From: Alphaproteobacteria bacterium
Lineage (GTDB): Bacteria > Pseudomonadota > Alphaproteobacteria > JANQMY01
Direction: 5' to 3'
Assembly: GCA_965228775.1 (NCBI GenBank)
Contig: OZ245840.1
Location: forward strand, 773,326 to 837,325
DNA length: 64,000 bases
Shown: positions 1 through 64,000 of the stretch, in pieces
Layout of the letters: every line of letters starts with the position of its first letter
How positions within the stretch are numbered: position 1 is the stretch's first letter
The notes under the pieces: model-generated
Database searches by the model: none
Told to the model about the DNA's origin: nothing
What the model saw: the letters and a program-made list of their open reading frames with translations, nothing else
Position numbers and translations under genes: made by a program

Positions 1-73
1 CCATCCGCATTATCTGCTACGTTCCTTGAAAGAACTGCATATCGAATTCAAAAGGAAATAGGGAGACATCGGT

Positions 74-577
74 TTGGCAAAGGCAGACAAATACGTCGTC
101 CGGACATCCGAAAAGACGGCAAACGACAGTTTTCCTTTCCAGCACCCCTTCAATCCCGATTCTCAACTGGGACTTCTGCCTCTGTCCGATTTCGTCGGCA
201 TGGAAAGACTTGGCGTCAGCGTAGGGCGCATCCCTCCGGGTAAGGAGGGTTTTCTTCCCCATGCCCATATGGCACAGGAAGAATTCATCTATATCCTCGA
301 AGGCACCGGCACCTTGTCTCTGGACGACGAGGTAACAACGCTTAATCCGGGCGACTTTGTGGGATTTCCAACCGACGGGCTGGTGCATCACCTTGCGAAC
401 AATGGCACCAACGACCTTGTCTACTTAATGGGCGGCGAGCGGACCACAACGGAGGTGTCCGATTTTCCTACCCTGGACATGAAAGGCTTCTGGGCCAATG
501 GCGAGATGCGCTATGTCAAAAACGAACATGCCGCCCCGCTGAAACCCGAGGACTTCGTCGCGAAGGACGACGGTTAG
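74..577 (+). CDS. cupin domain protein
   Basis: 167-aa ORF with the two cupin-type His/Glu-containing motifs (GFLPHAHMAQEEFIYILEG ... GDFVGFP). Small beta-barrel size class. Confidence 0.55.
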   Translation: MAKADKYVVRTSEKTANDSFPFQHPFNPDSQLGLLPLSDFVGMERLGVSVGRIPPGKEGFLPHAHMAQEEFIYILEGTGTLSLDDEVTTLNPGDFVGFPTDGLVHHLANNGTNDLVYLMGGERTTTEVSDFPTLDMKGFWANGEMRYVKNEHAAPLKPEDFVAKDDG

Positions 578-1100
578 GCCACTTCCGTGAACAAGCCACC
601 AAGCCTTCGTTGAAACTACGTCCGAAAATCAGCTGCGTTAACCCTGTCACGCCCATGTATTTCGCATGGGCGCATGGGGTTGATCCAATTTTTCGAGAAA
701 TACCCCCTTTCCACCGTCTTCGCCGCGCGCGCAAAAGCGGACTCACGAACGCTTGTTGTAGGGAGGTGGTCGCAGTTCACTAAAGGCTGTCATCCCAAGG
801 AGCGCCGCAATGGCGCGAGCTTGGGATCCATACTCCGCAGCGAGGGCCGCTTGGATCGCTCTGGCTTTTGAAGCGCAAACGGACCAGCACAACAGCAGTG
901 ACGGTGGTTATGGACCCCAGACAAACGCGCTCAACTTCTTTGGCGCGTTTTCTGGGGTGACAAGATTAATAAGTCTCCAGCGCCATGGATTTTCTCCCGC
1001 TGACGCGTGAGCTTCACTTATCAAAGAGCGGCCTCCGAAAAGAAGCTTACGCCCACTTGCCTGTAACAACAAGCGGCGCCTGCCTAGCCCGACTTTCGGA

Positions 1101-1123
1101 AAAAAGGGGTCAGAGCCCTTTTT
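1101..1123 (-). terminator. putative intrinsic terminator downstream of metG
   Basis: AAAAGGGG-tcagag-CCCTTTT stem-loop immediately 3' of the metG stop (minus strand), flanked by T/A runs on both strands. Confidence 0.4.
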
Positions 1124-1133
1124 GCTCTTTTTA

Positions 1134-2873
1134 CTAAGTTGCAGCGCCTTCCGTTTCCTCCGGCGCACCGCCGAAGCGTTCGACCCAGGCAGCCAAGTCG
1201 TCGTCCTCAATCTTGCGGAAGAGAACATCAGGCACCTCAAACGAGGTGCCGGGCTTGAGCGCAGTCAGTTCCGCCGCCACATCGCCCGACGGCCAGGCGA
1301 GCGGCTCGCCGTCGATCCCTAACGCTTCCCGCAGTTTGAGAGACGTGTTTGGAATAACCGGCGCGGACAGCAAGGCGAACAGACGGATCAAATTGATGCC
1401 CGTGCGCACGCCCACGGCGGCGGCATCCTTATCTTCCTTGAACACGGCCCAGGGCGCCGCCTTAGTGAGGTATTCATTTCCAGCCGCCCAAATGGCCCGC
1501 AGCTCGCTGAACGCTTTGCGGAACTGCATTTCCTCCAGAAGATCCGTATACGCCTTAACTCTTGTGGAGAGTTCGCGTTCAAGTTCCGCCTCATTATCGC
1601 CTGGCGCACCGCCATCCGGCACTTGTCCGTCAAAACGCGACCGCGTGAACTTCAAAATACGGTTCACGAAATTACCCAACACGTCGGCCAGGTCTTTGTT
1701 TACGACGCTTGCGAAATGATCCCAGGTGAAAGACACATCGGACCCTTCCGGCGCATTGGCCATCAGGTAATAGCGCCAATAATCCGCCGGCAGAATATCC
1801 AACGCATCCTGCATGGAAACGCCACGTTTCTGGCTCGTCGAAAATTGACCGCCATAATAATTGAGATAATTGAACCCTTTGATCACATCCACGCGCTTCC
1901 AGGGTTCGCGGCTGCCGATCAATGTGGCCGGAAAGCCCACTGTGTGGAAAGGCACATTGTCTTTCCCCATGAACTGGACATAACGCACATCATCCGCCGC
2001 CTCGCCATACCACCAGGATTTCCAATCGCGGTTTTCCCCTTCCGGTGCCGCTTCGGCCCATTCCTCAGCACAGGCGATATATTCGATGGGCGCATCGAAC
2101 CACACATAGTAAACCTTGTCTTCAAAGCCCGGCCACTTGCCGTCATGGGACACCGGAATACCCCATTTCAAATCCCGCGTGATGCCGCGGTCCTGAAGGC
2201 CTTCGTCCAGCCATTTGTACGCAATGGACGACACCAGATGCGGCCAGTCTTTCTTGCTGTCGATCCAAGCCCGCAACTCGTCCACCAGGGCCGATTGCTT
2301 CAAATACAAATGCTTGCTTTCCCGCACCTCCAGATTGGAGGAGCCGGACACCGTGGACCGCGCATTCAACAAATCGGTCGGATCCAACACACGGGTACAG
2401 TTTTCACACTGATCGCCCCGGGCAAATTCATAGCCGCAATGGGGGCACGTGCCCGTGATATACCGGTCCGGCAGAAAGCGTCCGTCATCGATGGAATATA
2501 CCTGGCTGATCACGCGCTCTTCGACGAAACCGTTCTCCGCCAGCGTATCGGCGAAATGCTGCGTAAGCCTGTGGTTCTGCGGATTCGAGGAACGCCCCCA
2601 ATGATCCCAGCTCAAGCCGAACCGGGCGCCAATCTCCTTCTGCACCTCGTGGCGTTCGGCACAATATTGTTCCACGGAAAGGCCTGCTTCCAACGCCCCC
2701 AGCTCCGCCGGCGTGCCATGTTCGTCCGTCGCACACAGGCACAGCACCTCATGGCCCCGCTGCCGCTGAAAGCGGGCATACACATCCGCCGGCAGCATGG
2801 ACCCCACCAGATTGCCGAGATGTTTGTCGCCGCTAATGTACGGCAAGGCGCTTGTGATCAATATGCGTGTCAT
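1134..2873 (-). CDS. metG: methionine--tRNA ligase
   Basis: 579 aa. N-terminal class-I aaRS HIGH-type motif ([13 protein letters not shown]). Zn-knuckle CPHCG...CENC. MetRS-like anticodon-binding region. Confidence 0.88.
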
Positions 2874-3036
2874 AATTCGTCTCTACACCCCATGAGGGGC
2901 GGTTGGGGAAAGCCGGGTCAAAAGCGTTGCCAGGGCGGTCAAATCGCCTCATCCTACTCTCTTTTGATGGCGCTGGACCTTATCCCCTCACCATCAAATA
3001 GCAAGTTATATGAGACCTTAAAAAAGAGGCATCAAG

Positions 3037-3444
3037 ATGGATTTTTCGGGCATTAGCATTTGGGCGGTTTTGGCGGCATCGGTGCTGGGCATGGCCATCG
3101 GAGCGGTTTGGTATTCTCCCATCCTGTTTGCCAATCCTTGGATGGAGGCGTTGGGGAAAAAGCCTGAAGAGATGGGCGACCCCATGAAAGCCATGGCGGC
3201 CATGCCCTTTAACGTGATTGCCACCGCCTTCGTCATCGCCTTCTTGATGAGCGCGCTCAGCCTATCAGGCGCTTTGTCCGGTATTATATTAGGGACACTG
3301 GTGTGGGCGGGGTTTGCGCTGACGAGCCACGTTAACCTGTTTTTGTTCGAGGGCAGAAAAACATCTCTGTTTTTGATTAATATTGGTCATTTGTGGGTCA
3401 CCTACGTGCTGATGGGCATCGCCATCGGGTTGATTCAAGGTTGA
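3037..3444 (+). CDS. small polytopic membrane protein (DUF1761-like)
   Basis: 135 aa with 3-4 predicted TM helices. The N-terminal WAVLAASVLGMAIGAVWYSPILF stretch resembles the DUF1761 family. Confidence 0.4.
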   Translation: MDFSGISIWAVLAASVLGMAIGAVWYSPILFANPWMEALGKKPEEMGDPMKAMAAMPFNVIATAFVIAFLMSALSLSGALSGIILGTLVWAGFALTSHVNLFLFEGRKTSLFLINIGHLWVTYVLMGIAIGLIQG

Positions 3445-3454
3445 TATGGCATCA

Positions 3455-3526
3455 CCTGCCCACTCCCCCTCCCAAACCACCCACAGGGTACCCTTAACGG
3501 GTGGTTTGGGAGGGGGAGCGGGCAGG
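3455..3526. repeat. 72-nt near-perfect inverted repeat (28-bp stem, 1 mismatch, ~16-nt loop)
   Basis: CCTGCCCACTCCCCCTCCCAAACCACCC ... GGGTGGTTTGGGAGGGGGAGCGGGCAGG, lying between the DUF1761-like and DUF502-like genes. Confidence 0.7.
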
Positions 3527-3617
3527 CCGAGCCGATAATTTTATGCCTAGACAGAAGCCGGGCCAGCAGGCAGGTTTGCCGCTGTTTCCATTTGTACGCG
3601 TCACATTACGAGACTGA

Positions 3618-4340
3618 ATGAACCAACAAGCCCCCAAACAGCGGCGGACGTTTTCCGCCCACCTCCAGCGCAACCTATTCGTCGGTGTACTGACGCTTAT
3701 CCCCATCGCCGTCACCTGGTTCGTCATCAACATCCTGTTGGGATTGATGTCGCAACTGGGCACACCGTTCGTGCGCATTTCGGTAAGCTTCATCGAACCC
3801 TACCTGCCCAGCGCCATTGACTGGTTGGAGAACCCCACTTTTCAGTCCGCCGTGGCGATCTTAATGGTGATCCTTCTGATTTACTTTATCGGCTGGGCGG
3901 CCACCTTGGTCGTCGGCGCCAGGGTCATTCGCGCCTTCGAACGGATCTTGGAGCGCATTCCCTTCGTTCAAACCATTTATGGCGCCACAAAGCGGCTGAT
4001 GGGCGCCCTTCAGCAGAAACCGGACGGTGTGCAACGCATTGTTCTCATTCAGTTTCCAAGCGATCAAATGCGCACGGTAGGTCTCGTGACCCGCACCTTC
4101 CGGGATGAAGCCACAGGCGAGGAACTGGCGGCTGTGTATGTGCCCACCACCCCCAATCCCACATCCGGCTATTTGGAAATCGTCCCTGTGTCGAAAATCG
4201 TCTCCACCGAATGGACCATGGACGAAGCCATGGGCTTTATTATGTCGGGAGGCGCCGTCGCACCGTCCGACGAAATCACCTATTCCAAGAGCCGGGGTGG
4301 ACAGATCACCGACATAAAGCCGCCAGAGCAAGATGACTGA
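3618..4340 (+). CDS. DUF502-like membrane protein
   Basis: 240 aa. N-terminal TM segment LTLIPIAVTWFVINILLG followed by a soluble domain. Architecture typical of the DUF502/COG2928 family. Confidence 0.5.
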   Translation: MNQQAPKQRRTFSAHLQRNLFVGVLTLIPIAVTWFVINILLGLMSQLGTPFVRISVSFIEPYLPSAIDWLENPTFQSAVAILMVILLIYFIGWAATLVVGARVIRAFERILERIPFVQTIYGATKRLMGALQQKPDGVQRIVLIQFPSDQMRTVGLVTRTFRDEATGEELAAVYVPTTPNPTSGYLEIVPVSKIVSTEWTMDEAMGFIMSGGAVAPSDEITYSKSRGGQITDIKPPEQDD

Positions 4341-5112
4341 ACCATCTGCACCATCGCTGTCCGCGTTGGTGGTCATTCACAATGAAGAAGAGAGCCTGCC
4401 CGCCTGCTTGGACAGTTTACAGTTTGCCGATGAGATCATGGTCGTGCTTGACCGCTGCACGGACGGCTCAAAGGCCATCTGCGACCGATACAATGCCAAA
4501 ACCCTTGAAGGGGCATGGGAAATCGAACATGACCGGCGCAATGCGGGTATCGATGCCTGCACTGGCACATGGATACTGGAAATCGACGCGGATGAGCGGG
4601 TGACAACAGGCCTTGCTCAAGAAATCCGTGAGCGGATTAAATCCGCCGATCCCGGCTGTTATCTGATCTGGTTCAACAATTTTGTCGGCAAAAGGCACAT
4701 CGCTCATGGCTGGGGCGCCTATAATGGTGTGTCCGCGAAATACGCTCTCTTTTCAAAAGGCAACAAGGTGTGGGGCAAAGCGCGCGTGCACCCGCCGATC
4801 ACGCTTACCGGCGCCAAGGGTGAACTGTCCGGACGCATCGACCATTATGTAGACAACGATCTCACCGACATGTTTGCGCGCCTCAACGGATATTCCCTGC
4901 GGGCGGCCCAAGACATGGTGGAGCACGGTACCATCCCAACCAGATGGAAAATCTTCCGCCGCTTCTTTTCCCGCGGATATAAGTCGTATATCGCGCGAAA
5001 GGGGTATAAAGAGGGCGGTATGGGTATTGCCCTTGCCCTATTTTCGGCGCTCTACCCTGTTTTGAGTTATCTCAAGGCAAAGGAGTTTGAGGCAAAAGGC
5101 GATTTGAGCTAA
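4333..5112 (+). CDS. family 2 glycosyltransferase
   Basis: 259 aa. N-terminal LSALVVIHNEEESLPACLDSL ... VVLDRCTDGS is the GT-A/GT2 signature (DxD-type). Overlaps the upstream gene by 8 nt, so probably translationally coupled. Confidence 0.7.
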   Translation: MTEPSAPSLSALVVIHNEEESLPACLDSLQFADEIMVVLDRCTDGSKAICDRYNAKTLEGAWEIEHDRRNAGIDACTGTWILEIDADERVTTGLAQEIRERIKSADPGCYLIWFNNFVGKRHIAHGWGAYNGVSAKYALFSKGNKVWGKARVHPPITLTGAKGELSGRIDHYVDNDLTDMFARLNGYSLRAAQDMVEHGTIPTRWKIFRRFFSRGYKSYIARKGYKEGGMGIALALFSALYPVLSYLKAKEFEAKGDLS

Positions 5113-5131
5113 CAGCCCCCCAGATCTTCCC

Positions 5132-6169
5132 ATGGCGCATATCGTATTTGCAGATGACGGCATTGTCTTCGACGGCACGACGCCCGAGAAAGGCCCTCTT
5201 GGCGGGGCGGAATCGGCGCTGATCTGTCTGGCCGAAACCTTAGCCGCGCGTGGTCACCGGGTCTCGGTCCGCAACAATTGCCAGGGTGCCATTGAGCACA
5301 AGGGTGTTCATTGGGCGCCGATCGATCAACCGGTTTACGACCCTATAGACCTCTATATCGCGAACCGCAACGCCATGTTGCTGGACCGTTTCGCGGAGGC
5401 CAAGCGCACCGTATTTTGGATTCACAACCCGGCTCAGTTCTTAGTGAAGCCACGCTATTTGTGGCCCTTGTGGCGCCACCGCCCGGCCATCATTTTTTCA
5501 GGTGCCTATCACAAATCCACCTATCCCGGATGGGCACCCAGCGGCGACCGTTTGATCATTCCCTATGGCATCGATCCGATTTTTCTGGATGGAGCCACAC
5601 GCAACGCGCCCCCGCCCTGCGCCATCTTCACATCCAATCCGCTGCGTTCGCTGAATTGGCTGCTCGATCTTTGGGAAAACCAAATCCACCCCCAAGTACC
5701 GGATGCCGATTTGATGATCTTTTCCGGCCAGCGCACGTACGGCACCGCCGGAGACGCCAAAGCCGCGCGCATGGCGGATGTGCTGGTGCGGGCGAATGCC
5801 CTTAAAGAATATGGCGTGAAACTGCGCGAGCCGGTTTCCAAAACCGAGCTGCGTGAAGCGCTCACCGCCTCACGTGTGATGCTCTACAAAGGCGACCCGG
5901 GAGAGACGTTCTGCCTGGCATTGGCGGAAGCTCAAGCTATGGGCGTGCCCGCGGTGGTGCAGCCTATCGGATCCGTGGGCGAACGCGTCGCCCATAACCA
6001 AACCGGTGTTGTCGCCACATCCGATGAGGATTTTGCGGCGGCCGCCATTCAACTGCTGCGCGACGATAGCCACTGGCAGCAATTTCATGACGCTGCATTA
6101 ACGACACAGAAACAGTGGACCTGGCAAAAAGCAGCTTCCGGATTCGAAAATTTGATTGGCACTTTCTGA
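5132..6169 (+). CDS. family 1 (GT4-type) glycosyltransferase
   Basis: 345 aa. GGAESALICLAETLAARGH (GT-B N-domain) and C-terminal EXFCLALAEAQAMGVPAV match the glycosyl transferase group 1 E-x7-E region. Confidence 0.7.
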   Translation: MAHIVFADDGIVFDGTTPEKGPLGGAESALICLAETLAARGHRVSVRNNCQGAIEHKGVHWAPIDQPVYDPIDLYIANRNAMLLDRFAEAKRTVFWIHNPAQFLVKPRYLWPLWRHRPAIIFSGAYHKSTYPGWAPSGDRLIIPYGIDPIFLDGATRNAPPPCAIFTSNPLRSLNWLLDLWENQIHPQVPDADLMIFSGQRTYGTAGDAKAARMADVLVRANALKEYGVKLREPVSKTELREALTASRVMLYKGDPGETFCLALAEAQAMGVPAVVQPIGSVGERVAHNQTGVVATSDEDFAAAAIQLLRDDSHWQQFHDAALTTQKQWTWQKAASGFENLIGTF

Positions 6170-6456
6170 TCCGCGTGGAACACTAAGGTGCATCAAGCTG
6201 GGGATTCGGGGCAAATACGCCTGCGTTGGGACGCGTCCGTATATTGGGCGCGGAAAAACGCCCATGGAGCGCGCAACTACAAAAGACGTTCGCCGTGTGG
6301 GCTAACAGGCAGGTTCGGGAGACAGAGTGAGGCTCGGCCACAGTGTTGTCAGTGTTGTCCATGCCTAAACATCGCCGGTTGCGACTTTCCTGGTTCTTGA
6401 GACGATGTCTCTCAAGCGGTGAAGGTGTGCGTCGATGTCATCTAAAGCAAGTTACC

Positions 6457-6852
6457 GTGCCCTTGGCGGCGCTCTTTTGCGCCGGTTGCATCTACACGGT
6501 GGAAGAAGTGTTCTACGCCCAAAACCACGCGACGGAAGCGTTGATGTGGGCCCTGAGCAATCCTGACCTTGCCGAAAAAGACCTTGAGAAGCTGGTAAAA
6601 GCGGAAGAAAAACTGATAGCCGCTTGCCACCCGGTAAACCGTCTGGCGACCACCACGCTGGACGGCAAAAGCGTGACCGTGACGGAAGGCGTGGAGGCCA
6701 ATTCCGCCAAAACCTCTTGCGCAAGACAGGTCAAAAAGGTGGAAAAAATGCTTTGGGAAATCGATCCGGAAGTGGCCGCCGCCTATTGGGAGTGTAAGGG
6801 ATGCGCCCTGAAAACAAAGGTAGCGGACAGCGAGAGTGCGTCTGACGGATAA
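6457..6852 (+). CDS. hypothetical lipoprotein (start uncertain)
   Basis: The ORF-track frame runs 6343-6852. It contains a lipobox-like LFCAGC shortly after a possible GTG start, and the remainder is a charged soluble domain. No family recognised. Confidence 0.3.
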   Translation: MPLAALFCAGCIYTVEEVFYAQNHATEALMWALSNPDLAEKDLEKLVKAEEKLIAACHPVNRLATTTLDGKSVTVTEGVEANSAKTSCARQVKKVEKMLWEIDPEVAAAYWECKGCALKTKVADSESASDG

Positions 6853-6933
6853 TGTCCGGCCGCCCGGACATGAAAATTCAGTTGCGTTGGCGGACAAACT
6901 GCCGTATCCGAGGCTCCTTCTCTCGCCCTATGG

Positions 6934-7009
6934 GCCGGCTTAGCTCAGCTGGTAGAGCACCTGATTTGTAATCAGGGGGTCGGGTGTTCAAGTCACCCAG
7001 CCGGCACCA
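6934..7009 (+). tRNA. tRNA-Thr (anticodon UGU)
   Basis: Cloverleaf read manually. Acceptor GCCGGCT/AGCCGGC, D-arm GCTCAGCTGGTAGAGC, anticodon stem CCTGA/TCAGG with loop TTTGTAA (anticodon TGT), T-arm GGGTG-TTCAAGT-CACCC, and 3' CCA encoded. Confidence 0.85.
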
Positions 7010-7053
7010 TAACACCCCCCCCCCGAAAATCCAAGAAAAACAGTAGTCTAGCT

Positions 7054-7266
7054 TTGAGTCGTAACGCGATTGTTTATGCGTCGAGTACGCAGGAATACGC
7101 ACCAAAACGTGAACATGCCGTTGCTGAGCCGTTGCTAGAAATGAAAAAGAAACTTTCTGTTCCTCTGATCACCAAAACGCCCCCCGGACCGAAGGACAAG
7201 TTGTTCTGGGATACAGATGCCCATGGTTTGGGTCTCAAGATCACACCGGCGGGACGATCCGCCTAA
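7054..7266 (+). pseudogene. tyrosine integrase N-terminal fragment (P4-type arm-binding/DUF4102-like)
   Basis: 70-aa ORF ending GPKDKLFWDTDAHGLGLKITPAGRS, matching the conserved N-terminus of P4-family integrases (..KD..l.D..g.GL.lrvtPsG.k.w). No catalytic R-H-R-Y domain follows. The next ORF (7217-7462) is in another frame and unrelated. Confidence 0.5.
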
Positions 7267-7565
7267 GGAACTTCTCGATCTCCTCAACATCAGAGCAAGC
7301 GAAGAGACAAAACGCAGCCGGGCGTGGCCTAAGACACCGCAAGCTATGGGGATGGCTCTTGTCAGAATCTGTCCGATGCTTCGCCGCTTGGGCTACACTA
7401 TTGAGAAGCCCAAGAAATCGGGAAATCGGACTTGGATTATCCGTAGCATTAAACCGACCTAATGATTGTACGGGAGTTAATCCTGTCAGCCACGCGTCAG
7501 CGAGTCGAAACACACACAACAATCGACGACGACGCTATCGGCGAGGCGACACCAGTAGATCCTAA

Positions 7566-10500
7566 CTATGGACTTGGTACGATATCCAAGTAATCGACCC
7601 TTACCATCTCACCTCCCGCACGCGTTCCGACAATCTGAATTGAGTCGCCTGGGGCTAGAGACACATTGGTCGCGATGACCGCCGAGGTCTTATTCGCCGC
7701 CGATGCCGTCGAAGAGCCAAGGGATTGATCGAACACCTTGCTGCCAATCGCGCTGCCGTTAACATTCACCACCGCGGACGCTGTTCCGTCATTTTCATCA
7801 AAGTACCCAAGGGTGATGTCATACGTTCCAGCAGACCCTGCGAATGTCGATGTTGCCGTTCCAACCGTGGCACCGGTTCCTGTTTCAATCCCGAAGAATA
7901 TGAACGAGGGCAGCCTTACGATTTGATTGTTCGAGGCAACACCAGAGACCGTGTCTGTCTGGAACCCGGTCAGGCTCATATCCTCTGTTTCAATGCGGAC
8001 GGGTTGTGCCGCCGCTTGAACATCGACGCTCACCGTAACAGCAGAACTTGTTCCACCATTCCCATCGTTGGCTGTGTAATCGAAACTGGCAGCTCCAGTG
8101 TAACCGGTGTTCGGCGTGAACAAGACATCGCCGTTTACATCCAACGAGGCGGTACCATTCACCGCGTTGGCCACCGATGCGATCGTTAGAGTATCATTTT
8201 CCGGATCGGTATCATTCGCCAATAAAGTAGAGGCCAGGAATGTCGTCGCTGTGTCTTCTGTCGCAGTCACCGAATCCGCGACCGCCGTTGGCGCATCGTT
8301 CACCGCGGTTACACCAATCGATACCGTCGCCGAACTCGCACCCCCGTTTCCATCGGAGATGTCATAGGTAAAGCTGTCGGAGCCCGCATAATTCACATTC
8401 GGCGTGTACTGCACATCTCCATTTACGTCCAGCGAGGCGGTTCCATTCGTGGCGGCCCCCAGTGCCGTAATGGTCAATGTATCGTTTTCCACATCCGTGT
8501 CATTGGCCAACAAGGTCGATGCGAGAATTGTCGTCGGCGTATCTTCCGTCACCGTCAGCGAGTCGCCAGCCGCAACCGGCGCATCATTCACGCTGGTTAC
8601 GGTTACCGTCACCGTGGCCACATTCGTCCCACCGTTTCCGTCATCGGCTGTGTAGTCGAAACTGGCTGTACCGGCGAAATTCGTCGCCGGTGTGAACAGA
8701 ACATCACCATTCACATCCAGTGAAGCGGTACCATTTACGGCGTTCGCCACCGACGCAACGGTCAAAGTGTCATTTTCAGGATCCGTATCATTCGCCAACA
8801 AGGCTGACGCCAGAATGGTTGCCGGCGTGTCTTCGGTCACCGTTGCCGAATCCGCGACCGCCACTGGGGGATCGTTCACCGTTTGCACCTGGACACTCAC
8901 CGAAACAGAGCTTGTCCCGCCATTGCCGTCGTTTGCTGTGTAGTCGAAGCTTGCCGCCCCTACGTAGCCGGCATTCGGCGTAAATGCCACGTCACCATTC
9001 ACATCCAGCGAAACCACGCCATTCGTAGCGCTGCCTACGGCGGATATGGTCAGTGTGTCATTATCCGGGTCCGTGTCGTTGGCCAACAGCGCCGATGCCA
9101 AAATGGTTGCAAGCGTGTCTTCGGTCACCGCCACAGTATCGGCGACAGCTGTGGGAAAATCGTTCACAGCTGTCACACTAACCGTAACAGTCGCCGTACT
9201 GGTTCCACCATTACCGTCATCGGCCGTGTAGTCGAAACTCGCTGCTCCAGAGAAGTTTGCATTCGGCGTGAACAGCACATCGCCATTCACATCCAATGAT
9301 GCGGTGCCATTGGCCGCATTGGCGACCGACGCGATTGTCAGTGTGTCGTTATCCGGATCCGTATCGTTGGCAACAAGAGACGATGCCAGAATGGTTGTCG
9401 GTGTGTCCTCCGAAATCGTCGCAGTGTCCGCGACGGCCGTTGGCGGATTATTGTTGGCCGCTGCATTCACAATGATATCCAGATAGTCGATCCTGGCGAA
9501 CTCACGAACACTCGTATTACCGGAAATCTGGATCGTATCGCCGCTTGTAAGCGCTATTGCCGTTGCGACAACGGTTGAGGTTTTCGTTGCGGCCGTCGCG
9601 CGGGCGGACCCAAGCTGTTGATCGAAAGTCACCGATCCCACAGGTGAACCATTAACCGATACATCGACTGTCGACGTTCCGTCGTTCTCGTCGAAATACC
9701 CTAGAACAAGATCAAAGGTTCCGGCTTGACCGCTATACGTATAGGTCGCCGTGCCGGAAAATGGGGGCAGCGCGGATTCAAAGCCAATAAACTCCAGATA
9801 AGGCAAATGAATAATCTGGTCGTTTGACGCAACTCCAACGACGCTTTCCGTGTTGAAACCGGTCAACGTCATGGATTCCGCCTCAACACGAACCAATTGG
9901 GGCGCTGCCTGCACATCAACCGTCACCGTAGCGGAACTTGTGCCCCCATTGCCGTCATCGGCGGTGTAGTCAAAGCTTGCGGTACCAATAAAGGCCGCAT
10001 TCGGTGTAAACAACACATCACCACCGGCATCCAATGACGCTGTTCCATTAACCGCATTAGCAACCGAAGCAATTGTCAATGTATCGTTTTCCGGATCGGT
10101 GTCGTTCGCCAACAAGGCAGATGCCAGGATTGTCGTTGGCGTATCTTCCAAAATGGTTGCATTGTCCGAAACCGCCATCGGGGCGTCATTAACCGGCGAT
10201 ACATTGACGGTGACCGTCGCGGTGGCACTACCGCCATTACCATCGCCAGCTGTGTAATCAAAGCTCGCCACACCGGCATAATCGCTATTTGGGGTGAACA
10301 ATACGTCACCGTTCACATCAAGCGCAACCGAACCGTTGGTGCCATTCCCCACCGACGTAATTGTAAGTGGATCACTTTCGACGTCCGTATCATTCGCCAG
10401 CAGGGTCGATGCCAGAATTGTCTCAGGCGTGTCTTCCGTTGCGGTCACCGAATCCGCGACGGCAACAGGCGGATCGTTTACGGCTGTAACGTCAACAGCC

Positions 10501-13500
10501 ACCGATGCCGTGCTGGTCCCTCCATTCCCGTCATCTGCTGTGTAATCAAAGCTGGCCGCCCCCACATAGTCCGCGTCCGGCGTAAACAGCACGTCGCCGT
10601 TTACATCCAGCGAGGCGGTTCCGTTCACGGCATTCCCCACCGAAGCGATCGTGAGCGTATTGTTTTCCGGATCGGTGTCATTCGCCAGCAAAACAGATGC
10701 CAGAATAGTGGTTGGTGTGTCTTCGACCACTGTGGTTGAGTCAGCCACTGCCGTTGGCGGATCGTTGACCTCCTGGACCTCGACATTGGCGGTTCCGGTG
10801 CTGCTGCCCCCGTTGCCGTCGTCCACTGTGTAATCAAAGCTGGCCGGCCCCACATAACCCGCATTCGGGGTGAACTGAACATCCCCGTTCACATCTAAGC
10901 TGGCTGTCGCGTTGACGGCATTGGTAACCGACGTGACAGTGAGCGTATCGTTTTCCGCATCCGTATCATTCGAGAGCAATGTGGATGCCGGGATTGTCGT
11001 GGGAGTATCTTCGGCTGCCGTCAAGGAATCGGCCACCACTACCGGTGCATCGTTCACAGCCGTCACATCGACCGTGACGGTCGCGGTATCAGTACCGCCA
11101 TTGCCGTCATCCGCCGTGTAATCGAAACTTGCCGTGCCGAAAAAGTTCGAGTCAGGTGTGAACAGCACGTCCCCATTCACGTCCAGAGAGGCCGTACCAT
11201 TTGACAGGTTCCCGACCGACGCAATTGTCAGCGTATCGTTTTCCGGATCGGTATCATTTGCAAGCAAAGACGATGCGAGCAGAGTCGTTGATGTGTCTTC
11301 GACAACGGTGACGGAATCCGCAACTGCCGCCGGTGGGTCATTAACCGGTGTCACATCCACCGTTACTGTCGTTGTGCTGGTACCACCGTTACCGTCATCG
11401 GCCGTGTAGTCGAAAGCCGCGGCGCCAACATAACCAGCATCGGGTGTGAACAGCACATTGCCATCTAGGTCGAGCGCGGCCGTACCATTTGACGGGTACG
11501 CAACAGAGGCGATCGTCAACGTGTCGTTGTCCGGGTCCGTATCGTTCGCAACCAATGTCGACGCCAAGATAGTTGTCGGCGTATCCTCCGGCACCGCTAC
11601 GGCATCCGCCACCGCGGTTGGCACATCATTAACCGGTGTGACGTTAACAGTCACTGTCGTCGTATTCGTGCCGCCGTTCCCGTCATCGGCGGTGTAGTCG
11701 AAGCTCGCCGCTCCCGCAAAATCCGCCGCCGGTGTGAAAACAACATCGCCGTTCACGTCTAGAGAAGCCGTGCCATTCACGGCGTTGCTGACAGAGGCGA
11801 TCGTCAGCGTATCATTCTCCACATCGGTGTCGTTCGACAACAAGGTCGCCGCAAGAATGGTTGCTTGCGTGTCCTCTACTGTCGTTGCCGTATCGGCAAC
11901 TGCAACCGGAGCATCGTTGACCGGCGTGACATCAACAGTCACGCTTGCGGTACTTGTTCCGCCATTTCCGTCGTCAGCGGTATAGTCAAAGCTTGCGGCC
12001 CCAACATAGTCCGCATTTGGCGTGAACACGACGTCGCCGTTCACGTCCAGAGAGGCCGATCCATTCACGGCAGCTCCCACCGACGCTATCGTCAATGTGT
12101 CATTTTCCGGGTCGGTATCATTCGCCAGCAATGACGAAGCCAAAATGGTTGTTGGTGTGTCTTCAGCAAGAGTGGCCGTGTCTGCCACGGCTGTTGGCGC
12201 ATCGTTCACGGCATTCACAGTAACCGATACTGTTCCGGTCGCGTTGCCGCCATTTCCGTCCGTAACCGTGTAGCTGAAACTATCCGCGCCTGCAAAGTCC
12301 GCATTCGGTGTATAAGTGACACTGAGATTGTCCAAAGCGACCGTAACGGTGCCGTTCGTGCCGTTTGTCGCCGAGACAATGGTGAGTGTATCAGCCTCAG
12401 CATCCGTATCGTTGGCCAGCGGCGTCACAACTACAGCAGTTTCCTCGTCTGTCGTGACATTGTCGTTAACGGCCACAGGCGCATCGTTAACCGCGTTGAC
12501 AGTTACAGTCACTGTTGCAGAGGCACTACCGCCATTTCCATCGGATGCGGTGTACGTGAAACTGTCCGCACCGGCAAAATCCGCGTTCGGTGTGTACGTC
12601 ACACTAAGACTGTCTAATGCTACCGTTACAGTGCCGTTTGTGCCGTTCGTAGCTGAAGCAATCGTCAGAGGATCGTTTTCCGCATCCGTGTCATTCGCCA
12701 GAGGACTGATGGTGACGGCATTGTCTTCATCCGTCGTCGCGCTGTCATCGACTGCCACCGGTGCGTCATTCACGGCGTTGACAGTCACTGCCACGCTGGC
12801 TGTGTCGCTACCACCATTTCCATCAGAGACCGAATAGGTGAAACTGTCGGCGCCGCTGTAGCCAGCGTTCGGCGTATAGGTGAGGCTGAGATTGTCGGGC
12901 GCGAGACTGACCGTCCCATTGGCGCCGTCAGTTGCGGACGCAATCGTTAGATTGTCACCGTCCACGTCCGTGTCGTTTGCCAACGGCGTGACTGTCACCA
13001 CACTGTCTTCGTCAACCGTTGCCGTATCATTGGCCGCTGTGGGTGCATCGTTCACCGCAGCCACATCGATCGTCACTGTCGCCGAATTGGTCCCGCCATT
13101 GCCATCATCGGCGGTGTAGTCAAAATTTGCACTGCCAGCGAAATTTGCATCTGGCGTGAACAGAACATCACCGTTCACATCCAATGCCGCTGTCCCATTG
13201 ACAGGACTTGCTACCGACGACAGCGTTAGCGTGTCATTCTCGGGATCGGTATCGTTGGCCAACAATGTCGCCGCCAATATGGTTTCCGGCGTGTCTTCCG
13301 TTGCGGTCGCCGAATCCGCGACGGCAACAGGCGGGTCGTTTACCGGACTAACGGTCACAGAGACGTTGGCCGTGTCGCTGCCGCCATTCCCGTCTGAGAT
13401 CGTATAGGTAAAGCTGTCCGCCCCTGAATATTCAGCATTTGGCGTGTAGGTTACGCTCACCCCATCCACCGCCACGCTGACTGTGCCGTTGGTGCCGTTC

Positions 13501-16049
13501 GTCGCGGCAGTAATTGTTAGGGTGTGTCCATCAACATCCGTATCATTGGCAAGCGTTGTGATTACGGCCGCTACGTCTTCATCTGTTGTCGCCGTATCGT
13601 CATTGGCGACAGGTGCATCATTAACGGCGTTGACCGTGACCGAAACCGACCCGGTAGCACTGCCGCCATTCCCGTCGGATACCGTATACGTGAAGCTATC
13701 GGCCCCCTCATAGTTTGCCGCCGGCGTGTATGTCACGCTGAGATTATCCACAGCGACACTCACTGTTCCGTTCGCGCCGTTGGTCGCGGAGGCGATGGTC
13801 AACGTATCGCCTTCCACATCCGTATCATTGGCAAGAGGGGTGATCGTAACAGCCGTGTCTTCGTCCGTTGTCGCCGTATCATTATTCGCGACGGGGGCAT
13901 CGTTTACCGGGGTGACGGTTACCGAGATCGTAGCCGTCGCCGAGCCGCCGTTTCCATCAGAGATCGTATACGTGAAACTATCCGATCCGTTATATCCGGC
14001 ATTCGGCATGTAAAGAATACTGAGGCCGTCCACAGCCACGTCAGCGGTACCATTTGTGCCGTTGGTGGCCGAAGCAATCGTCAACGTATCATTGTCAATG
14101 TCTGTGTCGTTCGTAAGCGGGTTTATCGTCACGAACTCGTCTTCGTTCACAACCGCCGTGTCGTCGACCGCCACCGGAGCATCGTTGGCGGCGGATACAG
14201 TGACGGTAACCGTCGCCGTGCTCGTTCCGCCATTGCCGTCGTCAGCGGTATAGTCGAAGGCCGCGCTGCCGAAGTAATCAGCATTGGACGTAAAGACCAC
14301 ATTGCCATTCACATCCAACACAGCACTGCCATTGATGACGTTTGCAACCGAGGCGATCGTCAACACGTCATTATCAGGGTCGGTATCGTTCGCCAGCAAT
14401 GTAGCCGCCAATATGGTTTCCGGAATGTCTTCCGTTGCCGTGACGGCATCGGCCGCGGCGACAGGGTCGCCATTCACTGCTGAATTCACGGTGACCGTGA
14501 TGGCCCCTGTGGCGTGGCCCCCTTCACCGTCACTGATGGTGTACGTAAAGCTATCCGTGCCGGCGAAGGACGCAGACGGCGTGTAAGTGAGGCTTGCACC
14601 GCCTGCGGCCACCGCCACGGTGCCATAGCTGCCGTTCGTCGCCGATGTGATCGTCAGCGGATCGTTGTCCGGATCCGTGTCATTGGCGAGGGCGCTGATC
14701 GTCACCGCGACGTCCTGATCCGTCGTGGCCGTATCGTTGTTCGCCACCGGGAATCCATTCCCCCCCGCCCCTGCAGCCCCAATAAAGGCCATCTCACAGC
14801 CAATACCGGTGAACACATGTTCCGAACTGGCAAGCCATGCATTGCTGTCACAATAGCCAACCGTGGAGTCGTAAATGAGGGTCGTGTTCGCGGTGCGCAC
14901 CCTGTAATGCACGGTGCCGCCGATATTTTCCTGCACGGCGGAGAACGAACTTTGGACAACGCCGTCTGCATTGATTACCAGAAGAAACCCTTTAACCACG
15001 AGAACCGAGACCGTTCCCGTATCGGTCATGCCGTCCGCATCGGAAATCGAATAGGTGAATTCATCAAGCCCCACATAGGCCGTATTCGGCGTATACCGCA
15101 CAACACCGGGAGAGATGATCGACGTCGTCCCATGGCTGCCGGCCGCAACGCTGTCCAGCGTGATCGCGTCGCCATCCGGATCCACATCATTCGACAAAAC
15201 TGAAATATCGAGCGCGGTTTCGAACTCGACCCGCACGCGGTCCATCACCGCCACTGGCGTGCGCTTGAACTGCACCGTAATGTCGGCGGACGCCATGCCG
15301 CCATAGCCGTCGCTCACCGTGTAACTGACAGTTTTTGACCCGACAAATCCCGGATTTGGATCGAACTGAATCTGGGTTCCATTGTTGATGATCTGCGCCG
15401 TCCCGCCCGTGAATGGCGTGACGCCCGTAATCGTGAGCTGGTGACCGTCGGCATCCGTATCATTCTGCCGTGGATCGATAACCAATTGCGTATCCACCAA
15501 TCCGGTTATCTGGTCCGCATTGGCGACGGGAGATTGATTGGCGTTAATCGTCAGCGAGACCGTGGCGGTGTCACTCCCGCCCCGCCCGTCTTCGATCGTG
15601 TAAGTGAATGAATCCGGCCCCAGGAAATCCAAATTGGGCGTGTATTCAAGCGTATTCCCATTCACCCTTACCAAGGTGCCGTTGCCCGGCGCCGTAAACG
15701 AAGCGACGGTCAATACATCATTGTTGCCGTCTGTGTCATTATCTGTCGGGTTGAACCTTCTGGTCTCATTTTGCACCAGTGTCAGCGTATCGTCGGCGGC
15801 CACGGGCGGCACATTGACCGGCACGTTGGATACCGTCTCGGACACCCGGTTGCCGGCGGCGTCGTGCACATAGTCCACTTGCGACCCGTCATCGTAGATG
15901 ATGCGTATGAGCCGCCCCAATTCGTCATAATCGTATGTTTCCGCAACGGCAGCGCCCGCAAGGACCGTGAGTGCTGAAAATGCAAAGAGGGCCTGGCGGA
16001 CACGGGCCACCACGCCGTTCGATTTCGATCGACCGTTAAGTTTTTGCAT
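7566..16049 (-). CDS. giant tandem-repeat adhesin-like protein (cadherin-like/VCBS-type repeats)
   Basis: ~2827 aa from ATG 16049 (MQKLNGRSKSNG..., signal peptide ALFAFSALTVLAGAAVA). About 23 consecutive ~95-aa repeats of the form VNDAPxA.DDtaTt.EDT...I....LLaNDTDpDnDTLTI.SV.....GtA.LD.NGDV.FTP.A.Y.G.ASFDYTADDGNGG....TVTV. An RHS-type YD motif (YDYDELGRLIRIIYDDGSQVDYVHDAAGNRVSE) lies near the N-terminus. Two non-repeat beta-sandwich-like inserts are present. Confidence 0.8.
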   Translation of the reverse strand: MQKLNGRSKSNGVVARVRQALFAFSALTVLAGAAVAETYDYDELGRLIRIIYDDGSQVDYVHDAAGNRVSETVSNVPVNVPPVAADDTLTLVQNETRRFNPTDNDTDGNNDVLTVASFTAPGNGTLVRVNGNTLEYTPNLDFLGPDSFTYTIEDGRGGSDTATVSLTINANQSPVANADQITGLVDTQLVIDPRQNDTDADGHQLTITGVTPFTGGTAQIINNGTQIQFDPNPGFVGSKTVSYTVSDGYGGMASADITVQFKRTPVAVMDRVRVEFETALDISVLSNDVDPDGDAITLDSVAAGSHGTTSIISPGVVRYTPNTAYVGLDEFTYSISDADGMTDTGTVSVLVVKGFLLVINADGVVQSSFSAVQENIGGTVHYRVRTANTTLIYDSTVGYCDSNAWLASSEHVFTGIGCEMAFIGAAGAGGNGFPVANNDTATTDQDVAVTISALANDTDPDNDPLTITSATNGSYGTVAVAAGGASLTYTPSASFAGTDSFTYTISDGEGGHATGAITVTVNSAVNGDPVAAADAVTATEDIPETILAATLLANDTDPDNDVLTIASVANVINGSAVLDVNGNVVFTSNADYFGSAAFDYTADDGNGGTSTATVTVTVSAANDAPVAVDDTAVVNEDEFVTINPLTNDTDIDNDTLTIASATNGTNGTADVAVDGLSILYMPNAGYNGSDSFTYTISDGNGGSATATISVTVTPVNDAPVANNDTATTDEDTAVTITPLANDTDVEGDTLTIASATNGANGTVSVAVDNLSVTYTPAANYEGADSFTYTVSDGNGGSATGSVSVTVNAVNDAPVANDDTATTDEDVAAVITTLANDTDVDGHTLTITAATNGTNGTVSVAVDGVSVTYTPNAEYSGADSFTYTISDGNGGSDTANVSVTVSPVNDPPVAVADSATATEDTPETILAATLLANDTDPENDTLTLSSVASPVNGTAALDVNGDVLFTPDANFAGSANFDYTADDGNGGTNSATVTIDVAAVNDAPTAANDTATVDEDSVVTVTPLANDTDVDGDNLTIASATDGANGTVSLAPDNLSLTYTPNAGYSGADSFTYSVSDGNGGSDTASVAVTVNAVNDAPVAVDDSATTDEDNAVTISPLANDTDAENDPLTIASATNGTNGTVTVALDSLSVTYTPNADFAGADSFTYTASDGNGGSASATVTVTVNAVNDAPVAVNDNVTTDEETAVVVTPLANDTDAEADTLTIVSATNGTNGTVTVALDNLSVTYTPNADFAGADSFSYTVTDGNGGNATGTVSVTVNAVNDAPTAVADTATLAEDTPTTILASSLLANDTDPENDTLTIASVGAAVNGSASLDVNGDVVFTPNADYVGAASFDYTADDGNGGTSTASVTVDVTPVNDAPVAVADTATTVEDTQATILAATLLSNDTDVENDTLTIASVSNAVNGTASLDVNGDVVFTPAADFAGAASFDYTADDGNGGTNTTTVTVNVTPVNDVPTAVADAVAVPEDTPTTILASTLVANDTDPDNDTLTIASVAYPSNGTAALDLDGNVLFTPDAGYVGAAAFDYTADDGNGGTSTTTVTVDVTPVNDPPAAVADSVTVVEDTSTTLLASSLLANDTDPENDTLTIASVGNLSNGTASLDVNGDVLFTPDSNFFGTASFDYTADDGNGGTDTATVTVDVTAVNDAPVVVADSLTAAEDTPTTIPASTLLSNDTDAENDTLTVTSVTNAVNATASLDVNGDVQFTPNAGYVGPASFDYTVDDGNGGSSTGTANVEVQEVNDPPTAVADSTTVVEDTPTTILASVLLANDTDPENNTLTIASVGNAVNGTASLDVNGDVLFTPDADYVGAASFDYTADDGNGGTSTASVAVDVTAVNDPPVAVADSVTATEDTPETILASTLLANDTDVESDPLTITSVGNGTNGSVALDVNGDVLFTPNSDYAGVASFDYTAGDGNGGSATATVTVNVSPVNDAPMAVSDNATILEDTPTTILASALLANDTDPENDTLTIASVANAVNGTASLDAGGDVLFTPNAAFIGTASFDYTADDGNGGTSSATVTVDVQAAPQLVRVEAESMTLTGFNTESVVGVASNDQIIHLPYLEFIGFESALPPFSGTATYTYSGQAGTFDLVLGYFDENDGTSTVDVSVNGSPVGSVTFDQQLGSARATAATKTSTVVATAIALTSGDTIQISGNTSVREFARIDYLDIIVNAAANNNPPTAVADTATISEDTPTTILASSLVANDTDPDNDTLTIASVANAANGTASLDVNGDVLFTPNANFSGAASFDYTADDGNGGTSTATVTVSVTAVNDFPTAVADTVAVTEDTLATILASALLANDTDPDNDTLTISAVGSATNGVVSLDVNGDVAFTPNAGYVGAASFDYTANDGNGGTSSVSVSVQVQTVNDPPVAVADSATVTEDTPATILASALLANDTDPENDTLTVASVANAVNGTASLDVNGDVLFTPATNFAGTASFDYTADDGNGGTNVATVTVTVTSVNDAPVAAGDSLTVTEDTPTTILASTLLANDTDVENDTLTITALGAATNGTASLDVNGDVQYTPNVNYAGSDSFTYDISDGNGGASSATVSIGVTAVNDAPTAVADSVTATEDTATTFLASTLLANDTDPENDTLTIASVANAVNGTASLDVNGDVLFTPNTGYTGAASFDYTANDGNGGTSSAVTVSVDVQAAAQPVRIETEDMSLTGFQTDTVSGVASNNQIVRLPSFIFFGIETGTGATVGTATSTFAGSAGTYDITLGYFDENDGTASAVVNVNGSAIGSKVFDQSLGSSTASAANKTSAVIATNVSLAPGDSIQIVGTRAGGEMVRVDYLDIVPSP
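8080..14800. repeat. ~285-bp intragenic tandem repeats (about 23 copies) within the adhesin gene
   Basis: Highly similar protein repeats are mirrored at the DNA level. They produce many spurious antisense ORFs with an SPFTS...VPF...SVSFSGSVSFA periodicity. Confidence 0.75.
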
Positions 16050-16816
16050 TCCGTAAAAGATCCTCGCACTCAAATAGTCAAAGGGGTGCATCAGGCACAC
16101 CAATAGCGGCAACGTTTCCGGCATTCGAAAACGAACACAAACAAGCGCAAACCTGCTTACCGTGATACGCAATAGAGCGGCGATGCGCTCCGTACAAAGA
16201 TTATCAATCGAGGAAGTTTTGTGTGACGGCCCAATGAGCAAGACAGCTCAAAAATATCACACGATAGAAAATCCCCCCACTGCACGAAGCGCACAATCGG
16301 CGTGTCCTTCGCGCGGCAATTCACACACACCTGTTTAGCGTGTGTCAAGTTAAAGTTTCCCGAAAATCGTTCACATTCTGCGCGTGTATAAATTTTCTTA
16401 TTCAACACAGCAACATAGCGGAAAAAATAGTTATTCTGCTTACTGATTATTTTCATAAATCCGATTTCACAAAAACTTTGCAATTTCGGATTGTGAACTC
16501 AAAACGAGATTTTTCTGTTGACTCACTCATGCGTTGTGAGCAGCATTGCCGCCGAGAGTAACTTTGGGGGGACAGCTGTTTGCTTCCGGAATGGGAGCAA
16601 CGCTATCGACAGGGGTTCATCCAACTATTCGTGTTCATGCGTTCTTTGAACTCTCTCAACAGTGACACATAAGCAATTCTCAGGGGTAAATCTCGGGAGT
16701 AAATCTCGAGCGCAAATCTCGAAGATGAGTCCTGGCCGTGATGACGACAGTCATGCACGCGCGCATATATGTGCGGCGCGCGGCCGGGGAAGTTTTATTT
16801 AACGTGGAGGCCGTCG

Positions 16817-19800
16817 ATGTCCGCGAACGGTGGTGGTGTGTTTGGTTTTGGTGCGTTGACCTTAAAGAATCTTTGTCGGATGGGTACGGTTGGAACCGTT
16901 GCTCTGGCGGCCGCAACGGCCAATCTATTGTTGGACGACTATCCTGCGGCCGCGCAAGTCGTTGTTGAGGTTGATGGCACCCCGCCTCCACCGCAATCGT
17001 TTATTGAAGACACACTTCCAGCCATGCGGCTGCGCTCTATGCCGCTTATATCGCCTACAGATGCGTGGACATACTACCAAGCAAACGGAGGCAATACATC
17101 GCCGGCTGACCCGACACCAAACTATAGAATTGGCAGCTATGCGGCGAACGTTCTGGCAGCCCCATCCCTAATCCAGGAAAACATTCATGACAGTGTCGAG
17201 CTAACCCCCCTATTTGGTCTCCAGAAAGGCGCGGTGGGAGCGATTACGAATGGTACCGGCACAACGTTTGACATGGCGCACTTGGCCGTCAGCTTATTGC
17301 GGGTAAGCAGTGTTCCGGAGAGACCGATAACAGCCAACTATAAGTTTGGGACCGTGACGCTCAATGCGGAACAATTCGGCAAATGGTTTGGTGTTTTCGA
17401 TAACCTTGATGAAGCGAATCAAACATTCACGGTTTCGGCCACAGCCGCCTGCAAAATCCTCGCCGATGGTGGATTTCCAGCCCAAATTAATGGCAACAGC
17501 CCATCAGATTGCAATATCAGCGGTAATCTCAGCACGGTTACCTTCTCTCACGTTTGGGTTAGCGGAACCATTGATGGCGCCCCATTCGAGTTCGACCCAT
17601 CTTATAAGCAACACCGTTTGCATGCCGGTATCCCAAACTTAGCGGGCGCCTTAGGTCACTCGAGTGCCAAAACAACGGCATTGATGAACCTTATAAGCTG
17701 CTCCGCAAGCAACTGCACAAACTTCAATGCCAATGCCGTTAAGCCGGAGATTCAAACTCTCGCCGATAATCTGCTCACCTACATCAAAAACAACGATGAG
17801 AGTCTGCGTTTAGAAGGTTTGCTGGGCGGCAAAACGATTGAACATCTCACGAATGCAGATTTGTCGCTCCCAACCGGCCCGACCTATCAAGCAACGGCCA
17901 CCTGGACTCAGCATATTCCCAACGTCTTCAGAACAACGGTTGTGATTGAAGACAGCGCGACAGTATATCAAAAGAGAGCCACTCAATCCGCGCCGCCGAC
18001 AAACGGCTTTATCATCACAACGGTGACTTTTCCGCACGAGCTGAGATCAAACGTCTTTAACTTTTCAAAGACATTCTATGCCGATGAGATCAACGGCGAG
18101 CGCATTTGGATTGATCCCAAAAAAGTTTTCATTCTCCAAGACAACACGGTAACTCCTAACCGTTTCTATCCGGTGGCTCAGCATAAGCTCCGGATCGATA
18201 CGGATATCTTCGAAATGAATCCATTGGACGGTGGTTTTTTCCTCAATCCGTATGCGCACTACAAATATGATATTGGTGCGATTGCCGAAGAACTCGGTGT
18301 TCCAGACGGGCAAAATTACAAAGGCCAGTTTCCGGTCCGCCTGACGTCGGTTCCGTTTAAAATCACGGTAAATCATCCCTATGCAGCAAATAACGGCACG
18401 GGCATGGACCGTGTCTATAAGCGCAAAGTCGATATTACGCATCCCGCCGTTCTTGTGGTTGGCCTTGGCGATACCACAGACCGTTGGGTCGAAGAAATCG
18501 CCCGCTACGCGTCTTTCCCGATATCGGCACGTACGGATATTCAGAATCAGAACAACGACAACTGGGCCGGATTCGAGCCCTATTCCACGGAAGCCTCACA
18601 TGTAACCGGGGCCACCTGGCTGTCAGGTTTTTCAAAACTCGCAAAAATTCAAGAAGCCATCTCAAAATCAACGATACAGCATCACCACACAATCGGGTTT
18701 GTGATGCGCGACACCCAAAGCACCACAGTATCCGGGAACACTGTCGCTGGGTCGTTTGCGGAAACAATATCTCTAGATACAGCCGTAAGCGTTAATACAC
18801 AGATAGACGCATCAAACCTGCGCCTGCCAACATTTCGCGTGCTTGCAAGTGGGGGCGCCGCGCTGGAAGGACTGGCCATTAGTGAGGTTTATGACTTCGC
18901 ACAACCGTCAACGGTTGGTGGCTACGTGGCCGATTTGGGCGCGTCGAACAAAACTTTCCAAAACTACACCGCATCAGGCTCGGTGGTTGCGGCCCGCACA
19001 TCTGCAATGGATGGTCAAAGCCCGGCGTTTTCCCTCGAAGAAAAAGACTACGTCAACCGCTACTACACCGGCGGTTTTGATGTCTTCATGGCCCTAAACC
19101 AAACGGGTGGGTCAGCCAACGCCCCGCAGCTTGGTTTTGGAACCGCTTCACCCAACAATTTCCTTCACAAGTTCCGAACCCTTATTGCAACCAAGACAGA
19201 CGGAACCGAGATCGCTCATGCTCTCATTGACCGTTGGAACATTTTCAAAGGTGGCGCGGGCATACCGGAAGTCACTCATGATGGGTTTTCAAACCTTGGC
19301 CTCAACTATTCAGGTGCCCGCGCAGCCTCGGGAGCTGCTCTGACGGGTTTTGACGCAATCAGCGGAACACTTACGTACTCGCCGCCGGCCTATATTTCGG
19401 TTGGCAATGGCAGTTATCCTTACACCCTTAGTTTCCGGCAACATTTTAACTCCCACGACCTGAACAACTGGACGCACAATCTGGACAGCAAGGTTACCGT
19501 GGGCACAAATGTGTCGGTGTCGCTTGGGCGCAACCGCGCGCTTGATGCCGTCTGGGCCATTGCAGCCAGCTTCGCTGCCCTTGATGTTTACAGCGACGAT
19601 GCCATCGACCATATGCTGGTCGGCGCCGTGGTGATGGACCAATGGGCGCGCGCCTCCGTTCATAATGTCGCCACGGTGAAACGCGGCACGGACGTGATAC
19701 AGTTTTCCCGTGCCAGCGATGGCGCATTCATGGCCCCTCTTGGGCGCACGGAGTCGTTAACAATGGTCGGCACGGGGCCTGCCCGTTTCGCGCAAGATCT

Positions 19801-22800
19801 TTCGGGACAATCCTACGCCCACAATGTTTTCGACTACCGCAATGCGGAATTCGATCTGACAACCACCGACGGACAGACTTATCAATTTAGACATGCACCA
19901 TTGGTCGGCGGTTCCGCCAGCAATGTGCGCACGGCCTCTATTCCGTTGGCGGATCATCTGTTTGCCAACGGCATGACTGTTGCCTACGATAACGAATATA
20001 CGCCCTACCAAAACGATTTACCCACCGGCGGCACCACCTCTCTCACCCGCGTCTCCAATTCATTGGGGCATTCACTTGAATTTGCTTACAACCGAAACGA
20101 CTCCTCTTCCGGCGCCTATGGGTCCGGAGCGCTGGCTGGTGTTATTCGCGGTGTGCGCGATGCCAATGGCCGGGAAGCCTTTCTTCACTACGACTACAAC
20201 GCAAACTACGACAACAAGCCACACCTGGCCTTTTTCCCAACAGGTGTCACATTGCCGGATGGCGAAAGATATAACTATTTCTTTCAATCTCATGACCGAA
20301 GCTTACCACCGTCAACGAATGGGCGTCTGACTCCGACCGCAACCCAACTTGTTCGTGAATATTGGAAACCCAGGCTCTTTGCGATTACCACGCCGAGCGC
20401 GCCAACGTTTCTTTTTTTGGATTTCACATATGACGGCTTCGGTAAGATCCGAATGGTTAAAGATGCCTACGGAAACCCTTCCGGCTTCTATCGGGCGCCC
20501 GGACGCAGCCAAGTGCTTAACTCGGAAGGGGAAACCACTGCCCAATACTTCGACAAAGATGGCAACGTATTCGGCGCATTCGATTCGCTCGGAAACCTCA
20601 CGACGGCTGAATATGACGGGTTCAACCGTCTGACGAAGGTGACCCGTCCCGAAGGCGACGAAACCCATTACGAATACGATGGCGGCGCCACGGCATCCGC
20701 CTCCGTCAATCACAACCTGACAAAAGTAACACGCAAAGCCAAACCCGGTACCGGCGACAGCGACCTTGTCGCCACCTATGAATACACGGATACCAACTGG
20801 CCCAATGCCGTCACCGCATCGGTAAACCCAAGAGGAACGCGCAGCGAAGTCACCTACGACGCTACGTCGGGACTTCCCACCAGCACGAAAGCGGCTGTCA
20901 GCCTGCCGGAAGAGGTGACAACCCAAACCACCTACATCAATTTAGGCCGTGTCGATAAACAAATTGTCGACCCCACCGGCCTTAATGAAATTACGCAGTT
21001 TACGTATTACCCGGTTTCCGGCGCGTCCAATACATTCCACACCAATGGCGAACTACAAACGGTCACCGTTGACCCGACCGGATTGGCTCTTGGAACGTCT
21101 TACGAATACGACGATGTGGGCAACACCACCAAAGTGACCGACCCCAACACCAACTTTGTCACCACCACCTATGACGCCATGCGGCGGCCATTGCAGGTAG
21201 ACGCACCGCTCAATGCCGTCACCAAGAACATATATGACGTGGATGGCCGTCTGATCAGAACCGAACAGGCCACGGACGATTCACTCAACCCTTGGGCCAT
21301 CACCAACTTTACCTATGATGCACTCAACCGTCTGCGGCAGGTGGCCGATCCCACCGGGGCCGTTACACAGACCGATTATGACAAAGTAGGCCGGCCCACA
21401 GTGGTCACCGACGCCCTTCTGCGCAAAGTCAAGAACGTATACGACGCCGGTGGTCAGCTTATCAAAGTGATCGCCGCCTATCAGGGCACCACGGATGATT
21501 GCGTAGACGGCACCACATTGCAGCAATGCTATCAGCGCAACACCTATTCACCGAACGGCCGCTTGCTCAGCGTTCAGGACGCGAACGATAACATCACCAC
21601 CTATGCCTATGACGGTCATGACCGGCTATTCACATCCACCTTCCCGGACACGTCGTTTGAGCAGTTCACTTACGACGCCAACGGCAATGTTATTGAGCGG
21701 CGCACCCGTGCGGGCGAAACCATCGATCTTACTTACGATGCGCTGGACCGGGTGGCGGCCCGCGAGGTGCCCCAGCCGGGCACGCCCACACCGATTACGT
21801 ATACCTCGGCCTACGACAAGGCGGGGCGCATCGCCTCGCTCATGGGCGATGGCAAGACGCTTACCTTCTCTTACGACAAAGCCGGGCGCCTCACCGCCAA
21901 GCTGCACGGTCTGGGCGGCGGCGGAGGCACCACCAGCATCGGCTATGCCTATGATGCCGCCAGCAACGTCACCCAGCTCACCTATCCCGATGGCTGGTTT
22001 GCGACCCACGAATACGATGCGCTCAACCGGCTCGACCGCATTCTGGAAAACGGCACGCGGGTGCTGGCGGATTATGCCTATGACAAACAATCCCGGCGCA
22101 CCTCCGTTGCCTATGGCAATGGCGCAAACTCCGCTTATACCTTCACCGCACGGGGAGATCTGACGGACCTTACCCTGAACTTCGCCGTTCAGCAGGCGTC
22201 GTTCACCCATGCCTATGACGGGGTGGGACAGCTCACCGGGCGCACTCTGTCCGATCCGGCCTTTGCTCCGAAAGCCCTTCAAGCCGGTGCCACCAATTAC
22301 ACCGCCAACACGCTTAATCAGTATGCGTCTGTTGGCGGGTCCGCCTATACCTATGATCAGAACGGCAACCTCACCGGCACGCCCATCGGCAGTTTCGCCT
22401 ATGACGCGGAGAATGTGCTGCGCAGCGGCACGGTGAACGGCCAGGCCTTCTCCTACACCACCTGGCCCGACGGCAACCGCGCCTCCAAGACCGTGGGCAG
22501 CCTGGACACGGTGTTCTATCTCAATGGCAATCAGGTGATCGCTGACTACGACGGCGGCGGCACCCTCCTGCGCCGTTATGTGCGCGGGCCCAGCGTGGAC
22601 GAAGCCTTCCTGATGATCGACTACACAGGCGCCTCCCCGCAAGAAACCTGGGCCCACCAGGACCGGCTGGGCTCCACCATCGCCGTCAGCGACGATACCG
22701 GCGCTGTACAGGAAAAGATCACCTATGCCTCCTTCGGGGAGACGCAAGCGCAGACCGGCTTCCCGTTCAAGTTCACCGGCCAGCGTTTCGATCCGGAGAC

Positions 22801-23491
22801 GGAGCTTTACCACTACAAAGCCCGATACTACTCCCCCACCCTCGGCAGGTTCCTACAAACCGATCCAATCGGCTATGGATTGGACACCAACCTTTATACG
22901 TATGCACGCAACAACCCACACAGCTATACAGATCCAAGTGGAGAAATCCTGGATACAATACTTGATGCGATTTTTATTGTTTACGACGTTGCTGTGCTGG
23001 CCGTCGATGAAATATTCAATGGAGGAGCAAATAGAACTGAAAACCTGATCGCATTGGGAGCCGATGTTGCCGGCGCGGCGACGCCATTTGTAACAGGCGC
23101 CGGTTTGGGGGTTCGTGCAGCAAACAACGTGGGAGATGTCGTGAAACAGGTGCCCGGGGATAGGGCGCTTGACGCATCTAGCTCAGTCAATCAAGTATTG
23201 TTGCGCAATCAACTTAGTGCAGAGCAAATCGCCAAAGGCCATGCTTTCGACAAGCATGTTGTAACTCGCGGGGAGTATGTTGGTCTTGGGATACGAACCA
23301 GAGCCCAGTTTCAAAATCATGTTGAAAGCGTTATAAACAATCCATCCGCCTCCAGACAGCTGGCAAACGGCAGGGAGGCTTTTTGGGACGACGCGACAGG
23401 CACCGTTGTTATTCGTGATCCTAGACACCTAGATGGCGGGACAGCATTCAGACCCGATCTTGGACGTGAGTACTTCATGCAACTAAAGTAG
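16817..23491 (+). CDS. Rhs/YD-repeat polymorphic toxin with variable C-terminal toxin domain
   Basis: ~2224 aa from ATG 16817 (GGAGG 7 nt upstream). The ORF-track frame opens at 16769. Many YD repeats (YDALNRL, YDVDGRL, YDAGGQL, YDGHDRL, TYDANGNVIERR, YAYDAASNVTQLTYPDGW...). Canonical RHS repeat-associated core (...DRLGSTIAVSDDTGAVQEKITYASFGE...FTGQRFDPETELYHYKARYYSPTLGRFLQTDPIGYGLDTNLYTYARNNPHSYTDPSGE) ending in the DPxG autoproteolysis-type motif. It is followed by a ~190-aa divergent C-terminal domain. Confidence 0.9.
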   Translation: MSANGGGVFGFGALTLKNLCRMGTVGTVALAAATANLLLDDYPAAAQVVVEVDGTPPPPQSFIEDTLPAMRLRSMPLISPTDAWTYYQANGGNTSPADPTPNYRIGSYAANVLAAPSLIQENIHDSVELTPLFGLQKGAVGAITNGTGTTFDMAHLAVSLLRVSSVPERPITANYKFGTVTLNAEQFGKWFGVFDNLDEANQTFTVSATAACKILADGGFPAQINGNSPSDCNISGNLSTVTFSHVWVSGTIDGAPFEFDPSYKQHRLHAGIPNLAGALGHSSAKTTALMNLISCSASNCTNFNANAVKPEIQTLADNLLTYIKNNDESLRLEGLLGGKTIEHLTNADLSLPTGPTYQATATWTQHIPNVFRTTVVIEDSATVYQKRATQSAPPTNGFIITTVTFPHELRSNVFNFSKTFYADEINGERIWIDPKKVFILQDNTVTPNRFYPVAQHKLRIDTDIFEMNPLDGGFFLNPYAHYKYDIGAIAEELGVPDGQNYKGQFPVRLTSVPFKITVNHPYAANNGTGMDRVYKRKVDITHPAVLVVGLGDTTDRWVEEIARYASFPISARTDIQNQNNDNWAGFEPYSTEASHVTGATWLSGFSKLAKIQEAISKSTIQHHHTIGFVMRDTQSTTVSGNTVAGSFAETISLDTAVSVNTQIDASNLRLPTFRVLASGGAALEGLAISEVYDFAQPSTVGGYVADLGASNKTFQNYTASGSVVAARTSAMDGQSPAFSLEEKDYVNRYYTGGFDVFMALNQTGGSANAPQLGFGTASPNNFLHKFRTLIATKTDGTEIAHALIDRWNIFKGGAGIPEVTHDGFSNLGLNYSGARAASGAALTGFDAISGTLTYSPPAYISVGNGSYPYTLSFRQHFNSHDLNNWTHNLDSKVTVGTNVSVSLGRNRALDAVWAIAASFAALDVYSDDAIDHMLVGAVVMDQWARASVHNVATVKRGTDVIQFSRASDGAFMAPLGRTESLTMVGTGPARFAQDLSGQSYAHNVFDYRNAEFDLTTTDGQTYQFRHAPLVGGSASNVRTASIPLADHLFANGMTVAYDNEYTPYQNDLPTGGTTSLTRVSNSLGHSLEFAYNRNDSSSGAYGSGALAGVIRGVRDANGREAFLHYDYNANYDNKPHLAFFPTGVTLPDGERYNYFFQSHDRSLPPSTNGRLTPTATQLVREYWKPRLFAITTPSAPTFLFLDFTYDGFGKIRMVKDAYGNPSGFYRAPGRSQVLNSEGETTAQYFDKDGNVFGAFDSLGNLTTAEYDGFNRLTKVTRPEGDETHYEYDGGATASASVNHNLTKVTRKAKPGTGDSDLVATYEYTDTNWPNAVTASVNPRGTRSEVTYDATSGLPTSTKAAVSLPEEVTTQTTYINLGRVDKQIVDPTGLNEITQFTYYPVSGASNTFHTNGELQTVTVDPTGLALGTSYEYDDVGNTTKVTDPNTNFVTTTYDAMRRPLQVDAPLNAVTKNIYDVDGRLIRTEQATDDSLNPWAITNFTYDALNRLRQVADPTGAVTQTDYDKVGRPTVVTDALLRKVKNVYDAGGQLIKVIAAYQGTTDDCVDGTTLQQCYQRNTYSPNGRLLSVQDANDNITTYAYDGHDRLFTSTFPDTSFEQFTYDANGNVIERRTRAGETIDLTYDALDRVAAREVPQPGTPTPITYTSAYDKAGRIASLMGDGKTLTFSYDKAGRLTAKLHGLGGGGGTTSIGYAYDAASNVTQLTYPDGWFATHEYDALNRLDRILENGTRVLADYAYDKQSRRTSVAYGNGANSAYTFTARGDLTDLTLNFAVQQASFTHAYDGVGQLTGRTLSDPAFAPKALQAGATNYTANTLNQYASVGGSAYTYDQNGNLTGTPIGSFAYDAENVLRSGTVNGQAFSYTTWPDGNRASKTVGSLDTVFYLNGNQVIADYDGGGTLLRRYVRGPSVDEAFLMIDYTGASPQETWAHQDRLGSTIAVSDDTGAVQEKITYASFGETQAQTGFPFKFTGQRFDPETELYHYKARYYSPTLGRFLQTDPIGYGLDTNLYTYARNNPHSYTDPSGEILDTILDAIFIVYDVAVLAVDEIFNGGANRTENLIALGADVAGAATPFVTGAGLGVRAANNVGDVVKQVPGDRALDASSSVNQVLLRNQLSAEQIAKGHAFDKHVVTRGEYVGLGIRTRAQFQNHVESVINNPSASRQLANGREAFWDDATGTVVIRDPRHLDGGTAFRPDLGREYFMQLK
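21670..22867 (+). repeat. ~1.2-kb direct repeat copy A (inside main rhs, YD/RHS-core region)
   Basis: Near-identical at nucleotide level to 24576-25771. Encoded peptides are identical apart from a few substitutions (e.g. DALDRVAAREV vs DPLDRVATRVV). Confidence 0.85.
22915..23491 (+). other. Rhs C-terminal toxin (CT) region: hydrophobic/Gly-rich pre-toxin segment plus unclassified toxin domain
   Basis: Downstream of DPSGE: ILDTILDAIFIVYDVAVLAV (hydrophobic), Gly/Ala-rich TPFVTGAGLGV (PT-TG-like), then a basic His-rich domain with AKGHAFDKHV ... GTVVIRDPRHLDGGTAFRP. No recognisable known toxin family by eye. Confidence 0.5.
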
Positions 23492-23500
23492 AAGATAAAG

Positions 23501-23827
23501 ATGGCTGTAGTCTCTGATAAAATTCTTCAAATAATTAACCGCTCAATTCAAACTATTACTACCACAGAGCTAATCGAAGATTGGGAGTTCGCCATTGTGC
23601 TCGGAATTGAACGAAGTGTTCTTTCTGAGATGAGGAAAATCAGCAATCCCCTAGATTCGAGCGATCTTGACACAAGCATCAATGTGCTTCTCAATCTCGT
23701 CGGCTACCCGCATGGCAAGAAAGCAATCGTTGAAGAAAGCGTCGGTTTTTCTACTAGCGAGTTAAAAGCTGTGTTGGATGAACTCATCAAGCTCAGAGAA
23801 GAGTCCGGCGATAATGGCAACTCTTAA
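23501..23827 (+). CDS. putative cognate immunity protein of the Rhs CT toxin
   Basis: 108-aa acidic ORF starting 10 nt after the rhs stop, in an AT-rich tract. Position immediately 3' of a polymorphic toxin CT is the canonical immunity-gene position. No family recognised. Confidence 0.5.
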   Translation: MAVVSDKILQIINRSIQTITTTELIEDWEFAIVLGIERSVLSEMRKISNPLDSSDLDTSINVLLNLVGYPHGKKAIVEESVGFSTSELKAVLDELIKLREESGDNGNS

Positions 23828-23870
23828 AATGGCCGATCGCCCCTCTGCGAACACTTAACAGGAACTAGAA

Positions 23871-24152
23871 ATGAACGACACTTCAACTCAATGGCACAGA
23901 TTTTCCGCTATTACTTGTGCGCTATCAGCAATCGGGGTTTTGTTTCTAGCGTCGGCGACATTGGCAACAGCTGATCCTGAAAGTTCTGAAACACCGCCAC
24001 AACAAACTGAAACAATCCCAACAGCACCCGTTCAGATCGATGCAGATCAAAACATGAGTATCGAAGACCAAGCTTCACCTGATGTCGATAATCGATCCGG
24101 TCAAACATTACAGAGACGGCCTGTCAGCCAAGAACAATCTCAGCAAAATTAG
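23871..24152 (+). CDS. hypothetical small secreted low-complexity protein
   Basis: 93 aa. N-terminal signal-like LSAIGVLFLASATLATA, then a Pro/Gln/Ser/Glu/Asp-rich tail. Weak coding support. Confidence 0.25.
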   Translation: MNDTSTQWHRFSAITCALSAIGVLFLASATLATADPESSETPPQQTETIPTAPVQIDADQNMSIEDQASPDVDNRSGQTLQRRPVSQEQSQQN

Positions 24153-24469
24153 ATCGCATTAGCTTATTGAGGGGGCATCAATCGAGCAGAATCAATTTTC
24201 TACTCCTCGCTCGAAAAGAACCGGCAAAGCTGCTACAATCTCCTCCGAGGGAGGCACCATATACTGAGCGCCTCAAAATGAGACAGCGTAAGAATACGCG
24301 TTCTTTGATTATCCAAAGGCCCCCGAAAATTGACCGGCGGGCCTTTTTTGTTAGGCGGATGAGAGGGTCTCACGCCAAAAGTTGGATCAACCCCATGCGC
24401 CCATCCAAGCGTGATCAGGTTAAGTGGGTACCGGTTAACCGTCCGATCACGCGTCCCACAAAAAGTCAT

Positions 24470-24506
24470 GGGCATGATCAATTCTTCAAGAAGAATGATC
24501 ATGCCC
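24470..24506. repeat. inverted repeat GGGCATGATCA-N15-TGATCATGCCC (near-perfect 18-bp stem)
   Basis: GGGCATGATCAATTCTTCAAGAAGAATGATCATGCCC. The same 11-bp arms recur at 61261-61295. Confidence 0.7.
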
Positions 24507-24575
24507 TTGGTCAAGCCTTTTTGTGCCCAAAAACGGCCACAGGATTGGCATTCCCCAAACCTTCTTCTGTTCGCT

Positions 24576-25771
24576 TTACGACGCCAACGGCAATGTTATT
24601 GAGCGGCGCACCCGTGCGGGCGAGACCATCGATCTCACTTACGACCCGCTGGACCGGGTGGCGACCCGCGTGGTTCCCCAGCCGGGCACGCCAACACCGA
24701 TTACGTATACCTCGGCCTATGACAAGGCGGGGCGCATCGCCTCGCTCATGGGCGATGGCAAGACCCTCACCTTCTCTTACGACAAAGCCGGGCGCCTCAC
24801 TGCCAAGCTGCACGATCTGGGTGGCGGCGGGGGCACCACCAGCATCGGCTATGCCTATGATGCCGCGAGCAATGTCACCCAGCTCACCTATCCCGATGGC
24901 TGGTTTGCGACCCACGAATACGATGCGCTCAACCGCCTCGACCGCATTCTGGAAAACGGCACGCGAGTGCTGGCGGATTATGCCTATGACAAACAATCCC
25001 GGCGCACCTCCGTTGCCTATGGCAATGGCGCAAACTCCGCCTATACCTTCACCGCAAGGGGAGACTTGACGGACCTCACCCTGAACTTCGCCGTTCAGCA
25101 GGCGTCGTTCACCCATGCCTATGACGGGGTGGGACAGTTGACCGGGCGCACTCTGTCCGATCCGGCCTTTGCCCCGAAAGCCCTTCAAGCCGGTGCCACC
25201 AATTACACCGCCAACACGCTTAATCAGTATGCGTCCGTTGGCGGGTCCGCCTATACCTACGACCAGAACGGCAACCTCACCGGCACGCCCATCGGCAGTT
25301 TCGCCTATGACGCGGAGAATGTGCTGCGCAGCGGCACGGTGAACGGCCAGGCCTTCTCCTACACCACCTGGCCCGACGGCAATCGCGCCTCCAAGACCGT
25401 GGGCAGCCTGGATACGGTGTTCTATCTCAATGGCAATCAGGTGATCGCTGACTACGACGGCAGCGGCACCCTGCTGCGCCGCTATGTGCGCGGGCCCGGC
25501 GTGGACGAAGCGTTCCTGATGATCGACTACACAGGCGCCTCCCCGCAAGAAACCTGGGCCCACCAGGACCGGCTGGGCTCCACCATCGCCGTCAGCGACG
25601 ACACCGGTGCGGTACAGGAAAAGATTACCTATGCCTCCTTCGGGGAGACGCAAGCGCAGACCGGCTTCCCGTTCAAGTTTACCGGCCAGCGCTTCGATCC
25701 GGAGACGGAGCTTTACCACTACAAAGCCCGCTATTATTCCCCCACCCTCGGCAGATTCCTTCAAACCGATC
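24576..25771 (+). repeat. ~1.2-kb direct repeat copy B (orphan rhs fragment)
   Basis: See copy A (21670-22867). Divergence begins at ACCGATCC | CAATCGG versus CGTAGGG. Confidence 0.85.
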
Positions 25772-25959
25772 CCGTAGGGTATGCGGATCAGATGAATTTA
25801 TACGGGTACGGTGGTAATGATCCGATAAATCTGAAAATCCGGCAGGCGAATAACGGTATCCATTCATGGACAAGTCACCCCAAAGAGACTACCTGTTGTG
25901 ATACGAGGCGTAACTCCTTATGTCATTCTTTGACATCTGGGAAAAGTAATCGGTATTGA
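24576..25959 (+). pseudogene. orphan rhs C-terminal module (promoter-less, no start codon, truncated CT)
   Basis: The reading frame begins abruptly inside YD-repeat sequence identical to main rhs 21670 onward. It retains the RHS core up to RFLQTDP, then diverges (VGYADQMNLYGYGGNDPINL...) into a ~45-aa Cys-rich tail before the stop. No immunity ORF follows. The 3' end overlaps the convergent gspC-like gene. Confidence 0.7.
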
Positions 25960-26453
25960 TCTCCTTCGGTTACAAAGTGGACGGCCTCTTTGTCGATTGA
26001 GGCCACCTTCCATCCCGCCACGGCATCTCCAACCGATAACATCTCCCCTTCGCTTTGGGGTGTTTTCTTAAAGATCGCCTTCTGATCATTCCCAACGACG
26101 ATCGTTCCCACCAAGATCATTCGAGATAGAATGGTCTTGGCATCGGGAGGCGCCGGTGAAGCGGCCTTATTCGCTACTCTATCACTTTTATCTTTAACCG
26201 GCCGTTCCATATAGGTTCGGCTGGCGTGAAAGATAGGCTTCTCCTTGACGCTTTTATATGCCTTCAGTTCGGGCGTCTCGAAAGCCCATTGGGTCGTCGC
26301 GAGTGCAGACTCGTTTCGGGCAGAAGACCCGTCTGTGACCTCCAAATCCACCTCTATCGATCCAATGGTCAGCATATGCCAAGCAGCAATCGCGCCAACC
26401 GTAATTATCGACCCGATCAAAAATTGCGTAGCGGCGGGTTTAGCCATTCGCAC
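25923..26453 (-). CDS. T2SS GspC/PilP-like component (short, no PDZ domain)
   Basis: 176 aa. N-terminal TM (FLIGSIITVGAIAAW). The C-terminal EGEMLSVGDAVAGWKVASIDKEAVHFVTEGDQYRL resembles the GspC/PilP homology region that contacts the secretin. Last gene of the gsp operon. Confidence 0.4.
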   Translation of the reverse strand: MRMAKPAATQFLIGSIITVGAIAAWHMLTIGSIEVDLEVTDGSSARNESALATTQWAFETPELKAYKSVKEKPIFHASRTYMERPVKDKSDRVANKAASPAPPDAKTILSRMILVGTIVVGNDQKAIFKKTPQSEGEMLSVGDAVAGWKVASIDKEAVHFVTEGDQYRLLFPDVKE

Positions 26454-27027
26454 TCGCCTCTACATTTTGAACAAATCCGGAAACACCAAGCGTAACGTTT
26501 AGGACCGGGTTCCGGTCGCGGTTTGCCTCTCCTGCTCTTTGCTGTTTTACAGCCAAGCTATCCACGATGAGATATGGAACGGTCTTCTCAATATCGTAGA
26601 GAACCTTTTCCAACACTTGCATGTCGCCGTTAAAGGTAATGACGACAGGCACGCGCAAATTCTTGCCCGCCGGCGCCGAGGGGCGCCCTTGCGAACTGGT
26701 TACCTGACCGCCATGGTCCAAAATCCATTTCTTTAGGTCAGCTTGAATGGACGCCACAGCCACTGTGGGCGTCGCCGCTGATCGCAGAAAGGTTTGGTCA
26801 AAATCGGAGGCGTTTAAATCAGAAAGGCGCGCTGACAGATCGCCCGTGCTGCTGGCAATACGTTTGTATTGCGCCAGTTGGTGTTTTGCGTCGGCAATCG
26901 CATCTGTGTGGTCCATATATTCAGTCAACACTGGCCTCACAATAGAAACCGCAGCCACCCAAACCACAAGCGTCAAGATCATGAGAGCAAGCGTCTTTTG
27001 CTGCCAGCCGGAAAGCATGTTCATCAT
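26440..27027 (-). CDS. gspM: type II secretion system protein M
   Basis: 195 aa. Single N-terminal TM (LALMILTLVVWVAAVSIV) plus periplasmic domain. Position after the gspL-like gene and size typical of GspM. Confidence 0.55.
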   Translation of the reverse strand: MMNMLSGWQQKTLALMILTLVVWVAAVSIVRPVLTEYMDHTDAIADAKHQLAQYKRIASSTGDLSARLSDLNASDFDQTFLRSAATPTVAVASIQADLKKWILDHGGQVTSSQGRPSAPAGKNLRVPVVITFNGDMQVLEKVLYDIEKTVPYLIVDSLAVKQQRAGEANRDRNPVLNVTLGVSGFVQNVEASANG

Positions 27028-27032
27028 GTTCG

Positions 27033-28094
27033 TTAATCCCGCTTAAGGTTGACCATCAAGTCATATCGCTCACCTTTTTGCCGAGGGTCCTGCCGCACAG
27101 GTGATTGGAACCTGGCATTCGCAAACAATGGGGACTTCTCCAATAACTCCGGCAATATGGCGGCATTTTCGGCATACCCCATCAATCGTACCGAAGTCCC
27201 CTGCAGCCTCATTTCGGAAACCCAAGCCGTCTTGGGTATGATGCGAGAGAGTTCCGCCATTATAGCAAGCGGTGACGGTGCGATCTTCTGCTGGATCAGA
27301 GTGAGTCTGCTTTGCTCTAAGACATTCAGCTCCCGCTCAATGTCTGCAGCATGCTGAGCCTCGGCTTTCGCCCCCACAATCGCCGACTGCCACACTGAAA
27401 TGTCCTGCTGCCATCGATCTTGTACGACGCCCCAGGTAAACAACGAGGCCGAAACAAGTAATGCAAAGAGCAGAGCATTCAGCCGAAAAGTCGTTAGTCC
27501 GCTGGCTTTTCCGTCATGGGGTAGAAAATTATACCGGATATCTGATGTGCTTTTCTCCAACAGTCCGATGCCGGACGGCTTTACCCCCCAACTTGCAACC
27601 TTGTTCAGTACATCTTCAATGGCGTTTCGGCGAACGATTGCCAAATTGACCGCGACTTTCTCACTCACGGGTTTCCGTTCCAGCACCATATGATCGAAGA
27701 AAATCTGATCCGCCTTAACCGGTGACAACCGATCAATCTGCAATGCGATTACGCTTCTTAGGTTGGCTGACGCCGCGGTCGGAAAATCAAGTTGTCGGAC
27801 AAATGCTTGATCTGCTGAGATCGCGACTTGAAATGATTTCGCATTCTTGAGTGCCGCAAGCTGCCTTGGACGCTTAGCCCCCGCACGCACGCGCTCCAAA
27901 ACCGAAACGGTACCTCGCCTCCTTTTATAGATCGTGATCTCATCCCCGTGGAAATCAACAAACACACCGGACGAGCGACCGCCCGTTCTGGCGATGGGGG
28001 GCACCATCGACAGCAGCTCATTAGTCCACCATTTCCAGGCAGTCTCCAACAGGTCAGCAGACCTCGACAAGGTTCCAGTCTCAACGGGCATCAT
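27033..28094 (-). CDS. gspL: type II secretion system protein L
   Basis: 353 aa. Cytoplasmic actin-like N-domain, central TM (LLFALLVSASLFTWGVV), periplasmic C-domain. Sits between gspJ and gspM. Confidence 0.6.
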   Translation of the reverse strand: MMPVETGTLSRSADLLETAWKWWTNELLSMVPPIARTGGRSSGVFVDFHGDEITIYKRRRGTVSVLERVRAGAKRPRQLAALKNAKSFQVAISADQAFVRQLDFPTAASANLRSVIALQIDRLSPVKADQIFFDHMVLERKPVSEKVAVNLAIVRRNAIEDVLNKVASWGVKPSGIGLLEKSTSDIRYNFLPHDGKASGLTTFRLNALLFALLVSASLFTWGVVQDRWQQDISVWQSAIVGAKAEAQHAADIERELNVLEQSRLTLIQQKIAPSPLAIMAELSRIIPKTAWVSEMRLQGTSVRLMGYAENAAILPELLEKSPLFANARFQSPVRQDPRQKGERYDLMVNLKRD

Positions 28095-28766
28095 TTACCT
28101 CCGCCGACAGTTCCGGCTGACCGGATCGTATTGGCATTGTGAATCCATATCGATACGCGGATGAACTACAAGGGGGACCCAATCACGTTCATCAAATTCT
28201 CTTTTCAGATTAACCCTCACCAACTCCGGAAGACCGTTCTTCGCGTTCCATCGGTTGCCCCATCGGACTCCGTCAAAATACTCCAATTCGAACTTCTCAA
28301 CCTGGTCAAGCAATACTTTGCTTTCCGTCGCCGCATCGTAGCGCGGGTCGCGCCGACCATTGCGATCGACAATCCAGTCAAGCATCAACGTCCTGGCGTC
28401 TGTTCCGGACTGCTCATATCGCAAACGAAAACGGTGCAACCCTTTCAGCTGAAACTGCCGTGGCGCATCAGCCGAGAAAATCAGTTCCTGCGGCTCACCA
28501 ATAAACGGCGGCGCCCCGTCGGATTTTGATGTCTCGTGATAATAAGGATAGCTCCGGGCCACCAGATCGTACACAAGCTGCCGCACGACGCGAATTTCCT
28601 CGACCGACTCTGAAGTCGATTGAGATCTCTCCCATACCCTGGTGCCAAACTGCATCCCCCCCAAGATCATAGAGGCCATGAGAGCCACCAGTGTCATGGC
28701 CACCAAAAGCTCCATGAGGGTGAAGCCCGCCTCCTCGGGTTCTATCGTTGTCCATTCAATCTTCAC
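28095..28766 (-). CDS. gspJ: type II secretion minor pseudopilin J
   Basis: 223 aa. Prepilin leader plus GFTLMELLVAMTLVALMASM (class III signal with E+5). Size fits GspJ. Confidence 0.6.
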   Translation of the reverse strand: MKIEWTTIEPEEAGFTLMELLVAMTLVALMASMILGGMQFGTRVWERSQSTSESVEEIRVVRQLVYDLVARSYPYYHETSKSDGAPPFIGEPQELIFSADAPRQFQLKGLHRFRLRYEQSGTDARTLMLDWIVDRNGRRDPRYDAATESKVLLDQVEKFELEYFDGVRWGNRWNAKNGLPELVRVNLKREFDERDWVPLVVHPRIDMDSQCQYDPVSRNCRRR

Positions 28767-29185
28767 ATGGGGTCCCCAGAAAACTTCACCGTACTCATTT
28801 CAAATAATAACCGGCCGGAGCTTTCTTCATGTACAGACACATGGGCGCGGTAAAGACGAGTCTCTCGGTTTTTGCTCTCCTCCCCTTGTGGAATTATCTG
28901 CATCAGCTCAGGATCAAATGGGTCTATGACAACCCTCCAACCAAAACCATACGGTTCATAAACGCCAACGACTTCCTGACGCCTGAGCTCGATAGACGGC
29001 CCTACTTCTTCGAGCTTAGACTGGGCAAAATAGCCTGCGTCCAACAAAAGTTCGGAATGGGATATTTTTTTTTGCCCCAATGAAAAGCTCTGCAGGAGGA
29101 CGGTCACCGACATAGCGAGGATGGCAAACGCAACAACCACCTCCGTCAGCGAAAAGCCCGATTGCCCGTGCCTCTTATCGACCAT
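28763..29185 (-). CDS. gspI: type II secretion minor pseudopilin I
   Basis: ORF-track frame extends to 29236. Likely start MVDKRHGQSGFSLTEVVVAFAILAMSV (prepilin motif G-F-S-L-T-E), ~140 aa. Confidence 0.55.
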   Translation of the reverse strand: MVDKRHGQSGFSLTEVVVAFAILAMSVTVLLQSFSLGQKKISHSELLLDAGYFAQSKLEEVGPSIELRRQEVVGVYEPYGFGWRVVIDPFDPELMQIIPQGEESKNRETRLYRAHVSVHEESSGRLLFEMSTVKFSGDPM

Positions 29186-29639
29186 ATTCCATGACCGCTC
29201 GTCCCGTGAGCCAATCAACCAAGATCGTTTTCTCATTCCCGTTCGATTTCAGAACTATCCTGCCGTTGTAGGCACCACCATTTTCAATGAACCTTAGAGC
29301 CTTGTAGTTTGGTTGCCCCACATGACGTTCCGTATCCATTGAGAGGTTGATCCCATCCGGTACGGAATTCCAAGATTTGCCAAAATCAATACTGTAGCGT
29401 TGATCGATTTCGTCCAACCAAAACTCTTTCACCACTCCCTCCCTATGAGCTGTAAACCTCAAGTGTTTGATGTCGCCCAACAGATCTTGCGTTGCCTTGT
29501 TCAGTTGAACACCTGGAACGAATTGATTGTATGCAACTGGAATCAAGGATATCGCCAGAATCAAAATGGCCATGGAAACAAGCAGTTCCACGAGCGTGAA
29601 ACCCGCCTGAGCATCAATTCCAGCTCGTGATATCGGCAT
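29175..29639 (-). CDS. gspH: type II secretion minor pseudopilin H
   Basis: Frame extends to 29744, overlapping gspG. Probable start MPISRAGIDAQAGFTLVELLVSMAILILA (prepilin motif). Confidence 0.5.
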   Translation of the reverse strand: MPISRAGIDAQAGFTLVELLVSMAILILAISLIPVAYNQFVPGVQLNKATQDLLGDIKHLRFTAHREGVVKEFWLDEIDQRYSIDFGKSWNSVPDGINLSMDTERHVGQPNYKALRFIENGGAYNGRIVLKSNGNEKTILVDWLTGRAVMEYGR

Positions 29640-30051
29640 TCTCCCCCTCACCGCCTTCTTTCTTGTCAGGTCCCAGTGAAAAGAGATCGAACCTTCCATA
29701 CTTACCCGGATGTGAATATCGATAAGGTGTCCCCCATGGATCAATCAGGCTGGCTTCCTTACGGACATATGGGCCGTTCCATGTTTCTGCGCTGGTCGGT
29801 TTGACGACAAGGGCTGCAAGCCCTTCCTCCGTTGACGGAAGACTGCCCGTATCCAAATAATAGAGATCCAATGCGTTCACGAGGTTTTCGATTTGGATCG
29901 TCGCCGCGTCCGATTTGGCCTTGCCCAGATATCCAACGACCTGGGGCGCCACGAAACCAGCAATCAACACCAGGATCACCATCACAGCAAGAAGCTCGAC
30001 TAAGGTGTAACCGTCTTGTCCTTTCCATCTATGACTCTTCTGCTTACTCAT
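29614..30051 (-). CDS. gspG: type II secretion major pseudopilin G
   Basis: 145 aa. GYTLVELLAVMVILVLIAG prepilin N-terminus and the GspG-specific C-terminal block DPWGTPYRYSHPGKYGRFDLFSLGPDKKEGGEGENADITSWN. Confidence 0.9.
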   Translation of the reverse strand: MSKQKSHRWKGQDGYTLVELLAVMVILVLIAGFVAPQVVGYLGKAKSDAATIQIENLVNALDLYYLDTGSLPSTEEGLAALVVKPTSAETWNGPYVRKEASLIDPWGTPYRYSHPGKYGRFDLFSLGPDKKEGGEGENADITSWN

Positions 30052-30077
30052 TGCCCCCTCGTTAATTGCTCACGTAA

Positions 30078-31295
30078 TCACAATGCTAATTGGTTGATGC
30101 TGAGTATTCCGACCAACACCGCAACAATCAAACCACCGACAACAATTCCCATCCCAATAGTCAAAACCGGTACAAGCAGCGTCAACAGCCGCTCCACCGT
30201 ATTTTCCACTTCACGCTCGTAGATATCAGCAACCTGCAGAAGCATTTCGTCTAGCCGTCCTGTTTCCTCCCCCACGGCGGTCATTTGGATAAGAAGATCC
30301 GGAAAGACGTTTGTTTTTCGCAGTGCATTGAGGAACCGGCTTCCTTCCCTCACCTGCTCCCGCATATCGAGACATGCATTTCGGACGACCAAGTTGCCCG
30401 CCGTTTCACTCGACCTTTGCAATGCCACGTGGAGCGGTAGACCGTTCTGCAGAAGCATGCCAACAGTCCTTGCGAATGCTGCACTTTCGGTTTTCAAGGC
30501 CAGCCCAAAGAAGGCTTTCTTACCTAGGATCGCTCGATCGACAAGTTTGCGGGTAGGCGGATGACTGAAGCTCCTAATTGCGACGACTGCAAACACCGCC
30601 AAAGACAGCAAAACGAGCCAGCCCCATTTCTCGAAAAACGTTCCGACACCCATGACCAACTGGGTCACCAACGGCAGCTGCGATCCGGCATCGTCAAATA
30701 CTTCCTTAAACTGAGGAAGAACGTATCCGACGACCAGAACCATCGTTACGCTGATCATAATCAAGAGGAATATAGGATAAATCAGAGCAGACGTAATCCG
30801 TGTACGAATTGCTTCAGTTTTCTTAAGATGCAACGATAGCCGCTCAAGCACTTCACTCAATGTTCCGCTCGCTTCGGCTGCACTTACCAGACTGGTGTAG
30901 TAGCGGGGAAAATCTGAGGAAGTCTTTTCTAATGCCCGAGCAAACGATGTGCCGTTTCGCAAGAGGTCTAGCATACGCTCGATTGACGTTCGCACCCCCT
31001 TACGGTCCGAATTGCTGCTAATGATCCGCAACGCCCGCTCCAGTGTAAGGCCGCTTCCAATCAAATTTGAGAGATCTCGTGTAATAGCGGTCAGCTCCGT
31101 AGTCGAGATATCACTTTGCCGGAACAAACCACCCAGCCCGGCAGGAGTACCGCCCTCAGGCATAAGATCTATTTGCAATGGGGTGTGACCTTGCCCCAAC
31201 AGCCAGTCCACAACAGCCGCTTCCGTGGCGGCATTTGTGTTGCCCGAAATGGTTTCCCCAGAAGACGTGAGAGCAGAGTATGAAAATCTCGCCAT
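30078..31295 (-). CDS. gspF: type II secretion inner-membrane platform protein F
   Basis: 405 aa. Two GspF-type repeats, each with a cytoplasmic domain followed by TM helices. Conserved LAL/GLPL motifs. Confidence 0.85.
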   Translation of the reverse strand: MARFSYSALTSSGETISGNTNAATEAAVVDWLLGQGHTPLQIDLMPEGGTPAGLGGLFRQSDISTTELTAITRDLSNLIGSGLTLERALRIISSNSDRKGVRTSIERMLDLLRNGTSFARALEKTSSDFPRYYTSLVSAAEASGTLSEVLERLSLHLKKTEAIRTRITSALIYPIFLLIMISVTMVLVVGYVLPQFKEVFDDAGSQLPLVTQLVMGVGTFFEKWGWLVLLSLAVFAVVAIRSFSHPPTRKLVDRAILGKKAFFGLALKTESAAFARTVGMLLQNGLPLHVALQRSSETAGNLVVRNACLDMREQVREGSRFLNALRKTNVFPDLLIQMTAVGEETGRLDEMLLQVADIYEREVENTVERLLTLLVPVLTIGMGIVVGGLIVAVLVGILSINQLAL

Positions 31296-31296
31296 C

Positions 31297-32982
31297 TTAG
31301 ATGTCTCGCGTCACCCGAAAGACTTCTTCAATAGTCGTTTCACCCCGAAGCGCCTTTATGAGGCCATCCTCAAATATCGGTCTCATGCCATCTTTGATAG
31401 CTTGACCTTTGAGTTCCGTCTGTCCTGCACGTTTTAATACGAGCGCACGAAACTCGTCGGTTGTCTTTAGGATCTCAAAAATCGCAATGCGTCCGCGATA
31501 ACCGGTACCGTGACATTCAGAACATCCTTTAGATGCAAAAAGCTGTATGCGCTTCTTCCCCGAGCGTTCGTGCAAGTTAAGGCGACGGACCAGTTCTGGG
31601 GGGGCATCATAGGCCGTTCGGCAGTTGGGACACAACTTGCGGACAAGCCTTTGGGACAAAAGACCAACAACAGCTGAAGTAATAAGGTAATCATCAACGC
31701 CCATATCCATCAGCCGGATAACGCCACCGATTGCATCATTCGTATGTAACGTCGACAGCACCAGATGACCGGTTAGAGCTGCTTGGATACTGATGTCGGC
31801 GGTTTCCCTATCACGGATTTCCCCAACCATCATGACATCCGGATCTTGCCGCAGGAACGACCGCAACCCATTGGCAAAGGTTCGACCTATATCCGGATTA
31901 ACCTGCGACTGATTAACCCCGCCGAGAACGTATTCAATGGGGTCTTCAATTGTGAGGATCTTGCGTGCGCTGGTATTCAGTTTGGTAAGCGCGGTATAAA
32001 GCGTGGTTGTCTTCCCGCTGCCGGTAGGACCGGTAACAAGAAGGACACCATGCGGATGACTGATTAGCTCTTCAATATTTTCTTGTGCCTTATCGTCAAA
32101 ACCAAGTGAGTGGAAATCAAGCTCAAGCGAACCGCGATCCAAAATACGTAGAACGACGCTCTCGCCGTGACTCGTCGGCACGGTCGAGACCCGAAGGTCT
32201 ATCGGTTTACCGCGTATTACGACCTTAATCCGGCCGTCTTGTGGTAGACGTCTTTCAGCAATGTCGAGGTTTGCCATTATTTTTGCACGCGAAACTATCG
32301 CAGCCGCCGCCGCCAAAGGCGGGCTTTCAATTTCACTCAACACGCCATCGATGCGAAGCCGTATACGCAATCGCCGCTCCAACGGTTCTATGTGGATATC
32401 CGACGCGCCGGCATCAACAGCGCGGGCGATTACTGCGTTTACAAGCCGGACAATGGGCGCTTCGCTCGCAAGATCTCTTAGTCGGCTCGCCTCATCGGAA
32501 ACATCAATTTCCTCATCAGCATCACCCGTCAAATCCTCTCCCGGCCGCGGAAGGTCATAAAGCCGATAGACTGCTTCCTCAATTTCACTTCTCGTCCCAA
32601 CTGTTGGAGTGACGGGCCTAGAGAGCGCAAATGAAACGCCCTCTATCGCGGACTCATCTCGTGGATTCGACAGCGCGACTGCGACATAATCATCTTCTAT
32701 CGCCAATGGAAGCACGCGAGATTGCAGCAAGTACTTTGCGCTAAAAACGTCGGCCCCCACCCCTTCATCCGGGTAGTCGTCCGGACCTGACCTGACTAAA
32801 CCAAGCGCTTCGCAGTAAATCTCGGCGAGATCGTTTTCCGTCATCGCTCCCAGTTGCACAAGTATCTGTTCGACGGCTTCTCCAGTCTCAAGAGACAAGG
32901 ACGTTGCCCTTTCGAAGTCTGACTCCTCGACACTAGGGATTTGTGCGATTGCATCTAGGACGACGTCGCTTTCTTGTTCCAA
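31297..32982 (-). CDS. gspE: type II secretion ATPase E
   Basis: 561 aa. GspE N1 domain, Walker A GPTGSGKTT, Asp/His boxes, and the C-terminal tetracysteine CPNC...CSEC motif typical of GspE (versus PilB). Confidence 0.9.
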   Translation of the reverse strand: MEQESDVVLDAIAQIPSVEESDFERATSLSLETGEAVEQILVQLGAMTENDLAEIYCEALGLVRSGPDDYPDEGVGADVFSAKYLLQSRVLPLAIEDDYVAVALSNPRDESAIEGVSFALSRPVTPTVGTRSEIEEAVYRLYDLPRPGEDLTGDADEEIDVSDEASRLRDLASEAPIVRLVNAVIARAVDAGASDIHIEPLERRLRIRLRIDGVLSEIESPPLAAAAAIVSRAKIMANLDIAERRLPQDGRIKVVIRGKPIDLRVSTVPTSHGESVVLRILDRGSLELDFHSLGFDDKAQENIEELISHPHGVLLVTGPTGSGKTTTLYTALTKLNTSARKILTIEDPIEYVLGGVNQSQVNPDIGRTFANGLRSFLRQDPDVMMVGEIRDRETADISIQAALTGHLVLSTLHTNDAIGGVIRLMDMGVDDYLITSAVVGLLSQRLVRKLCPNCRTAYDAPPELVRRLNLHERSGKKRIQLFASKGCSECHGTGYRGRIAIFEILKTTDEFRALVLKRAGQTELKGQAIKDGMRPIFEDGLIKALRGETTIEEVFRVTRDI

Positions 32983-33826
32983 GGAACACCCCCAAAACGA
33001 CGCAAAGTAACAAAGCGTTCAGTTAACTATAAGTTTAACGCCATTCTGTTTTTAATTCATGCGCGAGTCAACCGTAAGTTATAGGGCTTTTGGGGATATC
33101 GTTTTTGAAGCTTGTTGTAGTGCGCCGAGAATACACAGTGTTCGTATAAGGTTATGCAGGAACAATAAATCTTTTCTCACACCTACCTGAAGACCATATG
33201 TCACAAACAATTCGTAAAAAGGAATTTGGTTGACAACAACCCGCAATGCTTCGGCGCTACATATGTGGGAAACTTGCACACCACACAAAGATGAGTCAAT
33301 AGATTTTGCATCAAAAACGTCTATCAAAGGCAGGACGCAGAGATTGAGAACAACCACGCGCCAAATTACTTCGTATACGGAAATATAACGCCATTTATGG
33401 AACAGAAGTCATTCAATCGGAAGAGATTCCTGATCCGAAAAATTGTGAACCGCAGCCGCGTGGTAATCACTTGACTCTCGCTTAAAGAGTGTGCGTCAAT
33501 CAGCAATTAGTTGTTCCAGGTTTAGTTGAGTTTGGAACGTTCTAAGTGGGGGTATTAAGTGGCCATCGAGAGGTCTGCCGAATCCGATCTTTCCGTAATC
33601 TCTTTCCCTTTTTGCCAAGTCGTACCGAGCTAGATAATCCCGCCGCATAAGTGCATCGGCCTGCCTGGCAAGGTAATCGGCGTCAAGACGAACTGTGTCG
33701 CTGTTCACGTCGTCTTTTGTATGTTGCGTTTGAAATAGTGCTTTTACACACACCGAGTCGCGTGCAAAAAGCTGGCGTGGTTGGGCGAGTGGTTGAGAAA
33801 AAGTGAAGCTCGTCCGAGGGGGAATT

Positions 33827-35944
33827 ATGGGTCCGGCGATTGCCCGAACATTTTGTATTTTCGTAATTCTACTCTTGGCTGCTTGCGGAACAAAACAACA
33901 AGACACGAAATCATCGAGCACTGAGGCTTCGCAGCAAACCGACCTCGTGAGCATGCCACCAGCGGAAAAGAATGCGATTTCGTTTGGACCGGATATCGAC
34001 TCCAAGACAGAGATTGAGAACGAGGCCCTCGCCCGTAAAATTAGAAACGATGATGTGGTATTGGGGACTGGTCAGTTCTTCTCTGGCCTAAAAGGTAAAC
34101 CTGTTTCCGAAGTCATAGATGCCGGCGACGGCATAACTCTGAACTTTGTTGACGCCGAAATCAAAGACGTCATGCGTGCGGTTCTGGGCGAAACGCTCAA
34201 CATGAACTACGTACTGGATCCCGAGGTTCGTGGCAGGGTTACGCTCAAGTCAAACAATCCGATCCCTAAGGAAGCAGTTCTTTTTGCGGTGGAGGGCGCC
34301 CTTCAGCTCAATGAAGTTGCGCTGGTAGAGGACAACGGGGTGTTTCAGGTAATGCCCATGCAAAAGGCCCGGTCCCGCATGACGTCGCTCAAACCCTACA
34401 TTCCACCACGGGGCAAGTCTGAAGGATACAGCGTGCGTGTTGTGCCTCTACAATTCACAACAGCACAAGCGATGGAGGAGGTACTTAGGCCGCTCGCGCC
34501 CCAAAACGGCATTTTGCGCGTCGATCATGACCGGAACCTTTTCCTCATTGCAGGCACGCAGTCAGAACTCGACGCCATGCTCGATACCATTGACGTTTTT
34601 GATGTTGACTGGCTTTCAAGCATGTCGTTCGCAATTCTAAGACCTGACAATGTCGATGCTAAGACGCTAGCAAATGAACTTGGTTTCGTTTTCGAGGATC
34701 GTGAAAGTCCAATCTCGGGACTTGTAAAGTTGATCCCAATTCCCCGCATCAACTCGATCCTAGTAATGTCTAAACAGCCCTACTACATCTCACAGATACA
34801 AGAATGGGCAATACGTTTAGATCGTAGCGCTGATTTGCAGAAAAGAAGGATATATATTTATCGTGTTCAGCACTCGCGCGCTGAAGACCTTGCTGGGTCT
34901 CTGGGCGATCTACTTGGAGCGGGAGGAGAAGGCTTCTTTGCCAGCGGTTCCGTAACGCAAACAATATCCGCGACGACACCCGGAAGCTCTACGATCGACG
35001 CAACGAGGCCTGCAACTGTCCCCACCGCAGGCCGAAACAGCGCTGCACCAGATGGCGGTCTCAGGATTGTCGCGGACGACAAAAACAATGCGTTGATGAT
35101 ATTGGCAACACCGCACGAATATAAACTCATTGAGACTGTATTAGATCAGCTAGACGTGGCGCCGGATCAGGTTTTGATTGAGGCTTCAATTGCCGAGGTC
35201 GCGCTAAATGACGACCTCGCTTACGGCGTCCAATGGTTCTTTCAAAAGAATGACAGCACGTTCACATTCAGTGACGCCGCTTCCGGCGCAATCGCTTCAG
35301 CTTTCCCAGGGTTTTCATATACCTATCTTCTGGACGATCGCGAGATCGTGTTGAATGCACTCGCATCTGTCACAGACGTTCAAATACTGTCTTCGCCAAA
35401 GCTAATGGTTGTTAACAATCAGACAGCCAGCCTCCAGGTGGGGGATCAAGTGCCCATAGCCACTCAATCGGCTGTCAGCATCTCCGATCCTGACGCCCCA
35501 ATCGTGAATAATATCGAGTTTCGCGATACGGGCGTCATACTGGAAGTAACGCCGCGCATTAACAAAAGCGGAACTGTACTATTGGATGTGTCTCAGGAGG
35601 TAAGCGACGTTGCTGATACTGTAACGTCTGGTATCGACTCGCCAACAATTCAACAACGAAAGATCTCGAGTACTGTAGTCGTTCAAGACGGAGAGACTGT
35701 CGCACTTGGCGGGCTGATACGGGATACGGAATCTGTCTCTGAAAGCGGTGTCCCGCTGCTGAAAGACATTCCGGCTGTTGGAGAGCTTTTTAAATCAAAC
35801 GACAACAGCAGCCGGCGCACCGAACTTTTGATTTTCATAACTCCGAGAATAGCAAGCAATGTGGAGGAAACCCGCGCCATCACCGACTATCTCCGAAATG
35901 AGCTGTATAAGGTCGATGAACTTGCGCGCGGAAGAAAAAACTGA
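33827..35944 (+). CDS. gspD: type II secretion secretin D (lipoprotein-type signal)
   Basis: ORF-track frame from 33803. MGPAIARTFCIFVILLLAACG lipobox. N0-N3 domains. C-terminal secretin core (VVVQDGETVALGGLIRDTESVSESGVPLLKDIPAVGELFK...LLIFITPRI). Confidence 0.85.
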   Translation: MGPAIARTFCIFVILLLAACGTKQQDTKSSSTEASQQTDLVSMPPAEKNAISFGPDIDSKTEIENEALARKIRNDDVVLGTGQFFSGLKGKPVSEVIDAGDGITLNFVDAEIKDVMRAVLGETLNMNYVLDPEVRGRVTLKSNNPIPKEAVLFAVEGALQLNEVALVEDNGVFQVMPMQKARSRMTSLKPYIPPRGKSEGYSVRVVPLQFTTAQAMEEVLRPLAPQNGILRVDHDRNLFLIAGTQSELDAMLDTIDVFDVDWLSSMSFAILRPDNVDAKTLANELGFVFEDRESPISGLVKLIPIPRINSILVMSKQPYYISQIQEWAIRLDRSADLQKRRIYIYRVQHSRAEDLAGSLGDLLGAGGEGFFASGSVTQTISATTPGSSTIDATRPATVPTAGRNSAAPDGGLRIVADDKNNALMILATPHEYKLIETVLDQLDVAPDQVLIEASIAEVALNDDLAYGVQWFFQKNDSTFTFSDAASGAIASAFPGFSYTYLLDDREIVLNALASVTDVQILSSPKLMVVNNQTASLQVGDQVPIATQSAVSISDPDAPIVNNIEFRDTGVILEVTPRINKSGTVLLDVSQEVSDVADTVTSGIDSPTIQQRKISSTVVVQDGETVALGGLIRDTESVSESGVPLLKDIPAVGELFKSNDNSSRRTELLIFITPRIASNVEETRAITDYLRNELYKVDELARGRKN

Positions 35945-36812
35945 GGCAAAAGAGTCGGCGTCATCCCGCAATGCGGGGTTCGCGCTTGCAAGTGTTCTAT
36001 GGTCCGTTCTTCTCTTGGCCTTGCTAGCGGCAACCGTTGGTTCCGTTGCAAATACGGAACGAACGCTCACGACAAGACATCTCGATTTCTTGAACGACAG
36101 AGCCGCAGCAGAGGCTGGGCTTGCGATTGCTGTCGCGCGGCTGACAAACGCGACGCAGGAGCGTTCCGTCGGCATGAAAGCATTCGATGAGTCGTTGCTT
36201 TACAACGGCCGGACAATAGATGTTTCATTTCGGGATGAGCATGGCAAAGTCGATCTGAACACAGCTGACGCTAGCATTTTGGATAGCCTATTTCTGATGG
36301 CCGGCTTGGATCAAGAAGAGGCTAGCGATTTTAAGGATAGGCTTCTGGACTGGCGTGATCGAAATGAGCTTACCCATTTAAACGGGGCAGAAGCATCTGA
36401 ATATGCGTCCGTTGGCCGGCACTATGCACCTCGCAATGCCCCGTTTGAGACAACAGATGAAATATCCCAAATACTCGGTGTCAACGATGCGCTGATGGCC
36501 TGTCTTGCCCCGTCTTTAACGGTTCACTCAGGACGAAAAACAGCCAATGCTCTGACTGCGACAGCTTTAACGCGGCATGCACTTCAATCGCTTCAGCAAC
36601 AGCTAGATGGAAACGATAGCCGACCAGCGGCGAGTGCTCAGAAAAATACAGTTAGCCGCGTTTTCGAGATATCGGTAGAAGCCGGCTTCGCGCGGGCGAC
36701 AACGATCATAAAAGTAACGGGCAACAAAGAAACACCATATTGGCTAATGAGTGCCCGCCCATTCATACACTCGGAAAAATGTCCAAAGACCAGCAATCAC
36801 AGATCTCCTTAG
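35916..36812 (+). CDS. gspK: type II secretion minor pseudopilin K (start uncertain)
   Basis: N-terminal NAGFALASVLWSVLLLALLAA (GspK-type pseudopilin without E+5). Internal DLNTADASILDSLF...DWRD helix-hairpin-helix-like segments as in GspK. Overlaps the gspD 3' end. Confidence 0.55.
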   Translation: MNLRAEEKTEAKESASSRNAGFALASVLWSVLLLALLAATVGSVANTERTLTTRHLDFLNDRAAAEAGLAIAVARLTNATQERSVGMKAFDESLLYNGRTIDVSFRDEHGKVDLNTADASILDSLFLMAGLDQEEASDFKDRLLDWRDRNELTHLNGAEASEYASVGRHYAPRNAPFETTDEISQILGVNDALMACLAPSLTVHSGRKTANALTATALTRHALQSLQQQLDGNDSRPAASAQKNTVSRVFEISVEAGFARATTIIKVTGNKETPYWLMSARPFIHSEKCPKTSNHRSP

Positions 36813-36857
36813 TCACGATCCGCAGATCCACCTCTTCGCAGGACTAGAATACTGGAG

Positions 36858-37598
36858 ATGATCTTAGCAGTATCTGCTCTGTTAGCGGCGCCTTTTGTGG
36901 GAAGTTTTCTCTCTCTGCTCGTCCACCGCATTCCGCAATCTGCTCAATGGGTCTTCGGTCGCTCACATTGCCCGCAGTGTGGCCAGTCACTTCGCCCCTT
37001 TGATCTCGTGCCACTTGTTTCATTCGCTGCAATGCGCGGCAAATGCAGATACTGCGGCCAGTCCATTCCCATGATGTACTTGATTATAGAACTTTTGGCG
37101 GTTGCTGTTTGCCTGTGGGCAATCGCACAGGTACCGACACATCTTGTATGGCCAACATGTATTCTTGGTTGGACTTTGCTTGTATTGTCGGCAATTGATT
37201 TTCAACATCGAATATTGCCTGATGGCCTCAATATATTCCTTGCGTTAACGGGCGTCGCAACATGCGTTCTGTATTACAGCGATCAACTGCTCGTTCAGTC
37301 TGCCGGTGCACTATTGGGGTTCGCAATTTTCTTCGCCATCGGAGAGATTTACCAACGAGTCCGCGGTCGGCCGGGACTGGGTATGGGAGACGCGAAACTC
37401 ATGGCTGCCGGGGGGTTTTGGATTGGAGCACCCGGCATCCTCACCGCACTGCTTATCGCATCATTATCGGCGCTTACGTTCGTTGCACTAGCCAACGCGG
37501 CATGTAAACAACCGCTACAGCGACACAGCAAGATCCCCTTTGGGCCATTTTTATCTTTGGGTATCTGGACCGGTTGGATGTTAGGCCCCATCCTATGA
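36858..37598 (+). CDS. gspO: prepilin peptidase (A24 family)
   Basis: 246 aa. N-terminal CPQCG...CRYCG zinc-binding tetracysteine and conserved polytopic core with catalytic Asp residues (DGL, GMGDAKL). Confidence 0.85.
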   Translation: MILAVSALLAAPFVGSFLSLLVHRIPQSAQWVFGRSHCPQCGQSLRPFDLVPLVSFAAMRGKCRYCGQSIPMMYLIIELLAVAVCLWAIAQVPTHLVWPTCILGWTLLVLSAIDFQHRILPDGLNIFLALTGVATCVLYYSDQLLVQSAGALLGFAIFFAIGEIYQRVRGRPGLGMGDAKLMAAGGFWIGAPGILTALLIASLSALTFVALANAACKQPLQRHSKIPFGPFLSLGIWTGWMLGPIL

Positions 37599-37710
37599 AC
37601 AGCTTTCACTTACCAATAACAGCTGACTTTCGCCCCATTCTACGCGCAATATTTTTCCGCCGGGTACGAAGGATCGCGTCAGAGATTAACTGCATATTCA
37701 GCGCGACAGT

Positions 37711-37992
37711 TCAGCAACCTGCTATCGAGTTAGCCCTCGTTCGTAAGTTGGCTCTGGTACGATTTTGAAGAGTTGCCGATTGCACCCCCAATTTATGATA
37801 GAGTTTTCGGACATCATCAACAATATGGGCTGATTTCCTAAGCACCTCAGGTACATTTTTTCCAATAGCGCTTTGAGGCCGTCGCTCATTGTAGTCTCTA
37901 CGCCATGCCTCCAACTTTTCTGCCGGCCAAGCCCTAGAGTTTTCGCTTGACCTCTTCCTGGAACATCGCTTAATCGAGCAACAAATCGGCAA
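37711..37992 (-). pseudogene. IS3-family transposase C-terminal fragment
   Basis: Contains LEAWRRDYNERRPQSAIGKNVP, the conserved C-terminal tail of IS3 OrfB/rve integrase-domain transposases. No intact catalytic domain or inverted repeats seen. Confidence 0.5.
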
Positions 37993-38609
37993 AAATACTT
38001 TTAAGCCGACTGCTCTCTTTCTTCAGCTCGCGAAACCTCTTCGTTCCTCAAAGCACCATGCCCAAGTACTCTTTCCTCAAGTTGACGTGGTCGCTTGGCT
38101 GATCCCAGATTGCGGACAGACCTCCGCCACCGACGTGCCCTCTCACCTTGCTTCGCTATTCCATTCTTTCCCTCAGCCAGGAGACGCCCAGGGAAATTCT
38201 TACTCGTTTCGAGGTATTTAGCGGAAGTATATCAAAGAATGATCACGCACGCAGTTGTCAATACTCGACCTTCTATGCTCCTACGGGTCCTTCTGAGATC
38301 GCGATGTTATACGGGTGCTTTGCGCATGACACTTCGCTAGTTGAGATCAAAAGTTTTTCGTACACAGTTCTTGCATGCGCGGACATGCGCGCGGCATGTT
38401 TGTTATTCCGCAAACCATTCTGCCGCCTGCTCTTTTTCAAGCTGGACATGTTGGACATTTCTTTTCTCTTTTGAAGAAAGAGGAAAAGGAGTTATAGAGA
38501 ACGCGTGAATTTGAACCGTTTTCCGATCCGTTGCTACGCCGTTGCTAGCCAGCTTTGGGGCTCGGAATAGAGGTTCAACTTCAACGACTTAAAGCGAGAA
38601 GACCACTGC

Positions 38610-38654
38610 TTTGTAATCAGGGGGTCGGGTGTTCAAGTCACCCAGCCGGCACCA
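38610..38654 (+). repeat. exact 45-nt direct repeat of tRNA-Thr 3' end (putative attR of island 1 / attL of island 2)
   Basis: TTTGTAATCAGGGGGTCGGGTGTTCAAGTCACCCAGCCGGCACCA is identical to 6965-7009. Confidence 0.8.
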
Positions 38655-38770
38655 CCCAATCTGGTATTCATTCTTGTCACTTGGTTTACGGGTTTGTACC
38701 GGGAGACCTAGAGCGCGATCAGGTTACCTTGAAAAATGATCAAGCGCAGCTCTTACATACGCGGTGGGAT

Positions 38771-40009
38771 TTAGAAGGCATACCGCAACGATAGTTCTGC
38801 AAAATCGTTATCCCGGAATTCGCCCAAGTCGGAACCGGTTTGACCGCCGAACAGGAAGACGCGGGCCGTGAGTGTAACCGCATCATTGAATTCGTAATCC
38901 GCGAAAGTCTCAATGGTATACTGACCTTCATTCGCGACTTGCCCCCGCACACCGGCTTCCGTTGCGTCATCAAAGAAGGAGTTCGTGATCGCGAATGTAC
39001 CGCCATAAGTATCGTCCGCATCGCCGAAGCGGTCGAAAAACAGTTGTACATTGATATAGAGGTCGGTGAGAAACGTCCTGTCCCATCCAACAATCACCTG
39101 GCTGAGGTCCGTGGTCCGGCCAAGACCTAAGGGGAAGTCTGGCGTGTAGGCAATTTCTCCACGCCATGTGCTCTTCGCCTGGCCAATCGCTGCGCCAAGA
39201 CTCATTGTCGTAAACCGCGCCGGGGTTAACCGGACAAGATCCGGTGTTTGCAACGACAAAAGCGGAAAATCCGAAAGGCCGTTGAAAACGGCGAAGCTCC
39301 AGTCGAATCCTTCACCAAATCGCAAGAACCGGAATCCACCTTCGTGAACTTTTGGATTTCCGATGTTTAATTCGAACGTGCCGGCGTCATCCGCGGTTCG
39401 CAGATCAGAAAGAAAACCAATCTCCCATGGGTTCCCCTGTTCCGGAATCTTGCGATCGCGCCCTATAGGCAGCCATACCCCCTCAAACACGCCAATGGAC
39501 GTTGTATGCTCAACGCGGGCGACCCAAGACGGCCTGCGCGCGGAGGTGCGCGCATTTCCGATAGGATCGCGGAAATCGACCGCGTTTACACGATCGATCG
39601 TGCTGCGTCCATCTGCCGTCCCCCATGGAATACGCTGACGGCCAAGCGTTATGTCCGTCGACGGACCATCGAAAACGCCATAAGCCTCGATGACCTCACC
39701 GCGAAAGGGACTGCGGTAATCCTCGGTCGCTTGATCATACTCACCATAAGCGCTGGTGAAGAAACGCCATTTGTCAGACTTAGAGGCATATTTGATTTCA
39801 AGCTGCCCCCTCTGCCGTATGGACAAGAATGAGTCCTGTTCGATGAAACGCTGATTTCGCGACTCGAAAAAACCAGACACACGCCACTGTCGTTCCTGAG
39901 ACGTTTCCGCCGACAGATCAAACGCAAATGGGTCCTCTTGAGCGAACAATGCAGGGCTGCCGCAAATAAGCCCTCCAACGAACCCCAACCATGTTATGAG
40001 CCCCCGCAC
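38771..40009 (-). CDS. outer-membrane beta-barrel protein (DUF1302-like)
   Basis: 412 aa. Signal peptide, alternating amphipathic beta pattern, C-terminal ...LSLRYAF ending in Phe (OMP signature). Adjacent to the LolA-like and RND genes. Confidence 0.4.
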   Translation of the reverse strand: MRGLITWLGFVGGLICGSPALFAQEDPFAFDLSAETSQERQWRVSGFFESRNQRFIEQDSFLSIRQRGQLEIKYASKSDKWRFFTSAYGEYDQATEDYRSPFRGEVIEAYGVFDGPSTDITLGRQRIPWGTADGRSTIDRVNAVDFRDPIGNARTSARRPSWVARVEHTTSIGVFEGVWLPIGRDRKIPEQGNPWEIGFLSDLRTADDAGTFELNIGNPKVHEGGFRFLRFGEGFDWSFAVFNGLSDFPLLSLQTPDLVRLTPARFTTMSLGAAIGQAKSTWRGEIAYTPDFPLGLGRTTDLSQVIVGWDRTFLTDLYINVQLFFDRFGDADDTYGGTFAITNSFFDDATEAGVRGQVANEGQYTIETFADYEFNDAVTLTARVFLFGGQTGSDLGEFRDNDFAELSLRYAF

Positions 40010-40017
40010 CCTCAGAC

Positions 40018-40788
40018 CTAACGCTTGAGCGCCCCTTGTTCGAACGCGTCATCGGACAGTCCGACATTGTAGTCTACGTTAAAGTATTGCATGCGGGTTT
40101 TGGATTTGCGGCGGGGCGTTTCCATGATCAGCTTCGTCGCTGTCCAAATACCATCGACGTTTTCGATACCCCCTTGAACCATGGTCTTCAGCAAACGATC
40201 ACGGCGATCGTAATATTCAATCCGCAAAGGCAACCAATACTCTTGATCGACCCACAATTTTCGCTTGGCATAGTTTGAGTCCGTTGCCTTGATCGGGATT
40301 GGAACGGACTCGATCACATAGACCGCCCGCTCCCCCACTGCGGCTTCCTCGACCAGCGTATGGATGTCGTCATCGACGGCCCGTTGCTCGATATCTTCAT
40401 TGGCAAAATCGCTGCGCATGAAAGACCCTTTCTTGCCGCCGCCGCTAATCCTTCGGACGAGGTTCTCCGTTGGAAAATACACCCAGAGGTCATCATCTTT
40501 TTCCGTGTCATCGTAGACCCAGGAAAGGTATTTCGTGTCCCGAACATCGGCGGGCTCATCGAAGGTAATAAGCGAGCGCTCATCGACACCGTATTTCTTA
40601 TTCTGCATGCGAAGTTTGCGGACAAGTTTCTGCCCCCCGCGCTCGATGACCATTGTGGCTTCTCTTTGTCCGTCGTCGGACGTATCCACGTCGTCCATCT
40701 TGACCGCAATGTCCCTGCCGGTGAGTGCCTGAGCTTGACTACTCAATGCAACACTTGCGACCAAAATAAGAGCCGTTACATGCTTCAT
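40018..40788 (-). CDS. outer membrane lipoprotein-sorting (LolA-like) family protein
   Basis: Probable start MKHVTALILVASVALSSQAQA (signal peptide). The ORF-track frame extends to 40863. LolA-like fold family often paired with MMPL/RND exporters. Confidence 0.45.
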   Translation of the reverse strand: MKHVTALILVASVALSSQAQALTGRDIAVKMDDVDTSDDGQREATMVIERGGQKLVRKLRMQNKKYGVDERSLITFDEPADVRDTKYLSWVYDDTEKDDDLWVYFPTENLVRRISGGGKKGSFMRSDFANEDIEQRAVDDDIHTLVEEAAVGERAVYVIESVPIPIKATDSNYAKRKLWVDQEYWLPLRIEYYDRRDRLLKTMVQGGIENVDGIWTATKLIMETPRRKSKTRMQYFNVDYNVGLSDDAFEQGALKR

Positions 40789-40799
40789 CTCTGAACTCC

Positions 40800-43205
40800 T
40801 TAAGTTGCGGCAAATGCCGGTTGTCCTGTGGATGCCTGTTCCGAACCAAGCGGCCTGAGCCACCGCAGCAGAACCGGAGCCAAAAGAAACTCCGCCAATA
40901 GCGCACTGCTGAATGCAATTGCAGAGGAAATTGCGAAGTTTCGAGGGCCGTCATAGATCGTATAGGTGAAGCCCATGAAGCCGAGCACCAGCACCATTGT
41001 GGTGAAAAGCAATGGACGCCCTACCGTCCGCATGGTTTCACGATAGGCCTTTTCGTAACTGCCGAACTGATCGAAATAGCGCCGGTAACGGACAAAGAAA
41101 TGCACTGTGTCATCTACGGCCACACCAAGGATCATTGGTGCCAAGACAAGCCCAACCATGTTCAGCTGAAATCCAAGAAGCCCCATCGCGCCAAGGGCGA
41201 AAAGCACCGGCAGCACATTTGGCACCATCGCAATGAGCCCTAAGCTCACTGAGCGAAGCGTTACGATCATGATAAGGGCAATAGCGATGAAGGCGAGCAT
41301 GAAACTTTGCCCCTGCCCCACCTTAATGAGCTCACCGAGGCCGCTCATCAGGCTAAGCGTGCCTGTGACCTTAACATCCACAGAGTTTACGCTGGACGCG
41401 ACATACGCTTCCACATCCGCCTCAAGTTCTTGAACCTGTGCAAGCGAGAGCGACTTTGTACGGGCTTGTATGCGCGCGCTGTCATAAGCAAAGCTGACAT
41501 ACTTCTCAAGCTGAGACCCGCCACCGCTTTCGTAGAGAAGCAAATACTCTGCAATCTGAGAGCTCTTTTCCGGAAGCCGATAGAAGTCCGGTTTGTTTTC
41601 ATAGACGGCGCGATGCATCTGCTTGATTTGATCAACAACGCTTGAGGTTTGGGTGACATAAGGATGATCTTCCAGAAACGCCTGCAAGCGTTCCAAGTCA
41701 CGCATCACCTCAATATCTTTGATGCCCCCTTCACGGCCGGTCTCAGCCACCAATTCCAGAGACATGGAGCCGCCCATCTGTTCGTCCACATACTCAAACG
41801 CCACGCGCATGGGATAGTCTTCCGGCAAATCTTGAATGGTGTTGGTCTCAATCTCGACGATGCTCAGGCCATAAGCCGCAGCGCTAATGGCAACCAAAAA
41901 CATGGCAGCGACGAGAGCTGGAAACCTCAGTGTAAATGCGGTCAACAAACCAAGCAGACGATCAAAAATATCTTCGCGGGGCACGGATCTGTCCACGACA
42001 ATTGCCTTGTCTTTTCCAAAAGAAAGCAATGGCACGGCAAAAATGAACGTCAGCAACAGCGCAACCCACACCCCGATGGCGGCCTGAACGCCAAGTTCCC
42101 TCAACGGAACCAAGTCCGTTGCGAGAAACGCCAAGAAACCGGCCGCCGTGGTAATGGTGGTCAACAAGATCGGTCCCGTTACCAGCGACATTGTGTGCCC
42201 CAATGCAGCCTTGCGCGACATCCCCTCATTGAGGCCCTGGCGGAATTCGGCGACCACGTGCATGGCGTCACCAATTCCCACACAGAGCAGCAAGGTGGGG
42301 ACAAGAATGACGAACAGGTTGAGAGTGAATCCGATATAAGCAACGATACCCATTGTCCAAATGACACTGAGGATAACCGTAAGCGCCGGCACCAACACTC
42401 CTGAAAAACTTCGTGTGGTGAATATCAGCATCACGGTCATACCGAGCAGCGCCAATGACATCCAACGCGGGGCCTCACGCGCCGTCTCCGTGTCCATTTC
42501 GAAATCCATGATTGGGCCACCGACCACATGGGTTTCAAGATCTGCAAAATCAGCGATAATTGCCTTTATGACAGGCGGGACATCTTTACGCGGATCAATG
42601 CCAAGTTCCGGGTAGTTCTCGAATTCAAGCAGTATGCCCGCCGTTCGCCGATCAGACGATACGAGGCGATCCCGATAGAGGGGGTCCGAAGTGGCTTTGC
42701 GGGCGATCTGGTCAAGTTCCGATTGTGGGAGGTCCAAATTCGGAATTAGGTCATCGATAACAATGCCACCCGGCACCCCTTCTATGGATTCCACATTCCC
42801 GATCCAGGTCATTTCGAGGAGATGTGGCGTTTCAAATTCGAGCCTGTCAGCAAGCTCACCGACACGCCTCAATGTCTGCGGCGCAAAAACATCTTCGAGA
42901 TCAATCAGAACAAAGACAAAGTCGTCGTTACCAAAGGTTTCCTTGAAGTCATCGAGGCGCGTTTTCGTATCGTCGCCGGACCGAAAGAACGTCTCATTTG
43001 AGTTGTCGATCCTAAGGTTTGGCAATTGGCTCGCCGCCAACGCTGTGGCTACGGCGACGACAAGCAAACTCAGAAAACGAATGCGAATGATAAAAGCAGT
43101 AAGTCCGGATGGCGCCATCATGCTTTGCGAGCCACGTGTCATACGTGGCGCCCCCTTTTTTGCTCTACGGAGAGCTTTATTTTCGTTAATGAGACGCATT
43201 TGCAT
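40800..43205 (-). CDS. RND-superfamily exporter (MMPL/COG1033-type)
   Basis: 801 aa with two blocks of ~6 TM helices, each preceded by a large periplasmic loop. The TM cores resemble the sterol-sensing/MMPL-like domains. Confidence 0.65.
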   Translation of the reverse strand: MQMRLINENKALRRAKKGAPRMTRGSQSMMAPSGLTAFIIRIRFLSLLVVAVATALAASQLPNLRIDNSNETFFRSGDDTKTRLDDFKETFGNDDFVFVLIDLEDVFAPQTLRRVGELADRLEFETPHLLEMTWIGNVESIEGVPGGIVIDDLIPNLDLPQSELDQIARKATSDPLYRDRLVSSDRRTAGILLEFENYPELGIDPRKDVPPVIKAIIADFADLETHVVGGPIMDFEMDTETAREAPRWMSLALLGMTVMLIFTTRSFSGVLVPALTVILSVIWTMGIVAYIGFTLNLFVILVPTLLLCVGIGDAMHVVAEFRQGLNEGMSRKAALGHTMSLVTGPILLTTITTAAGFLAFLATDLVPLRELGVQAAIGVWVALLLTFIFAVPLLSFGKDKAIVVDRSVPREDIFDRLLGLLTAFTLRFPALVAAMFLVAISAAAYGLSIVEIETNTIQDLPEDYPMRVAFEYVDEQMGGSMSLELVAETGREGGIKDIEVMRDLERLQAFLEDHPYVTQTSSVVDQIKQMHRAVYENKPDFYRLPEKSSQIAEYLLLYESGGGSQLEKYVSFAYDSARIQARTKSLSLAQVQELEADVEAYVASSVNSVDVKVTGTLSLMSGLGELIKVGQGQSFMLAFIAIALIMIVTLRSVSLGLIAMVPNVLPVLFALGAMGLLGFQLNMVGLVLAPMILGVAVDDTVHFFVRYRRYFDQFGSYEKAYRETMRTVGRPLLFTTMVLVLGFMGFTYTIYDGPRNFAISSAIAFSSALLAEFLLAPVLLRWLRPLGSEQASTGQPAFAAT

Positions 43206-43352
43206 CTAATCTTCGAAAAAATATACCGCCGTTCCAAAAATCCCCACACGATTTTCATCCCCACTTCAAAACAAAAACAGCGCGAATTATCTAAAAAAAC
43301 AAAAGCTTAGAGCTCTACCGAAGAGGCCTGAGCCATTTTGTATACGCGTATA

Positions 43353-44015
43353 CTATTTCCAATCCGGGATGCCGTCAAGCATGACTTTTAGGTTTTCCAC
43401 ATATCGCTCGCGCCCGCGATGATCCGGATTGGGCGCCTCTTCCATCAGCGCTTTCAATGTCGGATATCCTTCTGCATGGGTCATCATAAATTGCCGGGCC
43501 ACCGACGGACCGTCGCTTCGTGCCTCGACGTCCGTTAGTCCTTGATCAATCATCAGAGTGCCTACGGAAAACTTCCAAACCATGTTGTAGGCTTGGCTGG
43601 CCTTCTTCAAGGGCAGCCCCCCGTCTACAAACGCTTTGATGATTTCCTCCACGAACCAGAGGATCGACGGGCCGATGGACATTTCTTTTGCCAAAACCTC
43701 CTGTGCCCATGGGTTGGCGGCCAAGCAATCGTACAGCGCCAGCCAAAGCACGACCAACCGCTCTTTCGGATCGTCCGCAAGTTCGGGCTTTGGAATTTCT
43801 TTCGCCAATTCATCCAGCACAAGAACGATAAGGTGATCCATGCTTTCTACATGACGATAGATCGACATGGGAGAGCTACCGAGTTCTTCCGCTATACGCC
43901 TCATACTTAGCGACGTGCCGCCACTGGCTTCGAGAAGACGTTTAGCAACCGCAACAATGTCGTCACGGGACAACCGCGCGGGGCGACCGCGGGTGCTGGG
44001 CCGGGATTTTGTCAT
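43353..44015 (-). CDS. TetR/AcrR family transcriptional regulator
   Basis: 220 aa. N-terminal HTH LSMRRIAEELGSSPMSIYRHVESMDHL (TetR_N). Upstream of and co-directional with the RND module. Confidence 0.8.
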   Translation of the reverse strand: MTKSRPSTRGRPARLSRDDIVAVAKRLLEASGGTSLSMRRIAEELGSSPMSIYRHVESMDHLIVLVLDELAKEIPKPELADDPKERLVVLWLALYDCLAANPWAQEVLAKEMSIGPSILWFVEEIIKAFVDGGLPLKKASQAYNMVWKFSVGTLMIDQGLTDVEARSDGPSVARQFMMTHAEGYPTLKALMEEAPNPDHRGRERYVENLKVMLDGIPDWK

Positions 44016-44132
44016 TTAACGGATGTATCACGGCCAATCTTCAGGCGCAAAACTCAAGAGAGTCTTCACGTGATACTTGAGAAATGATTCTTAGGGCAGC
44101 CTGCTCCAAGGGAATACGTGCCCCCGAAAGGC

Positions 44133-44645
44133 TTAGGCACGCCCCATCGCCCGGACCGACGCAAGGTCTACGACCGCACCAGCCACTGAATTTGGTGCTG
44201 GTGTGGGAATATTCTCAGGTGCGCCAATCATCAGCCCACGCCTTAAATATGCATCCGCCAAATCGCTCGCAAGGCCCTGGAGCTGTGGTGTGATGTTCTT
44301 CGCAAACAGAAACCCCAAATAGGCGTCACGGCTTTCAATCTCGTCGGATTGAGCGGCATTGAGCGCACCCAACAATGCCCCTTCATCCGGGGTAACCCCA
44401 AGGGAGCCCGGTCTCGCTATGGTGACACGCCGTCCACCTTCATTTCCGAAAATCCGAGCCATGCCGAGCATTCGCCTCAATACGACTTCGCCCTGTTCCG
44501 TCCCGAAAATCCGCTCAAAGCCGCCTACGAGGCATCCGCATTGTGTGTGTCCCAAGGCACACGCCCGAAACCCCCACATTACGGTTGCTGCACCGAACCC
44601 CAAATTTGGCAAGCGCACGTTTCGCAAAAAATCAGCTTGAGACAT
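44133..44645 (-). CDS. hypothetical protein
   Basis: 170-aa ORF with coding-like composition. No recognisable motif. Confidence 0.25.
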   Translation of the reverse strand: MSQADFLRNVRLPNLGFGAATVMWGFRACALGHTQCGCLVGGFERIFGTEQGEVVLRRMLGMARIFGNEGGRRVTIARPGSLGVTPDEGALLGALNAAQSDEIESRDAYLGFLFAKNITPQLQGLASDLADAYLRRGLMIGAPENIPTPAPNSVAGAVVDLASVRAMGRA

Positions 44646-45227
44646 TGACCATCCTTATACTGAGAGAAAAAAGGGCTGCGGCACACGGTGCAAAGTCCGG
44701 GGAGGAATCGTCATATAGGAACATTTGCCGCCGCTGGCATTAAGGGAGCTGCCCAAGGCGCCACAGCCCAAGCTGAATTCAACTATTGCAAGGAATCTCG
44801 CGGTCCCAAACAAGCCAATTGGCTTTCGAGCCACTCGCGATGCGCATCGAGTTTTTCAATCGTCGTAACGCACCTATTCTCCGGAAACCGGATGAGTTCA
44901 GCACGCCAGCGATCAATTTCGCCGATCTGTTCATGTAGCCACCAAAGCGTTTGTGCTTGGGAACTTTGTCTGGACATACGTGTCTCCCGCAACTTGGTGA
45001 CGAGATCAACATATTTGATAATGAGTTGCAATAGCGATATGTGCCGTATCCCAGTTTCTGACTGCGGCAATCACGCACACCAATCAAAGCGACCTGAATT
45101 GTCGGGTTTTCTGCAGCCCTGACCTTGCCCATCGAAGGAGGAAACCCTAAATTCACCCCTGCTTTTGCAAATCATTTGCATATTTTGAGGCGGTCTCACC
45201 CCCGCCCTAGCCGATGCGAGGCCAGTC

Positions 45228-46100
45228 ATGAGTCGTTTCTGTTTCAGGCAATTGTTGATCGGCCTGGTGTTGTCAGCAGGTATCACATTCCCCGCGCTGG
45301 CCAAGGACCGCGTGGTCTCTCTCGGCGGGGACATTACCGAAATTATTTATTTGCTCGGCGAAGGAGACCGCATCGTCGCCACCGATTCAACCAGCGTCTA
45401 TCCCGAAGCTGCAACGAAAACGCCAAAAGTTGGCTATGTACGGCAGCTTTCGGCTGAGGGCGTTCTTTCCGCGGAACCAGATCTCATTCTTATCAGCGGA
45501 GCGGCGGGCCCGGAACCGGCTTTGCAGCAAATTCGCGACTCCGGCGTACAGATCGTCATTATGGAAACAAACTACACGCCTGACGCTATCCTTGAAAAAA
45601 CCCGGCGGGTCGCTGCCGCGTTGGGCGTGGCGGCGAAAGGGAACGCACTGATAGCGTCGATCTCTGCGGATTGGCAGCGTGCCAAACAAGAAATTAACGC
45701 TATGGACTTATCGCCGTCCGTCCTCTTCTTCGCCACCTTGCGTGAAGGCGCCCCTCGGGCGGCAGGCAAACAAACCGCCGCCCATGGCATCATTGAGATG
45801 ATTGGCGGAACAAATATTTTCGGAGGCCAGAACGGTTACCAGTCTTTGTCCCTCGAAGCCGCGGTGGCAGCCAATCCAGACATTATTCTTGTCATGAAAC
45901 ACAATGCCGACCAGATGGGCGGTATTGATAAGGTGAAGCTTCACCCGGCGATATCTCTCACAACGGCCGTTCAGAGCGGACAGATCTTTCTGGTCGACCA
46001 AGTGACCGTCATGCAGTTCGGCCCCCGGACACCTGGTGCGGTGGCCGACCTTGCCCGCGACATAAACGACAACTTGAAAAAATCGGGCGATGGCAGCTGA
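45228..46100 (+). CDS. hmuT: heme/siderophore-type ABC transporter periplasmic substrate-binding protein
   Basis: 290 aa. Signal peptide. DRVVSLGGDITEIIYLLGEGDRIVATD and later blocks typical of cluster A-II (BtuF/HmuT) binding proteins. Confidence 0.7.
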   Translation: MSRFCFRQLLIGLVLSAGITFPALAKDRVVSLGGDITEIIYLLGEGDRIVATDSTSVYPEAATKTPKVGYVRQLSAEGVLSAEPDLILISGAAGPEPALQQIRDSGVQIVIMETNYTPDAILEKTRRVAAALGVAAKGNALIASISADWQRAKQEINAMDLSPSVLFFATLREGAPRAAGKQTAAHGIIEMIGGTNIFGGQNGYQSLSLEAAVAANPDIILVMKHNADQMGGIDKVKLHPAISLTTAVQSGQIFLVDQVTVMQFGPRTPGAVADLARDINDNLKKSGDGS

Positions 46101-47190
46101 GACAGCCCTGCTGGCCGGAACCGGCCAGCTAAGGACAAAACGTCAACGTCAAGGACAAACGGTCCTTGTGGTTTGCGCCGCCTTGGCCTTGTTGGGATTT
46201 GTGTTGACCATCGTGATGGGGCCATTGGCGATTAGCACTTCGGACCTCTTGAGCGTGCTCGCCAAGAATCTTGGTTTGACGGACGCCAGCCATGTTTCAG
46301 CTGTTAAAGTCGGCGTGATTGAAAACATCCGTATGCCCCGTGCTCTCCTCGGTCTGCTGGTAGGCGCAGCATTGGGAACTGCAGGTGCCGCCATGCAAGG
46401 TTTCTTCAGAAACCCTTTAGCGGATCCAGGATTAATCGGGGTGTCATCCGGTGGCGCCCTCGCAGCGGTGGCCGTGATTGTTCTTGGCGGATCGGCCCTT
46501 GCCTCGGTTCTTAGTCTGCTGGGGTTATTCGCCATGCCTCTGGCCGCCTTTGCAGGCGCCTTGGTGACGGTGCTTTCAATCTACCGTCTATCGACCCATG
46601 ATGGCCGCGTTATCGTCGCCACCATGTTGCTCGCCGGCGTTGCGGCGAATGCTCTAGCGTTCTCCGGCATCGGCTATCTCACCTTTCTTGCCGATGACAC
46701 TCAATTGCGCGACTTAACTTTCTGGACGTTGGGCAGTCTCGGCGGAGCTGTCTGGGACCGCGTCTTGCCGGCGGTCTTGCTGATGATCATCTCTGTCGCA
46801 GGTTTGCTCACGCTCGCGCGTCCGATGAACTGCCTCCTCTTAGGTGAAGACGACGCCAAAACGCTGGGAGTGGACGTGGAAAGCGTGAAGCGGCGCGCGG
46901 CCCTTCTGACGGCCCTAGGTGTGGGCGCGGCAACCGCCGTATGCGGTATTATCAACTTTGTCGGACTGGTCGTTCCACACTTGGTTCGCCTTATGACGGG
47001 ACCGGATCACCGTTATGTTTTGCCCGGGTCTGCTCTTTTAGGCGGGGCGCTGGTTCTGTTTTCCGATCTCATCGCGCGACTTGCGGTTTCACCGGCAGAA
47101 CTCCCCCTTGGCGTCGTCACCGCGGCCCTCGGCGCGCCATTCTTTTTCTGGCTGCTCCTAAAAGACAAAAGACGGACCAATCTGGGATGA
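46090..47190 (+). CDS. hmuU: FecCD-family ABC transporter permease
   Basis: 366 aa. ~9-10 TM helices. Conserved FecCD motifs ([24 protein letters not shown]...LTAL). Confidence 0.8.
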
Positions 47191-47945
47191 GTGTAGAGCT
47201 GAAAAGCGCAAGCGTCGTCCGTACAGGGAACGCTATTCTCGACCAGGCCTCCGTCCAGTGCGTCGCCAGTCAGTTCACGGCGCTTTGCGGCCCCAATGGC
47301 GCCGGAAAGACTACTGCTTTGTCTCTGATGACCGGCGCCTTTCCACCGGATCGGGGGGGCGTTTTCTTCCACGGTCAGAGCGTCAAAAACTATAAACCGA
47401 TTGACCTCGCGCGGCGGCGCGCCGTCGTCTCACAAGCGTCAGTATTGAATTTTCCGTTTCAGGTCCATGAAGTGGTGGCCATGGGCCGTACACCGCATCT
47501 AGGCATCAGTTCACTGACGGAAGATGCAGACATCATCTCTGAAGCTATCGCACTTATGGACCTGCAGCCCTTCGCGGAACGGAACTACCTTACCCTGTCC
47601 GGCGGCGAGCGCCAGCGGGTAAATATCGCCCGTGCGTTGGCGCAAGTTTGGGACGCGGACAAACGGCTGGGCCATCCACCCTGGCTTTTTCTGGACGAAC
47701 CGACGGCGGCGCTTGACCTAAAATACCAACTCGCCTTGATGGATCTGCTGCGGCGACTGGCCGCCTCGGGTTGGGGCATCGTAGCCGTCTTACACGACCT
47801 TCATTTGGTCAACACTCATGCCGACCATGTGGTCTTATTCAACTCCGGACGCATACACTCAGCGTCCACCCCCGCAGAAGCCCTTACACCCGAACGCATT
47901 CAGGAAGTTTACGCGTTAGAAGCCCCCTTCGCGCTCACGGCCTGA
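47187..47945 (+). CDS. hmuV: ABC transporter ATP-binding protein (heme/iron-complex import type)
   Basis: Start MSVELKS overlaps the hmuU stop (ATGA). Walker A GPNGAGKTT, signature LSGGERQRV, Walker B LFLDEPT. The ORF-track frame extends upstream to 46941. Confidence 0.8.
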   Translation: MSVELKSASVVRTGNAILDQASVQCVASQFTALCGPNGAGKTTALSLMTGAFPPDRGGVFFHGQSVKNYKPIDLARRRAVVSQASVLNFPFQVHEVVAMGRTPHLGISSLTEDADIISEAIALMDLQPFAERNYLTLSGGERQRVNIARALAQVWDADKRLGHPPWLFLDEPTAALDLKYQLALMDLLRRLAASGWGIVAVLHDLHLVNTHADHVVLFNSGRIHSASTPAEALTPERIQEVYALEAPFALTA

Positions 47946-47948
47946 GGT

Positions 47949-48590
47949 TCAGTTTTCGGGCACCCGCTGGACCATATCCAGCCAACGATACTGGTTCTCT
48001 AGATAGTCTAAATAGAATTTGCAAAGCTCTTCGTCAGTGTGGGACGGAACTTCGTCGCTAAACTGCCGCTCAAGTTGATCGACCGCCCCGTGCCAGCCAG
48101 CCGCGACGGAAGGCCAAACGGTTCCAGGCCCGGCAGGCTGGCGATCAAAAGCCGTCGGCTTTCCTTCAACAGCTTCGGATGCAAGAACATCGGGTCCAAA
48201 TGTGTCTATGAACACGAATGTCGTTTCATGGTTGCCACTGGCCAATAGCTCGAACCGCATTCCTCCAGTAGCCCGATAAGAACCTGTCGGTTCGGCAATA
48301 TCGATGTATTGAGGTGCCTGAAAACTCGTTATGGTGTTGTCCCAATGATGGCGAAAAAGGCCGCCAACTTTGAGTTCAAAAACACGGGGCGGCGCGACCC
48401 ACCATTTGTTCAGGCCTTCCTTGGTACTGATCAGAGGCCAGACGTGGTCAACCGGCGCCTGCAAGTAGCGGATCCAGACCATCGCATGCTCGGTTAGCAA
48501 ACGGCCGGCTCGGTCAAGACGTATCTGATTGTCCCCAGCCATCACCCCACCTCCATTGGGTCTGGCCCTCGGCACATATCCGGCGAACAA
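47949..48590 (-). CDS. SRPBCC/AHSA1-like domain protein
   Basis: 213-aa frame. VDHVWPLISTKEGLNKWW matches the SRPBCC (START/Bet v1-like) N-terminal helix pattern. Start probably internal (MAGDNQ...). Confidence 0.4.
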   Translation of the reverse strand: MFAGYVPRARPNGGGVMAGDNQIRLDRAGRLLTEHAMVWIRYLQAPVDHVWPLISTKEGLNKWWVAPPRVFELKVGGLFRHHWDNTITSFQAPQYIDIAEPTGSYRATGGMRFELLASGNHETTFVFIDTFGPDVLASEAVEGKPTAFDRQPAGPGTVWPSVAAGWHGAVDQLERQFSDEVPSHTDEELCKFYLDYLENQYRWLDMVQRVPEN

Positions 48591-48623
48591 CCAATACCCG
48601 ACCGCCGGCTGTAAACTCTCGGA

Positions 48624-48941
48624 CTAGCCTTTCGCCGAGTCCAATACGACGGTGAACCCCTCGAATTCAGGATGGCCGAGATAGAGCACCTTATTGTCGC
48701 CCGCATTGCGATGGGCAGCCCGAAATGCTTCGGATTTTGTCCAGTCCACAAACGCGTCCTCGGATTCCCAAATAGTATGTGAGGCATAAAGCGTGTGATC
48801 TTCATGCTTCGGTCCACGCACCAACTGAAATTCCTTGAACCCCGGCACTGCATCCAAGTGCGTATCACGGTCTGCCCAAACCTTCTCAAATGCCGCCTCA
48901 CTTCCGGGCACAATTTTGAATCGGTTCATCGCGATGTACAT
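48624..48941 (-). CDS. ABM-domain monooxygenase (IsdG/HmoB-like, putative heme-degrading)
   Basis: 105 aa. Ferredoxin-like ABM fold signature. Placement beside hmuTUV suggests a heme oxygenase role. Confidence 0.5.
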   Translation of the reverse strand: MYIAMNRFKIVPGSEAAFEKVWADRDTHLDAVPGFKEFQLVRGPKHEDHTLYASHTIWESEDAFVDWTKSEAFRAAHRNAGDNKVLYLGHPEFEGFTVVLDSAKG

Positions 48942-49125
48942 AGTAGTTTAGCCTTTCTACTTCTAATGAACTGCGGGATCGCTCGAAGCGCCCAATTCCC
49001 ATCAGTCTCACAAGACTCTTGCGAATGATTAGCATTATACGAAATGCACTTCAACCAAGGTTTGCGCTGGGTACAAGAGGCCCAAAGCGCCTTAATGCCA
49101 AACGCATAAAGCGAGACACTAGAGA

Positions 49126-49172
49126 TTTGTTTAATCAGGAGATCGGGTGTTCAAGTCACCCAGCCGGCACCA
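49126..49172 (+). repeat. degenerate third copy of tRNA-Thr 3' end (old att scar)
   Basis: TTTGTTTAATCAGGAGATCGGGTGTTCAAGTCACCCAGCCGGCACCA has 3-4 differences from 6965-7009. The last 28 nt are identical. Confidence 0.55.
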
Positions 49173-49194
49173 CCCAAACCTGCTTCAGCCTCAC

Positions 49195-50622
49195 CTAGGA
49201 AGCCATCTTGCCTTGGGCGAGCCAAGATTCGCGCTTGCGGTAGATTGTCGATGGGCTGATTTCGAGCAAGCGCGCGGCCTGCTGAATATTGCCGCCGCAT
49301 TGGGCGATTGCCCCTTCGATGGCATCACGTTCCGTCATCCAAAGAGGTTGCACCGCTGTTCCAGCCAAATTGGCAACAACTTGCCGGCCTCCAACTTCGT
49401 CGCCCCCAGCAACCGATGACGGTGGAACAATTTCCGCATTGGGCGTTTGAGCGATGGCTTCAAGGACCGCGCCAGGTGAGATAACTTCGTTATCTGTTAA
49501 GACCACCAAGCGGCGAACAAGGTTCTCCAACTCTCTGACGTTTCCGGGCCAAGCATAATTCGCGAGAGCCGCTGACGCAGCCGGATCAAAACGACGCTCT
49601 TGTCCTCCCTCTTCGTCAGCAATCCGTCGAAGAAAAACTTCCGCGAGGCCCTCCACATCATCACCCCGTTCTCTTAGCGGCGGCATATGAATTGGGATCA
49701 CATGGAGACGGTAGTAAAGGTCTTCGCGAAAACGGCCTTCCTGAACTTCCTTGGCTGGTGCTCGGTTGGTCGCGCAGACAAACCGAATGTTTGTCATTCG
49801 CGCTTTGTCTTCACCCACCCGGCGGTATTCTCCCAATTGGATGAAACGGAGAAGCTTGCTTTGCAGATCTAAATCCATCTCACAGATCTCATCCAAAAAA
49901 AGCGTGCCGCCATCTGCTGTCGCAGCCGCGCCCCCACGGTCACTTGTGGCCCCCGTAAATGCCCCCTTTACATGGCCAAACAGTTCGCTCTCTAGAAGGT
50001 CTTTTGGTAGCGCGCCGCAATTGAGCGCCACAAACGGGCCGGCGGCGCGGTCGCTTTGGTCGTGCAGAGCACGGGCCGCAAGCTCCTTACCGGTTCCGCT
50101 CTCTCCAGTGACAAAAACAGACGCTGTGCTGCGCGCTGCCGCTTCAATTGTTTTATAAACAGCTTGCATGGCCGGAGAGTTTCCCACCATCGTACCGAGG
50201 CCATCCTGGGGCGATGATTTTTGAAGCGCCTTGACCGTCCGTACCAAGCGTATTTTTTCGACCGTGTTTGCGACTGTCGTCAGAAGGCGCTCGGAGTCAA
50301 ATGGTTTCACAATAAAGTCGCTGGCTCCTGCGCGCATGGCTTCAACGGCGGCATTCATGGACCCATTGGCCGTGATGACGACGACCGGCACCATTTGTTC
50401 GTGCAGTTGTTGCCATTCGCGAAGTAAGTCGAGGCCATTACCATCCGGAAGCTGAAGGTCCAACAAAACACAGTCCGGTTGGGACGTCCCCAACGAATTT
50501 CTCGCATCCGCGATGGTTTCAGAGACCGTGACCATATGGCCCGCCTTTTCAAGCTGCGCCTTATAGGTGCGCGCCAGGCTGGGGCTGTCTTCGACCAGCA
50601 ATAACTTTGCGGAGATAGTCAT
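49195..50622 (-). CDS. sigma-54-dependent response regulator (NtrC/LuxO family)
   Basis: 475 aa. REC domain (LLVEDSPSLA...DLQLPDGNG), AAA+ sigma54-activation domain (GESGTGKELAARALH, GAFTGA, ESELFGH), C-terminal Fis-type HTH. Confidence 0.85.
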   Translation of the reverse strand: MTISAKLLLVEDSPSLARTYKAQLEKAGHMVTVSETIADARNSLGTSQPDCVLLDLQLPDGNGLDLLREWQQLHEQMVPVVVITANGSMNAAVEAMRAGASDFIVKPFDSERLLTTVANTVEKIRLVRTVKALQKSSPQDGLGTMVGNSPAMQAVYKTIEAAARSTASVFVTGESGTGKELAARALHDQSDRAAGPFVALNCGALPKDLLESELFGHVKGAFTGATSDRGGAAATADGGTLFLDEICEMDLDLQSKLLRFIQLGEYRRVGEDKARMTNIRFVCATNRAPAKEVQEGRFREDLYYRLHVIPIHMPPLRERGDDVEGLAEVFLRRIADEEGGQERRFDPAASAALANYAWPGNVRELENLVRRLVVLTDNEVISPGAVLEAIAQTPNAEIVPPSSVAGGDEVGGRQVVANLAGTAVQPLWMTERDAIEGAIAQCGGNIQQAARLLEISPSTIYRKRESWLAQGKMAS

Positions 50623-53549
50623 ACTCCTTCTCCTTGTCGCCAGTAGGTTTCATCCGCTTGAACGCGGTCGACCTCGATCAAAGTTTTTTCCGCAATGTCC
50701 ACCACACGTTGCAATACCGGTTGCACATCGTCTCCGGTATCGAAGGCATGCTCGAGATTTGCGGCAGCTTCTGACAGGGCAACCGCCCCCACATTGGCCG
50801 AGGCACTCTTAAGGGAATGGGCTTCGCGCGTTGCCGTTGCCCGATCGAGATCGCCCCTCTGCAAATGCGCTACCCGGTTTTGGCATTCATTGCGAAAGAT
50901 CGTGATGATTTCGGCACGTGTGTCATGATCCAAATCTCGCCAGTTCGCGACAAAACTCTCCGTATCGAGAACGCTGCCCATCGATCCGTCGGCTTGGGAC
51001 GGGCGGGCTTGAACGCGAGAAGGTTCTGGAGACGGAAGCCAACGCGAGATCGTTGCGAATAAGGCTGATTTTTCGATCGGCTTCGCCACATAATCGCACA
51101 TACCCGCTTCGAAACAACGCTTACGGTCTTCCTCCGCAACGTGAGCCGTCATCGCAATAATGGGAACATCATGGCAACCGGGCAAATCCTTGATTCGTTT
51201 CGTTGCCTCCAGACCGTCGACCACAGGCATCGACACATCCATGAGCACAACGTCGTATGTACGTGCCTGCATCGCGCTTATCGCTTCGGCACCGTTAGAC
51301 ACATGATCGACACGGGCGCCCTTCTGCTTAAGCAGAGCGGTCGCTACATAAGCGTTGGTCTGACTGTCCTCCGCTAGAAGAATGCGCCCATTTAGCTTCA
51401 GTGGTTCCGCTTCAGGACGCGGCCGGGCTTGGACAATTGCGGAACTCCCCAGTTGAATTGGAACTTCAAACCAAAACAAACTTCCCTTGCCCTCGCTACT
51501 TTCGAAACCAATTTCGCCTCCCATGAGAGAACACAGACGTTTTGAAATCGCGAGGCCAAGACCGGTACCGCCAAATCGCCTGCGGTAATCCGACTCCAAT
51601 TGAACAAAATCACCAAACAGACGGTCTTCCATCCCCGCTGGGATACCAATTCCAGTATCCTCCACTTCAAAACGCAACGCAGACTGATCATCGCGTGAAA
51701 AAACCCGCACTTGTACCGACCCGGTTTCTGTAAACTTCACGGCATTGGAGACAAGATTGAGCAGTATCTGCCTAAGTCTCGATGCATCTGATTGCACAAA
51801 GCGCGGCACGCCGGAGTCGATCGTGATCAACACTGGAAGCTTCTTTTGCCGAGCGATTGGCTTGATCACATCCGCTACGCGGTGAACGCATTCCCACAGA
51901 TCGAAATCCGCAATTTCAAGTCCAACATGCCCTGCCTCGATCTTTTCGAAATCCAGAAGGTCATTCACGAGCGTTAAAAGGCTCTCCGCCGCATTTCGGG
52001 CAAGCTCGGTATGCGCATATTGCTCCGGGTCAAGACTCGTGTCCGCGAGCAAGCCAAGACCACCGATTACCCCATTCAAAGGCGTGCGAATTTCATGGCT
52101 CATTGTCGCCAAGAAATGAGACTTAGCTTCGCTTGCCGCCTCAGCTTCCTCTTTTGCGGTACGGAGGTTTTCTTCCGAAGACTGCAAGGCCTCTTGCTGC
52201 TGCTTCGCCTCTGTGATGTCTCGCAGATAGGCCGTAAAGAAGAGCCGCTGATCGACTTCGAACGGTGTTATCGCAAGTTCTACCGTTATTCGGGTGCCAT
52301 CCACCGTCACTGCCGGCACTTCAATGCGTTTGCGGAGCACGTTGTGCTCGCCCGTCTTAAGGTAGTGTTCTAAACCGGTCAGGTGTGCGTTTCGCAGATC
52401 CTCGGGAATGATTGTTTCGGCGAGCGGTTGACCAATGACTTGTTTGGCTTTGAAGCCAAATGTCTTTTCCGCAGCGGGATTGAATTCCCGAATAATTCCG
52501 TCGCTGTCAATCGTAATGACACAATCCAAAGCGGTTTCAGTTGCAGCTTGGCGAAAGGCAATATTCTCTTGAAGCGCAGCCTCGCGTTCGACGCGTTCCG
52601 TAATGTCCTGTACAATGCCAACCCGCATGATTTGTCCATCTGGACCTGTTGGCAGCGAAGCGTCAGTCAACCAAAGATGTTGGATACTGCCGTCGGCCGT
52701 AACGGTTCTAAACTCAATCGCCAGATCGATACCGCGGTCGATACTCGACCACGTCTCATGTGCCACGCGGTCAAGGTCGTCGGGATGAACGCGGTCGAGC
52801 AATTGCTGATAGTTTAATCCGCCGGCGGATGGGTCCAAACTCGTCGCGATACTGAAGATGCCAGGCGACATATGGGACATTTCGAGGTTATCTGTGTCAA
52901 ACACGAAATATCCCAGCTTGGCAAGTTTTTCGGCTTTCGCAATGACCATGTGAGCGCGCGCCAATGCCGCCTCTCTTTCGCTCACATCTATTTCGTTGTT
53001 TTGGATGGTGACAGAATAGCCATCTTTCATCGGCCTAACACGTTTGTAGCCAATGTCCTCTGTGCGGCTTTCTTCGCGCGCATGGTTTTCGACCACGACT
53101 TTGTTGTCTTCATTTCGCACGGTAATAGGATCAGGGATGGCATCGAGCGCGTTCGCGAGAACAGAGGAAACGCTCACCTGCTCAAGAAACAACGCAATCA
53201 TCTCCAAAAGCTGATCTAATTTTGGAATTTCCTGAAGATCACCGGAGCCGCTGCTCAAAAAACCCAAGCGTTCACCGGCGGGCGATACGAATGGAATGAC
53301 CGCATCTTCAACTCCATCCCGCCACGCCGCGATAACGGGCTCTGCTGCATCATGCAACTCACCGGCCGCACCGATGGCGGACCGAAGGTTTGCATCGTAG
53401 ATAAAAGCATCGGGGTGATCCAACAACTCTGCGGCCGCTCTGGCATAGACCGTAAGCGCCGCTTTCCTGTTCGTGAGGAGCTTTTCTTTCAAACGTTTCA
53501 TCCGAGCCTCTAATGGATTGCCCCTGCTGTGGAGCACGTGCCGGACCAA
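50619..53549 (-). CDS. hybrid sensor histidine kinase (PAS-PAS-HisKA-HATPase-REC-Hpt)
   Basis: 976 aa. Two PAS-like regions. H-box SHEIRTPLNGVIG. N/G1/G2 boxes. Receiver (VLMDVSMPVVDGLEATKRIK). C-terminal Hpt (HSLKSASANVGA). Start overlaps the regulator gene stop by 4 nt. Confidence 0.85.
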   Translation of the reverse strand: MVRHVLHSRGNPLEARMKRLKEKLLTNRKAALTVYARAAAELLDHPDAFIYDANLRSAIGAAGELHDAAEPVIAAWRDGVEDAVIPFVSPAGERLGFLSSGSGDLQEIPKLDQLLEMIALFLEQVSVSSVLANALDAIPDPITVRNEDNKVVVENHAREESRTEDIGYKRVRPMKDGYSVTIQNNEIDVSEREAALARAHMVIAKAEKLAKLGYFVFDTDNLEMSHMSPGIFSIATSLDPSAGGLNYQQLLDRVHPDDLDRVAHETWSSIDRGIDLAIEFRTVTADGSIQHLWLTDASLPTGPDGQIMRVGIVQDITERVEREAALQENIAFRQAATETALDCVITIDSDGIIREFNPAAEKTFGFKAKQVIGQPLAETIIPEDLRNAHLTGLEHYLKTGEHNVLRKRIEVPAVTVDGTRITVELAITPFEVDQRLFFTAYLRDITEAKQQQEALQSSEENLRTAKEEAEAASEAKSHFLATMSHEIRTPLNGVIGGLGLLADTSLDPEQYAHTELARNAAESLLTLVNDLLDFEKIEAGHVGLEIADFDLWECVHRVADVIKPIARQKKLPVLITIDSGVPRFVQSDASRLRQILLNLVSNAVKFTETGSVQVRVFSRDDQSALRFEVEDTGIGIPAGMEDRLFGDFVQLESDYRRRFGGTGLGLAISKRLCSLMGGEIGFESSEGKGSLFWFEVPIQLGSSAIVQARPRPEAEPLKLNGRILLAEDSQTNAYVATALLKQKGARVDHVSNGAEAISAMQARTYDVVLMDVSMPVVDGLEATKRIKDLPGCHDVPIIAMTAHVAEEDRKRCFEAGMCDYVAKPIEKSALFATISRWLPSPEPSRVQARPSQADGSMGSVLDTESFVANWRDLDHDTRAEIITIFRNECQNRVAHLQRGDLDRATATREAHSLKSASANVGAVALSEAAANLEHAFDTGDDVQPVLQRVVDIAEKTLIEVDRVQADETYWRQGEGV

Positions 53550-53647
53550 ACGCCATTATCAACGAAACTCCTTAAGAAAACTTAGTCTTTTGAGGCACTT
53601 AGTGTCTGCTTAGGAAAGGTAAGCGTACGCACCGATAGGTCGGCGCC

Positions 53648-53685
53648 TTGCATTATGCAACGGTCGCCATTGCATTATGCAACGG
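53648..53685. promoter_or_regulatory. two direct copies of dyad-symmetric 16-mer TTGCATTATGCAACGG spaced 22 bp
   Basis: 53648-53663 and 53670-53685, about 100 nt upstream of the hybrid kinase start (minus strand). Each copy contains the palindrome TTGCA-N3-TGCAA. Confidence 0.4.
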
Positions 53686-53734
53686 GGCCTGATGGTTAAG
53701 GACGCGTAATCAAGACCCCGTTGCAATCTGCACC

Positions 53735-55144
53735 TCACCAGCAGATACCGTCGTAAATCGCGCCACGCGGACTACTCTGCCAAGCACGTGCAAGGTCAAT
53801 TACCCGCTTCCCGCGAACGTTTTTCTCTACAGCCTCAACAAACTCCACCGCGTCATGGGCAACGATTATGGTGTCCGACAGGGCAACGGCTTCATCCGCT
53901 GAAGAAACCACCGCCTTTTTGAGCTGTTCCGTCGTGTCTTCTCCCCCCGCCGACTTGGCTTTCGCATGTTTGCAATGATGGTCCAATGCCGCTTCGAGAT
54001 CTAAGTTCGGGTCATACACGCGAACGTCGTAGCCTTCCGCAACCATCAGTTCCAGCAATGTGAGCATGGGACTTTCGCGCAGATCGTCAGTACCTGGCTT
54101 AAACGTAACCCCCAAAAGGGCGACTTTCTTTGACCGGGCCTTTTTAACGAGATCCAGCGCATGAATGATTTGACCATCATTGCTCATATGCAAAGAGTCA
54201 AACAACGGAACGCGAACACCTTTGGCACGGGCAAGTTTCGACATTCCCCGAACATCTTTCGGCAAGCACGAACCGCCAAACGCAAACCCCGGTTTCATAT
54301 AGTATGGTGAGATATTTAGCTTGGTATCCTGCACAAAAATAGACATCACTTCCCTGCTATCGACGCCGCAGGCTTTGGCAAGCCGCCCTACCTCATTTGC
54401 GAAACAGACTTTCGTCGCGTGCCATGTATTGTCCACATATTTGACCATCTCGGCCGCTTCGATACTTGTCAGAATGACGTCATCGTCAAGGCCGATATAG
54501 AGATCGGAAACGATAGACGCCGTGCGCGGATCCGTAGCCCCAACAACGGTTTTGGGCGGGTTATAGAAATCGTCAATCGCCGTACATTCCCTTAAAAACT
54601 CTGGATGAAAGGCAATGCCAAAGTCTTCAGCCAATACTTTGCCAGAGGCTTCTTCGATGATTGGACCCAATAAGCTTCTGCAGGTTCCTGGCGGAATCGT
54701 CGACCGAAACGCGATGACATGAAACTCATTTTTGCTGCGCAATCCCAGACCAATTTGTTTCGCGACCTCTTCCAAATACTTTGTGTCACAACTGCCGTCT
54801 TCCCGGCTGGGTGTTCCCACACACACAAAACTGATTTGGCTGTTTTGGACAGCGTAAGTCGGCGATGCAGTTACCGAAACGAAATTATTCTCCACACCCG
54901 CCGTCAGAAGATCATCCAAACCAGGCTCCACCAATGGCGCCTTGCCCGCGCTCACCAAGGTTGTTTTCCTTGTATCTGGATCCACGCCAATCACGTTGTG
55001 TTCACGTGAAGCGAGACATCCCATGGATACAGCACCCACATAACCAAGACCAAAGACGCTCACGGCGGCTTTCCGGGCTTGTCTAGCCGCAGGCGCCTTG
55101 ACTCTGGACTTATCGGTAAGCTGAAATTCGACGACGTTGTTCAC
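53735..55144 (-). CDS. nucleotide-sugar 6-dehydrogenase (GDP-mannose/UDP-glucose dehydrogenase family)
   Basis: 469 aa. N-terminal Rossmann GLGYVGAV, catalytic Cys region (GGSCLPKD), C-terminal UDPG_MGDP_dh domain. GDP-mannose specificity is suggested by the divergent ManC gene. N-terminal start uncertain. Confidence 0.75.
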   Translation of the reverse strand: MNNVVEFQLTDKSRVKAPAARQARKAAVSVFGLGYVGAVSMGCLASREHNVIGVDPDTRKTTLVSAGKAPLVEPGLDDLLTAGVENNFVSVTASPTYAVQNSQISFVCVGTPSREDGSCDTKYLEEVAKQIGLGLRSKNEFHVIAFRSTIPPGTCRSLLGPIIEEASGKVLAEDFGIAFHPEFLRECTAIDDFYNPPKTVVGATDPRTASIVSDLYIGLDDDVILTSIEAAEMVKYVDNTWHATKVCFANEVGRLAKACGVDSREVMSIFVQDTKLNISPYYMKPGFAFGGSCLPKDVRGMSKLARAKGVRVPLFDSLHMSNDGQIIHALDLVKKARSKKVALLGVTFKPGTDDLRESPMLTLLELMVAEGYDVRVYDPNLDLEAALDHHCKHAKAKSAGGEDTTEQLKKAVVSSADEAVALSDTIIVAHDAVEFVEAVEKNVRGKRVIDLARAWQSSPRGAIYDGICW

Positions 55145-55627
55145 TGCAATCTCCTTTGCTCAGGTCTTGCCGAGCGGATTGCAGCGTCCAGGCCAAAATT
55201 GACGCTCAATTTTTCTTTTTTAAATCAGGGACTTACAAGACTCCTCAATTTTCAATCAATCTGTTCTTCGCAGAATGCAGTAGCGTGGTTTGCATCCTGC
55301 ATTACTCTGGGAACTTTCGTCTGACGGCGGACAATATGCTCTATTACATTGTCCTTTTCTCCAATAGTCCGATTAGGGATGAAGTTGAGCAAATTGACCA
55401 GATCGCGATTGCAGAATGCGCATAAGCTTTCATTTTGCATTCGCGACTGTTGCAGATTGCGAACTCGACAAACTCACTGCTCCAATCGTCACGTATGCTG
55501 TTCAAGGGAAACTCCCGGTTTCTCACGTTTTTGAGAAAAGAATATCGCTACTGGAATTTCGATGAACGGTGGCCCCTTCTTTGCGACTTAGGGTGCAGTT
55601 GCACTTCAGTTCACAAGGGTAAGCACC

Positions 55628-57109
55628 ATGCAGTCAGTCATCCAAAACGTCCCGGTTGTGCCAGTCGTTCTTTGCGGAGGGGGCGGCACCCGCCTTTGGC
55701 CCGTTTCACGCAGCGCCTCTCCAAAGCAGTTTCACGCATTTGGAGGTACAAAATCCCTTCTGCAAGAAACCGTGGAACGTGCCTTCGCTATTGAAGGCGC
55801 GATTAACACCATTCTCGTAACTGGCAAAGAGACCGCTGACGTCGCTCAAGCACAGTGCAAAGGAGTTTCCCAGTTAACCCCTGATCTCATTGTCGAACCC
55901 GAAGGCCGCAATACAGCCGCGGCTCTGACAGCCGCGGCTGTCCATGCCCTTAGGTCCACCGGGCCGGACACGATAATTGTAGCGATGCCGTCTGATCACA
56001 AAATCTCGTCAATGTCAGAGTTTTCCAAAGCAATGACGAAAGCTGTTCAAGCTGCGACAGAAAACTGGATCGTCACGTTCGGCGTCGAACCCACCGCCCC
56101 CGAAACCGGTTTTGGTTACATTTGCCCAAGTGAAGAAGCTAGCCACGTCGCCGACTGCAAAAAAGTCTCGCGCTTCGAGGAAAAGCCTTCTGCCGCTAAA
56201 GCGGTAAGTCTTATCGAAAAAGACGGCGCGCTGTGGAACTGTGGCATTTTCATTGCCCGAGCAGATCAAATTTGCGCCCAAATGCTCCGCTTCGAACCGG
56301 AAACGATGCGAGCCGTCGAGGCATCCTATAATCTTTCTACAAAGAAAGGCACTCAGTTCCATCTGTCTGATCAGTTCCGTCGATCAAAAGCGCTGCCCTT
56401 TGATAAGGCTGTCATGGAGCGGACATGCAGCGCCGCGGTGCTGCCTGTAGATTTCGAATGGAGCGATGTAGGCACATGGTCGGCGATTGCGAACCATCCA
56501 GACATTCACTCTGCTGATGAAGCGATTTTGATCGATTGCGACAATGCCTATGTGGAAAGCCGGTCAAATCGCTTGGTGACTGGTGTTGGCCTTAAGGACT
56601 TGGTGATCGTCGACACCCCAGACGCTGTTTTGGTGGCTGATCAAAGCCGGTCCCAACAAGTCGGTGAGTTAAGCAAGCTGATTTCGAAGCAGCGCCCTGA
56701 ACTCACGGAACAATCTGCAAAAGTGGCCCGCCCATGGGGAACGTACCAATCCATCCACAGCGGATCACAACATCAAGTGAAACACATAGAGGTGGCGCCC
56801 GGCGGTCAACTGTCCCTGCAATATCATCACAAGCGGGCAGAACACTGGATCATTGTTTCCGGCACGGCGACGGTCACAGTTGGAGATAAAACAAGAGATT
56901 ATGACGCGAACGAGCATATCTACATTCCAAAAGGTGAAACCCATCGGTTAGAAAACAATACGTCAAATCCGATCCATTTGATCGAAGTTCAAATGGGAGA
57001 CTATCTTGGTGAAGACGATATTGTCCGTCTGGATGATGTCTACGGAAGAACCGACCACCCGCGCCGGAATACTTCTAGTGAAGAATCGACGATCGCGAGG
57101 GCATCCTAA
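55628..57109 (+). CDS. mannose-1-phosphate guanylyltransferase / mannose-6-phosphate isomerase (AlgA/ManC type)
   Basis: 493 aa. N-terminal VVLCGGGGTRLWPVSR nucleotidyltransferase motif. C-terminal cupin (HHKRAEHWIIVSGTATVTVGD...HIYIPKGETHRLEN). Confidence 0.85.
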   Translation: MQSVIQNVPVVPVVLCGGGGTRLWPVSRSASPKQFHAFGGTKSLLQETVERAFAIEGAINTILVTGKETADVAQAQCKGVSQLTPDLIVEPEGRNTAAALTAAAVHALRSTGPDTIIVAMPSDHKISSMSEFSKAMTKAVQAATENWIVTFGVEPTAPETGFGYICPSEEASHVADCKKVSRFEEKPSAAKAVSLIEKDGALWNCGIFIARADQICAQMLRFEPETMRAVEASYNLSTKKGTQFHLSDQFRRSKALPFDKAVMERTCSAAVLPVDFEWSDVGTWSAIANHPDIHSADEAILIDCDNAYVESRSNRLVTGVGLKDLVIVDTPDAVLVADQSRSQQVGELSKLISKQRPELTEQSAKVARPWGTYQSIHSGSQHQVKHIEVAPGGQLSLQYHHKRAEHWIIVSGTATVTVGDKTRDYDANEHIYIPKGETHRLENNTSNPIHLIEVQMGDYLGEDDIVRLDDVYGRTDHPRRNTSSEESTIARAS

Positions 57110-57684
57110 TGCAAATGCCGTCGAACAGCGTTGCAAGCGGCACTCTCTGGAAAGTTCTCACCGAAGAAGTCGTTTTTTCCGATTCCCCGTGGATAGAACT
57201 GCGTCGCCAAAGCGTCCGCCTTCCCGCCGGACGCGTTGTAGATGACTACTACCAAATAGAGATCCCCGATTTCGTTACCGTTCTAGCCATCACAGAGGAA
57301 AACGAAGCTGTTTGCCTTCGGCAATACAAACACGGTGCTCGCGAGCAGTGTCTAAGTTTTCCTGGCGGCATGGTGGACGCCGATGAAACCTCATTTACGG
57401 CGGCTCAGCGAGAGCTCTTGGAAGAAACCGGCTTTTCCGGCGGAACCTGGACCCATCTTGGCAGCCTGGTTGTCAACGGAAACTCTGGAATTTGCAAAGG
57501 ACATTTTTTCACCGCGAAGGGCGTCACCAGAACAAGCGAAACGACGACTGGCGCGGATTTGGAAGATATGACAATCGACCTTCTTCCCGTGACGAGCCTT
57601 AAGGATCACGTGGTTACGGGAGGCGTGCGCCTGCTAAATCACGTAGCGGTTCTTGGGCTCGCGTCTCTCTTCGGTGAAATCTGA
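57109..57684 (+). CDS. NUDIX hydrolase
   Basis: 191 aa. Nudix box GGMVDADETSFTAAQRELLEETGF (G-x5-E-x7-REUxEExGU). The start overlaps the upstream stop (TAATG). Confidence 0.7.
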   Translation: MQMPSNSVASGTLWKVLTEEVVFSDSPWIELRRQSVRLPAGRVVDDYYQIEIPDFVTVLAITEENEAVCLRQYKHGAREQCLSFPGGMVDADETSFTAAQRELLEETGFSGGTWTHLGSLVVNGNSGICKGHFFTAKGVTRTSETTTGADLEDMTIDLLPVTSLKDHVVTGGVRLLNHVAVLGLASLFGEI

Positions 57685-57691
57685 GGAACAC

Positions 57692-58069
57692 ATGGAGGTT
57701 AAAATGACTGACATGAAGGAACGCCGCAAGCAAACGCGATATGCAACTCCTGGATTGGCCATCATTGAGGGCGAACCTTATGTCCTCGTGGATTGGTCCA
57801 TGAAAGGCTCTGCCGTTAGCGGTTGGGATTGGCCGCGCCCTAAACGCGACTTCGCCATTGAAACGAACGCGACGTTTCTGGCCGGCGGGTTGACTTTCGA
57901 TGCAAAGGCAAAGCTCGTATGGGTCGATGAGGTCAACGAACAGGCCGGGTTTTCGTATGTGCCCAACTCCATTCGAAATATTCGCCTCAAAAAAAGGGAG
58001 GCGCCCATTTTGGATGGGGCACGTCACAAAAACAATCTTGGTACCGACGTCGAGGATCAGAGTTCGTGA
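57692..58069 (+). CDS. PilZ domain protein
   Basis: Start at MEVKMTDMKERRKQTRY. RxxxR-type N-terminal motif and DWSMKGSAVSG (D/NxSxxG) c-di-GMP-binding-like signature. The ORF-track frame starts at 57653, overlapping the NUDIX gene. Confidence 0.45.
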   Translation: MEVKMTDMKERRKQTRYATPGLAIIEGEPYVLVDWSMKGSAVSGWDWPRPKRDFAIETNATFLAGGLTFDAKAKLVWVDEVNEQAGFSYVPNSIRNIRLKKREAPILDGARHKNNLGTDVEDQSS

Positions 58070-59828
58070 GAGAGGACTTGTTTTGCGTACCCTTAGAAAA
58101 CAGAACAAATCGGCCGAAAACAATGTATCGGACATTCTTTATGGTCTAAGGCCTCACCTTGTCATCGCGTTTTGCATCGGCTTCTTCACGAACCTTCTCC
58201 TCTTGGTCGTGCCAATATACATGTTGCAGGTTTACGATCGTGTGTTGAGAAATGAAAGTTTCGAGACACTCACCTACCTTACCCTTATCGCGGTCATATC
58301 TGTCGTCTTTATCGGCATATTGGATATTTCGAAATCACTGCTGATCAACAAAGCGATCAGCGCGACGTCCCGGCGGTTGAGGCGGTACCTCACTGGCCGA
58401 TCTGTTGAAAAGAGGCCGGAAGAAAAGAAACTTCTGAAAGAAGCAAACTTACATGCTTCAAGACTGCACGCCTCACTTTCGGGACAAAGCCTTTTAACCC
58501 TACTGGATGCTTTTTGGGCCCCCCTTTTCGTTTTCGCGATTTGGTTGCTCCATCCTCACCTCGCATTTTTCGCCGTTGTCATCATTGCGATATTGGTTGG
58601 TCTTTCGTTCGCACAAAATGTTGTAACCGCAGAGCAGATGCGGAAACTCAATAGAAAACAACAAGAGGCAGAGCGGTATCGGTTCGCGGTTGCTCAGGAA
58701 AGTGACATCACCGAAACACTCGGTATCAGCCACCCCCTCAATCAACTGTGGGATAGATCAGATCGAAACGCGACACATCTAAATCAGGTAATCTCGCACC
58801 GATCACAGGTGGTCGCGAGCCTATCGAAAGCAATCCGCATGGCCGCCCAAATCGGCGTCGTTTGTTTGGGGGCAACCTTGGTGTTGATCAACGAATTGTC
58901 GGCAGGCGGGATAATCGCAGGGTCTATTTTATTAGCTCGTGCATTGCTCCCTTTCGAGCAGTTAATCGGTGCGTGGCAAACAACAGCAACCGCATACGCG
59001 TCATTGCAGTCTCTTTTGACGGTGGGCTCGAAACTCGGTGTTTCGCATCACATAGATGAGTTTCCAAAACCAGAGGGGCGCATCACCGTCAAAGGCGTCA
59101 CCTATCGGCCGGTGGCTCAGAGATCCTCCATACTGCAAGGCATTCAGTTTACCATGCAACCCGGTAAATGCGTCGGTATTATTGGCCCCGCAGGGAGTGG
59201 CAAGACCGCGATTGCGCGCTTAATGCTGGGCTTGGAACAGCCAACAACCGGCGAAATAGTATTGGATGATGTCTCCCTTTCCAATTGGCACAAACCCGCA
59301 TTAGGCAAATACATTGGATATCAGAGCCAGAGGCTAGAGTTTGCGCCAGGGTCAATCGCGGAGAACATTTCGCGCTTTTCTGATGCACCGCTGGAAACAG
59401 TCATCGAAATCGCAAAAAGTGTCGGCGCACATGCGGCGATTGCTCAGCTTCCGGAAGGATATGACACGCTTTTAGACGACGATACACACGCATTGTCGGC
59501 GGGGCTGAAACAACAGATAAGTCTGGCACGGGCATTCTTCGGAAACCCATCCCTGATCGTCCTTGACGAACCAACCAACAATTTGGATGGCGCTGCCGAA
59601 ACGTTCCTCACACATGCAATTGCAGACGCAAAGCAGAGGGGGGCGGCGGTCGCCATTTTCACCCACCGGCGAAACGCTTTAGCCTCGGCCGACAACTTAT
59701 TGGTCCTTCAGCAGGGCCGCCTCATAGATCAAGGTCCACCAGAAGACGTGTTGAAACGACTGCCGGCCAATCAAAATCTTCGACCTTTCGAGAACCAACG
59801 CAACAACCGTCTTCAATCGAGAGGGTGA
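58014..59828 (+). CDS. type I secretion system ABC ATPase/permease (PrtD/HlyB family, no C39 domain)
   Basis: The ORF-track frame opens at 57900. Likely start 58014 (ATG) or 58083 (TTG). TMD with LQVYDRVL motif, Walker A GPAGSGKT, signature LSAGLKQQISLARA, Walker B LIVLDEPT. Confidence 0.8.
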   Translation: MGHVTKTILVPTSRIRVRERGLVLRTLRKQNKSAENNVSDILYGLRPHLVIAFCIGFFTNLLLLVVPIYMLQVYDRVLRNESFETLTYLTLIAVISVVFIGILDISKSLLINKAISATSRRLRRYLTGRSVEKRPEEKKLLKEANLHASRLHASLSGQSLLTLLDAFWAPLFVFAIWLLHPHLAFFAVVIIAILVGLSFAQNVVTAEQMRKLNRKQQEAERYRFAVAQESDITETLGISHPLNQLWDRSDRNATHLNQVISHRSQVVASLSKAIRMAAQIGVVCLGATLVLINELSAGGIIAGSILLARALLPFEQLIGAWQTTATAYASLQSLLTVGSKLGVSHHIDEFPKPEGRITVKGVTYRPVAQRSSILQGIQFTMQPGKCVGIIGPAGSGKTAIARLMLGLEQPTTGEIVLDDVSLSNWHKPALGKYIGYQSQRLEFAPGSIAENISRFSDAPLETVIEIAKSVGAHAAIAQLPEGYDTLLDDDTHALSAGLKQQISLARAFFGNPSLIVLDEPTNNLDGAAETFLTHAIADAKQRGAAVAIFTHRRNALASADNLLVLQQGRLIDQGPPEDVLKRLPANQNLRPFENQRNNRLQSRG

Positions 59829-59832
59829 TCAC

Positions 59833-61191
59833 ATGAACACAGTTCAAACGGCTTCAAAAATGTCCGCGCAGAGAAAACAAGAGGATGACGACCCCACAAT
59901 CTCGACCAATATCGGTCGGGTATCGGTGCTTATCATCACATCAGCAATACTGTTCATCATGGCTTGCGTCTTATGGGCTGGTTTTGCGCAGATTTCCGGC
60001 GGTGCGGCAACGTCTGGTGTTCTGAAACATGTGGGGCAACGCACCACAATCCAGCATCTTGAAGGTGGCATTGTTCAACAAGTCATGGTCTCCAACGGAG
60101 AGATTGTTGAAGCGGGTCAGCCTCTTATGACGTTCGCAAAAGCGGAATATCGTGCGGAGCTGAGGGCAATTCTCGAGCGTCGTGTCAGTTTAGAAGCCCG
60201 TCTTGCGCGATTGCAAGCCGAACAAAAGGGCCAACAACAAATCGAATTCCCGAATTGGACCTCGAAAGAAACACCCAGCCACCAACGAGCCATCCGAGAT
60301 CAGTTGATCCTCCATGCGACGCGCATTGCCGCACGGGACAATCGTCGGAACATTCTCAAAAAACAAAACGATCAGTTATCTGCGGAGCTGTCCGGCATGA
60401 TGGCGCAATATGTGAGTCAGAAAAACGAACTCCGCTACCTCAAGGAGGACATCTCCAGCATTGACACCCTGGTCAAACAGGGGCACGCGCGTTTAAGCCA
60501 ATTGAGAAACCTTAAGAGACAACAAGTTGTGTTGGAGGGAGAAAGCGCTCAAAGCAAGGCGTCAATCGCGCGTATCCAAAAAGAGCAAAGCGAAATCGAA
60601 TTACAGCTGCTGCAGCTCGACATTGATGTCTTTGCAGAGATTGCCCGAGATATTGAGCGCACGCGATCGGAGCTCACAGAATTGCAACGGGAGATCGCGG
60701 CCTCCTCAGAAATCGTCAAACGGACAGTCGTGCTTGCGCCCGTTTCGGGTGAAATACTGGCCGAAAACCTTCCAACGGTTGGGTCCGTTATACGTTCGGC
60801 CGAGAAGCTGTTCGATATCGTTCCAACGGATCGATCGATGGTTGTTCAATCCCGCCTCTCTCCGAAAGACGTTGACGGAATTGCGCCGGGGTCTCGAACG
60901 CTTATCCGATTTGCGGGGATTAGTCAGCACGATGACTCAAACGTTCAGGGCTTGGTCCGGCGTATTTCATCAGACACGCTCATTGATCCCAATTCTGGCA
61001 TGCCCTACTACGACCTAGAAATCATTGTGGATAGTTCCGAACTTAAGCGGTTCCGTCAAAACGAAAACTCCGTGAAGAGCTTAGTTGCCGGCATGCCCGT
61101 TGACATCCTTGTTGTCAAAGAAAGCCGCACGATGCTGTCCTATCTGACAGCCCCACTGATGAAATCGAGCTGGAAAGCATTCAGGGAATAA
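59833..61191 (+). CDS. HlyD-family type I secretion periplasmic adaptor (membrane fusion protein)
   Basis: 452 aa. N-terminal TM, HLEGGIVQQVMVSNGEIVEAGQPLMTF lipoyl-like hairpin, long coiled-coil, C-terminal beta-domain. Start is 5 nt after the ABC gene stop. Confidence 0.85.
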   Translation: MNTVQTASKMSAQRKQEDDDPTISTNIGRVSVLIITSAILFIMACVLWAGFAQISGGAATSGVLKHVGQRTTIQHLEGGIVQQVMVSNGEIVEAGQPLMTFAKAEYRAELRAILERRVSLEARLARLQAEQKGQQQIEFPNWTSKETPSHQRAIRDQLILHATRIAARDNRRNILKKQNDQLSAELSGMMAQYVSQKNELRYLKEDISSIDTLVKQGHARLSQLRNLKRQQVVLEGESAQSKASIARIQKEQSEIELQLLQLDIDVFAEIARDIERTRSELTELQREIAASSEIVKRTVVLAPVSGEILAENLPTVGSVIRSAEKLFDIVPTDRSMVVQSRLSPKDVDGIAPGSRTLIRFAGISQHDDSNVQGLVRRISSDTLIDPNSGMPYYDLEIIVDSSELKRFRQNENSVKSLVAGMPVDILVVKESRTMLSYLTAPLMKSSWKAFRE

Positions 61192-61260
61192 ACTTCCCCG
61201 GCTCCATTCCACTTTTGTTGCCCTAACAAAATACGATCATCTTTGGCTCGTGTGCCCTAG

Positions 61261-61295
61261 GGCATGATCATTTTTCACAGAAACATGATCATGCC
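61261..61295. repeat. inverted repeat GGCATGATCAT-N13-ATGATCATGCC
   Basis: Shares its 11-bp arms with the 24470-24506 element. Followed at 61308-61370 by a second compound palindrome (GCCTGCCTGCGCGAAGC...GCTTCGGCGAAGGCAGGC). Confidence 0.65.
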
Positions 61296-61547
61296 TACGA
61301 TTCACCGTTGGTCGCGCCTGCCTGCGCGAAGCCGCAGCTTCGCTTCGGCGAAGGCAGGCGATCGGACGGTTAACCGCCAATGTCGGATTTTGGCACTTAA
61401 CCTGATCGCGCTCTAGGTCACAGATACTTCGTTCTCGCACGTCTTCCACTCTGCGATCAGAACAAGAAGATCACTACATTGAGCAAACTGGGACGAAGCG
61501 AATGCCCCCACACTTCTCTGACTAAGTAGAAGTAGTCAAGCTCACGA

Positions 61548-61585
61548 CAAAAAGGGGGGACGACAATGTCGTCCCCCAGGGGGTA
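61548..61585 (-). terminator. intrinsic terminator of the RTX gene
   Basis: On the minus strand, GGGGGACGA-CAUUG-UCGUCCCCC followed by UUUUUGUCG. Lies ~70 nt downstream of the RTX stop. Confidence 0.6.
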
Positions 61586-61658
61586 GCCGGAACATTATTA
61601 GGAAAGCGGTGTGTGCGACAGAGAACCGCTGAAAGTTCCAGCTAAACTGAGTACCCGC

Positions 61659-63845
61659 TTACGCCAGATATACCCACTCCGAAGACTGGGTGTCGTCGAA
61701 GACGACTGTCGCAAAGTCGTCCGCGGTCAAGCCTTCGAACAAAATGCTATCGCCGTCGGCCCCGTTAAACTCCGCAAGGGAAAGAAGCGCGCCGTCGTCC
61801 GTATCGGAGAGCGCCGCCAACAAGTCGGCTTCTTCATCAAACAGATCGTAGGAAAATGCGACCGTATCGATCCCCACTTCAAAGTCGGCAATCGTGTCAC
61901 CACCACTTCCGATATCGAAGAAGAAGGTGTCACTGGTGAGGTCGTTGATCCCATTTTGCCCGCCCCACAGCGTATCATTGCCGACACCGCCTGTGAGTTG
62001 GTCAGCACCTTTACCGCCTCTCAAGAGGTCATCGCCGATTTCACCAAAGAGAACATCAAGGCCACTGGCACCATTGAGGTAGTCGTTCCCAAGGCCACCG
62101 AAGAGGGTATCGTTCCCGGCGTGTCCGGCAATATAGTCATTGCCCCCCTGACCAGAGATCTCGTTAGCCCTGTTGTTGCCGACGATTTTGTCCGCATAGT
62201 CCGTAGCAAGAATATTCTCGATGGAAATGAGAGTGTCGGTGCCATCGCCAACCGCGGTACCGTCGGCCAGGTGAATTCGGACATTTGTCGTCCATGCGGA
62301 GTAATCTACCGTATCGATCCCAGACCCGCCATTGATGACATCATTTCCGCTGCCACCATCCATGACGTCATTACCACTGTTACCGAAAAGCGTATCGTTG
62401 CCCGACCCGCCTTTCACAGAGTCGTCGCCCGAGCCCGCTGTGAGGGTGTCTTCACCCGATCCACCGCCGAGTATATCGTCACCGCTACCGCCTTCCAGAA
62501 TGTCGTTGCCGGCCTCCCCGAATAGAGTATCGTCTCCACTGCCAGAAGTGAGCGTATCGGCACCATTGCCGCCGAACAGGTCGTCATCGCCGCTGCCGCC
62601 TAAAAGGACGTCTTGGCCCTGCCCGCCATACAGATCATCATCACCGGATCCGCCTTCGAGGCGATCATTGTTACCGCCACCTTCCAACAGATCATTGCCG
62701 GAGTTACCGAGGAGCCGATCGTCCCCATTGTCACCCCGAATGATATCGTTGCCGAGATTTCCGAAGAGGACGTCGTTACCGCTGCCGCCCCACAATTTGT
62801 CCTCGCCGCTACCGCCGTGCAGTTCATCTTCACCATTATCGCCGTGGAGCTCGTCATTGCCTTTGTGGCCCCAAAGCTCATCATTGCCGGTACCGCCCCA
62901 AAGGATGTCATTGTCGATGATTTCCAAGATCTGATTGACGGGTCCGTCCCCATCATATTCCACATCTGGAAGCCCTTGCTCGCTGCGATAATGCGCGTTT
63001 AGAACCGTAGCGTTGGACGGACCAAGGTCCACCGTAAAGACAGAGTCGTCAAAATCGCGATCGCCACCATTGTACAGATCCTCAAATCCAATGGTCAGCG
63101 TACCTGCATCAGTTTTCAGAACACCCACAGTGTGCAGAAGACCATCTGGGTTGAGGTCTGCTGTGTCGTCATAGGCGGCGGTATGATACTGATGCCGAAC
63201 GATCTCCGTCTGCGTGCCGTCCTCGGCAAAATGGATCAATTTCGGATCCTGACTTGTGAGCGTGGCGTTGGAGCCATCAGCCTCGACAAACCGAAGTTCG
63301 CCCGGGCCCAGGGCATCATAGTCATTGTAGCTAAAGCCGTTAGAGACAATGAAAAACCCGATTTGATCGCCGGACTCCACGTCCAGAAACACTCGAGATT
63401 CCCCGGCAACCAAATCACCGCCGCTTCCCTGCAACGATGCATTCTCCCAGATGATGTCAACGTCGGTGATCTCACCCGTTTCCGGATCAATTTTGTAGTA
63501 ACCAAAACTGTTCCGGTAGCCGGCCGTTTCGCCCTCGAAAACCACGCTGACGGGGTAATCATCTTCAATCGGAATACCGGTCACCTGGACAATGTTAGGG
63601 CCGCCGGATCCGTAGAGATAATCATTGCCGCTGTTGCCGTGAATCTCGTCATTTCCGCGGCCACCCCAGATTTCATCGTGACCGGTTTGGCCGGTCATAT
63701 AGTCATCTCCACCAAGGCCCGACATAACGTCCGAGTGCCGTGTTCCTTGTATTTGATCGTCTTCCGCTGTCCCGGTGACGGGATGGGTTGCAGGTAAACT
63801 TGGCATTGGTAACACTCCTTTTAGAAACCATTTGGAGTGCAGCAC
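61659..63845 (-). CDS. RTX calcium-binding repeat protein (probable T1SS substrate) with N-terminal non-RTX beta-domain
   Basis: 728 aa. More than 20 nonapeptide GGxGxDxUx repeats (GGSGNDTLFGNSGNDVMDGGSGNDVINGGSGIDTV...). N-terminal ~300 aa carries a distinct domain with NGGDRDFDDSVFTV (DUF4114-like). Acidic C-terminus consistent with a T1SS signal. No N-terminal signal peptide. Confidence 0.8.
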   Translation of the reverse strand: MLHSKWFLKGVLPMPSLPATHPVTGTAEDDQIQGTRHSDVMSGLGGDDYMTGQTGHDEIWGGRGNDEIHGNSGNDYLYGSGGPNIVQVTGIPIEDDYPVSVVFEGETAGYRNSFGYYKIDPETGEITDVDIIWENASLQGSGGDLVAGESRVFLDVESGDQIGFFIVSNGFSYNDYDALGPGELRFVEADGSNATLTSQDPKLIHFAEDGTQTEIVRHQYHTAAYDDTADLNPDGLLHTVGVLKTDAGTLTIGFEDLYNGGDRDFDDSVFTVDLGPSNATVLNAHYRSEQGLPDVEYDGDGPVNQILEIIDNDILWGGTGNDELWGHKGNDELHGDNGEDELHGGSGEDKLWGGSGNDVLFGNLGNDIIRGDNGDDRLLGNSGNDLLEGGGNNDRLEGGSGDDDLYGGQGQDVLLGGSGDDDLFGGNGADTLTSGSGDDTLFGEAGNDILEGGSGDDILGGGSGEDTLTAGSGDDSVKGGSGNDTLFGNSGNDVMDGGSGNDVINGGSGIDTVDYSAWTTNVRIHLADGTAVGDGTDTLISIENILATDYADKIVGNNRANEISGQGGNDYIAGHAGNDTLFGGLGNDYLNGASGLDVLFGEIGDDLLRGGKGADQLTGGVGNDTLWGGQNGINDLTSDTFFFDIGSGGDTIADFEVGIDTVAFSYDLFDEEADLLAALSDTDDGALLSLAEFNGADGDSILFEGLTADDFATVVFDDTQSSEWVYLA

Positions 63846-64000
63846 TCAAACACTGTGCCAGAAAGATACGACGCCGAATTTTTCAATCCGTACGGGGACT
63901 TAGATGGTTAACAAGATCTAAACGAAGTTTCTACGACCACCGGCCACTCCCCAATTGCTATTGCAGAGTTATCGAATTGCGAGCCGTTAAGTGGACGCGA

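Follow-up and report, generated by a model that had tools for sequence, protein, structure and literature searches.

The window (the whole stretch of DNA analysed here, 64,000 nt) contains exactly one tRNA, an intact tRNA-Thr(UGU) on the plus strand (ARAGORN; Rfam, 72 bits), in agreement with the preliminary description, which had placed it at 6934-7009. The host chromosome is 5.31 Mb in size. The tRNA lies downstream of metG; the two genes are conserved neighbours in alphaproteobacteria. Its 3' part recurs twice further along, and together the copies delimit two segments (segment 1, 7010-38654; segment 2, 38655-49172).

6934-7009, plus strand: intact tRNA-Thr(UGU), serving as attL; 6965-7009 is the repeated 45-nt core
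38610-38654, plus strand: copy 2, exact 45-nt copy of the tRNA 3' part, forming both the attR of segment 1 and the left-hand att of segment 2
49126-49172, plus strand: copy 3, a 47-nt variant of the tRNA 3' part, the attR farthest out; the NtrC stop codon is 22 nt away

Repeat copies and neighbouring motifs

All copies are direct and span from the anticodon loop or stem to the CCA. The last 45 nt of the tRNA have two exact matches (6965-7009 and 38610-38654; shuffles predict none) and the last 27 nt have three, the third at 49146-49172. The exact and the degenerate copy that had been described earlier were therefore both found. Aligned over 49 nt, the tRNA and copy 2 match at 48 positions. Copy 3 is exact over its last 30 nt; its departures from the tRNA, a TT insertion and two G>A changes, are confined to the anticodon-arm part. 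CCCAA directly follows copies 2 and 3, TAACA the tRNA. A sensitive search (blastn-short) gave no fourth core copy within the window up to 64,000. The preliminary description had allowed that the repeats might belong to other full-length tRNA-Thr genes or pseudogenes. Copies 2 and 3 are neither: a 5' tRNA half is missing from both (ARAGORN, Rfam and sequence inspection).

Short motifs accompany the copies.

38583-38599, plus strand: putative P-arm motif AACGACTTAAAGCGAGA, shared in register with 49101-49116
49101-49116, plus strand: putative P-arm motif AACGCATAAAGCGAGA, upstream of copy 3
7118-7138, plus strand: arm-type double motif CCGTTGCTgagCCGTTGCTAG, directly upstream of the ATG of an integrase remnant
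38528-38548, plus strand: the arm-type double motif again (CCGTTGCTacgCCGTTGCTAG), 62 nt upstream of copy 2

Upstream of copy 2, AACGACTTAAAGCGAGA matches AACG-CATAAAGCGAGA upstream of copy 3; the two are in register and lie 9-10 nt from the core in each case. Only 7 of 500 shuffles equalled the score of this match anywhere in 200x200 nt, which bears out the flanking similarity noted earlier for these two copies. The upstream motif accompanying the 30-45-nt core can be written AAAGCGAGA. The 21-nt double motif pattern has only two sites in the window (expected 0.04), one at each inner end of segment 1, and both would adjoin the core in an excised circle. The arm-type motifs may bind the integrase. 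In the relative L164, short direct repeats analogous to the double motif lie upstream of the integrase, which is also preceded by a tRNA 3' fragment beginning in the anticodon loop.

Contents of the two segments

Segment 1 is 31.6 kb long and is bounded by the exact 45-nt direct repeat of the tRNA 3' part.

7141-7266, plus strand: integrase remnant, N-terminus of an Arm-DNA-bind_3 (P4-type) tyrosine integrase, 41 codons
7253-7462, plus strand: C-terminal fragment of another element gene, 87% identical to residues 124-170 of P0289
7566-16241, minus strand: giant repeat adhesin with ~25 Big_9/cadherin-like repeats of 288 nt (Pfam; repeat families D1-D4)
16769-25959, plus strand: Rhs toxin locus (Pfam RHS_repeat), consisting of a full Rhs (16769-23491), a small low-GC ORF (23501-27) and an orphan Rhs cassette (24523-25959)
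25923-37598, both strands: type II secretion system (T2SS; Pfam), with gspM/L/J/pseudopilins/G/F/E on the minus and gspD/K/O on the plus strand
37711-38090, minus strand: IS3-family transposase remnant (rve_3 at 37711-37992, E = 1.3e-5; sequence reading)

The integrase N-terminal stub that had been reported after the tRNA is genuine. Positions 7141-7257 are 90% identical to residues 1-39 of P0289 (170 aa), which continues beyond these residues as an Arm-DNA-bind_3 domain (Pfam), and the remnant is 54% identical to the N-terminus of P0295, a full integrase of 399 aa. Residues 40-123 of P0289 are missing from the window. The fragment at 7253-7462, for which there is no Pfam or PHROG match, is joined to the remnant through a deletion. 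This deletion junction is common to P0289, which comes from another genome, so segment 1 did not arrive recently in this strain alone. With integrases as tblastn queries, no second integrase was detected anywhere in the window, and the 41-codon remnant at the tRNA-proximal end of segment 1 has no functional counterpart there. Since an intact integrase is absent from the window, neither of the two segments can excise unaided. Within the Rhs locus, 21670-21969 and 24576-24875 form a 300-nt repeat (94% identical).

There is good support for reading segment 1 as a decayed integrative island: the loss of homology with relatives at the tRNA 3' end, the tRNA-adjacent integrase remnant, the arm-type motif at both inner ends and the cargo of Rhs, adhesin, T2SS and IS remnant. 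The major ORFs of 7-49 kb (adhesin, Rhs, T2SS, RND, heme) include no relaxase or T4SS families (Pfam). Identification as an ICE was rejected because a relaxase and a type IV secretion/conjugation module are absent at 7-49 kb, and as a prophage because phage structural and replication genes are absent (Pfam, PHROG). Neither the core itself nor relatives of the integrase were found in viral contigs.

Segment 2 (10.5 kb) has att copies on both sides, copy 2 and copy 3, and carries two modules, one for RND export and one for heme uptake and degradation.

38771-45081, minus strand: module a, with DUF1302-like, LolA-like, HAE3/MMPL RND transporter, TetR and orf170 genes (Pfam, NCBIfam)
45228-48941: module b, with heme ABC uptake genes (PBP, FecCD permease, ATPase), an AHSA1-like gene and hmuQ (Pfam, NCBIfam)

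HmuQ and the heme ABC ATPase each exceed the NCBIfam cut-offs; the RND module, the heme uptake genes and the IS3 remnant of segment 1 were all correctly named in the preliminary description (Pfam/NCBIfam and rve_3, respectively). Module a shares 75-76% nucleotide identity with the sister genomes L172 and L174, where it occupies other loci, and module b shares 73-80% with L162/L163, where its neighbours are different. The housekeeping reference metG-GT1 is 72-79% identical to sister genomes, the same level as the segment 2 modules (~73-76%). Because the modules diverge in sister genomes like housekeeping genes, we regard segment 2 as clade-native DNA. Neither an integrase nor another mobility gene was found in it (Pfam and NCBIfam of the major ORFs at 38.7-49.1 kb; tblastn with integrases). 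Homology to relatives ends 116 nt and 167 nt before the bounding att copies, and within the 116 nt to the right of copy 2 there is a piece of a host REP-like element, which recurs at 61398-61419.

A CIME (cis-mobilisable element) keeps its att sites and has lost its integration genes (PMC5704250). Segment 2 has att sites at both ends and lacks both integration and transfer genes. It is best described as CIME-like, clade-native DNA, not as a clear foreign import; it may have begun as an element.

Comparison with relatives and base composition

In the close relatives L161 and L169, each of the three pairwise homologies breaks off precisely at the tRNA 3' end, 7009/7010, and the contig of a third relative, L171, terminates inside the tRNA at the start of the repeat. 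By alignment, the tRNA 3' end is a true insertion and synteny breakpoint in the relatives. In L161 and L169 the tRNA-Thr gene then carries unrelated genes, and the island is absent from that site. The first 48 nt and the last 11 nt of the tRNA are identical in the window, L161 and L169; the T-arm differs in each, as expected if element-borne 3' parts replaced the original.

49195-50622, minus strand: sigma-54 response regulator (NtrC; Pfam), first gene of a right-hand block shared with relatives

Orthologues of this regulator are 81/74/71% identical. In L164, L165 and L166 they adjoin other genes, and homology with these relatives stops at the NtrC stop codon. An empty site, with tRNA-Thr next to the NtrC gene, had been anticipated in relatives; none of those examined has this junction.

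The anticipated return to core composition after copy 3 is not seen either. The five genes left of the tRNA have a GC3 of 0.67, which falls to 0.58 in segment 1 and 0.60 in segment 2, but neither GC nor GC3 recovers to left-flank values beyond copy 3. With GC3 staying at 0.555 in the right flank, composition marks no right-hand boundary. The AT-rich patches cited as signs of foreign origin do show up as local dips in GC. Their positions are those of divergent intergenic regions, of the Rhs tip and immunity region, and of the IS remnant; as intergenic or junction features, they lend that origin little support.

Origin of the array

Tandem accretion at tRNA genes is textbook knowledge. We think it probable that the array records at least two integrase-mediated integrations at the tRNA-Thr attB, by two related, distinct elements. 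The tRNA-Thr(UGU) gene downstream of metG would act as attB for elements with a P4-type tyrosine integrase with an Arm-DNA-bind_3 N-terminus. The integrase would recombine an element-borne tRNA 3' part (anticodon loop to CCA) with the tRNA gene, restoring the tRNA at one end (attL) and depositing a partial copy at the other (attR). The repeats would thus owe their origin to integrase-mediated recombination, and the resulting array would read tRNA - segment 1 - copy 2 - segment 2 - copy 3. Of the segment 1 integrase, 39 matching codons are left, deletion-fused to the fragment of another element gene. For segment 1, identity with the tRNA runs to the CCA; for segment 2 it extends 5 nt further, to CCA+5, but does not reach as far into the anticodon arm. 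The differing attP cores of the two att-bounded segments argue for two separate recombination events. The proposal of successive integrations into the same tRNA therefore stands as far as the att-type footprints and the segment 1 island are concerned, but not for segment 2 as an import. The separate attP cores speak for two recombination events; the lack of an integrase and the clade-native modules weaken the case for independent acquisition of segment 2 from outside.

An unlikely alternative is that there is one real island, segment 1, and that copy 3 is the relic of an older, nearly lost element, the 10.5 kb between being native DNA, rearranged or captured within the clade. The core-like divergence of the segment 2 modules and their different contexts in sister genomes fit this, as do the absence of mobility genes, the host REP-like fragment immediately right of copy 2, a composition indistinguishable from the right flank, and the finding that all junctions examined in the clade are rearranged between relatives. 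However, an attR 10.5 kb away is hard to make unless the intervening DNA sat between element att sites. Copy 3 also retains the element-type upstream motif in register with copy 2, and the homology with relatives gives out 116 nt and 167 nt before the att copies, so that the DNA in the place of the expected element arms is unique. We also consider, as a quite unlikely reading, that segment 2 is a native-gene cassette, its RND and heme modules enclosed by att sites and movable in cis, as one unit, by related tRNA-Thr integrases. This would explain why the modules occupy differing sister-species loci with core-like divergence, and why the tRNA-Thr T-arm and the downstream DNA differ in every sister genome.

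It is highly improbable that copy 3 is not the outer boundary and that the exchanged region runs on past 49.2 kb through the NtrC-HK, polysaccharide, T1SS and RTX block, perhaps with further att copies beyond the window. Right-block GC3 (0.555) is as low as or below that of the segments, versus 0.67 left of the tRNA, but this 'core' value rests on just five genes. The ManC-NUDIX-T1SS part is 83% identical to L164 and the adjoining NtrC-HK only 70%; the block lies away from tRNA-Thr in relatives and in L164 abuts a different island. Yet core copies beyond copy 3 are absent up to 64,000, L164 shows synteny from HlyD to NtrC, and four relatives have a conserved NtrC-HK. The neighbouring island in L164 has the opposite orientation relative to att, so the right block is not one common element. 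Finally, the reading of the repeats as tRNA-Thr pseudogenes, or as segmental duplications that have nothing to do with site-specific integration, has only the sequence similarity itself in its favour and is effectively refuted by copies that lack any 5' half and begin in the anticodon loop like integrase cores, by the integrase remnant and paired arm motifs flanking segment 1, and by synteny in relatives that is broken exactly at the tRNA end.

Integration at tRNA-Thr by at least two elements thus remains our preferred reading. The locus is a clean, annotated case of tRNA-Thr as an integration hotspot, from a Rhodospirillales-like alphaproteobacterium that has been little sampled; the now-immobile island there holds a giant adhesin, an Rhs toxin locus and a complete T2SS. 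The array helps genome annotation and the interpretation of strain differences. It also advises caution: DNA between att sites need not be foreign, segment 2 being clade-native by divergence.

The established model for tandem accretion of integrative elements and CIMEs is that of the ICESt1-related elements of Streptococcus thermophilus (PMC5704250). As there, three direct att copies here bound two adjacent segments, one of them without integration genes, and successive site-specific integrations at one target explain the array. Here, by contrast, an alphaproteobacterial tRNA-Thr gene is the target, with a P4-type Arm-DNA-bind_3 integrase; both segments are dead, the sole integrase being the 41-codon remnant; conjugation and mobilisation genes are absent, and the cargo of the CIME-like segment is clade-native. 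Islands with P4-like integrases at tRNA genes include the Asn-tDNA islands of Klebsiella pneumoniae (PMC4891358) and the composite island CGI48 at tRNA-Trp in Shewanella (PMC8978831). These share with our locus the tRNA 3'-end insertion, direct repeats of the tRNA 3' part, an integrase beside the tRNA, a cargo of adhesin, toxin and secretion genes, and a hotspot that varies between relatives. In contrast to them, our locus has an integrase disabled by deletion and a weak compositional signal, and an empty site is absent in the relatives examined. At ssrA of Dehalococcoides, multiple direct repeats accompany tandem islands (PMC3146451); there too, several copies of the 3' end of a small-RNA gene delimit adjacent islands at a single-copy target, but target gene and cargo are different, and those islands keep their integrases and circular intermediates have been detected. 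The array described here is an ordinary pattern, a further case of known tandem tRNA-site integration, and does not imply a new mechanism.

The tRNA-Thr repeat array and the genes it encloses

The window contains a single tRNA gene, tRNA-Thr(UGU), which was called by ARAGORN and is the only match at the Rfam gathering threshold (72 bits). The preliminary description had reported that its 3′ end recurs twice, and this holds: the last 45 nt have exactly one further exact occurrence (copy 2; 48 of 49 nt identical when extended), and for the last 27 nt there is also a third exact occurrence, at 49146–49172, within a slightly degenerate copy 3. Copy 3 departs from the tRNA by two inserted nucleotides (TT) and two G>A substitutions, confined to the anticodon-arm part, while its last 30 nt are exact. 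All three sequences have the same direct orientation; no match of this kind arose in 100 shuffles, and a word-7 blastn search found no fourth copy of the repeated part (core) within the window. Alignment showed that neither copy 2 nor copy 3 has a tRNA 5′ half, therefore they are not other tRNA genes or pseudogenes. We refer to 7010–38654 as segment 1 and to 38655–49172 as segment 2.

Features of the array and its surroundings (strand where assigned)
Left of tRNA-Thr: metG, DUF1761, DUF502, two glycosyltransferase genes, small ORF
6934–7009 (+): tRNA-Thr(UGU)
7118–7138: CCGTTGCTnnnCCGTTGCTAG, just upstream of the ATG of the integrase remnant
Segment 1, tRNA-proximal end: short ORF and gene fragment
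7566–16241 (−), segment 1: Big_9/cadherin adhesin, 2891 aa
Segment 1: Rhs protein, 2240 aa, with small low-GC ORF and orphan Rhs cassette
Segment 1: complete T2SS (gspD, E, F, G, pseudopilins, J, K, L, M, O)
Segment 1, right end: IS3-family remnant
38528–38548: CCGTTGCTnnnCCGTTGCTAG, 62 nt upstream of copy 2
38610–38654: copy 2
Segment 2: DUF1302-like, LolA-like, HAE3/MMPL RND transporter, TetR, orf170
Segment 2, after the RND block: heme ABC importer, AHSA1-like gene, hmuQ
49126–49172: copy 3
22 nt right of copy 3: sigma-54 response regulator (NtrC)
Beyond NtrC: hybrid kinase, UDP-glucose dehydrogenase, ManC, NUDIX, T1SS, RTX protein

Segment 1 starts with a C10 homopolymer (7015–7024), 5 nt past the tRNA CCA end. 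Its giant adhesin, which adjoins the T2SS, consists of ∼ 25 tandem 288-nt (96-aa) Big_9/cadherin-like repeats with a single RHS-repeat match near the N-terminus. Part of the Rhs core, 300 nt long, is present twice (21670–21969 and 24576–24875, 94% identity), and the orphan C-terminal cassette sits downstream of the main rhs gene and of a low-GC (0.43) 108-aa ORF, possibly an immunity gene. In the gene-poor right end, a 76-nt stretch (38308–38383) is 91% identical to positions 295–370 of L174, near the start of a GCA_028279895.1 contig, and may be a small conserved element, either a repeat or an RNA. In segment 2, HmuQ and the heme ABC ATPase exceed their NCBIfam cut-offs.

A composition break had been expected at the array. 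The regions have GC contents of 0.560 (left), 0.532 (segment 1), 0.541 (segment 2) and 0.526 (right), and GC3 values of 0.67 (left, from five genes only), 0.58, 0.60 and 0.555 respectively. There is a drop at tRNA-Thr but no recovery past copy 3. The AT-rich patches are real GC minima, and correspond to the intergenic regions between the divergent pairs adhesin/Rhs and gspE/gspD, to the Rhs tip/immunity region and to the IS remnant.

The integrase remnant and the attachment sites

The 41-aa ORF next to tRNA-Thr (7141–7266) has no significant match in Pfam or PHROGs directly; its identity came from phmmer, run exhaustively on 1.84 billion representatives, which returned 12 matches. Of these, P0289 (170 aa) ranks first, with 90% identity over residues 1–39, and continues into an Arm-DNA-bind_3 domain; P0295 (399 aa), 54% identical over the same residues, is a complete integrase in which the Arm-DNA-bind_3, Phage_int_M and Phage_integrase domains are all present. 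The integrase stub proposed from sequence inspection is therefore genuine. Since residues 124–170 of P0289 also match the window (7253–7393, 87%), P0289 is the same deletion-fused remnant in another genome, the window having lost 84 further codons. No other integrase was found in the window by tblastn with the integrases of L164 (a related locus, see below) against the window and all loci; the recombinase of segment 1 is long dead. Scans of viral contigs found neither the 30-nt core nor relatives of P0289 or P0295.

In the whole 64 kb the 21-nt pattern CCGTTGCTnnnCCGTTGCTAG has just two occurrences, where 0.04 would be expected, and in an excised circle of segment 1 the two sites would flank the core, one on each side. 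Arm-type sites flanking the core and bound by the Arm-DNA-bind domain are the layout of lambda/P4-type integrases, and by analogy we infer that the CCGTTGCTnnnCCGTTGCTAG sites are bound by the integrase in this way. The CCGTTGCT repeats are putative binding sites of the integrase N-terminal domain.

Copies 2 and 3 share an in-register motif 9–10 nt upstream of the core (AACGACTTAAAGCGAGA and AACG-CATAAAGCGAGA), an arrangement that can be written AAAGCGAGA-core. Both are followed directly by CCCAA, whereas tRNA-Thr is followed by TAACA and the C10 run; the P′ arms of the three sequences, on their right-hand side, have no similarity past CCCAA. The two element-borne sites (attP) would thus have matched tRNA-Thr to different extents, that of segment 1 over 45 nt ending at the CCA, and that of segment 2 from the T-arm to 5 nt past the CCA, imperfectly in the anticodon arm. 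The four differences of copy 3 are all among the first 17 of the 52 positions, a distribution more readily explained by heterology derived from attP, on the left of the crossover, than by random decay. Segments 1 and 2 therefore appear to be two different elements and not one duplication; either order of integration leads to the same final structure.

Related genomes at the two ends and the origin of segment 2

A scan of genome contigs with MetRS gave matches of at most 68% identity among those listed. It shows that the divergent metG–tRNA-Thr(UGU) synteny is old, and tblastn of the window proteins against these loci found no island genes. A metagenome contig scan with NtrC reached at most 53% identity, too distant for synteny. 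Close relatives were found by exact-sequence look-ups; the window's own chromosome is a 5.31-Mb record. Two of them, L161 (GCA_028289425.1) and L169 (ENA ERZ25074695), carry metG-DUF1761-DUF502-GT2-GT1-orf-tRNA-Thr at 72–79% nucleotide identity, and in 3/3 pairwise comparisons homology ends exactly at the tRNA-Thr 3′ end, a true breakpoint. Beyond it, L161 has AF_1680, TetR and CoA-transferase genes and L169 acyl-CoA dehydrogenases and transporters, with no tRNA-end repeat of their own within 5.7–9 kb downstream. The three tRNA-Thr genes (window 6934–7009, L161 5728–5803, L169 11713–11788) are identical in the first 48 and last 11 nt, but their T-arms differ by compensatory pairs (GGGTG/CACCC, ACAGG/CCTGT, GGGGG/CCCTC). 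The gene is probably a mosaic in which element-borne 3′ parts have replaced the original. A further contig, L171 (Logan DRR227406, 5042–5080), stops at position 39 of tRNA-Thr, close to the start of the repeated part, as would be expected if the 3′ part were repeated, and an island therefore present, in that organism too.

At the right-hand end, an empty site had been predicted in relatives and was not found. The NtrC orthologues in L164, L165 and L166 (81, 74 and 71% identical) all lie within HK-NtrC blocks, but in all three the homology with the window goes no further than the NtrC stop codon, and the neighbours differ: catalase-peroxidases in L165, an adhesin in L166 and an island in L164. 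L164 and L169 belong to the same assembly, with similar coverage, but are located on separate large contigs; tRNA-Thr and NtrC are therefore presumably not neighbours in that relative. The right-hand boundary of the array is supported by copy 3 alone.

In L164, the junction equivalent to window ∼ 49173–49194 spans 11733–13178. The NtrC stop is directly followed by a partial tRNA-Phe(GAA), made up of the ∼ 48 nt at its 3′ end, which begin in the anticodon loop, and lacking the 5′ half. GTTGGTAT-type repeats come next, then two integrase genes, the first encoding a 408-aa Arm-DNA-bind_3 integrase, and a type I R-M system. An integrase that follows a partial tRNA, with no full one present, points to a further tandem or rearranged island at this same junction of the chromosome. 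Divergence from L164 is uneven (ManC-NUDIX-T1SS, 55567–60623, 83% nucleotide identity; NtrC-HK, 49196–53042, 70%), which hints at recombination within the right-hand block.

Segment 2 had been predicted to be an independent acquisition, but the comparison with relatives does not demonstrate an independently acquired foreign island. Homologues of its DUF1302-like protein are 85–91% identical. The orf170-TetR-RND-LolA-like-DUF1302 block (38771–45081) is found at 75–76% nucleotide identity in L172 (GCA_028289425.1, elsewhere than the tRNA-Thr contig) and L174, with different neighbours in each, and the heme module (45315–48958) is 73–80% identical in L162/L163, where it is followed by a LysR gene and not by an att copy. 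The AHSA1/SRPBCC-like gene (47949–48590, −), flanked by hmuQ and the gene for the heme ABC ATPase, has no counterpart in L162 and L163, which are otherwise collinear. Since metG-GT1 has the same level of identity with these genomes as the two modules, the modules have either co-diverged with the core or moved inside the clade only. Judged by these alignments, segment 2 is clade-native DNA, and no mobility genes were found in it.

Homology of segment 2 does not reach copies 2 and 3 but ends 116 and 167 nt before them, respectively, so that unique short stretches remain where element arms are expected. The 116-nt stretch right of copy 2, however, holds 22 nt of a REP-like host element (38705–38726, between copy 2 and the DUF1302-like gene), an inverted recurrence of 61398–61419. 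Such REP-like palindromes occupy intergenic DNA downstream of the T1SS genes (61262–61419), and the element is also found in a sister genome (L162 9743–9834).

A probable decayed tandem accretion

Segment 1 is, with high confidence, a dead integrase-borne island. For segment 2 we lean towards an origin as a second element rather than as native DNA trapped by rearrangement, and the overall model of two integration events is likely. The main added value of the analysis is one of caution: att-flanked DNA is here clade-native.

The intact L164 integrase has the same architecture as the segment 1 enzyme, and short GTTGGTAT-type repeats and a tRNA 3′ fragment likewise lie upstream of it. Segment 2, with att sites but no mobility gene, fits the definition of a cis-mobilisable element (CIME), in which att sites are retained and recombination genes lost (PMC5704250). 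The array as a whole is a decayed tandem accretion at a tRNA attachment site, a process well described at such sites (PMC5704250, PMC3146451, PMC4891358, PMC8978831).

Follow-up and report, generated by a model that had tools for sequence, protein, structure and literature searches.

Giant adhesins such as LapA, MpIBP, and BapA combine a long extender of Ig-like repeats with inserted modules that bind ligands and sit close to its distal end; they have no signal peptide and carry RTX repeats and a C-terminal T1SS signal. Fibrillar adhesins of the Tandem-95/Big_9 type (PF17963, NF012211) are acidic repeat proteins with cadherin-like NDTD motifs. In the Tc (ABC) toxins, made of TcA and TcB/TcC, a YD cocoon of Rhs type cooperates with a subunit that binds the receptor and is encoded by a gene of its own. 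Among RHS polymorphic toxins, the Sec/T2SS class carries an N-terminal inactive transglutaminase domain, and the table that describes it gives no signature neighbor gene and does not mention a YD-tagged partner (Table 1 of Zhang et al. 2012, PMC3482391). Finally, the Rhs-family bacteriocin Bcn-A of Xanthomonas perforans (1,398 aa) loses its activity in a mutant of xpsD, the T2SS secretin gene, and requires accessory ORFs, all small (100–290 aa; PMC7259588).

The window, by which we mean the whole stretch of 64,000 nucleotides analyzed here, contains a gene for a giant repeat protein, hereafter the fibre, adjacent to a gene for a Sec-type Rhs toxin. We propose, with a probability that we put at roughly 45%, that the fibre is the glycan-binding adhesion or targeting subunit of this toxin, docked on it by means of a YD hairpin, and that the toxin depends on T2SS.

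Architecture of the Fibre

A single ORF (7566..16241, minus strand) encodes the fibre, which has 2,827 aa when translated from the ATG at 16049. From this ATG, the N-terminus reads MQKLNGRSKSNGVVARVRQALFAFSALTVLAGAAVA up to the cleavage point and ETYDYD after it. Residues 1–36 (15942..16049) are a Sec-type signal peptide with a basic n-region, a hydrophobic core, and an AVA|E cleavage motif, as judged by eye and by alignment to homologs, so that the fibre has the Sec or Tat signal peptide typical of T2SS substrates. Then follow, all on the minus strand, a single pair of YD repeats (residues 37–72, TYDYDELGRLIRIIYDDGSQVDYVHDAAGNRVSE; 15834..15941), three divergent Big_9/Cadherin_5 repeats with 31–52% identity to the remaining ones (residues 78–354; 14988..15818), a nonrepeat spacer that we call ins0 (residues 355–430; 14760..14987), 17 Big_9/tandem-95 repeats (residues 431–2046; 9912..14759), an internal module with the fold of CBM6/35/36 (residues 2047–2198; 9456..9911), five more Big_9/tandem-95 repeats (residues 2199–2677; 8019..9455), and, with the stop codon, a C-terminal module of the same domain family (residues 2678–2827; 7566..8018). 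One module thus lies about two-thirds of the way along the fibre, and the other forms its C-terminal tip. The protein is extremely acidic (384 Asp+Glu versus 33 Lys+Arg) and is predicted from its sequence to be a secreted repeat protein with two modules of sugar-binding type.

The cadherin-like nature attributed to the repeats by the original prediction is borne out by Pfam, where Big_9, Cadherin_5, and Cadherin_4 each match 25 stretches of the whole protein (1871 bits in total for Big_9), and by the NCBIfam tandem-95 model (NF012211; 25 stretches, 1578 bits for a cutoff of 90). The same prediction had counted about 23 near-identical repeats and two inserts. There are instead 25 repeats (3 divergent, 17, and 5, in this order), the 22 core ones fall into subtypes of 94 and 96 aa with a mean identity of 63% (range 42–86%), and a third nonrepeat segment, ins0, has to be added. 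At the DNA level, the copies are 60–73% identical, and TRF reported no tandem array. Ins0 holds the sole two cysteines of the fibre (C400 and C418) and has no match in Pfam or to the repeat HMM.

The repeats far above cutoff, the acidity, and the NDTD motifs are shared with the Tandem-95/Big_9 adhesins, from which the fibre differs by its N-terminal YD tag, its two CBM-fold modules, and its conserved Rhs neighbor. The extender and the placement of the modules recall instead LapA, MpIBP, and BapA. One might hence regard the fibre as an RTX-type giant adhesin of the LapA/Bap/MpIBP kind exported by the T1SS of the window, which comprises an ABC transporter (57900–59828) and an HlyD protein (59833–61191). 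The size of the repeat protein, its sugar-binding-type inserts, and a weak match, below cutoff, to the NCBIfam BapA/LapF model go in this direction. Yet the fibre is the opposite of these adhesins in all three of their defining features: it has a signal peptide, it lacks RTX nonapeptides (GGxGxD, nor is the HemolysinCabind family found by Pfam), and it ends in a folded CBM-like domain. Moreover, this T1SS lies 42 kb from the fibre gene and beside an RTX protein of its own (61659–63845). The T1SS reading has almost nothing left to recommend it, and we rejected it. Export as an autotransporter or TPS protein or anchoring by sortase was likewise rejected, since Pfam finds no autotransporter barrel or TPS family in the fibre and its C-terminal 60 residues contain neither LPXTG nor a TM segment. 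The lack of an RTX/T1SS C-terminal signal and of LPXTG had been correctly noted before.

CBM-Like Modules

The two inserts were located before at practically these coordinates (9456–9911 and 7569–8018), and their shared pattern is confirmed by 83 identical residues out of 147 (56% identity). For neither is there a match in Pfam or NCBIfam at curated thresholds, and a profile of the module against PDB gives an E of only 0.011, the EAE and VDY strands being matched to CBM35/36. The resemblance to CBMs proposed for them was missed by Pfam, where scores stay below the gathering thresholds, but is upheld by structure: the modules superpose on solved members of CBM6, CBM35, and CBM36 and have their beta-jelly-roll fold. 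Sequence identity to these (7ay3, 1ux7, 2vzp, 3zm8, 8j3x) is only 17–25%, and the fibre modules differ from them by a strongly conserved motif of their own, YFDENDG, and by being housed in a nonenzymatic fibre. In a sequence comparison made with the structural Ca2+ site of CBM6/35/36 in mind, residues E10, E12, S29, and D142 are nearly invariant across the module family. Given their fold, the modules may bind glycans.

A word-indexed homolog search with the C-terminal module returned no relatives; the family was recovered by exhaustive HMM search. At 50% identity it falls into at least 1,500 clusters, and neither Pfam nor NCBIfam has a model for it; this YFDENDG-motif family is currently missed by annotation pipelines.

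A YD Tag That Defines a Family

Residues 37–72 are a genuine YD-repeat segment, as had been predicted. They match Pfam RHS_repeat (E = 4.9e-11 with the N-terminal fragment; 23.7 bits for a cutoff of 22 with the whole protein) and NCBIfam YD_repeat_2x (17.8 bits, cutoff 15.8). The fibre therefore contains YD repeats in the sense used for Rhs toxins (PF05593/TIGR01643), with one pair only: the one RHS_repeat stretch among its 2,827 aa falls short of a long array that could form a shell. The Rhs-associated core (TIGR03696, DPxG motif) and the variable toxin tip are also absent from the fibre; the neighbor at 16769–23491 has the core.

A signal peptide followed by one YD pair is found in 38 of the best 120 homologs of the N-terminal 435 aa, where the signal peptides were again judged by eye and by alignment. 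The position of the pair is conserved, with signal peptides ending 2–5 residues upstream, and the tag alignment of 21 family members has invariant Y6, Y8, G12, D30, N34, and R35. What follows the tag varies: Big_9 repeats, other Ig-like or FG-GAP-like domains, or nothing at all, in mini-proteins made of a mature hairpin of about 40 aa, such as those of loci L034, L051, and L056. No other tagged member that we found has CBM-like modules or exceeds about 10 repeats, and the role of the fibre may hence differ from that of the small members. A metagenome scan yielded no close ortholog: the best hit is 45% identical, and no hit extends over the tag or ins0.

The YD segment had been thought unusual and an echo of the neighboring Rhs gene. 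The link to Rhs stands, but the segment is not a copy of the neighbor: its alignment score is 65 with the best repeat of the neighboring Rhs, versus 100–126 with the N-termini of other family members. These scores led us to reject the view that the segment is a scar of recombination between an adhesin gene and the neighboring rhs. Rhs loci are prone to recombination and an orphan module is present in this one (see below), but the location right behind the signal peptide is conserved as well, and such a chimera is hardly credible.

Tagged Genes Adjoin Rhs Genes

When tagged proteins were located in genomes by exact sequence, an Rhs gene adjoined all eight, and none of three untagged Big_9 (Tandem-95) controls (Fisher p = 0.006). 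We then surveyed representative genomes, for which a 10-sequence subset of the tag alignment was used because the full 21-sequence alignment is too diverse; the survey covers the first 600 pattern matches, and its counts hold among the matches listed. There, 19 of 24 tag genes have Rhs in their flanks, or 20 if one includes locus L009, where Rhs runs off the contig end, and the remaining four have none within 10 kb (binomial p ~3e-27, assuming a background of 3%). At least 10 of the partners, among the matches listed, share the N-domain of about 1,000 aa of the window Rhs. Adjacency is kept across Alpha-, Beta-, and Gammaproteobacteria and in one Flavobacteriaceae MAG, while passengers change and so does orientation: the genes are divergent in the window and in loci L001 and L004, and co-directional with a gap of 14 nt in L006. 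Rhs partners of other tagged genes bear Sec signal peptides, and none of those scanned contained PAAR or VgrG families. In conclusion, the signal peptide with one YD pair is a conserved, modular N-terminal tag, and the secreted proteins that bear it make up a family whose genes lie beside those of Sec-type (non-T6SS) Rhs toxins. A gene of family PF27683 (UCP034077) lies near the tag–Rhs pair in loci L003, L092, and L093 and has no counterpart in the window.

In the window, the Rhs toxin gene (16769..23491, plus strand) starts 720 bp from the fibre gene and is divergent from it. The toxin has 2,240 aa, with matches to Pfam RHS_repeat and TIGR03696 (Rhs_assc_core), and consists of an N-domain of about 1,000–1,100 aa, a YD shell, the Rhs-associated core, and a variable tip of 181 aa. 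It resembles the Sec/T2SS class of RHS toxins, with a signal-peptide-type N-terminus in its homologs and a Transglut_core match that is subthreshold in the toxin itself and reaches PF01841 in homologs. The locus does so too: it is that of a polymorphic toxin and includes a candidate immunity gene (23501–23827, plus strand) and an orphan Rhs C-terminal module (24523–25959, plus strand), which is 95% identical to residues 1626–2050 of the Rhs and then has a different tip. A "Rosetta-stone" search turned up no protein among 22 homologs that joins Big_9 repeats to this Rhs N-domain, which is a point against docking.

Could the fibre then be a free-standing surface or biofilm adhesin, whose modules bind polysaccharide independently of Rhs, the two genes traveling together in a mobile or variable region and the YD pair doing something else, for instance binding carbohydrate or anchoring the fibre? 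Annotations generally list Big_9/tandem-95 proteins as adhesins, the CBM fold suits adhesion, and docking between tag and Rhs is putative. Furthermore, the single related genome found lacks the fibre gene, and indeed the whole block at the corresponding position, which thus behaves as a variable region. However, adjacency across phyla, orientations, and passengers is hard to reconcile with hitchhiking, and hairpin-only mini-proteins cannot serve as adhesins. We thus regard this explanation as unlikely. Since the tag marks genes beside Sec-exported Rhs toxins, the fibre is probably the adhesion or targeting partner of the toxin and not a free-standing adhesin.

The mini-proteins lend themselves to another explanation. 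As many family members are only the hairpin of about 40 aa, encoded directly upstream of Rhs, tagged proteins might do their work in the producer, where they would cap or chaperone the Rhs shell or help to assemble it, such a factor being here fused to a long fibre. This leaves the intact 25 repeats and the two CBM modules unexplained and is compatible with a docking partner, so that the two are not exclusive; as an account of the fibre we find it improbable.

Association with T2SS

A complete T2SS (25923..37598) abuts the Rhs block, with GspM, L, J, I, H, G, F, and E on the minus strand and GspD, K, and the prepilin peptidase (GspO) on the plus strand; these genes lie at 26440–37598. T2SS genes also flank the tag–Rhs pair in Caulobacter (L003), at locus L093, in Azospirillum (L022), and in Burkholderiales (L034), and in Oceanicaulis HTCC2633 the genes for GspD-G-E-F and pseudopilins, the tagged fibre, and Rhs are co-directional and separated by small gaps. 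The triad of the window recurs in four other lineages, which gives comparative support to T2SS, already named as a candidate route by the original prediction, as the system that would export the fibre. On the other hand, for the majority of tag–Rhs pairs no T2SS lies within 10 kb, and a GspF-like gene also occurs at the edge of one untagged control locus. A fibre of 290 kDa and an Rhs shell of 245 kDa would also be unusually large T2SS cargo.

The recurrent linkage, together with YD hairpins and Sec signal peptides on both proteins, could also mean that a dedicated T2SS or its pseudopilus recognizes or sorts proteins by the YD pair, which would then not dock on Rhs, tagged proteins and Rhs being parallel cargoes. 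Against this stand the majority of pairs, which lack a T2SS in their 10-kb surroundings, and the fact that T2SS signals are regarded as conformational, not as linear tags; we consider it distinctly unlikely.

A Possible Partner for Sec-Exported Rhs Toxins

In the docking explanation that we prefer, the YD hairpin would, after Sec export, dock the fibre on the neighboring Rhs, probably as one more hairpin in the beta-sheet of the YD shell. The pair would then leave the cell through the abutting T2SS, and the CBM-like modules would bind a glycan of target cells or surfaces. Tc toxins are the analogy for such a division of labor, although we found no homology here to TcA or to the SpvB/propeller domains of TcB, and they offer no parallel to docking through one YD hairpin. 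Bcn-A is the precedent for an Rhs toxin whose activity requires the T2SS secretin XpsD and accessory genes of the locus, although its accessory ORFs are not described as having a YD tag or Ig-like repeats (PMC7259588). The earlier interpretation is supported, the inserts having a CBM-type fold and no T1SS or autotransporter signal having been found, though it is incomplete on the YD segment: as this is a family tag of Rhs-adjacent proteins, the likely role shifts from adhesin to Rhs partner. A bolder generalization, which we hold as tentative and rather doubtful, is that a signal peptide with a single YD hairpin is an undescribed portable docking tag, the hairpin completing or extending the Rhs beta-shell, passengers being interchangeable, from none at all through Ig-like fibres to the CBM-tipped fibre of 290 kDa described here, and a dedicated T2SS exporting the complex.

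If true, Gram-negative bacteria would possess a system of three parts that delivers Rhs toxins independently of T6SS. Mechanistic studies of Rhs in these bacteria, according to our literature search, deal almost entirely with T6SS delivery. The T2SS dependence of Bcn-A is the sole genetic hint that we found for the export of Rhs toxins bearing signal peptides. A conserved tagged partner gene that is repeatedly linked to T2SS provides a concrete handle on how such toxins exit the cell and are targeted.

Architecture of the Fibre Protein

The minus-strand open frame is uninterrupted over window positions 7566..16241, and the ATG at 16049 gives a giant fibre protein of 2,827 aa. A basic n-region opens the protein; a hydrophobic core and the motif AVA|E come next, and the YD segment TYDYDELGRLIRIIYDDGSQVDYVHDAAGNRVSE directly after them. 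This segment matches Pfam RHS_repeat (E = 4.9e-11 with the N-terminal fragment, above the cutoff in the whole protein) and NCBIfam YD_repeat_2x, as expected from the bona fide YD repeat that the original prediction placed after the signal peptide. Pfam Big_9, Cadherin_5, and Cadherin_4 each identify 25 stretches, as does the NCBIfam "tandem-95 repeat", instead of the roughly 23 repeats first proposed. Three repeats start at residues 78, 169, and 261, seventeen from residue 431 to 1953, and five from residue 2199 to 2583. The non-repeat parts are a 76-aa spacer between repeats 3 and 4 (ins0, residues 355–430, window 14760–14987), an internal module (residues 2047–2198, window 9456–9911), and a C-terminal module (residues 2678–2827, window 7569–8018). 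No family was matched by ins0, which contains the only two cysteines of the protein (C400 and C418). The fibre is strongly acidic, with 384 D+E versus 33 K+R.

Contrary to the original description, the repeats are not near-identical: the 22 core copies average 63% identity (range 42–86%), with subtypes of 94 aa (7 copies) and 96 aa, and the first three show 31–52% identity to the remaining ones. At the DNA level, where the periods are 282 and 288 nt, the copies share 60–73% identity, and TRF reports nothing on the repeat DNA. This divergence and the silence of TRF indicate that the array is old and stably maintained, and make an assembly artefact an unlikely source of it.

A Conserved YD Tag

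The YD segment could be an echo of the neighbouring Rhs gene, as originally suggested, or a feature of a protein family. Among the best 120 homologues found with fibre residues 1–435 as query, 38 share the same N-terminus: a signal peptide, 2–5 residues, YxYDxxGRL...YxYDxAGNR, and then Big_9 repeats. These tagged Big_9 homologues are small (360–760 aa). The YD pair of the fibre aligns with scores of 100–126 to the tagged N-termini, against 65 at best for the neighbouring Rhs repeats, which rules out a local copy. The pair is a conserved tag of a family of Rhs-adjacent proteins.

The passengers of the tag vary and include Big_9 repeats, other Ig-like repeats (L021, L066), and FG-GAP-like repeats (L077). 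The passenger is missing altogether in at least nine loci (L023, L027, L033, L034, L039, L041, L045, L051, and L056), where the mature product is only a hairpin pair of ~40 aa. Most of these mini-genes, found in Azoarcus, Roseateles, Variovorax, Caballeronia, Nitrospirillum, Asticcacaulis, and Woeseiaceae, lie directly upstream of Rhs. Several small tagged Big_9 proteins (P0018, P0040, L016 at 9932–12814, L003 at 11201–11740) end in short cysteine tails (CQNC, CNGTACIGG, CGGFICLPGF, CEFEIC) that are absent from the fibre and may serve in sorting or cross-linking. Full-text literature searches returned no description of tagged Rhs partners, and a metagenome scan no close orthologue of the fibre.

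Association of the Tag with Rhs Genes

Exact-sequence look-ups place all eight tagged proteins next to an Rhs gene (P0040, P0113, P0075, P0057, P0037, P0062, P0044, and P0063, the last, at locus L009, being counted although its Rhs-like ORF leaves the contig end), versus none of three Big_9 proteins without the tag in that homologue list (Fisher p = 0.006). A pattern scan of representative genomes gave at least 80 loci among the matches listed, and in 24 of the 80 listed loci the match is a single YD pair proximal to a signal peptide. A homologue of the window Rhs is found in the flanks of 19 of these 24 (20 with L009), usually at less than 3 kb, and four have no Rhs within 10 kb. Ten of the Rhs partners share the ~1,000-aa N-domain of the window Rhs (22–30% identity, E down to 1e-73). 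The hosts include Caulobacteraceae, Brevundimonas, Oceanicaulis, Terricaulis, Azospirillum, Nitrospirillum, Variovorax, Roseateles, Caballeronia, Azoarcus, Woeseiaceae, and a Flavobacteriaceae MAG. The two genes are divergent in the window, in L001, and in L004 (25-bp gap), and co-directional in L006 (14-nt gap); adjacency that is kept while orientation changes is typical of functional coupling. In the related genome L094 (GCA_028289425.1; 72–79% DNA identity), the MetRS-DUF502-GT2-GT1 synteny is kept to window ~7009 and stops ~550 bp short of the fibre gene's 3′ end. Other genes are found where the fibre begins and the fibre-Rhs-T2SS block is missing at that position, which makes the block variable between relatives.

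The Rhs Locus and the Secretion Systems of the Window

Window positions 16769–25959 have the organization of a Sec-type polymorphic Rhs toxin locus. The toxin (16769–23491, 2,240 aa) contains YD repeats and an Rhs-associated core ending in DPIGYGLD at residue 2032, followed by a 181-aa tip of no known family. Downstream, a 108-aa ORF (23501–23827) sits where an immunity gene is expected, and an orphan Rhs C-terminal module (24523–25959) has 95% identity over 425 aa and then a different tip. The N-domain of ~1,100 aa belongs to no known family; its sub-threshold Transglut_core match and the presence of PF01841 in its homologues correspond to the Sec/T2SS class of RHS toxins with an "inactive transglutaminase" domain (Zhang et al., PMC3482391). 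The table of that work gives no signature neighbour gene for this class. Signal peptides are evident in the Rhs partners of other loci, and none of the partners scanned has a PAAR or VgrG family.

Pfam finds neither RTX repeats nor a barrel or TPS domain in the fibre, which also lacks the GGxGxD motif and has a folded module as its C-terminus, in agreement with the predicted lack of a T1SS signal. The window has a T1SS ABC transporter (57900–59828) and an HlyD-family protein (59833–61191), but these adjoin an RTX protein of 728 aa (61659–63845) that contains a DUF4114 domain and 16 HemolysinCabind stretches. This protein is their obvious substrate, and the region 57900–63845 is a separate secretion system.

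A complete T2SS lies directly after the Rhs locus (25923–37598), with GspM, L, J, I, H, G, F, and E on the minus strand and GspD, K, and the prepilin peptidase on the plus strand. Near its N-terminus, the GspD secretin (33803–35944) has the lipobox-like LLLAAC|G, pointing to a self-piloting "liposecretin" of the kind known from specialised Hxc-type systems. The start of gspM is overlapped by a 176-aa membrane ORF (25923–26453), whose family is unassigned. Outside the window, T2SS genes occur within 10 kb of the tag-Rhs pair in Caulobacter (L003), at locus L093, and in Azospirillum (L022), Burkholderiales (L034), and Oceanicaulis sp. HTCC2633. Locus L093 has a secretin, pseudopilins, a prepilin peptidase, GspE, and GspF. 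In Oceanicaulis, GspD, GspG, GspE, GspF, pseudopilins, a tagged fibre of 960 aa, and an Rhs of 1,719 aa are lined up on one strand with small gaps. Six of ~30 loci give p ~3e-5, under a background of 2% that is a rough assumed estimate; a GspF-like gene is also present at the edge of one untagged control locus. Experimental precedent for T2SS-dependent Rhs activity comes from Bcn-A, an Rhs-family bacteriocin of X. perforans, whose activity is lost in an xpsD mutant and requires accessory ORFs (PMC7259588). A loose parallel to the YD/T2SS linkage is reported for Bdellovibrio, where several RHS-repeat genes adjoin type IV pilus genes and one (Bd0109) affects pilus extrusion (PMC3818213). A PF27683 (UCP034077) gene recurs near tagged-fibre, Rhs, and T2SS genes (L003 at 9158–9898, L093 at 16223–16921, L092 at ~1111–1380) and has no homologue in the window.

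A CBM-Like Domain Family

The internal and C-terminal modules coincide with the two inserts that had been compared with carbohydrate-binding modules, and are identical to each other at 83 of 147 residues. Neither matches a Pfam or NCBIfam model, and a word-indexed homologue search found nothing. An exhaustive HMM search from the two copies retrieved 1,504 cluster representatives (236 with E ≤ 1e-30); with clustering at 50% identity, this number is a minimum for the size of the family. Its consensus is RxEAEDMxLxGY...ASGG...TFxGxxGxYDxxVxYFDENDG...NG...LDQxLG...GDxIxIxG...ExARxDYxxFxP, with the conserved motif EAE...YFDENDG...RxDY. The domain is often repeated within one protein, occupies the extreme C-terminus in 49 of the best 150 representatives, and has GDSL lipases, RTX repeats, and beta-helices among its partners; the domain itself has only weak CBM_35 or Endotoxin_C matches. 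When a profile of 54 sequences is compared with PDB sequences, CBM35 2vzp and CBM36 1w0n and 1ux7 come out at the top (E = 0.011–0.017). Two structure models were made, and the one from the 54 sequences is confident (pLDDT 94.8, pTM 0.88). Profile ranking and modelling thus support the CBM resemblance at the level of fold, but not formal membership by sequence, and the modules represent a CBM6/35/36-fold family lacking a Pfam or NCBIfam model. Among the best 150 representatives, the fibre alone combines this domain with the tag.

A Possible Role for the Tag

Because a lone YD hairpin is no shell-former, is portable, and is nearly always beside Rhs, binding to the Rhs protein, plausibly via beta-sheet addition, is the simplest reading. 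It would then tether to the toxin capsule a ~290-kDa Ig-like fibre that bears two CBM-fold modules, with the same logic as, and no homology to, the separate receptor-binding subunit of Tc toxins. Sec would take each protein across the inner membrane; the two could assemble in the periplasm and would exit through the abutting T2SS, although two such large cargoes call for caution. We rate the fibre itself as a variant of tandem-95 adhesins, and the conserved association of the tag with Rhs, and in some loci with a T2SS, as the part worth follow-up.

Follow-up and report, generated by a model that had tools for sequence, protein, structure and literature searches.

The window, the whole 64,000-nucleotide stretch of DNA that was analysed, contains an Rhs toxin gene of the fused B+C type on the forward strand (positions 16817 to 23491), recognised from its ORF and translation, a GGAGG ribosome-binding-type sequence, and matches to RHS_repeat and the Rhs core. 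The single ORF spans 16769 to 23491; its likely start is the ATG at 16817, with GGAGG 5 nt before it, giving a protein of 2224 aa. Nine stretches of this protein matched the Pfam family RHS_repeat (PF05593; E = 5e-39), and the shell was also matched by TIGR01643 (E = 1e-32). The YD-repeat shell and core together cover aa 906 to 2042 (19532 to 22942) according to profile and PDB sequence matches, and aa 1970 to 2042 correspond to the Rhs core, TIGR03696. The core motif is of the PxxxxDPxG...DPxG type and reads PTLGRFLQTDPIGYG...YTDPSGE, which includes the aspartyl autoproteolysis motif DPIG...DPSG and is followed by 182 unique residues. The YD shell and RHS core with a DPxG motif that the original prediction had described were thus all found. 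With its shell, core, and variable C-terminal region, the protein is, judged by sequence, an Rhs/YD polymorphic toxin.

The N-terminal stretch resolved into four parts: a signal peptide, a transglutaminase/papain-like domain, a middle region of about 550 aa, and a DUF6531-like plug. About 1,000 residues of unknown type had been predicted here. A stretch without known type does exist, but it is about 800 aa long, with the plug opening the shell from aa ~845 to ~905 (19349 to 19531, forward strand; GFDAISGTLTYSPPAYISVGNGSYPYTLSFRQHF). The short hydrophobic segment, which had been taken to be the only feature of the region, turned out to be the h-region of a predicted Sec signal peptide (aa 1 to 46; 16817 to 16954, forward strand), assigned by inspection and hydropathy and by the matching position of the signal peptides of homologues. 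Its n-region includes K17 and R21, the h-region (aa 22 to 39) is MGTVGTVALAAATANLLL, and the c-region is DDYPAAA/Q, with AAA/Q at about residue 46 (a slash marks the predicted cleavage site). The n-region is long and the h-region moderately hydrophobic (KD 1.8 versus about 2.2 in relatives). The homologue P0001 has a clear classical signal peptide at the corresponding place, MLCNFRLMLATTVVLPISLVAGTAYA/EPP, and an N-terminal hydrophobic h-region was present in 125 of 150 family representatives. The window Rhs is therefore predicted to carry the N-terminal signal peptide that marks T2SS substrates as Sec substrates.

A papain-like/transglutaminase-like fold is present at aa ~66 to 295 (17012 to 17701, forward strand), but its Cys nucleophile is missing. 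The sequence GTTFDMAHL stands where G-x-C-x-x-F-A is expected, while His245 (in SHVWV) and Asp260 (in FDPSYK) are retained. The position of the catalytic Cys is occupied by Thr in the window protein and by Ala, Pro, Thr, or Asp across the family, in which His245 and Asp260 are invariant. The Cys-His-Asp triad of the transglutaminase-like cysteine proteases (PF01841/BTLCP) was found neither in the window protein nor in the family, which differs in this respect from LapG and PeiW. The domain is probably a binding module rather than a protease. The middle region (aa ~296 to 844; 17702 to 19348, forward strand) is specific to the family and has the conserved motifs HPYAA..G.YMD, QHHH.xG, LEGS, and KGGG; no known fold was found in it.

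The C-terminal toxin region, defined by its position after the DPxG site, comprises aa 2043 to 2224 (182 aa; 22943 to 23488, forward strand). It consists of a hydrophobic, Gly-rich leader of about 65 aa and a domain of about 115 aa, and gave no significant Pfam or PDB sequence match. Ten nucleotides past the Rhs stop begins a forward-strand gene for a 108-aa product without a signal peptide (23501 to 23827), a candidate immunity gene by virtue of its position. Neither this product nor that of a downstream 93-aa ORF had significant matches in Pfam and PDB searches. Further downstream lies an orphan Rhs C-terminal fragment (24523 to 25959, forward strand; RHS_repeat match), which carries a different short tip after DPVGY. 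Positions 24569 to 25772 of this fragment are 95.8% identical in nucleotide sequence to positions 21664 to 22866 of the main Rhs gene.

Divergent from the Rhs gene, as originally described, is a giant Big_9/cadherin adhesin (ORF 7566 to 16241, reverse strand). From the ATG at 16049, the gene (7566 to 16049) encodes 2827 aa with a signal peptide ending in LAGAAVA/E, a YD repeat, and about 25 Big_9/cadherin-like repeats. The YD repeat (15941 to 15831, reverse strand; ETYDYDELGRLIRIIYDDGSQVDYVHDAAGNRVSETV) forms the mature N terminus. The C-terminal domain of 145 aa (8003 to 7569, reverse strand) resembles a CBM6/35 lectin by eye, and its best match was 2vzp at an E value of 2.1; a CBM35-like C terminus is hinted at but not established.

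This adhesin belongs to a conserved family of YD-tagged partners. Clustering of ORFs placed the family directly upstream of Rhs in 51 of 78 homologous loci, and an HMM detected it in 57 of the 69 loci having at least 1.5 kb of upstream DNA. Each partner begins with a signal peptide and then one YD repeat, which starts 1 to 4 residues past the predicted signal peptidase site. The smallest partners have about 40 residues in mature form, and the largest are giant adhesins with Ig repeats. In plasmids of Burkholderia and Methylomonas, PGAP labels an 83-aa product ahead of Rhs as "RHS repeat domain-containing protein." Because many partners have only about 40 residues, adhesion cannot be the core role of the partner.

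The full T2SS, which had been predicted at a distance of 2.4 kb, does begin 2.4 kb downstream of the Rhs gene. According to Pfam, a questionable gspC-like gene, gspM (subtype b), gspL-like (PilN domain), gspJ, gspI, gspH, gspG, gspF, and gspE lie on the reverse strand (25923 to 32982), and the secretin gene gspD (N0, Secretin_N, and Secretin domains), gspK, and the prepilin peptidase gene gspO lie on the forward strand (33803 to 37598). The gspC-like ORF itself had no significant match in the Pfam and PDB searches. The T2SS region of the window gave no megablast match against plasmids.

Genes for GspD, GspE, GspF, or GspG, confirmed with Pfam, were located within 10 kb of Rhs in 18 of the 78 homologous loci, where fewer than one was expected (binomial P = 2e-16, even with a chance rate of 2%). 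In the other 60 loci, the T2SS was absent within 10 kb and may be encoded elsewhere in those genomes. The linked loci belong to Azospirillaceae, Caulobacterales, Sphingomonadales, Steroidobacteraceae, Nevskia, and others. The linkage, repeatedly to complete T2SS clusters, recurs in unrelated taxa with differing gene orders, and also on one plasmid, Methylomonas pUP202, in which the Rhs/partner module is placed between gspE..M and gspK-D. Besides other Rhs ORFs, the recurrent neighbours in the 78 loci were the YD-tagged partner, T2SS components, and three small families, each seen in 4 loci: a histidine kinase, an ATPase of T4SS-coupling-like type, and a pseudopilin-like ORF without a name. The gene neighbourhood supports, without proving, a role of the T2SS in Rhs release. 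The same holds for the proposal of export by Sec/T2SS or with the help of the adhesin, for which the signal peptides and the conserved partner speak as well.

An exhaustive HMMER search with the Rhs N terminus retrieved 1163 cluster representatives at E ≤ 1e-3 and 279 at E ≤ 1e-30. This overturned the orphan status of the N terminus suggested by word-indexed searches and searches with a 17-sequence profile, which had returned 1 to 2 proteins. The family occurs mainly in Alpha- and Gammaproteobacteria and also on Burkholderia and Methylomonas plasmids, and its clusters contain proteins named "hypothetical" or "YD repeat-containing." Lengths cluster around 1300 to 1450 or 2000 to 2400 aa. Truncated contigs were rejected as the cause of the shorter class, which represents complete B-like genes with an overlapping C-like gene behind them. 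In about 9 loci, Rhs is divided in this way into a B-like gene (~1350 to 1490 aa) and a C-like gene (~860 to 1040 aa), each half with its own signal peptide. The natural split point maps to aa ~1446 of the window Rhs. ORF1 and ORF2 of the split loci overlap by ATGA, and ORF2 reads MSRLIACPAAGRVWSVAALLLAAVMALGVIAPARA/QTASDYTTYYQWD... The mature N terminus of the C-like subunit is a YD-like hairpin. Since each half has a separate signal peptide, the cocoon must assemble after Sec export in these loci. Separately exported Rhs subunits and a YD-tagged partner appear to be undescribed so far. The family is large and unnamed, and its neighbours and predicted signal peptides point to delivery without a type VI system.

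The reading we favour, with a probability of roughly 0.55, is that this polymorphic Rhs toxin leaves the cell by Sec and then the T2SS, rather than the T6SS, and works with a separately exported partner. The Rhs protein and the adhesin would each be exported by Sec through their own signal peptides. The Rhs shell would then fold in the periplasm and enclose the C-terminal toxin, with cleavage of the toxin at the DPxG site. As the C-like subunit also has a YD-like hairpin at its mature N terminus, the YD hairpin of the partner may by analogy join the beta-spiral of the shell and so tether the Ig-repeat stalk, possibly with a glycan-binding tip. The neighbouring T2SS would move the assembly to the cell surface or into the medium, where the stalk and the Cys-less transglutaminase-like domain may bind the target envelope. 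The toxin would finally enter the competitor cell, while the next gene would supply a 108-aa cytoplasmic protein that protects the producer. A broader proposal, put forward only tentatively, is that of a modular machine assembled outside the cytoplasm. Here, a YD-tag protein, a B-like half, and a C-like half, each exported by Sec, would join by N-terminal YD hairpins that extend the beta-spiral of the shell, and a dedicated, sometimes plasmid-borne T2SS would export the assembly. The YD hairpin would then be a general connector for any stalk, from none to one of 2800 aa.

It is also conceivable, though rather unlikely, that the Rhs protein and the adhesin are exported by Sec and stay on the outer membrane of the producer as a contact-dependent toxin comparable to teneurin-like proteins or WapA, with the T2SS serving only for display or for other cargo. 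Bacterial teneurin-like proteins join Sec signals, adhesion domains, and a YD shell (PMC13018210), and the window partner is a giant Ig/cadherin adhesin. The candidate immunity gene, of cytoplasmic type, and the orphan tip would suit cell-to-cell competition. The likeness to BiTLP (PDB 9pt5, 9ifo) includes the Sec signal peptide, N-terminal accessory or adhesion parts, a YD shell with a DPxG-cleaved toxin, and a similar length. However, the teneurin-like FN-plug, NHL, and TIP superfold were not found in the window Rhs, and the adhesion module is a separate protein that we infer to be joined by the YD tag. Moreover, no lipobox, beta-barrel, or cell wall-binding domain was seen in the Rhs protein or the adhesin, and the many minimal partners argue against adhesion as the shared function. 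The division of some members into two genes at a point comparable to that of TcB and TcC, with gene sizes resembling theirs and the toxin enclosed, raises a different possibility: a Tc-toxin-like BC cocoon against eukaryotic cells, released by lysis or vesicles instead of the T2SS and used with a putative A-like translocation component. The C-half matched TcdB2-TccC3 and YenC2 in PDB sequence searches (E = 1e-9 to 4e-7), but T6SS-type Rhs proteins were much closer in sequence (E = 1e-30). Pfam searches of the window Rhs and the scanned members gave no SpvB or FG-GAP propeller, the models showed no propeller, and neither the window nor the recurrent neighbours included a gene of the SpvB, FG-GAP propeller, or TcA-like kind. 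Unlike Tc subunits, all subunits of this family are predicted to be Sec exported, and an immunity-like gene and orphan tips, as found here, typically go with antibacterial Rhs. A cocoon of the Tc kind is accordingly improbable.

Gram-negative Rhs toxins are usually treated as T6SS cargo. The window protein could be a T6SS effector with a cryptic N-terminal adaptor if a T6SS with PAAR/VgrG were encoded elsewhere in the genome, the T2SS neighbourhood then reflecting hitch-hiking in an island. Among solved structures, those most closely related to the shell are T6SS Rhs proteins (8h8a, 8qjb, Tse5, and Tse15), and the analysis of this genome covers the window. With the T6SS Rhs effectors (RhsA of P. 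protegens, Tse5, S. bongori Rhs, and Tse15), the window Rhs shares the YD shell, the DUF6531-type plug, the DPxG core, an encapsulated polymorphic C-terminal toxin, a downstream immunity gene (here a candidate), and orphan tips. It differs from them in its signal peptide, in the ~800-aa N-terminal region of another kind, and in lacking PAAR/prePAAR, VgrG, Eag, and DUF4123 partners. The absence of a PAAR motif and of T6SS genes stated in the original prediction was borne out: the window Rhs contained no PAAR or other T6SS-related family at E ≤ 1, and T6SS genes, including vgrG, hcp, Eag/DUF1795, and DUF4123, were missing among the larger ORFs scanned between 4333 and 57109 of the window. Likewise, no PAAR or T6SS adaptor was found at the N terminus of the window protein or within the first 860 aa of 17 family members (E ≤ 0.01). 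In the 78 homologous loci, vgrG/hcp and T6SS chaperone families were not recurrent neighbours, whereas T2SS components were. Together with signal peptides that occur family-wide and on each split subunit, and with a T2SS linkage that extends across unrelated taxa, differing gene orders, and a plasmid, these results make a T6SS effector very improbable.

The idea of a T2SS-dependent Rhs toxin is itself not new. Bcn-A of Xanthomonas perforans is a 1398-aa RHS bacteriocin that is active in the supernatant, an activity abolished when the secretin gene xpsD is mutated; it is accompanied by three small accessory ORFs and was reported to kill without contact (PMC7259588). In a 2025 preprint, Gomez Cabrera et al. 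predicted T2SS translocation of XRhs F VIII and RRhs F II from their adjacency to gspG (10.1101/2025.05.08.652813). Like these toxins, the window Rhs would be an RHS-family antibacterial toxin acting outside the T6SS. In a comparison by published description only, it differs from Bcn-A, whose reports mention neither a YD-tagged partner nor a Cys-less transglutaminase-like domain, nor an embedded complete T2SS. The best 80 genome matches included no locus from Xanthomonas or Ralstonia.

If more than 1,000 sequence clusters do use Sec and the T2SS, the known routes of interbacterial toxin delivery would be widened, and it would be explained why lineages like Caulobacter and Azospirillaceae have Rhs genes. 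The modular reading, if true, would add a system built for the T2SS that corresponds in function to Tc ABC toxins and to VgrG/PAAR loading. Separate subunits and a YD-tagged partner suggest that cocoons are built from parts by a simple rule that protein engineering could reuse. The T2SS exports folded proteins via a secretin channel of limited width. For a T2SS cargo, an Rhs cocoon of about 240 kDa bearing a stalk of 2800 aa would be unusually large, which counts against the Sec/T2SS model and raises the mechanical question of how cargo as big as the cocoon passes the secretin. Cultured carriers, namely, Methylomonas sp. UP202, Nitrospirillum iridis DSM 22198, Caulobacter sp. KR2-114, and B. 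contaminans LMG 23361, make the hypothesis directly testable.

The toxin gene is contained in one uninterrupted ORF on the plus strand (16769-23491), and its likely start is ATG 16817, preceded at 5 nt by GGAGG. The Rhs toxin is real and has the 2224 aa that had been claimed for it, with the boundaries within its N-terminal region corrected. Pfam matched RHS_repeat in nine stretches (E 5e-39), and NCBIfam matched YD_repeat_2x and the RHS-associated core, the latter at aa 1970-2042. The core ends in PTLGRFLQTDPIGYG...YTDPSGE, a bipartite DPxG autoproteolysis motif, which is followed by 182 more residues. Sequence and comparison support a cage of the usual Rhs type whose core is autoproteolytic, as well as a toxin tip with an immunity-like ORF (108 aa, 23501-23827, plus strand). 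An orphan Rhs C-terminal fragment (24523-25959, plus strand) shares its last stretch (25923-25959) with the end of the gspC-like gene. Its positions 24569-25772 share 95.8% nucleotide identity with 21664-22866 of the main gene, and the two diverge after DPVGY; the tip of the fragment is short and apparently truncated. The comparison supports reading this fragment as the record of a tip replacement by recombination. Between the immunity candidate and the fragment lies a 93-aa ORF (23871-24152, plus strand) with a hydrophobic N-terminal segment, FSAITCALSAIGVLFLASATLATA, an acidic, Pro/Gln-rich tail, and no family match.

No PAAR, VgrG-related, SpvB, FG-GAP, WXG, or LXG family was found in the Rhs protein with Pfam and NCBIfam even at an E value of ≤1, in agreement with the original prediction, which had seen no PAAR motif or WXG/LXG features and had proposed HMM searches for PAAR, SpvB, and FG-GAP. 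The hydrophobic N-terminal segment noted there is present and is the h-region (aa 22-39) of a Sec-type signal peptide, which has K17 and R21 before it and a predicted cleavage site between AAA and Q at about residue 46. Nothing but this segment had been noted in the ~1000 N-terminal residues, a region that is not featureless. Residues ~66 to 295 are predicted to form a transglutaminase/papain-like fold, based on weak sequence matches to PF01841 and 3isr and on an AF2 model from a 17-sequence alignment (pLDDT mostly 86 to 95); PF01841 was matched in 12 of 17 family members. The catalytic Cys is absent family-wide (G-T-[A/P/T]-F-D-Q-A; GTTFDMAHL in the window protein), and the His (SHVWV) and Asp (FDPSYK) are invariant. 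The domain is read as a putative binding module, not a protease.

An exhaustive HMMER search for proteins sharing this N-terminus returned 1163 cluster representatives at E ≤ 1e-3, of which 279 reached E ≤ 1e-30; a word-indexed search returned one relative only. In almost all members, a classical signal peptide comes first and a conserved LPSVKIGTAPLVSPSAA.TYYG segment, also present in the window protein, comes next. A genome scan yielded 78 loci, predominantly from Alphaproteobacteria (Caulobacter, Phenylobacterium, Nitrospirillum, Azospirillum, Rhizomicrobium, and Sphingomonadales), with a gammaproteobacterial minority (Steroidobacteraceae, Nevskia, and Hydrocarboniphaga). Plasmids of the Burkholderia cepacia complex, Caballeronia, Variovorax, and Methylomonas were further carriers detected by tblastn. 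Among loci L006, L017, L025, L061, and L069, MAGs labelled 'uncultured Flavobacteriaceae' contain the family (L006 and L061) alongside proteobacterial-type T2SS genes; misassignment of the bins or transfer of the module may account for this.

Family lengths fall into two clusters, 1300 to 1450 aa and 2000 to 2400 aa. The shorter class might be taken for truncated genes, but this was rejected, as about 9 loci carry a two-gene Rhs consisting of a B-like gene (~1350 to 1490 aa) and a C-like gene (~860 to 1040 aa). The nine pairs are in L050, L062 (two pairs), L063, L070, L031, L002, L049, and L056, and the corresponding split point in the window protein is aa ~1446. In six pairs (L050, both of L062, L063, L070, and L056), the genes overlap by ATGA and the first ORF ends in ..DPR[AG]GAC-x or ..SRASAC-xx; L031 has a GTGA overlap, and the L002 and L049 junctions differ from both. 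The C-like product has a signal peptide in at least 7 of the 9 pairs, the ORF calls at the L002 and L049 N-termini being crude, and its mature N-terminus is a YD-like hairpin (QTASDYTTYYQWD..RRLTMKIGPDPDG). Because the halves appear to be exported separately, they could be joined only after Sec export. No other single argument speaks as strongly for assembly of the family beyond the inner membrane.

When the flanking ORFs of the 78 loci were all clustered, one ORF family stood out: in 51 loci it lies directly upstream of Rhs (median distance, ~0.9 kb), on either strand. These partners have a signal peptide and, 1 to 4 residues past the predicted cleavage site, a single YD repeat, the tag (consensus xYTYDxLGRLxxVTYxxGxxIxYxYDAAGNR). 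A tag HMM matched in 57 of the 69 loci for which ≥1.5 kb of sequence upstream is available. Partner length after the tag is very variable: the shortest end at ~40 mature residues (83-aa precursors are named 'RHS repeat domain-containing protein' by PGAP), and longer ones carry Ig/cadherin repeats over hundreds to thousands of residues. Same-strand partner genes end at the Rhs start or overlap it, which suggests coexpression. In L016 (6186-9920, plus strand), a variant arrangement, the upstream protein has 1245 aa, and its YD unit comes after ~690 residues and not at the mature N-terminus. In L079 (13001-20991; B. contaminans LMG 23361), a conjugative plasmid with no T2SS near these genes, an IS3 element separates the 83-aa tag gene from Rhs.

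The giant adhesin, a 2891-codon ORF (7566-16241, minus strand) with ~25 Big_9/cadherin repeats, lies upstream of and divergent from Rhs and is a member of the partner family. From ATG 16049, its signal region reads MQKLNGRSKSNGVVARVRQALFAFSALTVLAGAAVA, followed by ETYDYDELGRLIRIIYDDGSQVDYVHDAAGNRVSETV; this tag accounts for the odd RHS_repeat match in the adhesin. Its C-terminus (7569-8003, minus strand) is a 145-aa nonrepeat domain (PVRIETEDMS...VDYLDIVPSP) that by eye resembles CBM6/CBM35 lectins, the sole support being a nonsignificant match to CBM35 2vzp (E 2.1). The divergent promoter region spans 575 bp (767 bp with ATG 16049 as the adhesin start). Upstream of Rhs, it holds three direct copies of (T/C)AAATCTCG at 16687, 16700, and 16713 (16687-16721; 13-nt spacing), which may be a regulator binding site.

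The closest solved relatives of the shell are T6SS Rhs proteins; shell and core are ordinary Rhs. The defining T6SS features are absent. The two-gene split is shared with Tc BC subunits, but their SpvB domain, propeller, and TcA are not. Bacterial teneurin-like proteins have the Sec signal and adhesion logic in common with the family but not the FN-plug/NHL superfold. By its published description, the closest functional precedent is Bcn-A of X. perforans, an RHS bacteriocin found in the supernatant; an xpsD mutant has lost the activity (PMC7259588). On the basis of gspG adjacency, a 2025 preprint predicted that Rhs families of Xanthomonas and Ralstonia are exported by the T2SS and described this as unconfirmed (10.1101/2025.05.08.652813). 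No description of a YD-tag partner, a Cys-less transglutaminase-like domain, or separately exported B and C halves was found in the searchable literature.

The divergent adhesin and the T2SS 2.4 kb from Rhs, both part of the original prediction, were borne out by ORFs and Pfam; the T2SS genes, downstream of Rhs, are gspC?-M-L-J-I-H-G-F-E (minus strand) and gspD-K-O (plus strand). With the window T2SS proteins as tblastn queries, GspD, E, F, or G was found within 10 kb of Rhs in 18 of the 78 loci, ~62 of which have useful flanks, and the identities were confirmed by Pfam. Less than one locus is expected by chance (binomial P of 2e-16 even at a 2% rate). The 18 loci represent unrelated taxa with differing gene orders, and 16 have the tag gene. 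On the Methylomonas plasmid pUP202, the tag gene, Rhs, and a 130-aa ORF are flanked by gspE-F-G-...-Mb and, at the opposite end, by gspK-gspD.

Sequence and comparison support Sec signals on every component, a conserved YD-tagged partner, and repeated T2SS linkage. The toxin would assemble in the periplasm, where the tag would dock on the Rhs shell, probably by extending its beta-spiral, since the C-like subunit also begins with a YD hairpin. The neighboring T2SS would provide passage across the outer membrane, and the stalk and Cys-less domain would bind the target. The lack of a signal peptide on the immunity candidate suggests that the toxin acts in the target cytoplasm. The main doubt about T2SS passage is physical, as the ~240-kDa cocoon is a very large cargo for a T2SS; the lack of a T2SS within 10 kb in 60 of the 78 loci is an additional doubt. 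The non-T6SS export hypothesis, Sec/T2SS dependent or adhesin assisted, has comparative-genomic support and is unproven.

The neighborhoods of homologues, which were to be compared for T6SS and T2SS, gave T2SS genes in the 18 loci and no recurrent T6SS family. Beyond the partner, T2SS, and Rhs ORFs, the only recurrent neighbors among the 78 loci were a PAS histidine kinase, a T4SS-coupling-like ATPase, and an N-methyl-motif pseudopilin-like ORF (4 loci each). In the window, the claimed lack of T6SS genes held for the larger ORFs scanned across 4333-57109. The products of the ten large ORFs at 38771-57109 are transporters, regulators, and sugar-nucleotide enzymes, and none is a T6SS part. Among them, a cluster at 38771-44015 (minus strand) comprises an MMPL/RND-like transporter, a LolA-like protein, an unassigned 412-aa ORF, and a TetR regulator, and appears unrelated to the Rhs finding.

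Follow-up and report, generated by a model that had tools for sequence, protein, structure and literature searches.

Downstream of a full-length rhs gene in the window (the whole 64,000-nucleotide stretch of DNA analysed here), a second RHS core lies on the same strand with no toxin behind it, which raises the question of where this fragment came from and whether it still has a role. The initial annotation had described it as a promoter-less orphan rhs-CT module that was created by a 1.2-kb duplication and ends in a truncated toxin tail. A different account is favoured here. The segment 24576-25853 is in all probability a vestigial orphan or "dissociated tip", i.e. a former or alternative 3' end of the rhs gene that was displaced by a 2906-bp unit and is now toxin-less and most likely silent. 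The features concerned are listed in Table 1.

Table 1. Coordinates of the features of the rhs locus, numbered from the first letter of the window.
Feature	Position	Strand	Remarks
Full-length main rhs gene	16769..23491	+	2240 aa from first ATG; public calls start at 16817 (2224 aa)
Repeat copy A	21670..22877	+	Last 402 codons of the main-gene RHS shell/core, up to the first DPIGY motif
Second core-end motif DPSGE of main gene	22931..22945	+	Predicted C-terminal autocleavage site and CT start; from translation
Toxin domain of main Rhs	23135..23488	+	aa 2123-2240; GHAFDKH motif; predicted colicin-D-like (BECR-type) RNase fold
Candidate cognate immunity gene	23501..23827	+	108 aa; starts 10 nt after the rhs stop codon
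Small ORF, part of the 2906-bp unit	23871..24152	+	93 aa; hydrophobic N-terminus, low-complexity tail; from translation
Terminator-like hairpin, then TTTTTTGTT	24315..24349	+	Between cassette and orphan; -17.6 kcal/mol, 8/200 shuffles fold as well
Hairpin-rich dispersed intergenic repeat modules (REP-like)	24362..24513	.	Right end of the putatively inserted unit
Repeat copy B (orphan RHS core fragment)	24576..25783	+	Frame intact, 0 stops, 0 indels
Orphan core end	25784..25853	+	ADQMNLYGYGGNDPINLK, A4 run with the frameshift at 25834-25837; in the shifted frame, NPAGE is followed by TAA (25851-25853); three-frame translation
As-read 40-aa "Cys-rich tail" and stop	25837..25959	+	Tail codons at 25837-25956; out-of-frame read-through of non-coding DNA
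Convergent GspC-like gene	25923..26453	-	Last gene of the type II secretion cluster; bounds the orphan

The main Rhs protein begins with a region of ~1300 aa in which no domain is recognised; a YD-repeat shell and the RHS core follow, and the C-terminus is a toxin. Pfam RHS_repeat matches seven stretches of it, and NCBIfam YD_repeat_2x and positions 1-75 of the 76 of Rhs_assc_core are matched as well. Searched alone by sequence against Pfam and PDB, the C-terminal region (CT) gave no match, and the colicin-D-like lead was obtained only via a profile and a predicted structure. The toxin domain has 32 homologues; many bear the source name 'filamentous hemagglutinin', and PT-HINT is present in one. 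Their alignment contains conserved G-H-A-F-x-K-H, R, T, and P columns, with GHAFxKH invariant or nearly so across 30 homologues. The AF2 model of the domain (pLDDT 90) found its best PDB matches in the CdiA-CT of E. coli O32:H37 (8EY4, chain 8ey4_A) and the colicin D tRNase (1TFO, 5ZNM, 1V74), at a Foldseek probability of 0.95-1.0 and TM of 0.43-0.66, with E-values of only 3e-3 to 4e-2. In addition to this similarity of predicted fold, the GH..KH and T.F.P motifs align between the toxin profile and 8EY4, and a small immunity gene directly downstream is a further resemblance to the colicin D and CdiA-CT systems. The sequence similarity, in contrast, is marginal (E 0.04, 17-19% identity), and the domain has no Pfam family. 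The CT of the main gene is thus predicted to be a colicin-D-like RNase of the BECR fold. The 108-aa ORF behind it matches nothing in Pfam or NCBIfam; in an unrelated metagenomic locus (L079), a homologue with 24% identity and a pairwise E of 2e-14 is located directly 3' of a toxin-domain homologue. The main cassette reads as a genuine toxin-immunity pair, made up of a toxin of predicted activity and a candidate immunity gene. The following 93-aa ORF likewise has no family match in Pfam or NCBIfam.

The orphan shares with this gene a direct repeat whose existence and content had been correctly recognised from the start, its limits being slightly longer (21670-22877 and 24576-25783) than the 21670-22867 and 24576-25771 first given. 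In a local alignment the two copies pair without a gap over 1208 nt with 52 mismatches (95.7% identity), and their starts are 2906 nt apart on the same strand. The edges are sharp, as identity in 50-nt bins outside the repeat falls to 9-14/50 on the left and 8-18/50 on the right. The repeat holds the final 402 codons of the RHS shell, 395 of which encode the same amino acid in both copies, and YD repeats as well as the RHS-associated core domain TIGR03696 are recognised in each copy. The N-terminal 1634 codons of the main gene are missing from the orphan. Past 22877 and 25783 the sequences 3' of the two copies are unrelated, and in the orphan the first DPxGY motif (25768-25782) is where the DNA homology stops. 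The core has a GC content of 60-64%, against 44-52% in the CT and spacer. An assembly artefact in the form of a wrongly expanded or collapsed repeat, which had been named as the result that would overturn the initial annotation, has nothing in its favour except that repeats are generally risky in assemblies. It is extremely improbable, since 52 codon-structured differences, unique flanks on all four sides, and differing core ends set the copies apart. The source contig, moreover, has a length of 5.3 Mb.

The origin of the second copy can be read from the manner in which the two copies differ. Among the 50 differing codons, 43 are synonymous and 7 non-synonymous, and third codon positions hold 42 of the 52 differences. 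By the NG86 method dS is 0.162, dN is 0.0089, and omega is 0.055. A tandem duplication, in situ, of the 3'-terminal 1.2 kb of rhs, whose downstream copy then decayed as a promoter-less pseudogene with a truncated toxin tail, would fit the same strand, the distance of 2.9 kb, the 95.7% identity, and the inactivating lesions of the downstream copy. However, a silent copy is expected to show ~60% non-synonymous differences, whereas 8 of 52 were observed. Neutral simulations (n=5000) gave a mean of 36.6 non-synonymous changes and a minimum of 24, and under a model with a neutral orphan and a constrained main gene the probability of at most 8 non-synonymous differences in 52 is ~1e-11; the neutral share of the divergence is at most ~10-15%. 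Moreover, 1208 nt have been retained without stops or indels, the sequence after copy A is not repeated after copy B, and the core-end alleles beyond the repeat differ, that of the orphan resembling those of other taxa. Gene conversion was considered as a source of the synonymous bias and rejected, as the mismatches are evenly spread, the longest identical run of 119 nt is not unusual (P 0.21), and no conversion tract was found in the 1208-nt alignment. The claim of a 1.2-kb duplication has therefore been given up, and that origin is regarded as quite unlikely. The copies rather look like two alleles that diverged to a dS of 0.16 while both were functional genes. The low dN/dS, the rejection of the neutral model, and the orphan's own core-end allele together point to a displaced allele instead of a simple in-situ duplicate. 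Alternatively, such a low dN/dS may reflect continuing selection on the orphan core, whatever its cause.

The end of the orphan accounts for its presumed toxin tail. Beyond the repeat, 18 further codons up to 25836 form an orphan-specific core end, which is genuine but different from that of the main gene. The homologue consensus for this region is DP[IV]GYxDQMNLYAYVxNDPxNxxDPxG[LMK], and the two DPxG motifs are spaced by 18 residues in the orphan as in the main gene. The second motif of the orphan is out of frame. Adding one A to the A4 run restores a reading of ...NLKNPAGE*, in which Asn replaces the catalytic Asp, a residue defined, like the motif itself, in work in which C-terminal cleavage was abolished by changing D to N in the second DPLGL motif (PMC8636562). 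As read, the orphan ORF scores 75.8 bits against TIGR03696 (curated cut-off 32.5), covering profile positions 1-70 of 76 only, and 54 bits against YD_repeat_2x; it thus belongs to the RHS core-domain family and the YD-repeat shell above the curated cut-off. With the frame corrected, the match to TIGR03696 rises from positions 1-70 of 76 and 80.2 bits to positions 1-75 of 76 and 86.2 bits, which supports the correction. The frameshift in the homopolymer could be a sequencing error; the stop remains immediate after correction. What had been taken for a short Cys-rich tail of ~45 aa after the DPxG-type region does contain Cys, but it is 40 aa long, begins after the orphan's own core end, and is a product of the frameshift. 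A search for tail homologues elsewhere, which the first reading had called for, yielded chance matches without significant similarity in 78 related loci, and the apparent extension of one BLASTP pair into the tail was spurious, again by chance matches only.

Once corrected, the frame comes to a stop codon directly behind the core-end motif, and the description as an rhs-CT module with a truncated toxin tail is replaced by that of a frameshifted read-through. From the stop at 25853 to that of the convergent GspC-like gene at 25923 there are 69 nt, which leave no room for a toxin or an immunity gene. No ORF is possible in this interval, which bears out the lack of an immunity ORF noted at first. 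The as-read frame does run into the gspC-like gene, as had been noticed, overlapping its 3' end by 37 nt. Judged from its sequence, the orphan contains no toxin, and its tail is not one. As is usual for orphans, it follows a full-length rhs gene in the same orientation, and its partial core is almost the same as that of the gene before it. Two further features of an orphan module, namely an intact PxxxxDPxGL motif with a distinct C-terminal toxin domain and an immediately downstream immunity gene, are both lacking.

The possibility of expression was also considered. The frame is open from 24499. Contrary to the claim that it lacks a start codon, it contains a GTG in frame at 24523, from which public gene calls predict a 478-aa protein; the claim is right insofar as this GTG has no Shine-Dalgarno sequence and is placed inside the non-homologous spacer. 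A terminator-like hairpin precedes it, which also appears in the fold of the whole spacer and which a simple terminator scan missed because its loop exceeds 8 nt. Consensus scans for promoters and terminators gave the same counts as shuffled sequence, and the promoter scan was no better than chance in either direction. With the hairpin and the missing promoter and Shine-Dalgarno matches as its basis, the orphan is most likely transcriptionally silent and without function. A functional orphan, either as a stand-alone C-terminal shell piece translated from GTG 24523 or as an OFF switch by which recombination reversibly disarms the Rhs toxin, would agree with the intact 402-codon frame, the very low dN/dS, the publicly called protein, and identical runs of up to 119 nt, which are enough for RecA-mediated recombination. 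It is nevertheless very unlikely. Besides the poor start, the upstream hairpin, and a promoter signal not above chance, the core-end motif is frameshifted and its catalytic Asp replaced. Excision would also remove the immunity gene and should be counter-selected among armed siblings, and the synonymous bias is general in orphan arrays, so that it indicates no special function. The called 478-aa "RHS repeat-associated core domain protein" is hence better regarded as a pseudogene-like remnant, to be left out of tallies of toxins and of orphan toxin/immunity modules.

Comparable loci are found among relatives. Searched against 5.8 billion proteins, the orphan matched only the same genome's own proteins, the next match being 47% identical; in a scan of GTDB genomes the best match had 44% identity over full length. 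The nearest Rhs relatives are from marine Alphaproteobacteria of the Hyphomonadaceae and Maricaulaceae. Two same-strand core-end motifs 2-5 kb apart occur in 8 of 78 related loci, including those of Hyphomonas, Hyphomonadaceae, and Maricaulis. The DNA repeats in such loci are 0.3-1.0 kb long with 72-100% identity, and a synonymous bias is present there as well (e.g. 23 vs 6 and 56 vs 12).

The proposed displacement has precedents in better-known systems. The displacement model and degenerate fragments have been described in Serratia (PMC2935791). In Serratia marcescens Db11 (SMA1610 with SMA1612/1614/1616; Jackson et al. 2009, PMC2935791), same-strand partial cores likewise follow an intact rhs gene as nearly identical direct repeats, most fragments are without a usable start codon, two have frameshifts or premature stops, and GC-rich cores are joined to GC-poor tips as in the present locus. 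However, the Db11 fragments keep recognisable C-terminal tips, whereas the present one ends at the core-end motif without a tip or immunity gene, and the host there belongs to the Enterobacteria and here to an unsampled lineage. In Salmonella Typhimurium LT2 (STM0291/STM0292; Koskiniemi et al. 2014, PMC3967940), the gene behind the main one is an orphan that lacks signals for initiation and export. The main/orphan repeat there spans 522 bp at 95% identity, compared with 1208 bp at about the same identity here, and recombination between repeats is the expected rearrangement in both. The LT2 orphan, unlike this one, encodes an active toxin and its cognate immunity protein, so that recombination makes a new weapon. 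Orphan fragments of CdiA (2011, PMC3150448) are also degenerate pieces of polymorphic toxins without a demarcation motif and immunity gene, their scaffold being CdiA/TPS filaments in place of the Rhs shell. As a presumably silent fragment downstream of a full-length rhs gene, without an immunity gene and abutting a type II secretion (T2SS) operon, the present orphan fits the displaced "graveyard" type of rhs and cdi loci with which it had been compared. C-terminal displacement is an ordinary by-product of Rhs toxin-gene evolution and a known kind of feature. The locus adds a clean quantitative example outside the Enterobacteria, in which the cores of an rhs array differ like diverged functional alleles (omega ~0.05) and not like a duplicate with a decaying copy.

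According to the displacement favoured here, a 2906-bp unit would have entered the rhs core by homologous recombination and pushed the older 3' end downstream. In its present arrangement (21670-24575) the unit would comprise 1.2 kb of core, the colicin-D-like CT, the 108-aa immunity gene, the 93-aa ORF, and a spacer with the terminator-like hairpin and REP-like repeats. Such a geometry is expected from a single Campbell-type crossover of a circular core-tip-immunity unit, which is a published hypothesis and not a demonstrated pathway (Jackson et al. 2009, PMC2935791), or from an equivalent insertion. Everything past the core would have been lost from the orphan either after or before its displacement, leading to the lesions now seen, i.e. 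the frameshift, the Asn for the catalytic Asp in the second DPxG, the immediate stop, and the missing toxin and immunity gene. If so, some sister strains should possess a full-length rhs gene ending in ...DPVGYADQMNLYGYGGNDPINLK[D/N]PAGE, with another CT and immunity gene adjoining the gsp operon and without the 2906-bp unit.

The only foreseeable activity of the orphan would be that of a RecA substrate, and the 1.2-kb repeat does suit homologous recombination, as had been suggested. If the two copies recombined, the 2906-bp cassette would be excised, leaving a toxin-less, cleavage-defective Rhs in a cell without immunity. Of the two outcomes first envisaged, deletion of the cassette is thus possible, but a swap of the expressed CT is not, as the product is toxin-less and the immunity gene is lost. 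A main/orphan repeat is hence not always a reservoir of alternative toxins, and here recombination can only disarm the cell. It is a very improbable conjecture that the orphan core is kept as an OFF switch, in which RecA excision of a 2906-bp circle reversibly disarms Rhs and exports the cassette to relatives, combined with a delivery route other than T6SS. A hint of such a route comes from the 1300-aa N-terminus without a domain, the absence of PAAR from Rhs and of T6SS genes within 64 kb, and the adjoining T2SS.

Regarding the neighbourhood, the GspC-like gene adjoins T2SS genes M, L, J, I, H, G, F, and E. Its protein matches NCBIfam GspC_delta weakly (E 3.9e-6, below the family cut-off), and the sole match in a database search was the same genome's own protein. 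A functional Rhs-T2SS link was rejected, since the adjacency is not conserved in loci holding homologues of the N-terminal region. Integrase-mediated insertion of an island, prompted by partial tRNA-Thr repeats, was also discarded, as no integrase is present among the ORFs scanned. Searches of PLSDB plasmids by blastn with the cassette and with the orphan gave no match and thus no support there for an episomal source, and an Rfam scan of 23400-26500 at E<=1 returned nothing. The REP-like modules of the spacer recur in the window as partial copies at 666-708, 38705-38745, and 61253-61419, and the hairpin that they form at 24409-24452 has a folding energy of -21 kcal/mol (z -3.7).

The main rhs gene, whose C-terminal toxin is termed CT below, is followed by a displaced fragment of RHS core (the orphan). 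The two share a direct repeat (24576-25783 against 21670-22877) of 1208 nt, ungapped and with 52 mismatches (95.7% identity by local alignment), and the copies lie 2906 nt apart, start to start. Seed-and-extend search, local alignment and an identity profile in 50-nt bins agreed on this repeat, and the coordinates in the initial annotation were off by no more than about 10 nt. In the profile the left edge is abrupt, with identity falling straight to background (9-14 of 50), and at the right edge identity declines gradually over about 50 nt (30, then 18, then 8 of 50). The upstream copy (copy A) represents the final 402 codons of shell and core in the 2240-aa Rhs. For the downstream copy (copy B), the open frame begins at 24499 and includes a GTG at 24523, so the earlier statement that it has no start codon was too strong; public gene calls include it as a 478-aa protein (P0001) on the 5.31-Mb contig. 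For the main gene, these calls place the start at 16817 (2224 aa, P0121). Additionally, ORFs of 300-417 aa cross both copies antisense or out of frame (21626-22813, -; 24511-25764, -; 24167-25069, +). They arise because GC3 in the Rhs core is very high (0.72-0.84), and gene annotation should omit them.

Coordinates of features at the rhs locus and in its surroundings
Feature	Position (nt)	Strand	Remarks
tRNA-Thr(TGT) gene	6934-7009		
2891-aa ORF	7566-16241	-	divergent to rhs
Main rhs	16769-23491	+	2240 aa; Pfam RHS_repeat, NCBIfam YD_repeat_2x and Rhs_assc_core
N-terminal region of main Rhs	16769-20668	+	~1300 aa
Last 118 residues of main CT	23135-23488		toxin domain
Small ORF			93 aa; third element of the 2906-bp unit
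Hairpin	24315-24349		-17.6 kcal/mol, followed by T6GTT
Hairpin-rich modules	24362-24513		right end of cassette, beside orphan junction
Further module copies	666-708, 38705-38745, 61253-61419		intergenic
Convergent ORF	25923-26453	-	weak GspC match
T2SS cluster	25923-37598		complete, two divergent operons
T2SS operon 1		-	GspC-like, M, L, J, I, H, G, F, E
T2SS operon 2		+	secretin D, K, prepilin peptidase O

The differences between the copies are overwhelmingly silent. Of 402 codons 50 differ; the change is synonymous in 43 and non-synonymous in 7, and third positions account for 42 of the 52 mismatches (Nei-Gojobori dS 0.162, dN 0.0089, omega 0.055). When 52 substitutions were placed randomly with the observed transition bias (5000 trials), non-synonymous changes averaged 36.6 with a minimum of 24, against 8 observed, and stop codons averaged 1.3, against none. 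A silent copy beside a constrained main gene predicts about 60% non-synonymous changes, for which the probability of 8 or fewer among 52 is about 1e-11; the neutral share of the total divergence is at most roughly 10-15%. The plain 1.2-kb duplication initially proposed as the origin of the fragment is therefore rejected. Mismatches are spread evenly over the thirds of the repeat (19, 11 and 22), and the longest identical run, 119 nt, is not unusual (P 0.21), thus ruling out recent gene conversion as the cause of the pattern. The synonymous excess, together with the rejection of the neutral-copy model, argues that the copies are two alleles which diverged while functional and were joined recently relative to a dS of 0.16.

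Past the DNA repeat, both frames still encode the end of an Rhs core, though the alleles are not the same: DPIGY-GLDTNLYTYARNNPHSYT-DPSGE before the CT in the main gene, and DPVGY-ADQMNLYGYGGNDPINLK and then IRQANNGIHSW... in the orphan as read. Homologues from other taxa have DP[IV]GYxDQMNLYAYVxNDPxNxxDPxG[L/M/K] here, and the match to this consensus argues that the orphan is genuine core through NDPINLK, nearer to those homologues than the main gene's version. Exactly where the orphan core end breaks, ENPAGE and then TAA can be read in the frame displaced by two bases (equivalent to -1). If the A4 run at 25834-25837 is lengthened by one A, the frame becomes NDPINLKNPAGE-stop, with the TAA at 25851-25853. 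After this correction the DPxG-to-DPxG spacing is 18 residues, equal to that of the main gene, and the TIGR03696 match extends from 1-70/76 (80.2 bits) to 1-75/76 (86.2 bits). Moreover, the second motif of the orphan has Asn in place of the catalytic Asp; C-terminal autocleavage of Photorhabdus Rhs1 is lost when its second DPLGL motif carries D1338N (PMC8636562). Only 69 nt separate the TAA from the stop codon of the convergent ORF (25923-25925), leaving no space for a toxin or immunity gene. The 40-aa Cys-rich stretch that had been taken for a truncated toxin tail is a read-through of non-coding sequence; a search of 78 related loci gave nothing significant for it, and what looked like a BLASTP alignment reaching into it was spurious.

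The unit between the repeat starts (21670-24575) has five elements in its unique part, namely the CT, a 108-aa ORF, a 93-aa ORF, a hairpin and hairpin-rich modules. The toxin domain has no Pfam model. It has 32 metagenome homologues (P0123-P0154), mostly short fragments labelled 'filamentous hemagglutinin' at source, in which it is C-terminal, and including one with PT-HINT. Such a spread would be expected of a polymorphic-toxin domain common to several delivery scaffolds. Conserved columns include a G-H-A-F-x-K-H motif and several Arg, Thr and Pro. The AlphaFold model (pLDDT 90) is nearest to CdiA-CT of E. coli O32:H37 (8EY4) and the colicin D tRNase domain (1TFO, 5ZNM, 1V74), at probabilities of 0.95-1.0 but E-values of only 3e-3 to 4e-2, and a profile search also returned 8EY4 (E 0.04). 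From these matches we infer a predicted colicin-D-type RNase. The 108-aa ORF begins 10 nt past the rhs stop codon, and in an unrelated locus, L079, a toxin homologue is succeeded by a homologue of this ORF (24% identity, E 2e-14), which supports the ORF as the candidate cognate immunity gene. Toxin-domain homologues are often followed by an ORF of ~100 aa sharing a DWEF...GYPHG signature with the 108-aa ORF, and the pair looks like an uncurated polymorphic toxin/immunity family. The sole promoter-like site in the spacer lies upstream of the hairpin, with none between hairpin and orphan, in a scan whose counts were no better than chance. The dispersed modules (for example GCGTGATCAGGTTAAGTG...CCGGTTAACCGTCCGATCACGC and GGGCATGATCA...TGATCATGCCC) are short, hairpin-forming and REP- or MITE-like. 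Their copies elsewhere in the window suggest that the spacer is native to this lineage or a close relative.

The nearest Rhs homologues, from Oceanicaulis, Hyphomonas, Maricaulis and other marine Alphaproteobacteria, reach 37-47% identity over the orphan length, and the source lineage is thus essentially unsampled. Two same-strand core-end motifs 2-5 kb apart were found in 8 of the 78 related loci, with DNA repeats of 0.3-1.0 kb and 72-100% identity. Main and orphan cores there differ mostly synonymously (23 vs 6, 56 vs 12, 61 vs 28, 64 vs 23 and 42 vs 22). The downstream copy carries a distinct CT past DPxG in all but one, the exception being the second copy in locus L042, whose core end is disrupted. 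Degenerate rhs fragments with frameshifts or premature stops are known in Serratia (PMC2935791), and orphan fragments without demarcation motif or immunity gene in cdi loci (PMC3150448). The 'graveyard' of displaced tips first suggested for this locus is borne out, the orphan being a rather decayed case of a well-known feature type.

The layout is core(A)-tip-immunity-spacer-core(B)-old end. In the model of Jackson et al. for enterobacterial rhs, a unit of core fragment, tip and any intervening genes, probably circular, recombines with the chromosomal core, and the incumbent end is shunted downstream undeleted (PMC2935791). The arrangement seen here would result if a 2906-bp circle crossed over once, at any point in the 1208-bp homology. 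Both copies would in that case be mosaics of donor and recipient and would still differ over their full length by donor-recipient allelic divergence, as observed. The toxin-less old end may predate the insertion, which would have re-armed a disarmed gene, or may stem from later deletion up to the gsp operon. Reverse recombination is plausible because the copies share 14 identical runs of at least 30 nt. The toxin-immunity unit would be lost by excision, and the Rhs left behind would have a frameshifted, cleavage-dead core end. In Salmonella LT2, a functional orphan toxin is loaded when a 522-bp repeat of 95% identity recombines (PMC3967940), whereas here no new toxin is obtainable, and the CT swap once envisaged would produce a toxin-less Rhs. 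It is highly improbable that the orphan core acts as an excision-based OFF switch or a cassette donor in this Rhs, whose N-terminal region is unrecognised (no Pfam or NCBIfam domain, no PAAR) and which has no T6SS nearby (no such genes anywhere in the 64-kb window).

That N-terminal region gives weak sub-threshold matches to Transglut_core and Beta_helix only, and around residues 39-64 it has a hydrophobic stretch that may be of the Sec type. Its distant homologues (23-31% identity) occur in four of the compared loci (L002, L003, L006 and L012), where T2SS genes are not adjacent. The convergent GspC-like ORF is the last gene of the type II secretion cluster, and its 176-aa product has no homologue beyond its own genome's copy in a collection of 5.8 billion proteins. 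The 2891-aa ORF, with 25 Big_9/cadherin-like repeats, CshA-type repeats, a 288-nt DNA period (copies 60-73% identical) and one RHS repeat near its N-terminus, probably encodes a giant adhesin. The ORFs scanned included no integrase. Two direct partial copies of tRNA-Thr(TGT), each of the 3' 49 nt (anticodon arm to CCA), lie at 38606-38654 and 49124-49172, 31.6 kb and 42.2 kb downstream of the gene (98% and 84% identity), with flanks also similar to each other. These copies resemble att scars of tandem genomic islands. The rhs locus would then belong to one island along with the giant adhesin and the T2SS cluster, and 38.6-49.2 kb would make up the second.
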